IMG/VR virus record: IMGVR_UViG_3300042554_000432
Location: 1 to 41,634 of that record
Reading direction: 5' to 3' (one strand)
Length of the DNA stretch: 41,634 bases
Source: a virus
Taxonomy: Duplodnaviria > Caudoviricetes
Shown: one piece after another, positions 1 to 41,634 of the stretch
Layout: the number at the start of each line of letters is the position of its first letter
How positions within the stretch are numbered: the first letter of the stretch is position 1
Notes under the pieces: generated by a model
What the model was told of the DNA's origin: nothing
What the model saw: only the letters and a program-made list of their open reading frames with translations
Database searches by the model: none
Translations under genes and position numbers: made by a program

Positions 1-1050
1 CGCTACGCCTTGCTTTCCCTAGAGGCAGCAACCAAGGCGGTACAAGCACCTATTGCTATGCCTACTGATGTACAGGAGTTGGCTCTTGGACCTGATGCAA
101 TTATGCGCTCATCAAAGCCTAACGAAATTCGTAGAGTGCCACTTGAAATACCATCAGGCGCTTTTGCTCAACAAGGAGTTCTTGAACAAGAACTGCGTTT
201 AGGTTCTCGTTATCCTGAGAGCCGTACAGGTAACCTTGATGCTTCAATCGTTACAGGTCGTGGAGTTCAGGCTCTTATGTCGGGCTTTGATACACAGATT
301 AAAACTGCACACTCTATGTTTGCCCGTGCCTTTGTTGAACTTATTGGCATTTGCTTTAAAGTTGATGAAGCAGTATTTGGTAATGTTGAAAAAGAATTAA
401 AGGGCAACTATCACGGAACCCCTTATGCAATTAAGTACAAGCCACTCCGCGACATTGATGGTGACCACACCGTAGATGTTCAATACGGATTGATGGCAGG
501 ACTTGACCCTAACCGAGCATTGGTATTTGGTTTGCAGGCTCGCGGTGATAAATTGATTTCACGCGACTTCCTACGCAGACAAATGCCATTTTCATTTAAT
601 GCTACCCAAGAGGAAGCAAAGGTTGATACTGAGGAATTGCGTGATGCAATGAAGCAAGCGATTGCTTCTTATGCACAAGCAATCCCAGCACTTGCATCCC
701 AAGGTCAAGACCCTAGTGAAATTTTAGTTGCTTTATCAGCGGTGATTAACGCTCGTCAAAAGGGAACTTCTATTGAAGTTGCTGTGGCTGATGCGTTTAA
801 ACAACCTGAGGTTCCCACACCTGCGGGCATGACTCCTGAAACAGTAAGTCCTGATGGCATGCCAGTTGAGGGTCCCGCAGGTGCTGGGCAACTCCCTGCT
901 GGATTAAGTCCAACTGGTCGGATGGTAGGCACGGCTGCGGGTCAAATCGCACCGGGTGGTCGCCCTGATGTTCAGTCACTTTTAGCAAGTCTAACTCAAC
1001 AAGGAGAGCCTAATTTACAGGCTAGCCTAATTCGGCGAGTACCAGCGTAA
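1..1050 (+). CDS. Portal protein, 3' part (variant duplicate of 39779..41596)
   Basis: About 95% amino-acid identity to the C-terminal 347 aa of the ORF that follows the terminase; truncated at the window edge. Confidence 0.85.
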   Translation, partial: RYALLSLEAATKAVQAPIAMPTDVQELALGPDAIMRSSKPNEIRRVPLEIPSGAFAQQGVLEQELRLGSRYPESRTGNLDASIVTGRGVQALMSGFDTQIKTAHSMFARAFVELIGICFKVDEAVFGNVEKELKGNYHGTPYAIKYKPLRDIDGDHTVDVQYGLMAGLDPNRALVFGLQARGDKLISRDFLRRQMPFSFNATQEEAKVDTEELRDAMKQAIASYAQAIPALASQGQDPSEILVALSAVINARQKGTSIEVAVADAFKQPEVPTPAGMTPETVSPDGMPVEGPAGAGQLPAGLSPTGRMVGTAAGQIAPGGRPDVQSLLASLTQQGEPNLQASLIRRVPA

Positions 1051-1088
1051 AGGGGGTGAATAAATGAAGGGATACAGCAAGAAGCCAG
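1..1088. repeat. Imperfect terminal overlap, copy 1 (matches 40544..41634)
   Basis: Both copies start CGCTACGCCTTGCTTTCC and end CAGCAAGAAGCCAG; many substitutions and one 3-nt indel. Confidence 0.95.
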
Positions 1089-1225
1089 CGAACCAAGGTT
1101 CAGCAGGTAAGGCTAATGTACAAAAGCCACGCGTAGATGGCACTCCAAAAAAGGGCAATCCTAAAGGCGGAACGCTTTTTCTTAGCAAGCAACCAAAAGG
1201 AACCCGCGGTTCCAAGAACAAGTAA
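1064..1225 (+). CDS. Small Lys/Gly-rich basic protein (53 aa, MKGYSKKPANQG...)
   Basis: Manually translated; GGGGGTG RBS upstream; below the ORF-track cutoff. Confidence 0.65.
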   Translation: MKGYSKKPANQGSAGKANVQKPRVDGTPKKGNPKGGTLFLSKQPKGTRGSKNK

Positions 1226-1330
1226 GAACTTCATTGATGCAGCCTGAGTACGCTGTTTAAACAAAACTACTCATAATTTTAAAAGATGCACTTTAGATAC
1301 GCTCTTAAAGCGAAATGAAAGCAGGATAAA

Positions 1331-1804
1331 ATGGCAGACCAGCGCGGTGGATACAGGAAACCGACCAACCCTGCACCAGTTTCAGGACCCGGTGCGCTCT
1401 CTCAAAGAACGGATGGACAACCTGCACGATACACAGCAGGCATGGCTTATGGTGACGGGCAGGACTTTTATGACCTACAAACCCAAGCGCCCATGAGTGG
1501 TGGACAATCCAGCCCTGCATCTTTACCTTTAAATCAAGGCTCGGCTTTAGCAGGTTATGCAAAGCCAGTTGTTCCGTTAGACCAACCAACTCAATACCCT
1601 GAGGAACCAATTACTGCTGGACTTCCAATGGGTGCAGGTCCGGGACCGGAAGTGTTAACTTCCCCAGCAATGGTGGCTGCTCAAAACTCTGAGGATGTTG
1701 CAAGACTTATGGCTGTATTGCCAATCTATGCACGCATTGCTGAGTCACCAAATGCATCAAATGCTATGCGTAACTTCTACCGTTATTTACGGAGTCAAGT
1801 TTAA
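1331..1804 (+). CDS. Hypothetical virion-associated protein (Pro/Gly-rich)
   Basis: 157-aa ORF, AGGA RBS, stop overlaps the next start (TAATG). Confidence 0.75.
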   Translation: MADQRGGYRKPTNPAPVSGPGALSQRTDGQPARYTAGMAYGDGQDFYDLQTQAPMSGGQSSPASLPLNQGSALAGYAKPVVPLDQPTQYPEEPITAGLPMGAGPGPEVLTSPAMVAAQNSEDVARLMAVLPIYARIAESPNASNAMRNFYRYLRSQV

Positions 1805-4800
1805 TGTCTTGGTTTAACCGTATTGGCGACATAGCCAAAGGTGTTGTTAATTTTACAGGCATACCGGGACTAATCCACGACATTGCTACATCAGGTTCTA
1901 ATGATGACCCTTGGTATGTAGATGCCGTTAATGTTGCCAAAGGTGTAGTCAAAGTTGGAACCACGCCAGTTCGTGGTGCAGTCAAGGGACTGTTTGCTGT
2001 TGGCGAAGCATCTTATGAACTCGGTGGAAAAGCCCGTGAAAACATTGTTGAAAAGGGACTTGAACTGCCCTTTATGTATAACCGATACAAAAATGTTGGT
2101 GAAACATACGAACAGTATCAACAGCGTGTAGCCGAAAACAAAGACGAAATTTCTATGGGTCAAGTTGCCCTATCTTTGTTTGGTCCGGGCAAGAACGCAG
2201 CAGAAAATTCAGGTTGGTTTCACGATTTTACTGACCGTAACTTAAAGTTTTTATCAGCAGGATTTGATTTATTCAATCCTGAGGACAGAGAAGCAGCATT
2301 TAACGACCAGTTTATTGGTAAGTTTGCTAGCGGTTCTGTTGATTTTACTTCATCTATGACCATTGACCCATTGTTCTTTGCAGGGTTTGCTGGTAAAGGT
2401 TTATCTATTGCATCCCGTGCGCCAATGGCAGCAGGGTTGATGGGTGCTGGTCGTACTGGCATTGCAGCAATTCCGGGTTCTGCAACCCGCAAAGTTTTTG
2501 GTAAGTTAGCAATGACTACCGAAGGAGTTGATGACCTATTAGGTCGCGCTCTTAAAGGTGAAGGTCGTGCTGTTGAGGATGTTCAATTCCTTGCACGCTC
2601 TGATGCAAAGACTCAGTATGAATACTGGGCTAAAAAGCGTGTTACACATCCTGACGCTATGGCTTATTTATTTGGTCGTGCAACTACTGAGCAAGAAGTT
2701 GTTGATACTTTCCGTGCTGTAATTGGTACAGACAAGCAAGCAATGGCAGCAATCGCAAAAGTTGATGACGAAGCAGCACTTGTTCTTGATAACTTAACAG
2801 ATACACCAAAGCCTTTCCGTGAAGCACTTAACGGACAACTTGATGGTGATTTAATTGTTAACCCTGAATACAACAGGGCAATTACAACTTATTTAGATAA
2901 TCTTGTTAAAGAGGATGACCGCTTCCGTATTGCATTAGAAAAAGTTTCTACTGGTGGCAATGAGTTCCGTGGTGGAACTTTTGCCCGTGGACCACTTTCA
3001 GGTTATGCACGCAATCGTGCAGAAAAGTTAGCAAAGACTTTTGCTGACCCTGAAATTACAATGATACAAAAAACAAGCCTTCACCCAGCCGTAATGGTTG
3101 TTAATTACATGAAGGGTAAGTCAGAATTTTTTACTAAGTTCCGCCCAAGTGGTGTGTTCAGAGTAAATGATGGTGACTCCTATGTAGAAATGAACGCATT
3201 TTTGCGTGAGGCTGTTGAACTTTCAGGTGGAACATTTGCAGCAAAGGCTGGCACATACGCTGACCAGTATCTTGCAGCAGCCACCGAAGGCGAGCGTTTA
3301 AACATTATTAAGTTGGCTGAAAAAGATGCTTTGGGAATTATTGCCCCAAACATGACTCAGCAACAGATTGAAAAACTATACGCAATTTTTGATTACCGCC
3401 GTGCTAAGACACTTAAAGAACACAAAGACCGTGGCTTCTTGTCTATCTTTACAGAGAACGGTCCAGTAATTGCTAAGTTCCCACAGTTAGAGCGTGAGTC
3501 TGCAAACATTGTTATTGCAATGGATTTACGCCGACTAAAGGATGGCATTGACTCTTACGAGCGTGTGCTTCCGGGTATTCTTTCAGGTATTGACCCAACA
3601 GAGATTGCTGTTCGTGGACAAAAGTTTATGAACACCCTTGATAATGTTAACGACATTTTCAAGACATCTGTTCTTATGCGCCTAGGTTACACGGTTCGTA
3701 ACCTTACAGAAGCACAACTATCTATGATGGCTAAGGCTTTTGCTTTGCCAGCAGCGGTAGCAGTTGGTGGTCCTTCGGCTGTACAAAGATTTTTACAAAA
3801 CCGTAAGGCTGGCTTTACCCGTCTTATTGATAATGTTGAAGTCTTGGCTGGTCGTAAAGACGACATCAATGTTTTGCGTGATGAAGTTGCAAAACTTCAA
3901 GACATGCTTCGTGGTCTTGACCTTTCTCGTAAAGGTCTTGCAGGAGAAATCCGTACCCGCATGGCAGACATTGAGCGTGGTGGCGAGCGCCTAATTGCTA
4001 ACTACATTGCTGCTGAAAAGGCTAAAGGCAATCTAGTTGGTGTTGAGGAAGCAGCAGCCATTGTTCTACCTAGAGAACTTAAAAGACTTCGTTCTGCCTT
4101 GGCAGAAGCAGAAGCCGTTACTTTGTATCATGGTTCAACAGCAGATGCATTTGAGTTTGACCCAACAAGACCGCTATCTGCATCTACTAATGCACAAATT
4201 GCTGACCGTTATGCAACACAAGAATTTAGTTTTGGATTAGAGCGTTACATCTCAGATACTGGGCGACCAGTTCCACTAAGAGTTGTTACTAGAAAAGGTA
4301 TTGAACAAGCACCTGCTGGACAAGCGGGAACAAAAGAAGTTTTTGAACAAATGCCAACCAGCGAATTTCCCGCTGTTAAAGCATGGGTTACTGGCGTTGC
4401 TGGTATTGAACAAAACATTTTGCGTGGTATGACTTTTGATGAAGTTACAGGAGAGTTAGAAAAATTAAATCCTTCTGCTCAAAAGTGGGTTGGTGAATTA
4501 AAGCGTACTATTGAACGCTCTATAATTAAAGAACCAACAACAGTTTATCGTATTACAGATAATACTGCTTTTTACAAAACACCAGTTGGTGGGATTGTTA
4601 CAGAACCAGCCTTTGTTGCTACAAGTAAAAATTCAGACATACCTGAAAGTCGTGCATTTTTTCTTGAAATTAAATTGCCTAAAAATCATCCGGGCTTAGA
4701 CATTAAAAGAACTTATGATGATTTTGCTGCCTATGACCCAACTATTAAAAGGGCAAGTAGTTGGCAAGATGCTCAAAGAGAAGCAGAAATTTTATTACCA

Positions 4801-7800
4801 CCGGGAAGTAAGTTTAAAATTATTTCTCGCACAATTCCTGAGGCAAATGCTGACGGTGTTTTACAAGGTCCAACTAAAATTGTTCTTGAAGCCATTGCGC
4901 CTAAAGTTCAAAGAAAACCATTTCCTGCTAAATTAGAAAATGCTGCTGAACTTATGAAAGCAGACATGATTGATGCTACTCGCGCTGGAAACATTGTTGA
5001 AGTTCGCAAAGGCACAAGCAAAGGTTTTGTTAAGGTTGATGAGGATAGAATACGCGACTTTAATCCTAAAGAATTAGAGCGTGCAGTATTCCGTGTCCGC
5101 CGTGATGGTGGAAGCGTTACACCAATGCGTGTTTACGGTGATGCTCTTTATCTCACTAAATGGTCAGACATCCCATTGGATGTACGCAAAGAAGTATTTG
5201 GTGGAGATGTAAAGGTTTGGCGTGCTTGGGTAAAGAGTAAGGGTTGGCAAGACCAAAACTCTCCTTTGTATAATTACCTTCGTCAAAACAATTTTGGTCG
5301 TGCAGTTGTAGGTGATGACCGCCGTGCAGGTGGACTATCACACATTGTTCTACCTGAGGCAGTAGGTGAAGCAGGTCGTGGTCGTGAAGTTACTAAGTTA
5401 AGTCGCGCTCAGATTGAAGCAGCACAAGCAGAAGCAGATGCTGCATTAGACATTGCTCAGCCATTGCAGACAACTAAAGAACGCCGTGTTGCTCGTACAC
5501 AAGTACGCCGTAAGGAAAAGTCACGCCGTACTCGCCCAGCAGTTTCTCCTTACTATGATGATGAGAACCTAATTGCCATGATTAACAATGGCGTTGAGGA
5601 TGCTGCTGCTAACCTTGGTCGTTCATACGCAGAGGTTAATGCTCAACTTGACGACATGATGGCTCGCCTAGGCGCTCGCATTAGTCAATCAGAACAAATG
5701 GCTGTTAAGTCTAAGGTTGGCTATGGAACTTTCACACATGAAGCCAATGGTCAGTCATACGAAGTTGATGAAGTATTTAACAATGCATCTTGGATGCTTG
5801 CTCGTACATCATCTGAACAAACATGGGGCAGCATTATTGGAAGCCAGCAAATGGCGTTCCTTGCAGGTCCCGGTTCAAGAGCAATGCGACCAGTTAAGCC
5901 CGGCGACCCACGCTACTTTGAAGCATGGGCTGGTGTATTAAACCTACACTTCCGCGACCCTGAAACTGGGGTTATGGACCCAATCGTAAGTCGTATTCTT
6001 GACGGTGCAACTAATGATGAGATTTTAGGATTTTTAACTAGAACTCGTAGTGGTCGTATCTATGCTAATAACACATACACAATTCCCGGCAAGGGACTTG
6101 GGTTTGGTAAGTTAAAGGCTGGCGAGGAAAACGATTACCTATTAACTCGTATTAGCGATACACGCAATGCTGTTAAGTTGTATGTTCCTGATGAGGACAC
6201 AGCACTTATGCTTCGTGCTGCTAAAGAGGATGGCAAGCCACTTACAGGCGGAGATGTAGAAGTATTTTTACTTAACCGCTTTGGCGCTAACCCTGAGAAC
6301 TTACCTGAGATTAACGGTCTGCTTGTAACTACAAGTAAAGAATACCGTGACCAAGAGCGTATTGTGGACATGGTTAATCGCCGTGTTATGCGTTTCTTAG
6401 GTTCACTTCCTGAGGATACCTTTGCTCGTCACCCATTAGTAAATGTTGTTTACAGAGAAAATGTTAGACGAAACATTGATGGAATTGCACAGGCTAGAGG
6501 TACTGACCGACTAACAGGTGATGAAATCGCCCGTGCCGAGCGTGCTGCCCGTGAGGAAGCCCGCCGTGAAGTAGAGCGTACTTTGTTTACTATTGTTCGT
6601 AGAACTGGTGCATCATCAAGCCAAGTAATGCGCTTGTTATTCCCGTTCTATGCAGCCTATGAAAATACCTTAATGCGTTGGGGTGGCATTGTTGCCGAGA
6701 ACCCACAGGTAGTTACAACTGCTGCTAGAACTATTGCACAAATTGTTAATGGACAGTTGATAGTTGACCAAGAAGGCAACCGTATTACCGACACCAAGCA
6801 ACTTGGTGAAGGCGGTATGGCTAACCTTGTGGTTCAAGTACCTGATGCATTTATCAAAGCATTGCCGGGTGAGTGGCAAGATGTGGCTGAGAACGCGTTT
6901 AAACGAGTTAACATCCCATTATCAAGCCTTGATGTTATTACCCAAGGTCAAGCAGGTAATCCGGGATTTGGTCCTTACGCCGTATTCCCAGCCTACTTAA
7001 TCTTGCGCCAACGCCCTGAGTTTGAGGAAGCCTTTGCACCGCTATTCCCAGCAGGTATGCCTAATAGCGCATCTGAGATTTTTCTACCTAGCACAGTACG
7101 CCGTCTGAAAACCATGTGGTCTAAGGATGAGATGTATGTTCGTACCTTCAATCAAATGTTGCGTTATGAAACATACAACTACAACACAGGCAAGCGCCAA
7201 GATGTGCCAACAGTAGATGAAATTACCAGCAAAGTTAACAAGTTCTACATGCTTCGTTCTTTGACTGCAATTTCTGCACCGTTTGCTATCTCTCCTGAGG
7301 TAGATTTCTACCAGCAAGTTTTCCGCCAGTTTCAAAATCAATACACAGAACCCGGCGAAGCAGAAGCCAAGTTCTTTGAGATGTATCCTGACTTCTTTGA
7401 AGCCACAGTATCTCTATCTAAGAACCCCGGCAGCCTTGAAGCCAACCTAGATACCGTTCGTAACCTTCGTAAGTTCAGCGGTCTAATGGCAACAGCAGAG
7501 GCAAAGGGTGAGCCTGAACTTATGGGATGGCTTGCTAATGATTTTGACGGTAAGTATGACTTCTCGCAGGCTGCCTATCAATGGCAGTATCGCACAGGTT
7601 CATACCCCGGTTCGGCTAACACCTATCGTCAAAACCGTAACCCAGCAGAACTTATTAAGGATGCTAACTTAAAGCGTGGCTGGACTGAATACCGTAAGAT
7701 ACAAGATGTTATTGATGCATTTAAAATTCAAAACGGTATCGGCAGTAATCGTGACCCATTGCTAGAGCAATACAATAATGCTAAACGCCAATGGCTTGAT

Positions 7801-8154
7801 TACATGGCACAGAATAACCCTGATTGGTACGCAGCATACATGTCGCCTGACCGTGGCAAGTACATGAAGCGTGCTGATGTTCTTGAACAAGCGTTCCAAA
7901 ATAAAGCATGGATGGCACAAAATGGTGACCGTGCAGTTGTAAAGGCTGTTGCTTTGTACTTGGATGCTCGTAAAAAGATTGGTCAGGCATTACTACAACG
8001 CGACCAAATGGGCGGTTCACGCTCATTGGATGCAAACTCTAATGATGATTTAGCAGAACTTTGGGATAAGTTTGTTACCCAACTTGGTGCTGAGTCACCT
8101 GAATTTAGCGACTTCTATAACCGATACTTTCCAAACGACCCGGTGGTGATTTAA
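1804..8154 (+). CDS. Large internal virion/ejection protein with an embedded ADP-ribosyltransferase domain
   Basis: 2116 aa; position between portal and capsid genes; ART motifs VYR(916), FVATS, REAEILLP (E993/E995). Confidence 0.75.
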   Translation: MSWFNRIGDIAKGVVNFTGIPGLIHDIATSGSNDDPWYVDAVNVAKGVVKVGTTPVRGAVKGLFAVGEASYELGGKARENIVEKGLELPFMYNRYKNVGETYEQYQQRVAENKDEISMGQVALSLFGPGKNAAENSGWFHDFTDRNLKFLSAGFDLFNPEDREAAFNDQFIGKFASGSVDFTSSMTIDPLFFAGFAGKGLSIASRAPMAAGLMGAGRTGIAAIPGSATRKVFGKLAMTTEGVDDLLGRALKGEGRAVEDVQFLARSDAKTQYEYWAKKRVTHPDAMAYLFGRATTEQEVVDTFRAVIGTDKQAMAAIAKVDDEAALVLDNLTDTPKPFREALNGQLDGDLIVNPEYNRAITTYLDNLVKEDDRFRIALEKVSTGGNEFRGGTFARGPLSGYARNRAEKLAKTFADPEITMIQKTSLHPAVMVVNYMKGKSEFFTKFRPSGVFRVNDGDSYVEMNAFLREAVELSGGTFAAKAGTYADQYLAAATEGERLNIIKLAEKDALGIIAPNMTQQQIEKLYAIFDYRRAKTLKEHKDRGFLSIFTENGPVIAKFPQLERESANIVIAMDLRRLKDGIDSYERVLPGILSGIDPTEIAVRGQKFMNTLDNVNDIFKTSVLMRLGYTVRNLTEAQLSMMAKAFALPAAVAVGGPSAVQRFLQNRKAGFTRLIDNVEVLAGRKDDINVLRDEVAKLQDMLRGLDLSRKGLAGEIRTRMADIERGGERLIANYIAAEKAKGNLVGVEEAAAIVLPRELKRLRSALAEAEAVTLYHGSTADAFEFDPTRPLSASTNAQIADRYATQEFSFGLERYISDTGRPVPLRVVTRKGIEQAPAGQAGTKEVFEQMPTSEFPAVKAWVTGVAGIEQNILRGMTFDEVTGELEKLNPSAQKWVGELKRTIERSIIKEPTTVYRITDNTAFYKTPVGGIVTEPAFVATSKNSDIPESRAFFLEIKLPKNHPGLDIKRTYDDFAAYDPTIKRASSWQDAQREAEILLPPGSKFKIISRTIPEANADGVLQGPTKIVLEAIAPKVQRKPFPAKLENAAELMKADMIDATRAGNIVEVRKGTSKGFVKVDEDRIRDFNPKELERAVFRVRRDGGSVTPMRVYGDALYLTKWSDIPLDVRKEVFGGDVKVWRAWVKSKGWQDQNSPLYNYLRQNNFGRAVVGDDRRAGGLSHIVLPEAVGEAGRGREVTKLSRAQIEAAQAEADAALDIAQPLQTTKERRVARTQVRRKEKSRRTRPAVSPYYDDENLIAMINNGVEDAAANLGRSYAEVNAQLDDMMARLGARISQSEQMAVKSKVGYGTFTHEANGQSYEVDEVFNNASWMLARTSSEQTWGSIIGSQQMAFLAGPGSRAMRPVKPGDPRYFEAWAGVLNLHFRDPETGVMDPIVSRILDGATNDEILGFLTRTRSGRIYANNTYTIPGKGLGFGKLKAGEENDYLLTRISDTRNAVKLYVPDEDTALMLRAAKEDGKPLTGGDVEVFLLNRFGANPENLPEINGLLVTTSKEYRDQERIVDMVNRRVMRFLGSLPEDTFARHPLVNVVYRENVRRNIDGIAQARGTDRLTGDEIARAERAAREEARREVERTLFTIVRRTGASSSQVMRLLFPFYAAYENTLMRWGGIVAENPQVVTTAARTIAQIVNGQLIVDQEGNRITDTKQLGEGGMANLVVQVPDAFIKALPGEWQDVAENAFKRVNIPLSSLDVITQGQAGNPGFGPYAVFPAYLILRQRPEFEEAFAPLFPAGMPNSASEIFLPSTVRRLKTMWSKDEMYVRTFNQMLRYETYNYNTGKRQDVPTVDEITSKVNKFYMLRSLTAISAPFAISPEVDFYQQVFRQFQNQYTEPGEAEAKFFEMYPDFFEATVSLSKNPGSLEANLDTVRNLRKFSGLMATAEAKGEPELMGWLANDFDGKYDFSQAAYQWQYRTGSYPGSANTYRQNRNPAELIKDANLKRGWTEYRKIQDVIDAFKIQNGIGSNRDPLLEQYNNAKRQWLDYMAQNNPDWYAAYMSPDRGKYMKRADVLEQAFQNKAWMAQNGDRAVVKAVALYLDARKKIGQALLQRDQMGGSRSLDANSNDDLAELWDKFVTQLGAESPEFSDFYNRYFPNDPVVI

Positions 8155-8784
8155 ATGGCAGATGAAAAAGATAAGAAAGCAGTAGAAACTACTGCATCTA
8201 ATAAGACTGGTTCAACCAGTTCTATGGACATTTTCAACCAAGCCTTAGCATCAGGTGGTGTTTATCAAGGTAAAGGTGCAGATGGTAAGGACAAGACTGT
8301 TGGTTTAGATGAGTGGACCAAGAGATGGTTTGCTATGTCCGAAGCAGAGCGCCAAAAGTGGGTAGATAAGTTTAATGCTGCTGGCAAAAAAGTTAATGTT
8401 ATTAACGGTGTTGATGAGTGGGTAGCCTACGGGCGTAAGTCTATTGAGTATTTTCAAAAAGGTGGCAAATTTACACCTGATGAACTACTTGCAATGGATA
8501 CCAAGCAAGGCAGCGGTGGAGTTACTTACACATCTCAGGATGCTAAGGCTTTAGTTCAAAGCACATACCAATCACTACTTGGTCGTGATGCTACTGGTGC
8601 TGAGTATGAGAAGGCTTTTCAAAAGGCTATGACTCAATCTAGTTCAACTGGTGCTGGTGGTCGCCAACAGGCTGTTGTTGACTTTATTAAATCATCAGAT
8701 GAGTATGATGCCCGTCAGGAAAATAAATACCTTGATGCTATTTTCAATGAATTAGCAGGAGAGATGCGTGAGGTAAAAGCATAA
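8155..8784 (+). CDS. Putative internal virion protein
   Basis: 209-aa ORF coupled to its neighbours; helical; YQSLLGRDA segment resembles DUF4214-type repeats. Confidence 0.55.
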   Translation: MADEKDKKAVETTASNKTGSTSSMDIFNQALASGGVYQGKGADGKDKTVGLDEWTKRWFAMSEAERQKWVDKFNAAGKKVNVINGVDEWVAYGRKSIEYFQKGGKFTPDELLAMDTKQGSGGVTYTSQDAKALVQSTYQSLLGRDATGAEYEKAFQKAMTQSSSTGAGGRQQAVVDFIKSSDEYDARQENKYLDAIFNELAGEMREVKA

Positions 8785-10286
8785 TGCCAGTCGGTTCACG
8801 CGGTGGTGGTAGAGGTAATGTTCAACCTGAGGAAATGTCCCTTGGAGAAAAACTTGCTAGAACAGGTGCTTTTCTTGAACAAAAAAGAAGGGCGTTTGCA
8901 AACGCTAAGTTAAACACTCCTGCATACACAAAAGCAGAAAAAGAATACTTAGCAGCAAAGAAAGCATTTGATGAACTTAATGCACAAAGCAAAGCAGAAA
9001 CTGCTGCTGCATTAAAAAAGAAAAATCAAGCGGAAGTTACCCGTTTACAGGGCGAGCGCAAGAGAGCAATTACTCTTGGTGCTAAAGAAACTGACCAAAA
9101 GATTAAAGACATTGATGCCAAGATTAAGGCATTAGGTGGTACTCCTACGCCTATTACCGGTACAGCAGGACAAGGTAAAGATAGTGATGGAGATGGTATT
9201 CCTGACCTAATAGATAACCTTCCTACGGTAGCAAATCCTGACCAAAAATCAGGTACTGGCAAAGTAGGTAGCGCTGGTACTGCTGGCATTGGTTCTACTG
9301 GCGCAACAGGTTCAACTGGTGCTACTGGTGGCACAGGCGGTACTGGTGGCACAGGTGATAAGAATAAAGTTGTTATTGATAAGACTGTATGGGTTTCTTA
9401 CATGCGACAAACTTTCAAAACACTTGATGATGCCAAGATGCGTGACCAAATTGAGAAACTTCTTGATACTGCTAAGAAGCAGAATTGGGATGAAGCAACC
9501 TTTATGGAAGCCCTTAAAGGTACAACTTGGTGGCAGACTGAATACCCAACTTTCCGTAACTTTTTCCTAGAGTCTAATGACCCACGCAACGCTGCAACTT
9601 TTGGTCAAAAGGTTAACAATAAAACAGATGCAGTAAGACAACGCCTTGAAGCCTTGGGTATCCGTTTAAACCAAATTGACCCAACTACTGGCAAGATGAT
9701 GACCCCTGAGGAATACAACAAGCGTGTAAACGGCATTATCCTAGAAACTATTAAGAACGATTGGACTGATGCTCAACTAGATAATTACTTGGCTACTAAG
9801 TCAGACATTATCTTTTCAGGTGGCGGAAGTATTGGAAGTTCAATTCGCCGTATCAATGATGTGGCTTGGAAGTATGGCGTTAATCTTGACGACAACTACA
9901 AGAAGTCAATTAACCAGTCATTGCTAGACACAATGGATGGGCGTGATGAGTCATTTTGGTATGAGGAAATGAAGCGACAGGCTTCTGACCTTTACTCTCC
10001 TTTTTCTGAGGGTTTAAACCAAGGTAGAACTCTTTACGACATGACTCGTAACTACCGTACTCAAATGGCTTCACTTCTTGAAATGGATGAAAGTTCTATC
10101 AAATGGAACGACCTTATGAAGTATGCCATGAAAACTGGCGTAGATGGTAAGCCTGCTAAATCTACATTTGCAGAGTTTACTAAGTCTATTAAGAACGACC
10201 CACTATGGCAGTACACAAAGAACGCTAAAGAAACTTATACCAATCAGGCACTTAGCCTGCTTCGTGACTTCGGAATTGTAGGTTAA
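8784..10286 (+). CDS. Putative internal virion protein
   Basis: 500 aa; coiled N-terminus, DSDGDGIPD Ca-binding-like motif, Gly-Thr linker. Confidence 0.55.
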   Translation: MPVGSRGGGRGNVQPEEMSLGEKLARTGAFLEQKRRAFANAKLNTPAYTKAEKEYLAAKKAFDELNAQSKAETAAALKKKNQAEVTRLQGERKRAITLGAKETDQKIKDIDAKIKALGGTPTPITGTAGQGKDSDGDGIPDLIDNLPTVANPDQKSGTGKVGSAGTAGIGSTGATGSTGATGGTGGTGGTGDKNKVVIDKTVWVSYMRQTFKTLDDAKMRDQIEKLLDTAKKQNWDEATFMEALKGTTWWQTEYPTFRNFFLESNDPRNAATFGQKVNNKTDAVRQRLEALGIRLNQIDPTTGKMMTPEEYNKRVNGIILETIKNDWTDAQLDNYLATKSDIIFSGGGSIGSSIRRINDVAWKYGVNLDDNYKKSINQSLLDTMDGRDESFWYEEMKRQASDLYSPFSEGLNQGRTLYDMTRNYRTQMASLLEMDESSIKWNDLMKYAMKTGVDGKPAKSTFAEFTKSIKNDPLWQYTKNAKETYTNQALSLLRDFGIVG

Positions 10287-10289
10287 TAG

Positions 10290-11792
10290 ATGGCAACTCC
10301 TAAACCAACACCAAAGCCAACTCCTGCACCTAAGCCACAGCCTAAGCCAAGTCCTGCGCCTAAACCAACACCTGCGCCAAAATCACAAGTTCCGCAGTCA
10401 CCGGGTCCAAGTAATTTACCTAAGTCAACACCAAAACCAACACCTACCAAAACTCCTACACCTACCAAAACTCCCCCATCAAGTAGAACTACTGGCACAA
10501 CAGGAACTAAAGGTGCAGGTGCAACAGTAGAGTTTACTGGTCCTTCAAAGTATTCTCCTATTGACCCTAAGGTTCAGGCTGCTCTTGATAAGGCAGCAGC
10601 ATCTAAAAAAGCAGCAGATGAAAAAATTGCTATTGCCAAGGCTAAGTCTGAGGAAGCAAAAAAGAAGGCTGCTGAGGCTAAGAAAAAAGCCGAGGATGCT
10701 AAGAAAAAACTTGGCAATAAAAAAATTGATACTGCTGGTACTGATGATGATGGTACTGACGATACTGGTACTGGTGGCGATTTTGCTGGAAAATTCATAA
10801 CTACAAAATCAGTCAAAGTCGGTGGCGGAACAAACATTTTCAATGTTTTCTCTAACGGTAAAGGTGGAACATACGAGGAATTTGTTGCCTTTATTCCTGA
10901 TGATGCAGGTGGCGAGGATGATACCGCTGCTGCTGCTGAACTTTATACAAATCAAAAGCGCGATAATACCCGTACAGCATTAGAGGAATTTGTTTCTATT
11001 CTTTCAGGTGCAGGTCTTAGTGAACTTGCTAATGAAGTCAATAGGATGATTTTAGAGGATAAGACTGCTGCACAAATTAAACTTGAAATTCGTACTACTA
11101 AGTCTTATGAAGCACGCTTTCCGGGTATGAAGGCTCTTAGCGATAAGAACCGTGCTATTACCGAAGGCGAATACATTGACTTAGAGCGTGGTTATTCACA
11201 GACCCTTCGTGCTTATGGTCTTGATGAAAAGATTTATGGCGAGCGTTCTGACCTTGGAACTTACATTTCTAATGAAGTTAGCGCCCGTGAGTTTGAGGAA
11301 CGCGTATCACTTGCTAAGGACCGTGTATCATCTCAAAAGGATGTTATGAAGGCTCTTGGTGAAATGTATGTAACAGAAGCGGATGCTGTCGGATACCTTC
11401 TTAACCCATTGAAAGCAATGGATGTTATTAAGAAGCAAGTCCGTGCTGCTGAAATTGGTGCTGCTGCTGCTAACGCTAGGTTCACACTTGGCGCAGATGC
11501 TGCTGCTCGCTCTAGGGAAGCAGAAGCGCTAATTGGTGCAACTGGTACAACAGATGTAGCCACATTAAAGCAAGAGTTTGGTAAAGCAAGAATACTTGCT
11601 GATACTCAATCACAACTATCTAAACTTGAAGGCGAAACCTACAACGAACTAGAAGCAGTACAAGCCGTTGTTGGTGGCGAGCAAGAGAAGTTGTTAAAGT
11701 CAAAGCGCAGAGCAGAGCGTGAAGCAATGTTCCGCTTTGGTGGTCAGTCAGGCGTAGGTGCTTATTCACTACGCAGTACGACTAACCAATAA
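10290..11792 (+). CDS. Putative internal virion protein with Pro/Lys/Thr-rich N-terminus
   Basis: 500 aa; PKPTP repeats followed by Ala/Lys helical regions. Confidence 0.55.
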   Translation: MATPKPTPKPTPAPKPQPKPSPAPKPTPAPKSQVPQSPGPSNLPKSTPKPTPTKTPTPTKTPPSSRTTGTTGTKGAGATVEFTGPSKYSPIDPKVQAALDKAAASKKAADEKIAIAKAKSEEAKKKAAEAKKKAEDAKKKLGNKKIDTAGTDDDGTDDTGTGGDFAGKFITTKSVKVGGGTNIFNVFSNGKGGTYEEFVAFIPDDAGGEDDTAAAAELYTNQKRDNTRTALEEFVSILSGAGLSELANEVNRMILEDKTAAQIKLEIRTTKSYEARFPGMKALSDKNRAITEGEYIDLERGYSQTLRAYGLDEKIYGERSDLGTYISNEVSAREFEERVSLAKDRVSSQKDVMKALGEMYVTEADAVGYLLNPLKAMDVIKKQVRAAEIGAAAANARFTLGADAAARSREAEALIGATGTTDVATLKQEFGKARILADTQSQLSKLEGETYNELEAVQAVVGGEQEKLLKSKRRAEREAMFRFGGQSGVGAYSLRSTTNQ

Positions 11793-11800
11793 TTAGGTTC

Positions 11801-11918
11801 CTTATCTGACCGACCAGCCCGGATAAGTGTAAGAAGTCTGGTAGCAATAGCCAAGGTATGTTCCCCTACATGCATTGTGGATTGCGAATACAACAACCAA
11901 TGAAAGGGAGATGGCTAA
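11801..11918 (+). promoter_or_regulatory. Structured leader of the scaffold/capsid genes (candidate pseudoknot plus hairpin)
   Basis: CTTATCTG/CGGATAAG stem whose loop ACCAG can pair with downstream CTGGT; second stem GCAAT..ATTGC with TTCCCCT loop; RBS AAAGGGAG. Confidence 0.4.
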
Positions 11919-12386
11919 ATGAGCCAAAATAACGAGTATGATGACGAGTTTGATGACTTCGGTGACGAAGGCACGGATGTAGTTAAGCAACTCCGTAAAG
12001 TAAATCGCACGCTTGAAAAGCGTGCAAAAGAACTAGAACAGGAGTTGAAAGGACTGCAATCGCAGACCCGCCAGCGTACTGTAAAGGATGTGTTACAAGC
12101 CAAGGGTATTAACCCAAAGATTGCTGCGTTCATACCGCAAGACATTGATACTTCTGAGGAAGCAATCAATGGCTGGCTAAATGAATACGGTGATGTATTT
12201 GGTTCAACCCAAAACGCTAATTCAGAGCAGGCTTCAAATAACAATTCACTAGATGTTTCTGCTAATGCAAGAATTAACCAAGTGGTTTCAACAGGACAAG
12301 TTCCGGAAGTTGACTCAGATGCTATGGCTAAAATTCTAGCAGCAGGTAACGCAGATGAATTAAATCGCATCCTTGGATTAAATTAA
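11919..12386 (+). CDS. Capsid scaffolding protein
   Basis: Acidic N-terminus, coiled coil, immediately upstream of the major capsid gene. Confidence 0.75.
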   Translation: MSQNNEYDDEFDDFGDEGTDVVKQLRKVNRTLEKRAKELEQELKGLQSQTRQRTVKDVLQAKGINPKIAAFIPQDIDTSEEAINGWLNEYGDVFGSTQNANSEQASNNNSLDVSANARINQVVSTGQVPEVDSDAMAKILAAGNADELNRILGLN

Positions 12387-12416
12387 CCAACTACCAATCT
12401 AAAGGAGTAATGACTC

Positions 12417-13562
12417 ATGGCAGATACCAATACCACAGCCCTTGCAGGCTTGGTCAAAACTGCGTATGACCGCTATGTTGAGTTCGCTCTCCGTTCGCAA
12501 CCGCTAGTTCGTAGCGTTGCAGACAAGCGACCAGCACAGCAAGCAATGCCGGGGTCAAGCGTTGTATTTTCACTTTACAATGACTTGGCAGCGGCTACTT
12601 CTGCACTTTCAGAGGCAACAGACCCTGATGCAGTAGCACTATCAGATGTATCAACAACTTCTGTAACACTTGCAGAATACGGAAATGCATCTCTTGTAAC
12701 TCGTAAGTTACAACTATTCTCTCTATCAGATGTGGACCCAGCAGTTGCAGACATCATTGCCTACAACATGGCTGACTCACTTGATAAGATTGCAATGGAG
12801 AGCCTACGCCAAGGAACAAATGTTCTTTACGGCGGTTCAGTAACTTCAACAGCAACCGTTTCATCTGCTGATACCCTAACATCTGCAAAAATCCGCCGTG
12901 CAGTAGCCAAGTTGCGTAGCAACAAGGCTGTTCCACGCCAAGGTTCTTTGTACTGGTGCGGTATTCACCCTGAGGTTTCACACGACCTTCGTGCTGAAAC
13001 AGGCTCAGTCGGATGGCGCGACATCCATGCTCAAACAGACTCTGCACAGGGTAACCTATGGGCTGGAACAATCGGAACATACGAAGGTGCTTTCTTTGTA
13101 GAAACACCACGCATGTACGAAAAGGCAGAAGGTGCTAATCAGTCAACCTTCACAACTACAACCACAACAACATCTGCATCAGGTGCAACAACAATTACTG
13201 TTGCATCAACATCAGGTATTGATGTCGGTGATGGGCTTGCAATTTCTGCAACAACTGGCGCAAGCACACTTGTTTCAGCAATCAATGGCTCAGTTCTCAC
13301 CCTTTCAGTAGCAACAACTGCTGCTGTAACATCAGGTGCAACTGTAACCATCACACCTAAGACAAATGTATTCCGCACAATCCTTGCTGGAAAGCAGGCT
13401 TTGGCAGAAGCAGTTGCACAGGAACCGGGCGTAGTTATCGGACCTGTTACTGATAAGTTGATGCGTTTCCGCCCAATCGGTTGGTACGGCGTACTTGGTT
13501 TCGCCCGCTACCGTGAGGATGCGTTGTTCCGCATTGAAACTTCATCTAGCATCTCTGACTAA
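12417..13562 (+). CDS. Major capsid protein (HK97 fold, N4-gp56-like)
   Basis: 381 aa, strong AAGGAG RBS, motifs TLAEYGNA, IHPEVSHDL, IGTYEGAFFVET, IGWYGVLG. Confidence 0.88.
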   Translation: MADTNTTALAGLVKTAYDRYVEFALRSQPLVRSVADKRPAQQAMPGSSVVFSLYNDLAAATSALSEATDPDAVALSDVSTTSVTLAEYGNASLVTRKLQLFSLSDVDPAVADIIAYNMADSLDKIAMESLRQGTNVLYGGSVTSTATVSSADTLTSAKIRRAVAKLRSNKAVPRQGSLYWCGIHPEVSHDLRAETGSVGWRDIHAQTDSAQGNLWAGTIGTYEGAFFVETPRMYEKAEGANQSTFTTTTTTTSASGATTITVASTSGIDVGDGLAISATTGASTLVSAINGSVLTLSVATTAAVTSGATVTITPKTNVFRTILAGKQALAEAVAQEPGVVIGPVTDKLMRFRPIGWYGVLGFARYREDALFRIETSSSISD

Positions 13563-13580
13563 TTTCGGAGATTAGTACCG

Positions 13581-13610
13581 GGGTGGCGGGTGTTTAAACG
13601 CCCGCTACCC
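13581..13610 (+). terminator. Hairpin after the capsid gene, centred on GTTTAAAC
   Basis: GGGTGGCGGGTGTTT/AAACGCCCGCTACCC; only a weak U-tract follows. Confidence 0.5.
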
Positions 13611-13629
13611 TGTTACACTAAGGAGAGTT

Positions 13630-13887
13630 ATGGCATACCAATTCACACCACCTACCGTCAAGGAAACCCCTGCTGGCGGACACACGCTATTTGAGCGTAT
13701 GGGTATCAACCGCGGGATTAGTGTCCTGCGTGTAAACGGGTTGTATTCGTCATACCGTTACCCAAGCCAAACTCAGACTTTAGAAGCAGACGAAGTTTAT
13801 TTAGGTGGACATGTGTACGACATTGACGAACAGACAAGAACACGACTCATAGCAGCAGGCTATGGAGAGTACATAACAACGGTTTAA
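13630..13887 (+). CDS. Hypothetical protein
   Basis: 85-aa ORF with AAGGAG RBS. Confidence 0.7.
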   Translation: MAYQFTPPTVKETPAGGHTLFERMGINRGISVLRVNGLYSSYRYPSQTQTLEADEVYLGGHVYDIDEQTRTRLIAAGYGEYITTV

Positions 13888-13889
13888 AC

Positions 13890-14162
13890 ATGGCATGTAG
13901 AACTGGTTGCCCAACACAAGACCATGAAAATTGGGGCGAGTGCCTAAAAGCATCTAACTTAGAGTTCAGCACAGGTGATGCAAATAGTGCAAAAGGTATG
14001 ACTGAGAAAAAATGGAACGCTGAACTTAATGCTTATGCTGCTGCAAGAGCGCAAGGTATTCAACCTGCTGGAACTTCTATGGCAAAAATTAGAGATGCTG
14101 TTGAGAAATCTGATAAGGCTGGTAAAGCCTTTGATGCAAATACGGGGACATTTAAGGGGTAA
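13890..14162 (+). CDS. Hypothetical protein (Cys/His N-terminus, possibly Zn-binding)
   Basis: 90 aa, CRTGCPTQDH..C. Confidence 0.7.
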   Translation: MACRTGCPTQDHENWGECLKASNLEFSTGDANSAKGMTEKKWNAELNAYAAARAQGIQPAGTSMAKIRDAVEKSDKAGKAFDANTGTFKG

Positions 14163-14164
14163 CA

Positions 14165-14728
14165 ATGACTGCCATTGTAGGTATTCAGGGAAAAGGCTGG
14201 GCGTTAATCGCAGCAGACTCCATGACTACCTATGACGACAAACCATACTATGCAAAAGGTGTGGATAAAGTTACCAAAAAGGGTGACTATGTATTTGGAT
14301 TTTCAGGTGATGCCATTGCAGGCAACATTGCAAACTATCTTTGGAACCCACCAAAAGTAGTCAAGACAATAGCAACAGATGTATTTATGCAGACAAAAGT
14401 TTTGCCTTCCCTACGGGAAGCAATGATTGAGAACGGGTATAACCCCGATACAAGTAAAGATAAAGATGCCGGATTTGATGCACTTATCTGTTTAAACGGT
14501 GTTATCTATGAAGTTGACCAAGACTATTTATGGTCAAGAGATGACCGTGGTTTGTATGCGGTAGGCAGCGGTGGCGATTTAGCCCTTGGTGCATTAGCAG
14601 CAGCAGGCATGAGTAAGAACTCTATTAAGAGCGTTGAGGCTGTGGCTCGTAGAGCAATCAAGATTTCCGCTGATTACAACATAAGTGTTGGCGGAGATGT
14701 AAAGGTAATTACCCAAAGGAGTAAGTAA
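14165..14728 (+). CDS. Proteasome beta-subunit/HslV-like Ntn-hydrolase peptidase
   Basis: N-terminal M-T nucleophile, IAADS, conserved Lys, GFSG, AVGSGG..ALGAL. Confidence 0.85.
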   Translation: MTAIVGIQGKGWALIAADSMTTYDDKPYYAKGVDKVTKKGDYVFGFSGDAIAGNIANYLWNPPKVVKTIATDVFMQTKVLPSLREAMIENGYNPDTSKDKDAGFDALICLNGVIYEVDQDYLWSRDDRGLYAVGSGGDLALGALAAAGMSKNSIKSVEAVARRAIKISADYNISVGGDVKVITQRSK

Positions 14729-14880
14729 TGTGCGCTGAGTGTGGATGCTATGGCGCTGTTCAACCTTACGGCGTAGGCGGTAGGGATGTTAGCAGCAAGC
14801 CAACAGAAGCAAGTTTAAAGAAGGTCACAGTTCAACCCGGTATGTATCACAAGAACGATACCGAAATTGAGGATGACTAA
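14728..14880 (+). CDS. Small hypothetical protein (50 aa, MCAECGC...)
   Basis: Manual translation; AAGGAG RBS; TAATG coupling at both ends. Confidence 0.65.
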   Translation: MCAECGCYGAVQPYGVGGRDVSSKPTEASLKKVTVQPGMYHKNDTEIEDD

Positions 14881-15047
14881 TGCCTAAGAACAAAGTTGAA
14901 AAGATTATGGGTGAGTTTAAACGCGGAACCCTACATAGCGGAAAAGACCCTAAAGGTCCTAAGAAGGCAGCAGTTGTAAAGAACCGTAAACAAGCAGTCG
15001 CTATTGCTTTATCAGTAGCGGGTAAATCAAAGAAAAAGGGGAAATAA
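14880..15047 (+). CDS. Small basic protein, DUF6496-like (55 aa)
   Basis: Manual translation KVEKIMGEFKRGTLHSG...RKQAVAIALS. Confidence 0.65.
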   Translation: MPKNKVEKIMGEFKRGTLHSGKDPKGPKKAAVVKNRKQAVAIALSVAGKSKKKGK

Positions 15048-15049
15048 TA

Positions 15050-15271
15050 ATGCCAATGTATGAGAAAAAAGTAAAGATTACTGGCTCAGCAAAATCAAAG
15101 CCAGCAGCAAAGAAGCCAACAATGCCTACTAAGCCATCTGCAAACATGACTAAGATGAACAAGTCAGCAGCAACAGGCAAGCCAAAACTTGGTGGCGCAG
15201 GTAACCCTAACTATGTTAAAGACATGGTTAAGAAGGGTAAGTCAAAGCCAAAGCCGGGGATGATTAAGTAA
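15050..15271 (+). CDS. Small Lys-rich basic protein
   Basis: 73 aa, K/P/A-rich, in the operon frame series. Confidence 0.65.
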   Translation: MPMYEKKVKITGSAKSKPAAKKPTMPTKPSANMTKMNKSAATGKPKLGGAGNPNYVKDMVKKGKSKPKPGMIK

Positions 15272-15273
15272 TC

Positions 15274-15540
15274 ATGCCTGCTAAGAAAGACCCACGATTA
15301 GCAAGAGCAGGCGTAGCAGGCTTTAATAAGCCTAAGCGTACTCCAAGTCATCCGACTAAATCTCATGTTGTTGTGGCTAAAGAAGGCTCGCAAGTAAAGA
15401 CAATTCGTTTTGGACAGCAAGGCGTGACTGGTGATAGACAACCAACTGCACGCCAAGCATCCTTCAAGGCTCGTCACGCTAAGAACATTGCCAAGGGCAA
15501 GATGTCGGCAGCGTACTGGGCAGACAAGGTGAAGTGGTGA
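15274..15540 (+). CDS. Small basic phage protein
   Basis: 88 aa, KPKRTP..KSHVV..IRFGQQG..FKARH..AYWADKVKW. Confidence 0.75.
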   Translation: MPAKKDPRLARAGVAGFNKPKRTPSHPTKSHVVVAKEGSQVKTIRFGQQGVTGDRQPTARQASFKARHAKNIAKGKMSAAYWADKVKW

Positions 15541-15695
15541 AAAAGAAAGCATTTTGGGATACAAAAAATCCTAACAAGAAATCTACTCCATTGACTCCTG
15601 CACAAAAGGCTAAGGCAAAAGCAGCAGCAAAGAAGGCTGGTCGCCCTTACCCAAATCTTGTTGATAATGCAGCAGCAAAAAGAAAGGCTAAGTAA
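15537..15695 (+). CDS. Small Lys/Ala-rich basic protein (52 aa)
   Basis: Manual translation from GTG overlapping the previous stop (GTGA); stop coupled to the next ATG. Confidence 0.65.
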   Translation: MKKKAFWDTKNPNKKSTPLTPAQKAKAKAAAKKAGRPYPNLVDNAAAKRKAK

Positions 15696-15961
15696 TGGCA
15701 ACTGGTATTGCAGGAAGCACACTTACAGGTGAACTCAATCGCCTTGCAGGTATTACTAGCGTTACATCTTACAAAGCCCCACAGGGTGCAGCCAATACCT
15801 ATGCTGGTACAACAGGCTTAGGTCTTATTGCTGCCCTTAATTACAAGGCTAGTTCATCCCGACAACCAAAAGACTATAAAGGTTTAAACGCAATTTGTAA
15901 TGAACTTGCTAGCACAACTGGAAAGTCTGCGGTAGATGCATTGAGGTCTATTAACCTATGA
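15695..15961 (+). CDS. Hypothetical virion protein
   Basis: 88 aa with two internally similar halves (ELNRLAG / CNELAST). Confidence 0.65.
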   Translation: MATGIAGSTLTGELNRLAGITSVTSYKAPQGAANTYAGTTGLGLIAALNYKASSSRQPKDYKGLNAICNELASTTGKSAVDALRSINL

Positions 15962-16863
15962 GTACACTTAACCAATTAACTGAGCGTATTGATACGCTAT
16001 TGCATGGCTATACGGTTAACTCCGAAGCCAGCACATGGCTAACAACTAGCGCAACAACTTCTACAACTTCTATTACTGTTTTTGATACATCAGTAATTGG
16101 TCGTGGTTACATCCAAATTGGTGATGAAATCATGTATGTAAACACAGTTAACCCAGCATCAAGCACACTAACACTTGCCCCTTGGGGTCGTGGACAACGC
16201 GGTACTACTGCCGAAACCCATGCTGCTAATGATAGAGTAATCGTTTCTCCATTGTTCCCACGCAATGAAATTAAGCGTGCTATTAACGACACTATCAATG
16301 CTGTTTACCCAGCAATCTTTGGTGTTGGTCAAACAGAGTTTAGTTTTGTGGCTGCTAAAACAACTTACGATTTACCTGATGAAGCAGAAAACATTTTAAA
16401 CCTTACTCACTCAGTCATAGGTCCAAGCAACGAGTGGCTTCCAGTTCGTGCATGGCAACTAGACCGATTGGCTAATCCAACAACATTTGGCACAGGTGGC
16501 AATCTAGGAAAGAGCATCAGCGTTTACTCTCCTATTGTTCCGGGGCGTAAAGTCAATGTTGTTTATTCAAAGCGCCCAACTTTATTGTCGGCAGCAACAG
16601 ATGAGTTCTCAACAGTTACTGGCTTGCCGTCATACGCTGAGGATGTAATCATTTATGGCGCAGCCTTTAGGATGATTTCCTTCCTTGACCCTTCACGCCT
16701 TGGTCCGCAACACGCAGCAGCAGACTTGCTTGACTCACAACAAACTGCTCGTTCAGGCGAAACTGCATCACGCTTCTTGTTTGGTATTTACCAACAGCGT
16801 TTAAACGAGTGTGCAGAAAATCAACGCAGACAATTCCCAGTCCGCAGTCACTATCAAAGGTAG
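15958..16863 (+). CDS. Head-tail adaptor / tail tubular protein A-like
   Basis: 301 aa; helical ends with a beta-rich middle; YDLPDE motif; position before the fibres. Confidence 0.55.
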   Translation: MSTLNQLTERIDTLLHGYTVNSEASTWLTTSATTSTTSITVFDTSVIGRGYIQIGDEIMYVNTVNPASSTLTLAPWGRGQRGTTAETHAANDRVIVSPLFPRNEIKRAINDTINAVYPAIFGVGQTEFSFVAAKTTYDLPDEAENILNLTHSVIGPSNEWLPVRAWQLDRLANPTTFGTGGNLGKSISVYSPIVPGRKVNVVYSKRPTLLSAATDEFSTVTGLPSYAEDVIIYGAAFRMISFLDPSRLGPQHAAADLLDSQQTARSGETASRFLFGIYQQRLNECAENQRRQFPVRSHYQR

Positions 16864-16871
16864 GTAAATAA

Positions 16872-18620
16872 ATGGCAGCAGGAGATGCAGGCTCACCAAA
16901 ACGGTACTATTCGGCAACAGCAGTAGAAACAACTATTACTGCTGCTATCCCTTCGGCATCACAAGGAGATACTTATACATCCTTTGTTGTTGCTTCAACA
17001 AGTGGATTTGCTGCAAGTTTTCCTTACACACTTCTTGTTGACCCTGATACAAACAAAGAGGAAGTAATTACAGTTGAGTCAGGTACTGGTACAACTCTTA
17101 CCGTTAAGCGTGGTCAAGATAGCACACAGGCAGTAGCACACTCTGCTGGTGCAACAGTTCGCCATGCAGTATCTGCCCGTGACTTCCGCGAATTACAAAC
17201 CCACATTGCAGCCCGTGGTTATGATGCTGACTCAGGCATTATGACTAACATTGAAACACATGTTCACGGTCTTGGTTCAGGTGATGGTTCAGTAGTAGGT
17301 ACTGCAAAGGCTCAAACCCTTAGCAATAAGACATTAAGCACGACTAACAATACATTTACTGGTGTTGCTACTCTTGCTGGTTCTGAAACACTTACCAATA
17401 AACTTTTAACAAGCCCAACCGTTGATGGTGATGGCATCTACTTTGAAGGCTCAACTGCTGATGGTAATGAAACAAGACTTACCGTAGTTGACCCAACCGC
17501 TGACCGTGTTATCACACTTCCAAATGTGACTGGTACTGTTGCAATCCTTGATGCTTCACAAACTCTTTCTAACAAAACACTTACAAGCAATACACTAGGT
17601 TCTGACCTTGCTGCTGGTGGATTTACTGTATCGGGTCTTGCTACACCAAGTGCTAATGACCATGCTGCTACTAAGGCTTATGTAGATACTCAGGTTTCTA
17701 ACCTTGTTGACTCAGCACCGGGAACACTTGATACCCTTAATGAACTTGCTGCTGCTTTAGGTGATGACCCTAACTATGCAACAACTATTACTAACGCTTT
17801 AGCAGGAAAACTATCTCTAAGCGGTGGCACTATGACTGGTGCTATTGCAATGGGTACAAACAAGATTACTGGTCTTGGCACTCCTACTGCTGGTACTGAT
17901 GCTGCTACAAAAGATTACATTGATACTCAAACAACATCTGCTGGTGCATCTGCAACTGCTGCTGCACTTAGTGCAACTGCTGCTGCATCATCAGCAAACG
18001 CAGCAGCCACATCAGCAACAAGCGCTAATAACTCTTACACGGCGGTAGTTGGTTTAACTGGCGCAGGTATTTTGCGCGACATGGGTACAATTACTGAAAC
18101 AGATACAACAAGTAGCACCTATTTAAACATTGCTACTGTTGCTGCATCTGCTAATAACTCTGCTAGCGCTGCTGCTACAAGTGCTACTAGCGCTGCTGCG
18201 AGTGCAAGTGCTGCTGCTACTAGCGCTACTGCTGCTGCAACTAGCGCAACAAGTGCTGCTAACTCTGCCACCGCAGCAGCCACTTCCGCAACATCTGCTG
18301 CTAACTCAGCAACTGCTGCTGCTAATAGTGCTGCATCCGCTGCAAGTGCAATTCAAGCAGTTATCTTTGATGCTAAAGGTGACTTGATTGTTGCTAGTGC
18401 TGCCGATACCGCTGCAAGATTACCTATTGGAACAGATGGACAAATCCTTACCGCTGCATCTACGGCTTCTTATGGAGTTCAATGGGCAGCAGCACCGATT
18501 AGCCTTCCTGACCAATCAGGTAATACTGGTAAGTATTTAACAACTAATGGTTCAACCGCATCTTGGGCTGCGATTACTACTGACCCGCTGCCGGATGTCT
18601 TTATGATGATGGGGGCTTAA
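16872..18620 (+). CDS. Tail fibre protein
   Basis: QTLSNKTL repeats, APGTLDTLNELAAALGDDPNYATTI motif, SATAAA repeats, AKGDLIVA motif. Confidence 0.85.
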   Translation: MAAGDAGSPKRYYSATAVETTITAAIPSASQGDTYTSFVVASTSGFAASFPYTLLVDPDTNKEEVITVESGTGTTLTVKRGQDSTQAVAHSAGATVRHAVSARDFRELQTHIAARGYDADSGIMTNIETHVHGLGSGDGSVVGTAKAQTLSNKTLSTTNNTFTGVATLAGSETLTNKLLTSPTVDGDGIYFEGSTADGNETRLTVVDPTADRVITLPNVTGTVAILDASQTLSNKTLTSNTLGSDLAAGGFTVSGLATPSANDHAATKAYVDTQVSNLVDSAPGTLDTLNELAAALGDDPNYATTITNALAGKLSLSGGTMTGAIAMGTNKITGLGTPTAGTDAATKDYIDTQTTSAGASATAAALSATAAASSANAAATSATSANNSYTAVVGLTGAGILRDMGTITETDTTSSTYLNIATVAASANNSASAAATSATSAAASASAAATSATAAATSATSAANSATAAATSATSAANSATAAANSAASAASAIQAVIFDAKGDLIVASAADTAARLPIGTDGQILTAASTASYGVQWAAAPISLPDQSGNTGKYLTTNGSTASWAAITTDPLPDVFMMMGA

Positions 18621-18624
18621 TAAC

Positions 18625-18828
18625 ATGCCAGCATTTGCATTACAACTCCGTAGAGGAACTACTAGCGAACACTCTACATTTACAGGTTTGGTTGGGGAAG
18701 TTACGATAGACACAACCAAAGATACAATAGTGGTACATGACGGCACAACAGTCGGCGGAATACCACTAGCAAAAGAGTCCGCAATCTCCGAGGGCGGATT
18801 AAATCCATTTCTACTTATGGGGGCATAA
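18625..18828 (+). CDS. Small tail protein, Mtd N-terminal-like domain
   Basis: LQLRRGT..TG..GEVTIDT.KDTIVVHDG.TVGG. Confidence 0.7.
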   Translation: MPAFALQLRRGTTSEHSTFTGLVGEVTIDTTKDTIVVHDGTTVGGIPLAKESAISEGGLNPFLLMGA

Positions 18829-18831
18829 CCT

Positions 18832-19164
18832 ATGGCATACAAAGTATTGGGTCGTAAAGCATCTGCTGCTACTACCCTAGAGGAACTGTACGCAGTTCCA
18901 GCATCATCTAGTGCTGTTGTTTCTAGCATTGTAGTTTGCAATCGCTCAGCATCATCACGCACATACCGCATTGCGGTAAAACCAGCAACTGGCACATCTA
19001 TTGCAGACGAGCATTACATTGCTTATGATGTAGCAATCGCTGCTAACGACTCAGTTGCATTAACACTAGGCATTACTCTTGCTGCATCAAATGTAATTCA
19101 TGTGTACGCATCTGCTTCATCATCCCTTACATTTACCGCTTTCGGCTCTGAACAATCTGCTTAA
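18832..19164 (+). CDS. Tail-associated beta-sandwich protein
   Basis: 110 aa, LYAVP..SAVVSSIVVCN..FTAFGSE. Confidence 0.6.
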   Translation: MAYKVLGRKASAATTLEELYAVPASSSAVVSSIVVCNRSASSRTYRIAVKPATGTSIADEHYIAYDVAIAANDSVALTLGITLAASNVIHVYASASSSLTFTAFGSEQSA

Positions 19165-19185
19165 TCAATAAGGAGTTTAAACACT

Positions 19186-20094
19186 ATGGCTATTTCACGC
19201 ATCCGTGCATCTAGTATCGCCCAAGGACTTCCTAAGTACCCTTCATTGCTTGACCAAGTAAATGGTGCAAGTATCAATGTTGAATACTTATGTGTTGCAG
19301 GTGGTGGCGGTGCTGGGGGAAACAGTAGCCGTGCTGCTGGTGGTGGTGGCGGATTTAGAACTGGAACCCTTAAATTTACAAGAGGAAACTCTTACACTAT
19401 TACTGTTGGTAATGGTGGGGCTAATGGCGGTAGTTCTGATACTTCCGGTTTTAAGGGCGGTAACTCATCTATTTCAGGAACTGGTATCACAACGGTAACT
19501 TCTACTGGTGGTGGTAAAGGTGGCGGTAGTGGTGCAAGACCTGACTCAAATGGTGGTACTGGTGGTTCAGGTGGCGGTGCAAACTTCAATGGTTTAGGTG
19601 CTGCTGGAAATGAAGGTGGATTTACTCCACCCGAAGGATACTCTAGTGGTTATGCTTCCATAGATGCTAGTAATTATCCGGGCGGTGCTGGTGGCGGTGC
19701 TGGTGGTCCGGGTAAATCAGGCAGAATTAACGGTAATGGTCAAGTTGGTGGTCCCGGCAGGCTTTCTTTAATTACTGGAACAGCAACTTATTATGCTGGC
19801 GGTGGTGGTAGCGGTACTTATCAGGCAGGAACTGGCGGTGCTGGTGGCGCTGGCGGTGGTGGCAATGGTGGTAATGGCAATACACCTAGAACAGCAGGTG
19901 GAAATGGAACTGCTAATACTGGCGGTGGCGGTGGTGGCGGTTCTGATGGTAACCAAGGTGGTGCAGGCGGAAAAGGTATAGTAATACTTAGAGTTTCAAT
20001 ACCCGCTGCTTCAACAACTGGTTCGCCTACTGTTACTACTGATAATCTTTTTACAATTTATACATTTAATGCTGATGGGAGTATAACTTTCTAA
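19186..20094 (+). CDS. Glycine-rich tail/receptor-binding protein
   Basis: EYLCVAGGGG..ITVGNGG..YYAGGGG..GIVILR pattern. Confidence 0.75.
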   Translation: MAISRIRASSIAQGLPKYPSLLDQVNGASINVEYLCVAGGGGAGGNSSRAAGGGGGFRTGTLKFTRGNSYTITVGNGGANGGSSDTSGFKGGNSSISGTGITTVTSTGGGKGGGSGARPDSNGGTGGSGGGANFNGLGAAGNEGGFTPPEGYSSGYASIDASNYPGGAGGGAGGPGKSGRINGNGQVGGPGRLSLITGTATYYAGGGGSGTYQAGTGGAGGAGGGGNGGNGNTPRTAGGNGTANTGGGGGGGSDGNQGGAGGKGIVILRVSIPAASTTGSPTVTTDNLFTIYTFNADGSITF

Positions 20095-21047
20095 TGGCTA
20101 CTAGAGAATTTAGTGCATCATCCATAAGCACAGGAATTAAAACATCTAACTTTTGGGATAAAGTAACTTATACTGGACCAATTTTAGAAACACTTGTTAT
20201 TGCAGGTGGTGGCGGTGGTGGATGTAATTCAGCAGGTGGTGGTGGTGCTGGCGGACTTGTTTATACATCTAATGTTGTAACCGAAAAAGGAGTTACCTAT
20301 ACCATTACGGTAGGTGCTGGTGGTGCTGGAGAAACTACTGCTGAGAACATGGGCAACAACGGTAACAATTCAAAAATTACTGGTGGAAAACTTGTATTAA
20401 CTGAGGCTAATTATGGTGGCTGGGGTGGTGCAAGAACTGGCTCCAGTTATGAAGGCAGAAATTATGGCGCTGATGGTGGCTCAGGTGGTGGCGGTGCTGG
20501 ACAAGACCCTACTGCTGGAATTGGTGGTAAAGGAATTTCAGGTCAAGGAAATGATGGCGGTAGTGGATTTAACTCATCATCAACATTTCCCGGCGGTGGT
20601 GGTGGTGGTGCTGGTAGCGCTGGTGGTGCTGCTTCATCAAGCGCTGGTGGAAGTGGTGGTACTGGTTCATCAAGTTATTCAACATGGGGTTCTGCTACTA
20701 CAAGCGGAGAAAATAGCGGTGGAACTTATTATTTTGCTGGTGGTGGTGGCGGTGCTGCTGCATGGAATTCAGGTAGTGCAACACAAGGTACTGCTGGACT
20801 TGGTGGCGGTGGAATTGGCGGAATAAGACCATCAACTAATGGTGGTAATGGAACTGCCAATACTGGTGGCGGTGGTGGTGGTGGTTCTAACACCACTAAC
20901 AGCGGTAGTGGTGGTTCAGGAATAGTTTTAATTCGTTATCCTGATGCTTATGGTACTGCTGCTTCAACAACTGGTTCACCTTCAACAGTTACATCAGGTG
21001 GGTATCGTTACTATAAATTTACTGGTGACGGTTCAATTACTTTCTAA
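20094..21047 (+). CDS. Glycine-rich tail/receptor-binding protein (paralog)
   Basis: Same architecture and C-terminal DGSITF as the previous gene. Confidence 0.75.
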   Translation: MATREFSASSISTGIKTSNFWDKVTYTGPILETLVIAGGGGGGCNSAGGGGAGGLVYTSNVVTEKGVTYTITVGAGGAGETTAENMGNNGNNSKITGGKLVLTEANYGGWGGARTGSSYEGRNYGADGGSGGGGAGQDPTAGIGGKGISGQGNDGGSGFNSSSTFPGGGGGGAGSAGGAASSSAGGSGGTGSSSYSTWGSATTSGENSGGTYYFAGGGGGAAAWNSGSATQGTAGLGGGGIGGIRPSTNGGNGTANTGGGGGGGSNTTNSGSGGSGIVLIRYPDAYGTAASTTGSPSTVTSGGYRYYKFTGDGSITF

Positions 21048-21055
21048 GGAGAAAC

Positions 21056-21415
21056 ATGGCACACTTTGCAAAACTAGATGAAAACAGCAATGTACTTGCA
21101 GTACATGTGGTAAACAATGATGTTATTATTATTGATGGTAACGAGTCAGAGCAAGCAGGTATTGACTTTTTAACTGGATTACACGGGCATACATTATGGA
21201 AGCAAACTTCCTATAATGGAAATTTCCGTAAAAATTATGCAGCAGCAGGATTTACTTATGATAATGTTCGTGATGCATTTATCCCACCAAAGCCTTGGGC
21301 TTCTTGGTTATTAAATGAAACAACTTGCCAATGGGAAGCACCTATTGCAAAGCCAGTTGATGAAAAATTTTATACATGGGATGAAGCAACAACATCTTGG
21401 ATTGAAGTAGCATAA
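21056..21415 (+). CDS. Conserved tail-region protein (possible fibre chaperone)
   Basis: MAHFAKLD..WKQTSYN..RKNYA..DAFIPPKP..W pattern; AAGGAG RBS. Confidence 0.65.
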   Translation: MAHFAKLDENSNVLAVHVVNNDVIIIDGNESEQAGIDFLTGLHGHTLWKQTSYNGNFRKNYAAAGFTYDNVRDAFIPPKPWASWLLNETTCQWEAPIAKPVDEKFYTWDEATTSWIEVA

Positions 21416-21418
21416 TAA

Positions 21419-21526
21419 TTGATTGATTGTTTAAACTGTGGCAAGGAGTTTTCTCCTATTGCCACTAGATGGCTATGCCCTTTTTGTAAAACTAAAGCAA
21501 ATTGTTGCGAAGGCGAACCCCAGTAA
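21419..21526 (+). CDS. 35-aa Cys-rich zinc-ribbon microprotein
   Basis: Manual translation MIDCLNCGKEFSPIATRWLCPFCKTKANCCEGEPQ; TTG start; fills the intergenic gap. Confidence 0.5.
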   Translation: MIDCLNCGKEFSPIATRWLCPFCKTKANCCEGEPQ

Positions 21527-21539
21527 AGGAAGTGTTTAA

Positions 21540-23516
21540 ATGGCAATAACAAGCCGTGCGCCCCACATTACCGAACGCCCACAGATTGACCTGTCGGGTT
21601 CCGTATCTCAATACTATGAAATTACAGGTAATGCTTTTGATGTGGCTATTGCTGGCTTGCCTTTTATTCTTGGCGTAACTGACTCTACACCTTACCGCCG
21701 ACAGACCGCAGAGTTTCGTACTCAACGCGTGGACCAAGAGCGTGACCCCGGTGAGCAGTCACTTGCTGGTTCAGGTTATTGGATTAGGTCGCAATCATCT
21801 TTGCATCTAGGTCAAGGCATTAACTATCAAGAACCACTTGAAGGTGACCCTGACCAAACCAAGTTCCGTTACAAGACTGGTGAAGGTGTTGACCCTTGGA
21901 CTACTGGACAAATTAAATTATTAAAGAAAGCCACACTTACAGAAGCAGCAACTGGCAAATCTTATGTTTTTTCTACAACTGTTAATGGCGCAGACTTTCT
22001 TATTAAAGTTACAGAGTCAGCATCTGCCACATCTCGCGTATTAAGAACTTCTACTACTGGTACTGAAACAACGCTTGTTGATAATACAGCAATAACTGAA
22101 AAAATCTTGGCTGCTGCTATGGGTGGTAACGACCTTATGATTGTTACTCCTACTAAAGTATGGCGTTATTCATTTGATGATGCCAGTCCAGCGATACATC
22201 AAGATTATGCTATTAACTCAGCAGATGCTGCTAGTAATAAAGTTGCAATTAACTATGTTAAAAGTCGTTTTGTTATTGCTTATTCTACTACTAGCGGTAC
22301 AACACAATCTTATGCACTTGCAAGAAACACAGGTTCATCAATTAACTTTAGCACTTTAACTGCTATCAATGGTTCAACAACATTACCTTCGGGATTTACT
22401 TTTACCGCTGTAACTGAGTCATCTAATGCTTTCTACATTGGTGGTTATTCGGGTGATGAAGGCATGGCTTTTAAAGTTACAGTAGATAATAGTGGTGCAT
22501 TATCTACAATGGTTCGTGTACTCCTTTTACCAAAGAGCGAACAGTTACTACAAATGTATGGCTATCTAGGTTCTTATGTAATGCTTGGAACAAGCCGTGG
22601 TGTGCGTGTGGCTGTTGTTGATACTGATGGTAATGTTTCTTACGGTCCACTTGTCTTTGAAGCAACTGGTGGTGTCTATGCATTTACTGCTCGTAACTCA
22701 TTTGTTTGGGCTGGTGTAAACGCAGGTGTTGGCGGGCAATCAGGTTTAATCCGCATCAATCTTGGTGCGCCATTGGCTAATAATGGTTATGCCTACGCAA
22801 CAGACTTGGTTGCAACTAGCGTAACTGGACATGTCCACTCTGTTGCAACATTTGATAATGGTCGCAAAGCATTTACCGTTGAAGGCTCAGGTCTTTGGAT
22901 TGAACACTCTACTGATTTAGTTGAGTCAGGAACATTTACTACTGGACTAATTCGTTTTGATACATTAGAAAATAAAGCGTGGAAGCGACTTCGCTTGCGT
23001 ACACCTGATACATTGCAAGGGGACATACAAATTGCAAGAGTTACAGAAACTGCTGCTGATGCGCTCACTACTGTCGCACAAGGCACAACCGAACAGTACG
23101 ACTATGACCTTGCGGTTGTATTCCCGGATGTTTCGCCTGATGCTTCTTTCCGTTTCACCCTTTCTCGCAACAGTTCTGATGCCACTACTGGCGCTGTTAT
23201 TTATGGTTATTCTGCTAAAGCGCTTCCTACTCCTACTCGCGCTCGCGTTATTCAAATTCCTTTATTTTGTTTTGATAGAGAAACCGACAAACTTGGTAAC
23301 CTATTGGGTTACGAAGGCTATGCAAGAACGCGATTAAGCGCACTTGAAGCAGTTGAAGGTGTTGGCGAAACAGTCGTCATCCAAGATTTCACCGCAGGCG
23401 GAGAGCCTATTGAAGCGGTGATAGAGCAGATAACCTTTATTCGCTCAACTCCACCTAACCGTAACTTCTCAGGCTTTGGCGGTATTGTCCAAGTCGTTGC
23501 GAGAACTGTCGTATAA
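21540..23516 (+). CDS. Tail tubular protein B / nozzle-like beta-rich protein
   Basis: 658 aa, beta-strand-rich, last large structural gene before lysis. Confidence 0.55.
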   Translation: MAITSRAPHITERPQIDLSGSVSQYYEITGNAFDVAIAGLPFILGVTDSTPYRRQTAEFRTQRVDQERDPGEQSLAGSGYWIRSQSSLHLGQGINYQEPLEGDPDQTKFRYKTGEGVDPWTTGQIKLLKKATLTEAATGKSYVFSTTVNGADFLIKVTESASATSRVLRTSTTGTETTLVDNTAITEKILAAAMGGNDLMIVTPTKVWRYSFDDASPAIHQDYAINSADAASNKVAINYVKSRFVIAYSTTSGTTQSYALARNTGSSINFSTLTAINGSTTLPSGFTFTAVTESSNAFYIGGYSGDEGMAFKVTVDNSGALSTMVRVLLLPKSEQLLQMYGYLGSYVMLGTSRGVRVAVVDTDGNVSYGPLVFEATGGVYAFTARNSFVWAGVNAGVGGQSGLIRINLGAPLANNGYAYATDLVATSVTGHVHSVATFDNGRKAFTVEGSGLWIEHSTDLVESGTFTTGLIRFDTLENKAWKRLRLRTPDTLQGDIQIARVTETAADALTTVAQGTTEQYDYDLAVVFPDVSPDASFRFTLSRNSSDATTGAVIYGYSAKALPTPTRARVIQIPLFCFDRETDKLGNLLGYEGYARTRLSALEAVEGVGETVVIQDFTAGGEPIEAVIEQITFIRSTPPNRNFSGFGGIVQVVARTVV

Positions 23517-23534
23517 AAGGAAAAAGAAAATCAA

Positions 23535-23732
23535 ATGACTCCTGCAAACTGGGCTGCACTAGCCGTATCCGTAATGACCATTATCGCTGGTTTAACCGCT
23601 GGTATTAGGTTCTTAGTAAAACATTATTTAAGTGAACTTAAACCAAATGGGGGCAGTTCGGTTGCTGACCGTTTAAACAGAGTGGAAAGACGGGTAGATG
23701 AAATCTACTCACTCTTACTTGAAAGAAAATAA
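23535..23732 (+). CDS. Membrane protein (holin-like)
   Basis: One N-terminal TM helix, ELKPNGGSSV.D motif, short coiled tail; adjacent to the endolysin. Confidence 0.65.
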   Translation: MTPANWAALAVSVMTIIAGLTAGIRFLVKHYLSELKPNGGSSVADRLNRVERRVDEIYSLLLERK

Positions 23733-24274
23733 TGAATAAACTAGCAAAGAAAGCAACACCAGCAGCACTTGCAGTATTGCGCCAAGCAACTGCTATTGCA
23801 CCAAAGCGTAAGAAGTTATCTGATGGATTACTTCCTTCTGCTGCACACTTAAAGCAAAGTCCTGACTCTGACCACAATACTGGTTATGCAGTTGACTTAA
23901 CACATGACCCTGCTAACGGAATTGATTGTGCAATTATTTTTCAAGAACTAAAGAAAGACAGTCGTGTGAAGTACCTAATCTTTAACAAAAAGATTTGGTC
24001 AAAGGTAAGAGCAAAAGAAGGTGACCGCAAGTACACAGGCTCAAACCCGCACATGAAACACTTGCACATCTCCATCAATGATGGATGCGGTGATGATGTT
24101 CGCCCATGGTTCCCATGGATGGCAGCACCTAAGTTAGTAAACCAAATAAAGGCAGCCATTGCGGTTGTCCCCCAAAAGAAAGTGGTATCAAATGAACCAA
24201 AAGTTAGTAGCAATACTAGGCAGTTATGTGCGTGCAGCGGTTGCTGCTGTTCTCGCTCTGTATCTAGCAGGTGA
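23732..24274 (+). CDS. Endolysin, M15-like Zn peptidase
   Basis: SDH..AVD..H-x-H (KHLHIS) LAS-type zinc ligands; flanked by membrane proteins. Confidence 0.7.
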   Translation: MNKLAKKATPAALAVLRQATAIAPKRKKLSDGLLPSAAHLKQSPDSDHNTGYAVDLTHDPANGIDCAIIFQELKKDSRVKYLIFNKKIWSKVRAKEGDRKYTGSNPHMKHLHISINDGCGDDVRPWFPWMAAPKLVNQIKAAIAVVPQKKVVSNEPKVSSNTRQLCACSGCCCSRSVSSR

Positions 24275-24380
24275 AACTAATCTAAAGACATTGGCACTAG
24301 CAGCACTAACAGGTGCAGCAGGTCCACTACTTAAAGCACTTGACTCATCAGACCCATCCTTCGGTAGAGGCGCTGAGTAA
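24192..24380 (+). CDS. Holin
   Basis: 62 aa from MNQKL, two hydrophobic segments, DPSFGRG end. Confidence 0.65.
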   Translation: MNQKLVAILGSYVRAAVAAVLALYLAGETNLKTLALAALTGAAGPLLKALDSSDPSFGRGAE

Positions 24381-24400
24381 TCTAATCGTTTAAACACAAG

Positions 24401-24468
24401 AAAGCCCCGCTTTCACTTCGTACACTTCCCCTATGTACGCGGTGATTGCGGGGCTTTTTTTGTTTTTT
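24401..24468 (+). terminator. Intrinsic terminator of the late operon (possibly bidirectional)
   Basis: AAAGCCCCGC...GCGGGGCTTT long stem followed by T-tracts, between convergent genes. Confidence 0.8.
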
Positions 24469-24646
24469 AACTTGTCCGATTATCAGTTGAGTAAAAACCG
24501 CTAGCGTTAAACTTAACTGACGGGACTGACCATACCCTACTCATCTGCTGCCCGCAACAGTTAGGTGCGCTGATGTCGTTATGTATGGAGATTTCTGTTT
24601 CGTATTGTATGCCACATAGTTCACATTTAAATTCATAAATCGCCAC
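24467..24646 (-). CDS. FmdB-like zinc-ribbon protein (59 aa)
   Basis: Manual translation IYEFKCELCG..CCGQQMSRVWS..FNASGFYSTDN. Confidence 0.75.
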   Translation of the reverse strand: MAIYEFKCELCGIQYETEISIHNDISAPNCCGQQMSRVWSVPSVKFNASGFYSTDNRTS

Positions 24647-24869
24647 TTTTTGGTTCCTTATCGGCGGGAGTAGGGGCTGTTAATTTTGTGCCACAATCAG
24701 CACACTCAGCATCAGTAAACCATAATGCTATTTCGTAATCTATAAAAATACATTTAACATTTAATACTTCACAACCACAGATACAACTATGGCTTGGCTC
24801 GCCACGCAAGTCGCCGAAGGATTTACCATAGTCAGGCTTCCACTCGCCAACTGGCGTTGGCTCAGTCAC
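24633..24869 (-). CDS. Zinc-ribbon protein
   Basis: C-x-C..C-x2-C; AAGGA RBS before GTG. Confidence 0.65.
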   Translation of the reverse strand: MTEPTPVGEWKPDYGKSFGDLRGEPSHSCICGCEVLNVKCIFIDYEIALWFTDAECADCGTKLTAPTPADKEPKSGDL

Positions 24870-24900
24870 ACTTATCCTTACGCTGCACGAACAGCAGTCT

Positions 24901-24942
24901 AATTACATTTCTGTAATTTTGCTTGTTTAGACACGGCGTGTC
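24901..24942. promoter_or_regulatory. Inverted repeats in the divergent promoter region, including GACAC-GGC-GTGTC
   Basis: AATTACA-4-TGTAATT at 24901-24918; GACAC inverted pair at 24930-24942. Confidence 0.4.
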
Positions 24943-25013
24943 GTTGGAATAGGGGAGAGATTGCACCTGTATCCTAGCGGAGAAATCAACTATACATAGA
25001 AAGGACTGGATAA

Positions 25014-25859
25014 TTGACCCTAGAAATTAAGACGGGTAAATCCTATGTTAGCCATAGTGGTATCTCAACTTGGCTAAACTGTGGATGGCAATTCTATCTA
25101 TCCCGAATACAAAAAGTTCCTGAAAACCCATCCTACTGGTTAGTAGGTGGTTCGTCTGTGCATGAAGCAACAGAAGTGTTTGATGTTACAGGCACAGAGA
25201 ACTTTAATTCCACCATTGCTTTTAACGAAGCATGGAAACGCAACTATGAAAGAAGCGACAACGGCATGCCGTTCCGTGCTGGTGGTCGCTCTAGCAAAGC
25301 GTATCCAAATGGTGAGGATGCAACTTGGTGGTTAACCGAAGGACCTAAAATGGTTGACCGCTGGGTACAGTTCCGCAATGACTCAGGCTACCAACTGTTT
25401 AAACTACCTGATGGTCGCCCTGCTATTGAAGTTGAGATGAACCAAGATGTTAATGGAGTGCCAGTTAAGGCAGTCCTTGACCGCTTGTTTGTTACTCCCA
25501 ACGGGGAACTAATTGTTGTGGACATCAAGACAGGAAGCAGAGAACCAGCAAGCAAAACTCAAATGGGTATCTACGCAATCATGGTAGAAAAAACATTTGG
25601 TGTTCGCCCTGTTGGTGGTGCTTACTGGATGTCCCGCACAGGTGAACTGACGGACACGGTAAACCTAGATAATTTCACAGAAGCACGCCTAGGCTCATGG
25701 GTTAAAAACTTTGAGAAGGCAGTAATGAACGACATCTACATCCCAGCACCCGGATTTATGTGCGGGACATGCGGTGTAAACGCTGCATGCTATGTTGTTA
25801 ATGGCAAGGACTCACACAAATACCCCGAAATAACAGAAGGAGAAGCAAGTGATGAGTAA
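25014..25859 (+). CDS. RecB/Cas4-like PD-(D/E)XK exonuclease
   Basis: SHS..WLNC, GSSVHEA, VLDRL..VVDIKTG, QMGIY, C-terminal CGTC..C. Confidence 0.85.
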   Translation: MTLEIKTGKSYVSHSGISTWLNCGWQFYLSRIQKVPENPSYWLVGGSSVHEATEVFDVTGTENFNSTIAFNEAWKRNYERSDNGMPFRAGGRSSKAYPNGEDATWWLTEGPKMVDRWVQFRNDSGYQLFKLPDGRPAIEVEMNQDVNGVPVKAVLDRLFVTPNGELIVVDIKTGSREPASKTQMGIYAIMVEKTFGVRPVGGAYWMSRTGELTDTVNLDNFTEARLGSWVKNFEKAVMNDIYIPAPGFMCGTCGVNAACYVVNGKDSHKYPEITEGEASDE

Positions 25860-26298
25860 TGAAGCACCATACCAAGTGAACTTAAAGACACCAAAAGGTT
25901 CACTACTCAATCTCAGAGCATGGGATGAGCAACAGTTAGACACAATCCTTGATGGGTTGGAAGTGCGTATGCAACGCATCTTGCAACTAGAGGAAACGAT
26001 TGATGAGTTGCATAAACTCAGCAGCAACCCTGCTGCACAAGCAATTCAAACTCTACAAAATGCTGGACTAAATCCAGTACCAGTAGCACCAGCACAACCT
26101 ATTGGAAATCAATGGGGCGCTGGTACACAAGGTGCAGCAGCACAAGCACCAGCCCCAGCAGGCTCACCTGTTTGCGACCACGGATTGCCAATGCGATTTG
26201 TAGCAGCAGGTATTAGCAAGGCTGGCAAGCCATACAAGGCGTTCTACGCATGCCCTAACGCCCGCGAAAGTGCGTGCAATAAGAAGGTCGCTGCGTAA
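25852..26298 (+). CDS. Hypothetical protein with C-terminal Zn finger (possible ssDNA-binding/recombination role)
   Basis: CDHG..GKPY..FYAC..C; located between the exonuclease and helicase. Confidence 0.55.
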   Translation: MSNEAPYQVNLKTPKGSLLNLRAWDEQQLDTILDGLEVRMQRILQLEETIDELHKLSSNPAAQAIQTLQNAGLNPVPVAPAQPIGNQWGAGTQGAAAQAPAPAGSPVCDHGLPMRFVAAGISKAGKPYKAFYACPNARESACNKKVAA

Positions 26299-26300
26299 CA

Positions 26301-27110
26301 ATGAGATTACTTAGCCGTGCCATAAAGACTGCTTCACAAGGTGGGGCAACCATCCCAACTGTTTGGCAATCTTTAGCATCACAACAGATAATGTTTAGAC
26401 ACGGCGAAGTATCAATGATTGCTGGTCCGCCGGGGGCAGGTAAAAGTACTTTGGCTTTATCTTTAGCCGTGCAAGCACAAGTACCTACCCTGTACATCTC
26501 GGCGGACACGCACTCACACACAATGTCCCTTCGTATGCTTGCAATGCTTACGGGTAAACCACAAGGTGAAGTTGAACCTTTGATGGAACATGATAGGGAT
26601 TGGGCAGCACAGATGTTAAAACCTGCTGACCATGTGATGTGGGAGTTTGATAGCGCACCAAGTCTTAAAGACATTGAGGACTCTGTTCTTGCTGCCCGTG
26701 AAAGACTTGGTGATGATGTTCGTTTAATCGTGCTTGATAACGCCGTTGATGTAACGCTTGAAGGTCAAGATGAGTGGGGCGGTTTGCGTACATTGATGCG
26801 TGAACTTAAATGGTGGGCTAGAGAAACTGGCGCTGCCGTTGTTGTTTGCCACCACACCAGCGAAGGTGTCCAAGGTAATCCTTGTCCACCACGCCATGCA
26901 CTACATGGGAAGGTCGCTCAGACTCCAAGTTTAATACTTACAGTACACAGCCAACAGGGTGTAATGGGTGTATGTGCAGTTAAAAATCGTTATGGTCCTG
27001 CTGATGCTACGGGTGGTACACCTATTTGGTTGTCCTATGACCCAGCAAGTATGCAGATTTCAGACCTTCAACAGCATCAAGTACAGATTGGACAGCCACA
27101 ACTTCTATGA
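26301..27110 (+). CDS. DnaB-like (RecA-fold) replicative helicase
   Basis: Walker A GPPGAGKS, Walker B LIVLDN, VVVCHH, VKNRYG. Confidence 0.85.
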   Translation: MRLLSRAIKTASQGGATIPTVWQSLASQQIMFRHGEVSMIAGPPGAGKSTLALSLAVQAQVPTLYISADTHSHTMSLRMLAMLTGKPQGEVEPLMEHDRDWAAQMLKPADHVMWEFDSAPSLKDIEDSVLAARERLGDDVRLIVLDNAVDVTLEGQDEWGGLRTLMRELKWWARETGAAVVVCHHTSEGVQGNPCPPRHALHGKVAQTPSLILTVHSQQGVMGVCAVKNRYGPADATGGTPIWLSYDPASMQISDLQQHQVQIGQPQLL

Positions 27111-27535
27111 GTGAGGAAAGTTTAAACGATAAGTTTGCACCTAAGATAAAAGTTTCACAAGAGTTGTTAAGGCAGATGATTGATAACGCACCTATCTCAG
27201 ATGAGATGCGTAACAAGATAGTAGAACAACTGCCAATGATTGCTGAAAACTTAGATGATGCAACCCGTAGGATTTACGACCCACAAAAGATTTGGTTTGA
27301 GTCTATTCAGTATGCAGATTATGTTGACCAGTTAGCAGAACACCTAAGGGATGCAGTAATGGATGACCATGGTGACGACTGCAAGATGGAGATAGCCGTT
27401 GGATTGCACACCATGTCGGGTATTTGGAAAGCCATGGCTGAAAATGCTATGACCATACTAGACGACATGAAAATTAAATCAGAGATGTACGACTTTGATG
27501 AAGTCATTATCGGGATAAAGGAAAAAGATGCATAG
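27107..27535 (+). CDS. Hypothetical acidic helical protein
   Basis: 142-aa ORF coupled to its neighbours. Confidence 0.7.
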   Translation: MSEESLNDKFAPKIKVSQELLRQMIDNAPISDEMRNKIVEQLPMIAENLDDATRRIYDPQKIWFESIQYADYVDQLAEHLRDAVMDDHGDDCKMEIAVGLHTMSGIWKAMAENAMTILDDMKIKSEMYDFDEVIIGIKEKDA

Positions 27536-28274
27536 TAAAAATGAAACACTATCTATTGGTTGGTGCGATAATGGCATGTCTGACGGTAAGTTTACCGAAG
27601 GACTTGTGTACACAATTATTATGGGTCAAGACCCAAAGAACATACAAGTACATAATGCTATCCGTGTTCAAGGTAATCAGATTGGTAGGCAGCGACAAAG
27701 TTTATTTGACCTATGGGCTGACCAAGTAAAAACCGATTGGTTGCTATGGGTTGACTCAGACATTGTGCTTACCCAAGATGTATTAAAAAAGTTATGGGAT
27801 ACAGCAGATAAGTTAACACGACCAGTTGTTACTGGTGTTTACTTTATCTCTAAAGAAAATGAACAGGCATTGATGATGCCTATGCCATGTATTTTTAATG
27901 AAACAGGACATGAGTTTACTATTAACTACATACATCCATTGCCTGAAAATGAAATCATTAAGGTTGACTGTGCAGGTATGGGCTTAGCCTTAATGCACAA
28001 GAGCGTTGTTCCTAAACTGCGTGAAGTCTGCCCTGATTATTCTTTGTTTGCAGAGAAGGAAGGTTTAAACAATCAGTTTGTAAGTGAGGACATTGTGTTC
28101 TTTAGATACTTAAAGAAGGCAGGTGTTCCTGTTCATACCCATACTGGCGCTCGCGTTAAACACATGAAGCGTTTTAGTTTGGATGAGAACTATTACAAAT
28201 TGTATTGGGGTTCCGTTTACGAAGCCGAAGCAAGAAAGGCAAAGGAAAATGAACAACCAAGCGAACAAGCGTAG
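27528..28274 (+). CDS. GT-A fold (family 2-like) glycosyltransferase
   Basis: WLLWVDSD (DxD), GMGLALMH, SEDIVF, V-x-H-x-K. Confidence 0.75.
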   Translation: MHSKNETLSIGWCDNGMSDGKFTEGLVYTIIMGQDPKNIQVHNAIRVQGNQIGRQRQSLFDLWADQVKTDWLLWVDSDIVLTQDVLKKLWDTADKLTRPVVTGVYFISKENEQALMMPMPCIFNETGHEFTINYIHPLPENEIIKVDCAGMGLALMHKSVVPKLREVCPDYSLFAEKEGLNNQFVSEDIVFFRYLKKAGVPVHTHTGARVKHMKRFSLDENYYKLYWGSVYEAEARKAKENEQPSEQA

Positions 28275-28608
28275 GGGCGCAGCCTTTGAAATAGAACTGG
28301 CTGATTGGTTTATGACTCAGGGTTTAAACGCACAGCGCCTACCCCGTGCTGGTAGAAACGACATAGGGGATGTGTTCCTTCCTACGGCAAATGACTTTTA
28401 TGTTGTTGAAGCCAAAGCACCTAGAAGGGATGGTCGTATTGACCTGAGTGGGTGGCTACGAGAAGCCTATGTGGAAGCCGAGAACTATCGGATTGCCAAG
28501 AAGTTGGCGATAGCACCTAATCCATTGGTCATAATCAAGGCTGCCAACAAGGGTATTGGTGATGCTTATGTCGTACAAAAGTTGAGTGATGCCCTTGCAA
28601 AACTCTGA
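28249..28608 (+). CDS. Holliday junction resolvase (Hjc-type PD-(D/E)XK)
   Basis: KRRGAAFE, DIGDV, VVEAK; AAGGA RBS before ATG 28249. Confidence 0.8.
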   Translation: MNNQANKRRGAAFEIELADWFMTQGLNAQRLPRAGRNDIGDVFLPTANDFYVVEAKAPRRDGRIDLSGWLREAYVEAENYRIAKKLAIAPNPLVIIKAANKGIGDAYVVQKLSDALAKL

Positions 28609-28969
28609 TAAGAAGCACGACATTGTTACTGTACTGGAACATTACGGGTTTGAAATACCTGTCCGACATGGGTGGATTACCGTGCGTTGCGCCTTCCATG
28701 GTGATAGAGTTAAGTCAGCGCGTTTAAACATAGACAATGGTGGGTTCAGATGCTTCGGCTGCGAGATGGCTGGGGATGTGTATTCAATCATAATGAAAAA
28801 AGAAGGAGTTGGATTTCGTGAGGCTATCAAAATCGCAGAGAGAATTACTGGAATTAGCGAGTCAGAAGTACGCGGAAAACCTAGAACAAGTGATGCCTTA
28901 CCTGAGTCAGAGAGGTATCACCGAACAGACGGCGCGTATGTTCCGCCTAGGCTTCGTAAGCGAGCCTGA
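28589..28969 (+). CDS. DNA primase zinc-binding (CHC2) domain protein
   Basis: CAFHGD..SA..FRCFGC..GDVY. Confidence 0.85.
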   Translation: MPLQNSDKKHDIVTVLEHYGFEIPVRHGWITVRCAFHGDRVKSARLNIDNGGFRCFGCEMAGDVYSIIMKKEGVGFREAIKIAERITGISESEVRGKPRTSDALPESERYHRTDGAYVPPRLRKRA

Positions 28970-29432
28970 GATTGGTCACGAACCATACAGAGAAAAGTTA
29001 TCAATTCCTTATCTAACTCCAACAGGAGTTGTGGACATCCGCTTCCGTAGTTTAAACGGTGACGGACCGAAGTATCTATCAAGACCGGGGGCAAGTACAC
29101 ACATCTATAACATTGCTGCTTTATTCCAAGAGAGTGAGTTGCTTGTTGTATGTGAAGGTGAGATAGACACAATCATTGCTACACAAGCAGGCTTTAGTGC
29201 TGTCGGACTTCCGGGTGCTAATAACTGGAAACCATTTTATGGCAGAGTGCTAGCAGATTGGTCAAAGATTTTGTTGTTTTGTGATGGCGACAATGCTGGT
29301 CGTGAGATGGCAAAGAACTTATCCCGTGAACTAGACAATGTATTTCCCGTATTCATGCCTGAGGGGTGTGATGTTAATGATGTGTTCTTAAACGAGGGCG
29401 CAGACGGGCTACGAAAACGAGCAGGAGTTTAA
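28818..29432 (+). CDS. DNA primase catalytic (TOPRIM) domain protein
   Basis: YLSQRGI, IRFR, PKYL, VCEGEID, CDGDNAG, DVND; AAGGAG RBS before GTG 28818. Confidence 0.88.
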   Translation: MRLSKSQRELLELASQKYAENLEQVMPYLSQRGITEQTARMFRLGFVSEPEIGHEPYREKLSIPYLTPTGVVDIRFRSLNGDGPKYLSRPGASTHIYNIAALFQESELLVVCEGEIDTIIATQAGFSAVGLPGANNWKPFYGRVLADWSKILLFCDGDNAGREMAKNLSRELDNVFPVFMPEGCDVNDVFLNEGADGLRKRAGV

Positions 29433-29436
29433 ACAC

Positions 29437-30192
29437 ATGATTAAAAAAGTCGTGGTACTGAGTGACTATCAAGTACCTTATCAAGATAGAAAGGCAGTTG
29501 CTCTACTCCACGATTTCATTTGGGATTACAAACCCAATGAACTATGGATAGTTGGTGATTGGATTGACCAGCCTGAACCTAGCCGTTGGTCAAGGGGTAA
29601 TGCTGGCGAATACGCAAGAACATTACAGGCTTCCGTTAATGAAGCAACAGATTTACTTGCTGACCTACGCCACATCATGGGTCGCAGACCTATTCATTTT
29701 AAGACTGGCAATCACGACATAAGAGTTGAGAAGTATGTGTCGCAGTATGCGCCCGCACTACGCAGCCTTAGTAGTTTAACGCTAGAGGAAATGCTTGACC
29801 TTGACCGTTTAAACATTACATTGCACCGCAAGCCGGTAGAACTAGCACCGAACTGGTTGCTTGCTCATGGTGACGAAGGTGCTTTAAGTCGTATCGCGGG
29901 CGGAACCGCAATGAATTTAGCAAAACGCTTTGGCAAGAGTGTCGTCTGTGGACACACGCACCGTTTGGGTTTGCAAGCGTTTACAACATCAGTAAATGGA
30001 AAAGTGACGGAACAGTTGTATGGATTTGAGGTGGGAAACATGATGCGTTTAAACGCTGCCCACTATGTGGGCGGGTCTGCCAACTGGCAGCAAGGATTTG
30101 GTTTGTTAACAATCAAAGACCGTCAAGTATTTCCTACTCCTGTGTATCTACACAAGGGTCAATTCATAGTAAACAACAAGCATTATGCCTGA
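29437..30192 (+). CDS. Calcineurin-like metallophosphoesterase
   Basis: SDYQ, GDWID, GNHD, AHG, GHTH. Confidence 0.85.
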   Translation: MIKKVVVLSDYQVPYQDRKAVALLHDFIWDYKPNELWIVGDWIDQPEPSRWSRGNAGEYARTLQASVNEATDLLADLRHIMGRRPIHFKTGNHDIRVEKYVSQYAPALRSLSSLTLEEMLDLDRLNITLHRKPVELAPNWLLAHGDEGALSRIAGGTAMNLAKRFGKSVVCGHTHRLGLQAFTTSVNGKVTEQLYGFEVGNMMRLNAAHYVGGSANWQQGFGLLTIKDRQVFPTPVYLHKGQFIVNNKHYA

Positions 30193-30652
30193 GTTTTTGG
30201 AACCTATCCGTCAGGTGGGCGGTGACGGCAGACGGGAAACTGCTGCCGTTCACGCTTTATCTAGGCTCTATCCGAACTGGCGCTTCTACCCTACGCCTAG
30301 GTTTTACTTTACCGACTTTCATTTAACTTGGTTGCACGACAACGGTAGAGAGAACTACCTAGGCGACATAGAGATTAAGTGGCTGTCCATAGATAGCAGT
30401 ATCCCAGCAATCTTTCCATTTAATAAGTTGCAGCAGATGTTGATTAGCCCACCGTATTTAGATAACCCTGATACTTTCCACCGTATTTGTTTTAGATTTA
30501 CTGATGGAACTTTACTGATACCAGTTAAAGAACTGGCTGGGTTGATGCCTGAGTTTAATGTTCGCCACGATACCAATGAGCGCGACCTTGTGGTGCGAGT
30601 TAATGCTATGATGTTTAAACGCTACTGGTTAGATGTAGTGATAAAGGAGTAA
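30185..30652 (+). CDS. Putative PD-(D/E)XK nuclease-fold protein
   Basis: E helix, TDF..DIEIK, FRFTDG. Confidence 0.5.
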   Translation: MPEFLEPIRQVGGDGRRETAAVHALSRLYPNWRFYPTPRFYFTDFHLTWLHDNGRENYLGDIEIKWLSIDSSIPAIFPFNKLQQMLISPPYLDNPDTFHRICFRFTDGTLLIPVKELAGLMPEFNVRHDTNERDLVVRVNAMMFKRYWLDVVIKE

Positions 30653-30654
30653 GA

Positions 30655-31341
30655 GTGGAGTTAAAGGATGTTGAGCAGTCCCCGCTTTGGGATACCGTTT
30701 ACAAACTAGCGAGGACTGCATCTCGGTATTCAGCCAAGATAAACAAGAACGCTGTTTCTGTTGACGACATTTTTCAGCATCTAATCCTGTGGTCATTAGA
30801 ACATTGGCACAAGATTGATGAGTGGAACGAGCAAGAGTCTTTGCCGTTTAAACTACGCCGCACATTTGCTAACGAAGCGCAGAAGTTCGCAACGAAAGAG
30901 CGTGCCTTCAAGTCCCGTGTATCTACCAATGATTTCTTTTACTATACCCCTGCTATCTTGCATGAATTACTACGAGATGTATGGGATTACGAGGGCTGGT
31001 TAGATGCACCTGATTTGAGCAGCGAGTTCATAAGTAAGAGTGGCAAACCAAGCGAAGGTAATAACCGTATGGCTTTGCTGTCTGATGTAGCCAACGCATT
31101 GCATGGTTTAAACGAGCAAGACAAGAACCTTCTCCGGCAACGATACGCCAATGGTGGCATGGACTTTGATGTGTTAGCCGTTGTGTATGAGATGAGCGAG
31201 GAAGCATTACGCAAGCGTGTGCATAGGGCTATCAAGAAACTTCAAGATAGATTAGGTGGAGAGCCACCGATTTGGACAAACCGCAGGAGAACAGTCAAGT
31301 CAAACGCTCAGGCAAGAGCAGAAACACAGAGGCAAGAGTGA
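30655..31341 (+). CDS. Phage sigma70-family (ECF-like) sigma factor
   Basis: Region 2-like DDIFQ; region 4 HTH LNEQDK..RY..LA..SEEALRKRVHRAIKKL. Confidence 0.75.
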   Translation: MELKDVEQSPLWDTVYKLARTASRYSAKINKNAVSVDDIFQHLILWSLEHWHKIDEWNEQESLPFKLRRTFANEAQKFATKERAFKSRVSTNDFFYYTPAILHELLRDVWDYEGWLDAPDLSSEFISKSGKPSEGNNRMALLSDVANALHGLNEQDKNLLRQRYANGGMDFDVLAVVYEMSEEALRKRVHRAIKKLQDRLGGEPPIWTNRRRTVKSNAQARAETQRQE

Positions 31342-31538
31342 AAGACTTTGGGAGAGCATCCGTTAATGTTGGTTTAAACAAGTTGTATGCCTTTGGTTTA
31401 GGCTTTGATTACTACCCAGTTGTTGAGATGATAGAGGATACCAATGATGCATTAGTCCTTGCCCGTGCTTTGCATTTAGATTTTCTTTTCTTTTTTATTC
31501 AGATAACAGTCTATCCGAAAGTGAGATGGTACGAATAA
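31338..31538 (+). CDS. Hypothetical protein
   Basis: GTGA overlap with the sigma gene stop; TAATG coupling downstream. Confidence 0.5.
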   Translation: MKDFGRASVNVGLNKLYAFGLGFDYYPVVEMIEDTNDALVLARALHLDFLFFFIQITVYPKVRWYE

Positions 31539-32071
31539 TGATTATCGGATTATCGGGCTATGCCCAATCAGGTAAAGATACAGTTGCAGAACTATTGTGT
31601 TTAAACTATGGGTTCAAACGCATTTCATTTGCGCTACCTATGCGTGATGCTGTCTATACATTGAACCCTTTTCTTGAAAGTGGTAATCGTGTTGCAGATT
31701 TAGTTGATGAGTATGGTTGGGATGTAGCCAAGGGCAATGCGGAAGTCCGTAGGTTGCTGCAAGTATTTGGAACTGATGTTGGTCGTGAATTATTTGGTGA
31801 AACATTTTGGATTGACCAAGCGTTTAAACGAGCAGACGAATACCAGCGAGTAGTATTTTCTGATGTGCGTTTCCCTAATGAAGCCAAGGCTATTCAAGAT
31901 AAAGGTGGTGATGTATGGCGTATCAATCGTCATAACCACGCACCAGTTAATCATCACATCTCAGAGCATGCAATGGATAATCATTTGTTTAAACATGTAA
32001 TCTACAATGATGGAACTCTTGATGAATTAAGTGATGAAGTCTTTATGCTTGCTAAAGAACTAGGGCTATAA
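31538..32071 (+). CDS. Deoxynucleoside monophosphate kinase
   Basis: IIGLSGYAQSGKDT, SFA, RRLLQVFGT, SDVRFPNE, HISE. Confidence 0.9.
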   Translation: MIIGLSGYAQSGKDTVAELLCLNYGFKRISFALPMRDAVYTLNPFLESGNRVADLVDEYGWDVAKGNAEVRRLLQVFGTDVGRELFGETFWIDQAFKRADEYQRVVFSDVRFPNEAKAIQDKGGDVWRINRHNHAPVNHHISEHAMDNHLFKHVIYNDGTLDELSDEVFMLAKELGL

Positions 32072-32114
32072 AAGGAACAACACCCGCTGGGACTGGAACC
32101 ATTGGGTGTTGTTC
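32068..32114 (-). terminator. Intrinsic terminator after whiB
   Basis: GAACAACACCC/GGGTGTTGTTC 11-bp stem, followed by CTTTT on the minus strand; between convergent operons. Confidence 0.7.
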
Positions 32115-32127
32115 AGGGTAAAACTTA

Positions 32128-32475
32128 TCAGATTAAATGCTTGCTTGCAAGTGATGGGTCAGCAACTCCAATCCTTTGAGCGTGTCGTATCCGCCTTCTA
32201 TCATGGGGGCTAGTGCCTGCCCAAATCCCTTCTCGTTCATGGCACAACGCCCACTCTAAACACATGGCTTTAACTGGACAATCACCACACATCCGTTTAA
32301 ACAACGCTCGCTGGTCTGATGTTAGTTCATTGTTCTCAGGATAAAACAATTCCGTATCAATCCCCACACAATTACCCTTCGCAAACTCGGTTGAGTTATA
32401 CGAAAGATAATTGTATGAAAGGTCTGCTATTTCTTTGCTTGCTATTACTCTATGATGTTGTGGTTTAAACGACAT
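32128..32475 (-). CDS. whiB: WhiB-family Fe-S transcription factor
   Basis: C..ELFYP..CGDCPVKAMC..GIWAG; start uncertain. Confidence 0.9.
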   Translation of the reverse strand: MSFKPQHHRVIASKEIADLSYNYLSYNSTEFAKGNCVGIDTELFYPENNELTSDQRALFKRMCGDCPVKAMCLEWALCHEREGIWAGTSPHDRRRIRHAQRIGVADPSLASKHLI

Positions 32476-33005
32476 CAATACCACCGCTTGGCAAGGAAGT
32501 GTGCGTATGCTTTGCACGGGGAACCTGCGTAGCGGTGGTCAATGTAAGCAAGCCCTGCTTGGACTTGGATGTATCCGTCAGATGTCTTTTCGTATCCGAC
32601 ATTTTTCCATGTGGCTGGCATGAATTGTGCTATGCCGTATGCGCCACTTGATTTGTTATGTGCTGCGCTGCGCCAATTACTTTCGGCAGTCCACAACGCC
32701 CACAAACACGACCATTGTTCTACTTGATTGCGTTGCATAAGTAGATTGATGGCATGTAATTGGTAATCGTTAGTGTGATAAGCAACCAACCCAACCGCTG
32801 GCTGCGGTGGGGTGGCTGATGAGATGGCTTTACTTGGTGCTGCTTGGTAGCCAACGAGTAAGCCTAATGCAAACGCTGTTGCTGCTACCGTTTTAACTCC
32901 ACGGGTAGTCAGGTTGCTGCGTTTAAACTTACGCCTTCTCATTTGTCGGCTTGGCTTTGATGTTTCTTTGAGTTGCGGTTGGTAATTAGGTTTCTCATGT
33001 TTCAT
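32475..33005 (-). CDS. Membrane-anchored lytic transglycosylase (SLT-like)
   Basis: TM segment, then AESNW, AYGIAQF, YIDHRY. Confidence 0.85.
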   Translation of the reverse strand: MKHEKPNYQPQLKETSKPSRQMRRRKFKRSNLTTRGVKTVAATAFALGLLVGYQAAPSKAISSATPPQPAVGLVAYHTNDYQLHAINLLMQRNQVEQWSCLWALWTAESNWRSAAHNKSSGAYGIAQFMPATWKNVGYEKTSDGYIQVQAGLAYIDHRYAGSPCKAYAHFLAKRWY

Positions 33006-33373
33006 GCTGCCTTCTCCCACTCATGTAGTTCTCTTGCTGTCCAAAAGTTTTCTACTGTTTCAAGCCAATGCTGGCTGATGTCGGTATCGTATCCTTCACC
33101 ATCATCTGTGCCAACAATAATCATGTTGCCTTTGATGTTGTCCCAATAGGTGATGTTGCCAGCCAATAGGCACAACAAGGTTGCGTTGTTGTTGAAGTCA
33201 AGGTCGTGCAGTTTACCTTCTTCATTTATGTATGCAGTTGCGTTAGGCAAACGCATGATTTCAATAAGTCCGCCTACGCTCTCTTGCATTTTTTCTAGTG
33301 AGTCAAATACCCTGCGTGCGTATGTGCCATCAGGATAAAGGACAACACCCTTGGTTGCTGGATGACTACCCAT
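33002..33373 (-). CDS. DUF3846-like protein
   Basis: LEKMQESVGGLIE..INEEGK..N..AT..IKGN; GGAAGG RBS before ATG 33373. Confidence 0.75.
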   Translation of the reverse strand: MGSHPATKGVVLYPDGTYARRVFDSLEKMQESVGGLIEIMRLPNATAYINEEGKLHDLDFNNNATLLCLLAGNITYWDNIKGNMIIVGTDDGEGYDTDISQHWLETVENFWTARELHEWEKAA

Positions 33374-33375
33374 GT

Positions 33376-33591
33376 TTAAACCCTTCCCTTCGTATGCATC
33401 TTTGACCATTGACCTTCAACGGCTGTGTTGATTTCTGTTCTTATCGCTTTCGCCTGTGCTGCAACGATTGCGATTGCATTATCTTGCGGATGGAAGTAAG
33501 CAAGATTACTGACTGTGCTTAGCACTCCATCTAACTTATTAGCGGTGTCGTACCAAATCAACACGCCATTTTCAAATACTTGAACGGTCAT
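33376..33591 (-). CDS. Hypothetical early protein
   Basis: 71 aa, GGAG RBS, tight packing. Confidence 0.65.
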   Translation of the reverse strand: MTVQVFENGVLIWYDTANKLDGVLSTVSNLAYFHPQDNAIAIVAAQAKAIRTEINTAVEGQWSKMHTKGRV

Positions 33592-33593
33592 GT

Positions 33594-33932
33594 TTACTCC
33601 AGTTCCATTGCGTTTAAACGGTCATGTTCATCTAACATGTCCTGTATGTGGTTAACAACCCTGCCTTCGCCTTTGTCTATACATAGGGCATCCAGTTGGA
33701 TTGCTAAGTTATAGTGTCCATCATCCCCTTCTTTGGGTTGATAAGTTGGAACCCACTCAGGTTCAAGATTGTATTCAGCATGGTTCTCATCTTTAAACCA
33801 CCACATTTTGTAGCCTTCTCGTTCATCCCATAGGAGATGAACATAGTATTCCTCACCTTCGTATGTAAAGGTGATGTCCTTTGTCCATACTCGGTCAATG
33901 TGGTTGTGCTTTTGCACTTTTATTTTAGCCAT
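33594..33932 (-). CDS. Hypothetical early protein
   Basis: ATG at 33932 after an AGGA RBS; 112 aa. Confidence 0.65.
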   Translation of the reverse strand: MAKIKVQKHNHIDRVWTKDITFTYEGEEYYVHLLWDEREGYKMWWFKDENHAEYNLEPEWVPTYQPKEGDDGHYNLAIQLDALCIDKGEGRVVNHIQDMLDEHDRLNAMELE

Positions 33933-33934
33933 GT

Positions 33935-34150
33935 TTAAACACTTTCCTGAACTGTTTGCACTCGCATTTGCTGCCCACAAAAACGCACTTGCCACTCAAT
34001 GGCTAGCGCCTTTGCTTGCTTTAAACTTTCTGCATAGAAAGTCTGTGGTTCCCACTCTTTCTTTGTTGCTTTGTTGTAGAGAACCAGTAGATAGGGTTTC
34101 TTATTGTCGCCCTGTTTCCACATGGCTTCCACTTGTTCATCTGTAAACAT
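33935..34150 (-). CDS. Hypothetical early protein
   Basis: 71 aa, GAAAGGCTGGA RBS. Confidence 0.65.
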   Translation of the reverse strand: MFTDEQVEAMWKQGDNKKPYLLVLYNKATKKEWEPQTFYAESLKQAKALAIEWQVRFCGQQMRVQTVQESV

Positions 34151-34179
34151 GTCCAGCCTTTCTGTTAGTTGGTCTATAA

Positions 34180-34210
34180 ATTATCTCATGCCGTATTCGT
34201 GTTAAGTCAA
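34180..34210 (-). promoter_or_regulatory. Possible sigma70-type promoter
   Basis: TTGACT (34210-34205) and TGn-GATAAT (34185-34180); 19-bp spacer is long; AT-rich upstream. Confidence 0.4.
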
Positions 34211-34474
34211 GCACATTTAAAAAAAATTCATAACAATTTTGTTATCTTTGTTTAAACATTATTAGCACTCTCACCCCGGCTTTGCTAACTGGTAAGCGTT
34301 TAAACATTTACCATGCCACCACCACCGCCACCGCCACCTAGTTGGAATACGACACGCGTTTAAACACTTGGCTTGTGCCATGTGCTAGACTCACTTTTGT
34401 TTTGCTAAAGCAAAACAAAAGCGGGGCAAATAGGACATCTGTTTAAACACTTTAATTATCCACAACTTTTACAC

Positions 34475-34510
34475 AAAAAAATAACCCCGCCATTTCTGAC
34501 GGGGCTATCT
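34475..34510 (-). terminator. Intrinsic terminator after the GATase gene
   Basis: CCCCGTCA-GAAA-TGGCGGGG stem followed by TTATTTTTTT on the minus strand. Confidence 0.8.
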
Positions 34511-34522
34511 TGGTATCGCTGT

Positions 34523-35323
34523 TTAGTAGTTCAGCATGCTGTGTTCTGTGATTTCGTTCCACTCATCATCATCATCAAACGCCATGTTGCGCCAATCGTA
34601 GGTGAAAGAGTTTCGGTATGGTTTAAACATCTCCCACTCCACAATCACGCCATCTTTAACTTTAAAATACTCGCCTTCGTTGGCTTCGTATGTCCAGTCA
34701 AGGCGTGTATCTAACATAGTGGCTGCATTTTCTACGGTGTCTAAGGTTGAACCGTAAACCAATGAGCCACGCTTGGTCTGACCAATCCACAATGGGGATG
34801 AGTTAACCCGTGCAAGGTGCAGCAGATTAGATGCGCCTTGTTCAATCCATGCCAGCGCTGCTGTGCCTTGGATAGTGGGCAGCAATTCGGTTGGATGTTG
34901 GGCAGATAATCCCAGCAATGCAGCCACGGCTTCTGAGTCAACCTTGCCGTTGCGTGCAACCTTCAACTGTTTAAACAACTCCCTGTCGTTGCTGATGTGT
35001 CCGTTGTGCGTTAACACAATCTTGCCACGGGGGATGGGATGGTTGTTGTTGTTATCCTTTGGGTCGCCTTGTGTAGCCCAGCGGGTATGCAGAATTGCGG
35101 TCTGTGCATTTCGGCATAGGTCTTTGTTGTATTGCACGAACTTGGTCGCTGGGATAGCAGCCTTTAGGATTACACGGTTGCCGTTGGCAGGGTTAATCCA
35201 TGCGCTGCCCGTGGCATGTTGTCCACGGTGTTCAATGTCCAGCAGCATCTGACCTGCAAGGTCAGCAACGCTGGCGCGTTGATGTTCTTTAGGGTTAAGG
35301 CAATAGCCTGCAATTCCACACAT
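34523..35323 (-). CDS. Class II (Ntn) glutamine amidotransferase
   Basis: MCGIAG, HRGQHATG, HTRWATQG, NNHP, HNGHISN, VDSE. Confidence 0.92.
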   Translation of the reverse strand: MCGIAGYCLNPKEHQRASVADLAGQMLLDIEHRGQHATGSAWINPANGNRVILKAAIPATKFVQYNKDLCRNAQTAILHTRWATQGDPKDNNNNHPIPRGKIVLTHNGHISNDRELFKQLKVARNGKVDSEAVAALLGLSAQHPTELLPTIQGTAALAWIEQGASNLLHLARVNSSPLWIGQTKRGSLVYGSTLDTVENAATMLDTRLDWTYEANEGEYFKVKDGVIVEWEMFKPYRNSFTYDWRNMAFDDDDEWNEITEHSMLNY

Positions 35324-35352
35324 AATTTTTTCCAGTCCTTTCGTTGATGTTA

Positions 35353-35538
35353 TTAAGTGAAGTTTACCACGCGACCCGTTGTTCGTTCAAACACCTTGTT
35401 TAAACGGGGGTCTAGTTGGTTTAGATACCGTGCATCTTGTTCGGTGTATAGCCCAGCGAACTTGCGCCCGCTGGGGTCAACACCATGCACAATAAATAAT
35501 GGGGCTGTCGTGATAAGGCTGTCGCGGTCATCACTCAT
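35353..35538 (-). CDS. Hypothetical early protein
   Basis: 61 aa, GGAG RBS. Confidence 0.6.
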   Translation of the reverse strand: MSDDRDSLITTAPLFIVHGVDPSGRKFAGLYTEQDARYLNQLDPRLNKVFERTTGRVVNFT

Positions 35539-35677
35539 TGTTTAAACACTCCAACATTTCTCCCCAGCAGTATCCGTTTTCTGTCCACCATAAGTTAGTT
35601 GAAATTTCAACCAAACCTAATAGCAGCAGGGCAGATACAAAACCTGCAACAAACCAACCACGATTAGTTAGTTTCAT
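35531..35677 (-). CDS. Small membrane protein (48 aa, MKLTNRGWFVAG...)
   Basis: Manual translation; one TM helix; AGGT RBS. Confidence 0.65.
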   Translation of the reverse strand: MKLTNRGWFVAGFVSALLLLGLVEISTNLWWTENGYCWGEMLECLNNE

Positions 35678-35679
35678 GT

Positions 35680-35835
35680 TTAAACACCTGCCTTCATGCC
35701 TGCTTGGTAGATTTCAACAAGCCGTTCAGTTATTAACTTTTGGGCTTGGGTTTCATTAGCCATTGATGCTTCAAAATAAAGTATCTGATTTGCTTGGTCG
35801 CGCAATTCAGCCATTATTTTTTTTGATAGTGCCAT
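35680..35835 (-). CDS. Small helical protein (51 aa, MALSKKIMAE...)
   Basis: Manual translation; GAAAGGACTGGA RBS. Confidence 0.65.
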   Translation of the reverse strand: MALSKKIMAELRDQANQILYFEASMANETQAQKLITERLVEIYQAGMKAGV

Positions 35836-35855
35836 GGTTCCAGTCCTTTCGTTTA

Positions 35856-35930
35856 AACGGTCAGCAGATTTTGCTAACCGTTAGTGGGCTGCTGGGAATT
35901 GCACCCAGTCAACGGCTATCCCGTCAGCCC
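35856..35930 (-). ncRNA. Candidate tRNA-like mini-element plus 11-bp hairpin
   Basis: GGGCTG/CAGCCC stem, ACGG/CCGT arm, CTGGG-TGCAATT-CCCAG T-arm-like hairpin. Confidence 0.35.
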
Positions 35931-35937
35931 TGCCCGC

Positions 35938-36672
35938 CTATTGGCGGGCTGCTAGTTCCTCAGCCCTGCCGTTAAGGTAGGTTGCGGTCTTTTGGCTTAG
36001 ATACTCATTGCCAACCAACCCACGCAATAAATCTGCAAGGTTGTTTAAACGGGCAGCGGGATTGTTGCCAGCGTGGTCGGCTGGTTCAAGCACGATACCT
36101 GCCTTAGCAGCCTCAGCCATGGCGTTGCAAAATTCTGCCCATGCCTTGATTTTGCTGCCGTTAAGTGTGCCGTGGTGTAGGCGGATTTCAACCGTGCCGT
36201 GGCGGTCATAACTGGCTAGATTGAGTGAGTAGTAGCGACCACCGCCGACATTGTGAACCTGACCATTTCTGACCATTTCTGCGTTGCGCTCAGCATCAAG
36301 CAGGCTGATTGGTCGGCAGAACCCGTTGTTTAAACGGGATGGTGCAACCAGCGCACCGATTGTGTCGTGAGCAGCAGCCCAGTTCACAACAAGGTTGGCA
36401 ATACCGTTTAAACCGTAATGCTCAACGCCTAAGTGGACATGGTAGCCAGTTTGCTTGTTGACCGTAGCACCAGCAGCAGCCAGCGCACGGGCAGCGGTTG
36501 TGCATTGGTTCAAGGTGTCTGAACCTAGGATTGGTGAAACCGCCTCAGCAGATACGCCACGGGTTCCATCAGGCTTAACCGACCAATTCAAGCCAGCACG
36601 GTTAAGCAGGGTTTGAGCGCTGCCGATTGAAAGGCTGCTCATTTCTAGTTCTATGCCGTAGGTGGTAGCCAT
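35938..36672 (-). CDS. Putative amidoligase (COOH-NH2 ligase, Amidoligase_2-like)
   Basis: YGIELE, DGT, EAVSP, TGYHVHLG, RYYSLN, TVEIR. Confidence 0.88.
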   Translation of the reverse strand: MATTYGIELEMSSLSIGSAQTLLNRAGLNWSVKPDGTRGVSAEAVSPILGSDTLNQCTTAARALAAAGATVNKQTGYHVHLGVEHYGLNGIANLVVNWAAAHDTIGALVAPSRLNNGFCRPISLLDAERNAEMVRNGQVHNVGGGRYYSLNLASYDRHGTVEIRLHHGTLNGSKIKAWAEFCNAMAEAAKAGIVLEPADHAGNNPAARLNNLADLLRGLVGNEYLSQKTATYLNGRAEELAARQ

Positions 36673-36674
36673 GA

Positions 36675-37217
36675 TTAGCACACCACCATTTCTGCGTTGC
36701 ATGCTGGGCAGATAGGGCAGCCGTGGTTGTCCACGGTTGCACGGCTAACACGGCAGATGTAGTTGTCGTTTAAACAAGCAACCTTAATCAAGCGGGTTGT
36801 TTGTTTTTTGCGGTCAGGGATTGTGATTGCAGCGTGTGGATAATCAGGCATGCGCTCAGCGATTGTCGCTGCCCATTGTGGCAGCGTTGAGCCGTTTAAA
36901 CCGACACGGCTTAGGGCTGCCTTGTAATCCCTGCCCTGCTTGAAATCACCAGTTGCAGCAGCAACCAGCAACGGCATCACCAAACCGATAACGGCTGATT
37001 TCTCAGCGATTGTTGGTGAAACAAAAATTTCTGCGTTGAACTCATCTGATGCTGCTGGTGGGATGAGTTGAGCGCCGACCTGATTTCTTTTGCCTTGCTG
37101 GGCTGGGAACCCACAAGACAATTTCACGGCAGGTTCCTCATCTGCCATGTCTAATCTGCTGCTGATTTTTGGCAACGCTGATGCTGCCAATTTTTGTAAC
37201 CATTGTTCACGGTTCAT
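36675..37217 (-). CDS. SprT-like protein lacking HExxH, with C-terminal Zn ribbon
   Basis: MNREQWL..SCGFP..EIFVSP..KKQTTRLIKVAC..CPIC; MPLLVA occupies the expected HELxH position. Confidence 0.6.
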   Translation of the reverse strand: MNREQWLQKLAASALPKISSRLDMADEEPAVKLSCGFPAQQGKRNQVGAQLIPPAASDEFNAEIFVSPTIAEKSAVIGLVMPLLVAAATGDFKQGRDYKAALSRVGLNGSTLPQWAATIAERMPDYPHAAITIPDRKKQTTRLIKVACLNDNYICRVSRATVDNHGCPICPACNAEMVVC

Positions 37218-37271
37218 TTGTTTTGCCTTTCCAGTCTAGGGTTTAAACCCAGTTGTTTAAACCACTATCCG

Positions 37272-37301
37272 ATTATAGGCACACAATTTTTGAAAGGTCA
37301 A
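37272..37301 (-). promoter_or_regulatory. Strong sigma70/SigA-type early promoter
   Basis: TTGACC (37301-37296), 18-bp spacer, TATAAT (37277-37272); A/T tracts upstream resemble an UP element. Confidence 0.8.
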
Positions 37302-37359
37302 CACCATTTTGCAAAAAACTTTAAATTTTTTTTTGAGACAAAACATCTCACTATTTGAG

Positions 37360-37526
37360 ATGCCATTGCCCGTGCTGGATTGCCCTGCCTGCGCTGCGAT
37401 TGCCAGCGCCTGCCCTGCCTGCCCTGCCCTGCCTTGTTGTGTGGTGTGCGCTAGTAGCAGCAACAAGCCGTGCCAGCGCTGCGCCATCCCTAGCGCTGCC
37501 AGCCCGCTGCGTGTGCAGCCTGCTGC
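37360..37526. repeat. GC-rich low-complexity TGCC(C)/GCTGC tract
   Basis: For example TGCCCTGCCTGCCCTGCCCTGCC at 37411-37433; GC content far above the genome average. Confidence 0.6.
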
Positions 37527-37897
37527 GTTTAAACAAAAAGCCAGCGAGTGAAGGGGTCATTTGACCCCAGCATTATTAAAATCGCTGCGTATGTGTATGT
37601 GTGTATCCACACACATAACTTTGCTAGCCCTGAAAATGGGGGGCTGACCAGCACTTTTGCCCCATTTGGGGGCAATTACGCTGCCTACGGAAAAAAAGTT
37701 TAAACATTTGTGTCCAATTACATGCCATTGGACACCTATTAGTAAGTGAAAGGCGTAATCTATGCAGCCTTTCACGCATAAGCAGGAAACCCCTATCGGG
37801 TTTCCCTAGGCATACCCCTAACCTACGGCTTATGCCTTCGGTTAGGATAAGTGAGTTTTAGCCCAAGACTCACCACAATCGGTCTTGGAGAAACGCT

Positions 37898-39763
37898 ATG
37901 GAAAGAAAACGCACGACTTCTGCTTCGCATGTTTCTGATGCAGTTAAGAAGCAAATCATTGATTTTTTAATACAGGGGTACTCTGTCCAAAAGGCATGTG
38001 ATGCCGTAGGCAGAAGTATCAAGACTTACGAGTATTACCGTAAGACCGACCCCGACTTTGCTCTAGCAATAGACAAGATACGGTCTATGACCGCAAGGGG
38101 TGAAATAGGTGGTCCGACTAAAGAAGTCCCACCATTTCCCGAATTTTCCGAGAAGTATCTCGGCACACAAGTCTTTACGCACCAAAAGCATTGGATAGAC
38201 TTACTAGAGGGTCGAGTTCCGCAGGAAGTCCACCCATCCATAATCTATGAACCGGGTGCGCCTGATTTACTTATTGTAAATACCCCACCTGAGCATGCTA
38301 AGAGTACGACCATTACGGTCAACTATGCGGTTTATCGTATTTGCCAAAATCCAAACATCCGCATAATGATTGTTTCTAAGACTCAGGCAATGGCTCAGAA
38401 GTTCCTTCTTTCTATTAAGAACCGTTTGACCCATCCTAGGTATCAAGACCTTCATCTAGCCTTTGGACCTGCTGGTGGTTTTGAAAAGAACTCAGACTCT
38501 TGGAAACAAGATTTGATTTACCTATCGGCTGATGCCCGTGACTCAGGTGAAAAAGACCCTACCGTTCAGGCTATCGGTATCCGTGGTCACATCTACGGTT
38601 CCCGTGCAGATTTAATTATCATGGATGACTGTGTTGACCATACCAACGCCCATGAGTACGAAAAACAAATTGACTGGATACAGTCCGAAGTTATGTCCCG
38701 TATTGATAATGACGGGGGTAAACTTCTTGTTGTAGGTACACGCCTACGACCTAAAGACTTGTATTCAGAACTCAGGGACCCTATGCGCTACCCTGATGAA
38801 ACTTCTCCTTGGACTTATTTTGCTCAGCCTGCGGTATTAGAATTTGCCGACAACTCAAAAGACTGGGTAACTCTATGGGCAAAAACAAACATGCCCCCTG
38901 TGTCGGGTAAAGGTGTACCTGACGAAAACGGACTTTACGATAAATGGACTGGTGAAGCATTATCCAAGAAGCGTGGGCGTATGTCCCCAAATCTTTGGGC
39001 AATGGTTTATCAACAACAGCAAGTACATGAGGACTCGGCTTTTCCTTCGGATGCTGTTAAAGGTGTAATTAACGCAGGTCGTAACATTGGCAGAATACCT
39101 AAAGGTATGCCCGGTGTTAGACCCCAAGGCATGGATGGCTTAATTGTCGTTGCAGGTTTTGACCCAGCAGGTGCTGGTTATTCTGCTGCCGTTGCTATTG
39201 GTTTAGACATCTCAACACAAAAGAGATACCTGATAGATGTATCCAATGTGGCAGGTATGTTACCTGATGAGATTAGAAGTTTGATTAAAGACTGGACTGA
39301 TAAGTACAACATTTCTGAGTGGCGTATTGAAAAGAACGCTTTTCAGACAATGCTCACTCAGGACCGTGAAGTACGAGAATACCTTTCGTCAAGGGGTGCG
39401 GTTCTACGGGAACATCACACAGGACAAAATAAATGGGACACCGATTTCGGAGTCGCTTCTTTGACGACCTTATTCCACGGACATGATGAAGGCATTGCTC
39501 TTATTGAGTTTCCTTCTACTCATGCTTCCGAGGGATTAAAGGCTTTGATAGAGCAGTTGGTTACTTGGTATCCCGACTCTCCTAAATCACAAAAGAAAGA
39601 CTGCGTGATGGCATTTTGGTTTGCAGAACTTGCATGCCGTGACCGCCTTGCATCAGCAAATAACTTTGCTCGTTCGCATAGCCGTCAAAACATGTTCCAT
39701 ACACGATACGACCAAAGTAACCAAGTAAACATTTCACTAGATGAACTGCTTTACACAAACTAA
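37898..39763 (+). CDS. terL: Terminase large subunit with N-terminal HTH
   Basis: Walker A variant PPEHAKST, Walker B LIIMDD, VVGTR, nuclease GFDPA..IEKNAFQ..DCVMA. Confidence 0.92.
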   Translation: MERKRTTSASHVSDAVKKQIIDFLIQGYSVQKACDAVGRSIKTYEYYRKTDPDFALAIDKIRSMTARGEIGGPTKEVPPFPEFSEKYLGTQVFTHQKHWIDLLEGRVPQEVHPSIIYEPGAPDLLIVNTPPEHAKSTTITVNYAVYRICQNPNIRIMIVSKTQAMAQKFLLSIKNRLTHPRYQDLHLAFGPAGGFEKNSDSWKQDLIYLSADARDSGEKDPTVQAIGIRGHIYGSRADLIIMDDCVDHTNAHEYEKQIDWIQSEVMSRIDNDGGKLLVVGTRLRPKDLYSELRDPMRYPDETSPWTYFAQPAVLEFADNSKDWVTLWAKTNMPPVSGKGVPDENGLYDKWTGEALSKKRGRMSPNLWAMVYQQQQVHEDSAFPSDAVKGVINAGRNIGRIPKGMPGVRPQGMDGLIVVAGFDPAGAGYSAAVAIGLDISTQKRYLIDVSNVAGMLPDEIRSLIKDWTDKYNISEWRIEKNAFQTMLTQDREVREYLSSRGAVLREHHTGQNKWDTDFGVASLTTLFHGHDEGIALIEFPSTHASEGLKALIEQLVTWYPDSPKSQKKDCVMAFWFAELACRDRLASANNFARSHSRQNMFHTRYDQSNQVNISLDELLYTN

Positions 39764-39778
39764 ACGAAAGAGGTGAGC

Positions 39779-41596
39779 ATGGCGCTTTCCATTGAGGAAA
39801 TCACTAGCGGGTTTGACCGCTATCGCCGTGCATACGCTGACCGCGATACTCGTATGTACAATGTGCTACTTGTTCGCCAAGGCAAGATGCGAGATGTTTT
39901 CCCTGACTTATTCCCTGATGGTCCGTTTGAGAACCCTATTGTTGCAAACATGGTGGACATTGCTGCCCGTGACTTGGCAGAAGTTATTGCACCACTACCA
40001 GCATTTAATTGTAATTCAACAACCATGGTATCTGAGGCAGCCCGCAAGAAGGCTGATAAGCGTGGTGAGATTGTTAATGGCTACATTGACTATTCAAACT
40101 TACAGGCTCAGATGTTCAATGCTGCTGACCGTTATGTAACTTATGGTTTCGTAGCAGCACAGGTAGAAATTGATGTTAAGGACAAGATGCCACGCATCCG
40201 TTTCTTTGACTCCATTGGTTCATACCCAGTCATGGACCGTTTTGGTCGTGTAGTTAAATTCTATCAACGCATTATGAAGCCAACTACTGAACTTATGGGT
40301 CAATACCCTGAGTTGGCAAACTTGATTTATTCTAAAGATAATCCGTCAGACATGATGGAAGTGGTCCGTTATCACGATAAAGACCAAGATGTTTTGTTTA
40401 TTCCAAACCGTAACAACCTAATTCTTGACCGTGCAGTAAACCCAATCGGTGAAGTAATGATTAGGGTTGTTCAACGACCATCTATTGACGACCAATCCCG
40501 TGGTCAATTTGATGATGTGCTAGCAGTTCAAGTTGCTAAAGCACGCTACGCCTTGCTTTCCCTAGAGGCAGCGACCAAGGCAGTACAAGCACCAATCGCT
40601 ATGCCTACTGATGTACAGGAGTTGGCTCTTGGACCTGATGCAATTATGCGCTCACAGAAGCCTAATGAAATTCGTAGAGTCCCACTTGAAATACCAGCAG
40701 GCGCTTTTGCTCAACAGGGAGTTCTTGAACAAGAACTGCGTTTAGGTTCTCGTTATCCTGAAAGCCGTACAGGTAACCTTGATGCTTCAATCGTTACTGG
40801 TCGTGGTGTTCAGGCTCTTATGTCCGGCTTTGATACACAAATCAAAACCGCACACTCTATGTTTGCCCGTGCCTTTGTTGAACTTGTTGGCATCTGCTTC
40901 AAGGTTGACGAAATGGTATTTGGTAATACCGAAAAAGAATTAAAGGGTAACTATCATGGAACCCCTTACTCAATCAAGTATCGCCCAACCCGCGACATTG
41001 ATGGTGACTACACCGTAGATGTTCAGTACGGATTGATGGCAGGACTTGACCCTAACCGTGCTTTGGTATTTGGATTGCAGGCTCGCGGAGATAAATTGAT
41101 TTCCCGTGATTTCCTACGCAGACAAATGCCATTTTCATTTAATGCAACACAAGAGGAAGCCAAGGTTGATACCGAGGAACTTCGTGATGCAATGAAGCAA
41201 GCGATTGCTTCCTATGCTCAGGCTATTCCAGCCCTTGCATCCCAAGGACAAAACCCAACTGAAATCTTAGTTGCTTTATCATCAGTCATAAACGCACGCC
41301 AAAAGGGAACTTCTATTGAAGTTGCTGTGGCAGATGCGTTCAGACAACCTGAGGTTCCCACACCTGCGGGCATGACTCCTGAAACAGTAAGTCCTGATGG
41401 CATGCCAGTTGAGGGTCCTGCGGGTGCTGGGCAACAACTCCCCGCTGGATTAAGTCCAAGTGGTCGGATGGTCGGCGTGGCAGCAGGTCAAATTGCGCCC
41501 GGTGGTCGCCCTGATGTTCAGTCACTTTTGGCAAGTCTAACTCAACAAGGAGAGCCTAATTTACAGGCTAGCCTAATTCGGCGAGTACCAGCGTAA
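39779..41596 (+). CDS. Portal protein
   Basis: About 605 aa directly after terL; helical with a Pro/Gly-rich tail; GAGGTG RBS. Confidence 0.85.
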   Translation: MALSIEEITSGFDRYRRAYADRDTRMYNVLLVRQGKMRDVFPDLFPDGPFENPIVANMVDIAARDLAEVIAPLPAFNCNSTTMVSEAARKKADKRGEIVNGYIDYSNLQAQMFNAADRYVTYGFVAAQVEIDVKDKMPRIRFFDSIGSYPVMDRFGRVVKFYQRIMKPTTELMGQYPELANLIYSKDNPSDMMEVVRYHDKDQDVLFIPNRNNLILDRAVNPIGEVMIRVVQRPSIDDQSRGQFDDVLAVQVAKARYALLSLEAATKAVQAPIAMPTDVQELALGPDAIMRSQKPNEIRRVPLEIPAGAFAQQGVLEQELRLGSRYPESRTGNLDASIVTGRGVQALMSGFDTQIKTAHSMFARAFVELVGICFKVDEMVFGNTEKELKGNYHGTPYSIKYRPTRDIDGDYTVDVQYGLMAGLDPNRALVFGLQARGDKLISRDFLRRQMPFSFNATQEEAKVDTEELRDAMKQAIASYAQAIPALASQGQNPTEILVALSSVINARQKGTSIEVAVADAFRQPEVPTPAGMTPETVSPDGMPVEGPAGAGQQLPAGLSPSGRMVGVAAGQIAPGGRPDVQSLLASLTQQGEPNLQASLIRRVPA

Positions 41597-41634
41597 AGGG
41601 GGTGAATAAATGAAGGGATACAGCAAGAAGCCAG
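40544..41634. repeat. Imperfect terminal overlap, copy 2 (matches 1..1088)
   Basis: Direct alignment by eye. Confidence 0.95.

Follow-up and report, generated by a model that had tools for sequence, protein, structure and literature searches.

HIP1 of cyanobacteria is an over-represented octameric palindrome that lies within genes chromosome-wide and is linked to a methyltransferase; we know of no reader for it. In the KorB/OB system of IncP plasmids, a ParB-family HTH protein with a role in partition uses a 13-bp site. The repressor of the temperate cluster A mycobacteriophages (L5, TipsytheTRex) is described, in the available part of the source, as a protein with an HTH and a stoperator domain that uses an asymmetric 13-mer oriented with transcription (PMC9283540). 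For the 'SprT-like protease' of cluster AZ/EH/EB phages, SPRTN-like crosslink repair has been proposed; the main text of that preprint leaves the AZ immunity repressor unidentified, refers to repeats close to the gene as 'data not shown' and contains no binding word ('taaac', 'operator' and 'palindrom' all 0) (bioRxiv 10.1101/2025.05.26.655371).

The window analyzed here is the whole stretch of 41,634 nucleotides. It is a BF-like podovirus whose host probably belongs to the freshwater Actinobacteria, and bases 1-25,000 had no DNA-level match in the cultured phage collection. An exhaustive exact search of the window returned 57 copies of GTTTAAAC, at precisely the positions listed in the initial annotation and nowhere else. 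Its estimates of ~44% GC and about one expected copy were likewise borne out: the computed GC content is 44.7%, Markov models of orders 0-3 predict 0.9-2.1 copies, and 300 order-3 simulations gave a mean of 2.2 and a maximum of 7. One-mismatch neighbors of the word occur 0-4 times each, near expectation. The flanks had been called unconserved, but they are not wholly free, with C or T at -1 in 86 of 114 half-sites and a weak extended consensus of YGTTTAAACR. The 4-base palindromes ACGT, AGCT, ATAT, GATC and GGCC are all absent (0 copies), being fully purged in these phages, and TTAA is purged in some of them.

795..37705, no strand: GTTTAAAC, 57 copies, putative binding sites of the reader protein described below

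Placement of the word indicates that the DNA itself is under selection, as had been proposed. Thirty-nine of the 57 sites lie wholly within called genes (in the x-L-N or F-K frame), a further 3 straddle gene ends and the remaining 15 fall outside called genes, even though called genes cover 94% of the window. A synonymous redraw of the codons yields 0.6 + 1.1 + 1.5 sites, far below the 10 + 15 + 14 observed. Synonymous opportunities are filled at 39 of 46 positions in the window and at 10 of 12 in the virion genes. The proteins, too, have been shaped to accommodate the word: in genomes that hoard it (hoarders), orthologous early and replication genes offer 5.9 opportunities per 1000 aa, against 2.1 and 1.4 in non-hoarders. 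The description of the copies as genome-wide holds for their span from 795 to 37705, but not for their density, which rises from 0.65/kb at 1-24.5 kb to 2.1/kb at 24.5-32.1 kb and 4.4/kb at 32.1-37.8 kb before falling to zero at 37.8-41.6 kb; early genes are ~7-fold denser in GTTTAAAC than virion genes. Because site density peaks at the end presumed to enter first, the suggested role in DNA internalization is disfavored. Spacing is more regular than chance over 28.0-32.5 kb (CV 0.34, p=5e-5) and over 28-37.7 kb (CV 0.49, p<5e-5). Individual sites also coincide with stop codons (13882, 29427) or lie between an RBS and a start codon (19175).

27120..32470, no strand: evenly spaced in-gene sites of the replication operon, from spacing and cross-genome comparison
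13592..13599, no strand: site at the center of a hairpin behind the major capsid gene, exact match
34250..34448, no strand: four intergenic sites in a cluster flanked by a terminator (34511-34478) on one side and by an A-tract with a TTGACT hexamer (near 34210) on the other

A sequence-specific binding protein, phage- or host-encoded, had been suggested to act on the word, together with a search of relatives for the same or another palindrome and for a gene that varies with it. That search led to one gene, which makes the phage, rather than the host, the likely source of the protein.

36675..37217, minus strand: reader gene (phrog_6361), encoding 180 aa and opening the leftward early operon, with a SprT-like (zincin) N-terminal domain and a C-terminal zinc ribbon
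36678..36824, minus strand: zinc-ribbon domain with a QTTRLIK..C...CPIC motif, the predicted reader of the word; modeled with two strands and one helix (pLDDT 84.9)

The SprT-like domain of the window copy is protease-dead: the HExxH catalytic motif is missing there and throughout its GTTTAAAC clade, and is kept in switchers (relatives with another word) and cultured carriers. PF10263 is found in 25 of 81 aligned homologues, while the window protein itself gives no match to it, and a sequence search returned no solved relative. The predicted structure (pLDDT 88.7) aligns with 4jiu (Z 7.7, rmsd 2.7 over 87) and SPRTN 6mdx (Z 7.1, rmsd 3.6 over 93), both at middling scores. Fold searches with the ribbon retrieved only generic zinc ribbons (best Z 3.4), from which neither novelty nor difference follows, and an atlas lead to PF17283, the SPRTN C-terminal zinc-binding domain, scored 0.77 only. 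The ribbon occurs in 1750 clusters (50% identity) at E<=0.001. Two genomes (G019 and G026) carry it alone, without the SprT-like part, and have 47 and 35 sites. Several other candidate readers were set aside: a PD-(D/E)xK-like ORF (30185-30652) is missing from most hoarders, the sigma-like and WhiB genes are found in non-hoarders too, and the amidoligase, GATase and DUF3846 genes are confined to the clade. ORF 25849-26298 was considered as a cluster A repressor and rejected by a check on PF25690.

Among the relatives taken whole, no GTTTAAAC hoarder lacks the ribbon; where the ribbon is altered, the hoarded word is a different one, TGWCTTAA or CGTGTACACG. Six relatives (TerL 81-84%) combine an RNTNL variant of the ribbon with 34-43 copies of TGWCTTAA in a gradient like that of the window. 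Positions of in-gene sites are shared by hoarders but not by switchers in rusA (11 of 11 against 0 of 6) and primase (10 of 11 against 0 of 6), and turn over in whiB and the glycosyltransferase gene. The TerL tree requires at least three changes of reader type, with the word following the reader and not TerL. Genomes that purge TTAA use GTGTAAAC or GTCTAAAC instead; one of them, G023, has 0 TTAA where 68 are expected and carries 36 GTCTAAAC, 11 GTGTAAAC and 6 GTATAAAC. The word seems to be set by the residues that directly precede the first cysteine: Q-[TSG]-T-R-[LM] goes with GTnTAAAC, R-N-T-N-L with TGWCTTAA, and [KR]-R-H with CGTGTACACG. For the plasmid variant, ATCGAGC was rejected as the word since it is part of other repeats; CGTGTACACG sits at the gene's promoter. 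G008 and G032/G033, which hoard words of another kind, yielded no ribbon, and both gene and word are missing from OX376641, the record of a cultured Planktophila phage.

The association extends well beyond the clade, with all 14 cultured or plasmid carriers of this ribbon type hoarding the word or a variant. GTGTAAAC is found 17 times in Maureen, 22 in Zeta1847, 39 in UNTPL and 13 in 4A (expected <0.3), and GTTTAAAC 16 times in Pan1, 17 in R5C, 34 in Venkman, 8 in Alexa, 7 in Arya, 4 in Persinger, 5 in pPDL2 and 4 in pDS4 (expected 0.02-1.7); Lizalica has 25 sites and VroomVroom 18. The AZ-like phages SpecialK, Buldak and CliffHanger, which lack the ribbon, contain 0 sites. Sites total 540 at 80 viral loci (68.5 expected) and 292 at 76 bacterial loci (29.5 expected), where control words give 80 against 76.6. 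In three lysogens, the 40-47 kb around the gene hold 12-26 sites, compared with 2-9 in the remaining 3.7-8.2 Mb, one of them having 26 near the gene and 4 in ~8 Mb. A motif-first test started from 124 loci with three clustered sites, 46 of them stubs of ~1 kb or shorter and 78 longer. The ribbon lay in the fetched stretch of 50 of the 78, and whole-record searches of 26 of the other 28 added 2; among the negatives, 21 of 24 are below 90% complete and the 3 near-complete ones show only a local cluster or tandem repeat. Yersinia phage PY100, considered as another PmeI-site hoarder, was dropped, having 2 sites in 50 kb; in the one paper found, PmeI serves as a reagent only. Since the word or a variant tracks the ribbon protein across unrelated elements, we infer that the GTTTAAAC copies are very probably bound by it; the co-variation thus also supports the binding protein originally proposed.

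Two other origins of the word sit poorly with this distribution. One is host-driven or mutational, through a HIP1-like repair bias or because a methyltransferase or nucleoid protein of the host targets the word, the ribbon gene being a lineage marker only. An octameric palindrome in both coding frames does resemble HIP1, but the same word occurs in phages of Actinobacteria and of Alpha-, Beta- and Gammaproteobacteria, is nearly absent from the lysogen chromosomes, turns non-palindromic where TTAA is purged (G023) and changes with the ribbon instead of with TerL. We therefore regard such an origin as most improbable and already largely refuted. It is less credible still that the word is the target of DNA modification by the neighboring amidoligase and glutamine amidotransferase (or DUF3846). 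The three genes co-occur with it in the clade (16 of 30 hoarders versus 0 of 18 non-hoarders), yet they travel in the same early module, and the 14 remaining hoarders do without them, each still bearing the ribbon. No DNA methyltransferase was found among the 58 window ORFs, nor any DNA-modifying enzyme linked to GTTTAAAC.

What the sites may do is suggested by where they lie relative to promoters, above all that of the reader gene itself.

37272..37301, minus strand: putative early promoter driving the reader gene, TTGACC-18-TATAAT, which at 11 of 12 comes closest to the consensus within 24.2-38 kb
37241..37262, no strand: two tandem sites, predicted auto-operator, between the -10 box and the reader start codon

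In 22 of 26 carriers the 130 bp preceding the gene include a site, against 1-20% for random windows, and at 56 of 68 bacterial loci a site lies in or beside the gene, against 14.8 expected. In Maureen, four promoter-like repeats end in GTTTACAC directly after the -10 box, and a Streptomyces locus (L548) has five promoter-like sequences beside the gene, each with a site next to the -35 or in the spacer. This placement favors gene regulation. The best explanation, which we hold tentatively as somewhat short of probable, is a phage-encoded repressor with operators and dispersed silencing sites, stoperator-like but outside that family. The zinc-ribbon protein would block its own and other early promoters, and the evenly spread in-gene sites would damp transcription of the early and replication region; protease activity is dispensable in the window's clade. 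Its purpose might be lysogenic silencing in temperate carriers and, in the integrase-less window phage, early-gene shut-off or a dormant carrier state in slow-growing hosts. The reader gene family may be the missing cluster AZ immunity repressor. The main text of the AZ preprint reports clear plaques for Liebe, which has a truncated SprT-like gene, and turbid ones for Maureen, a comparison weakened by three more positions that differ between the two (bioRxiv 10.1101/2025.05.26.655371).

Several observations speak against a repressor. With no integrase or partition gene among the 58 ORFs scanned, the window phage has no evident prophage state to silence, and the filling of opportunities in virion genes as well is not what an early shut-off would favor. 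Asymmetric variants of the word lack, inside ORFs, the orientation on which stoperators depend. SpecialK keeps an integrase without the reader gene, and in the EB phages Clayda5 and Dismas no word was found for a variant ribbon. R5C, 4A, pPDL2 and pDS4 have no site near the gene's start, small mobilizable islets have one site mid-gene and one 1.1-1.2 kb upstream, and the four-site cluster of the window lies ~40 bp upstream of the -35 hexamer, not on it.

Some of these features would suit a protective self-mark, a possible but less likely function in which the same protein, reading the same word, coats or tethers to the element's DNA soon after entry. Copies that keep HExxH would ward off silencers or DNA-tracking enzymes of the host (type I/III restriction, SMC-type scanners, Lsr2/H-NS filaments) through local proteolysis, those that have lost the motif through steric blocking, and promoter sites would serve autoregulation only. 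Spacing is even across whole genomes (UNTPL, CV 0.53, p<2e-4; Pan1, 0.49, p=0.003), near-saturation reaches virion genes, stop codons and hairpins, and asymmetric variants show no orientation bias within ORFs (UNTPL 13:16, Maureen 6:5, 4A 5:5). In addition, the reader is the first gene of the early operon, the gene is also on plasmids and mobilizable islets, and sites are confined to the element in the three lysogens. There is a precedent in ArdC, a DNA-binding zincin whose anti-restriction survives active-site mutation, according to the available part of the source (PMC7213743). However, no target among host defenses was found, Planktophila phage OX376641 does without gene and word, a coat has no need of repeated sites on several core promoters, and the mark is no substitute for site avoidance, as 4-base palindromes are still purged, TTAA among them in some genomes. 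Self/non-self marking, also raised in the initial annotation, fits the prophage-confined pattern, but promoter placement favors regulation over protection. It is similarly doubtful, though conceivable, that mobile elements in general mark self-DNA by a protein-read word instead of chemical modification, a 50-residue ribbon with a rewritable three-residue code docking a SPRTN-like protease, or itself, at regular intervals on phage, prophage and plasmid DNA, clearing or blocking host defense proteins and sparing the word-poor chromosome.

A further reading is that the protein bridges or loops sites and so organizes the genome inside the cell, or that the 3-4-site cluster serves as origin iterons for a polymerase-less phage. 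In its favor, spacing is even. Neither a DNA polymerase nor a known initiator was found among the 58 ORFs, and such clusters recur in 14 other genomes, the unrelated phage Venkman among them, and lie beside an AT-rich tract in the window. We nevertheless consider a structural or replicative role improbable: the AT tract looks like the UP element of a promoter, spacings within the cluster range from 34 to 94 bp, gaps between sites show no overall helical phasing (R=0.09), carriers like Maureen encode a polymerase themselves but lack the cluster, and gene-less relatives have the same replication genes.

No report of the word-protein link was found in the openly accessible literature searched, the main text of the AZ preprint included. 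The link assigns a target sequence to a widespread family without an assigned function, the 1750 ribbon clusters, and its three natural word-reader pairs point to a small, predicted non-HTH DNA-binding module whose specificity has been rewritten by evolution. It also supplies a direct candidate and operator for the cluster AZ immunity repressor in phages available in culture, and reveals that selection on a DNA word has been strong enough to alter proteins and to bypass a restriction site that is purged. Should the mark prove protective, this would be self/non-self marking without base modification.

Like HIP1, the word is a strongly over-represented octameric palindrome inside genes; unlike HIP1, it is restricted to mobile elements and follows a protein, with 2-9 sites outside the element in three lysogens (of other hosts than the window phage's). 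With KorB/OB it shares palindromic sites near promoters and inside genes and an element-encoded regulator, but here the protein has a zinc ribbon, the word is 8 bp and no ParA partner was found in the window. ArdC of plasmid R388 likewise joins a DNA-binding domain to a SPRTN-like metalloprotease on a mobile element, with catalysis dispensable; as far as the available part of the source goes, however, it binds ssDNA without sequence specificity, has no hoarded word and carries its DNA-binding domain N-terminally and its protease C-terminally, whereas our ribbon co-varies with a dsDNA word and the window protein has the reverse order (PMC7213743). The 'SprT-like protease' of clusters AZ, EH and EB belongs to the same protein family (~30% identity over the full length), and the window copy differs from it in having the SprT-like zincin domain without HExxH. 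As in the cluster A repressor/stoperator system, one phage protein has more than 20 sites genome-wide, some on promoters (57 in the window, two of them on the best early promoter), and a word that varies among relatives. In contrast to that system as described in the available part of the source, the word is an 8-bp palindrome or an unoriented variant lying mostly in genes, not an asymmetric oriented 13-mer; the protein is a zinc ribbon on a SprT-like domain, not an HTH with a stoperator domain; and its carriers include integrase-less phages and plasmids as well as temperate phages such as Maureen (PMC9283540).

All 57 coordinates given in the initial annotation for the 8-bp palindrome GTTTAAAC (the word) were exact on recounting, and none was missing. 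Markov models of orders 0–3 predict only 0.9–2.1 copies, 300 order-3 simulations never produced more than 7, and one-mismatch neighbours of the word occur in the window at about their expected counts. The sites fall within called genes (39), across gene ends (3) and outside called genes (15). Selection had been proposed to act on the DNA word rather than on the protein, and synonymous redraws bear this out, leaving about 3 in-gene sites versus the 39 observed. Of 46 positions in window genes where the protein permits the word, 39 are filled (virion genes 10/12, replication genes 15/17, early genes 14/17). The description of the word as genome-wide holds for the excess, which is real, but not for its distribution: density climbs from 0.65/kb to 4.4/kb toward the leftward early operon, and the terminase and portal stretch (37.8–41.6 kb) has zero copies. 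Between 28.0 and 32.5 kb, gaps between sites are evener than random (CV 0.34, p=5e-5). The window ends, 1–1091 and 40544–41634, form an imperfect 1.09-kb overlap; because their portal copies differ, the assembly is likely a blend of two strains. In the other copy of this overlap, GTTCAGAC stands in place of the word site at 795.

The window is a near-complete podovirus-type genome whose capsid and terminase are nearest to records OX376640/OX376641 (capsid 59%) and Streptomyces Beephvirinae (capsid 54%, terminase 50%). OX376641 is labelled LanE43-AprF5, matching the name that PMC10202952 gives to a Planktophila phage in culture; the same paper regards whiB as a key marker of actinophages. Given this relationship and the whiB gene in the window, the host is probably a freshwater actinobacterium. 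The 58 window ORFs scanned yielded no integrase, partition gene, methyltransferase or DNA polymerase. The palindromes ACGT, AGCT, ATAT, GATC and GGCC have zero copies each in the window, TCGA occurs once and CCTC only 5 times on the plus strand, and relatives purge overlapping sets, a pattern suggesting that the host exerts strong restriction pressure. Individual features are as follows.

36675–37217 (−): gene for a SprT-like (zincin) N-domain and C-terminal zinc ribbon, the predicted word-binding protein (the reader)
1804–8154: 2116-aa virion protein with ADP-ribosyltransferase domain PF03496 at residues 890–1030, possibly injected to modify host proteins
30185–30652: unannotated ORF with a PD-(D/E)xK-like motif, confined to the closest relatives that also carry the phosphoesterase

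The word was found in 26 of 37 related records (1 to 58 copies each). Among relatives whose records were taken whole, the larger hoarders hold 35–58 copies versus 0.6–1.6 expected, and hoarding co-occurs with four early genes, of which 36675–37217 alone recurs in hoarders beyond the clade. The initial annotation had posited a sequence-specific protein coating the sites, and it is this gene that accompanies the word within and outside the clade. It was matched by tblastn in 28 of 30 hoarders and its ribbon by profile searches in all 30, 12 of which had been picked for carrying the gene; amidoligase, GATase and DUF3846 are present in 16. Two relatives (G019 and G026; 47 and 35 sites) have the ribbon and no other domain of the reader. 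The modelled N-domain is zincin-like (4jiu Z 7.7, SPRTN Z 7.1), and HExxH is missing from it in the window clade. Other words are hoarded in more distant relatives where the ribbon was not detected, namely TACGATAA/ATCGTACG in G008 (L049, L050) and GTCTAGTA in G032 and G033 (L033, L034), and possibly have other readers.

Protein matches extended to 146 phage and 62 plasmid records, and the word was counted in the whole records of 19. All 14 carriers of the window-type ribbon (12 read directly, VroomVroom assigned by profile score and Lizalica by annotation) hoard the word or a variant: GTGTAAAC in Maureen (17), Zeta1847 (22), UNTPL (39), 4A (13), Lizalica (25) and VroomVroom (18), and GTTTAAAC in phages Pan1 (16), R5C (17), Venkman (34), Alexa (8), Arya (7) and Persinger (4), as well as in pPDL2 (5) and pDS4 (4). 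The remaining five, with altered or weakly matching ribbons, have 0–1 copies, and both ribbon and site are missing from three Curtobacterium phages with an AZ-like layout. In 76 bacterial loci, selected through the ribbon motif, there are 292 word sites versus 29.5 expected (control words, 80 versus 76.6), with 27 loci individually enriched at p<0.001 for the word and none for control words; 80 viral loci hold 540 sites versus 68.5 expected, 62 being individually enriched. In three lysogens, sites gather in the 40–47 kb around the reader gene, with 26, 12 and 14 there versus 4 (8.2 Mb), 2 (6.4 Mb) and 9 (3.7 Mb) in the rest, prophage ends not being mapped separately. Among 78 longer loci gathered by a motif-first search, 52 had the ribbon either in the locus or in its record, most negatives being fragments. 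Methylocella and Methylocapsa relatives carry several copies per genome of a small mobilizable islet (L493–L516, e.g. L514:6033–12116) encoding a relaxase, MobC, an ankyrin-like protein, SprT-ribbon and a coupling protein, with two GTTTAAAC sites each.

When the ribbon changes, so does the word. Six close relatives have, at the same spot beside terminase, an R-N-T-N-L paralogue with HExxH intact, and contain 34–43 copies of TGWCTTAA versus 2–7 in four controls, graded as in the window. On a TerL tree (33 rows) reader type switches at least three times, the word changing with it, and a GTTTAAAC type (L133) is nested in a 100/100 clade of these switchers. The relative G024 retains 10 GTTTAAAC, nearly all of them away from the early region, the pattern that a module swap would leave. 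Two plasmids with a [KR]-R-H ribbon have 10 and 2 copies of CGTGTACACG, one in each lying upstream of the reader gene. Genomes that purge TTAA take one-arm variants, as in G023 (TTAA 0 versus 68 expected; GTCTAAAC 36, GTGTAAAC 11, GTATAAAC 6, GTTTAAAC 0) and Maureen (TTAA 1 versus 31). Avoidance is not the whole reason, since 4A and G006 use GTGTAAAC though TTAA is not purged. Orthologous early and replication proteins offer 5.9 word opportunities per 1000 aa in 11 hoarders, compared with 2.1 for switchers and 1.4 for the rest. Some word positions are conserved across 60–80% protein identity.

Two word sites come after the reader's own predicted promoter (TTGACC-18-TATAAT); in relatives a site lies in the −35/−10 spacer, right before −35 or right after −10. 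In 22 of 26 carriers a site is no more than 130 bp upstream of the reader gene. In Maureen the word also follows the −10 box in each of four promoter-like repeats, and in the Streptomyces locus L548 it lies on five promoter-like sequences adjoining the reader gene. Co-variation, the code changes, this placement and confinement to the element together make it highly probable, on sequence grounds, that the zinc ribbon binds the word. Arguing against a pure operator role, in-gene sites are the majority, unoriented and evenly spread, one of just two sites in the Methylocella/Methylocapsa islets is in mid-gene, and a 3–4-site cluster lies upstream of a second early promoter, not on it. The word is not the only motif common to the early promoter-like sequences of L548, L045, L055 and related Streptomyces loci: GTCAGCGAGA and TTCCAAAT recur there as well, which suggests a second regulator. 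Some 100 bp upstream of their variant SprT gene, Clayda5 and Dismas (L252, L255) have a 20-bp repeat with the core ATACTTCTATTGTAGC, present 6 times in Clayda5, which may be a promoter or an operator. Provirus relatives found via the phosphoesterase (L073–L082) repeat TATGTCAA/AATGTCAA, which resemble cluster A stoperator cores.

Our preferred, still tentative, reading is that the reader may be a repressor with dispersed silencing sites. Two points favour it: the location of sites on promoters, the one direct functional signal, is seen again in unrelated lineages, and bioRxiv 10.1101/2025.05.26.655371 describes a cluster AZ immunity repressor yet to be identified and a truncated SprT-like allele with clear plaques, a link confounded by three further changes. 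Repression is weakest as an explanation in the window phage, in which no integrase was found and sites have accumulated in virion genes too. A protective coat or protease tether on the element's own DNA, for which ArdC offers an analogy (PMC7213743), would better explain the even spacing and the sites in late genes. We consider this role less likely than repression; no target for it was identified. The complete purge of five 4-base palindromes shows that the mark is no substitute for avoiding restriction sites. Repression and protection are compatible.

The word system is real. In cultured phages, members of its protein family bear the annotation 'SprT-like protease' with no target given, and no report of the word-protein link was found in literature outside subscription journals and the AZ preprint supplements. 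New here are the three-way word-ribbon code, the detour around TTAA, the test of prophage boundaries and a lead to the AZ repressor. HIP1 resembles the word in appearance only. The window system would work in a similar way to cluster A operators and stoperators, but differs from them in site symmetry, orientation and protein family (PMC9283540).
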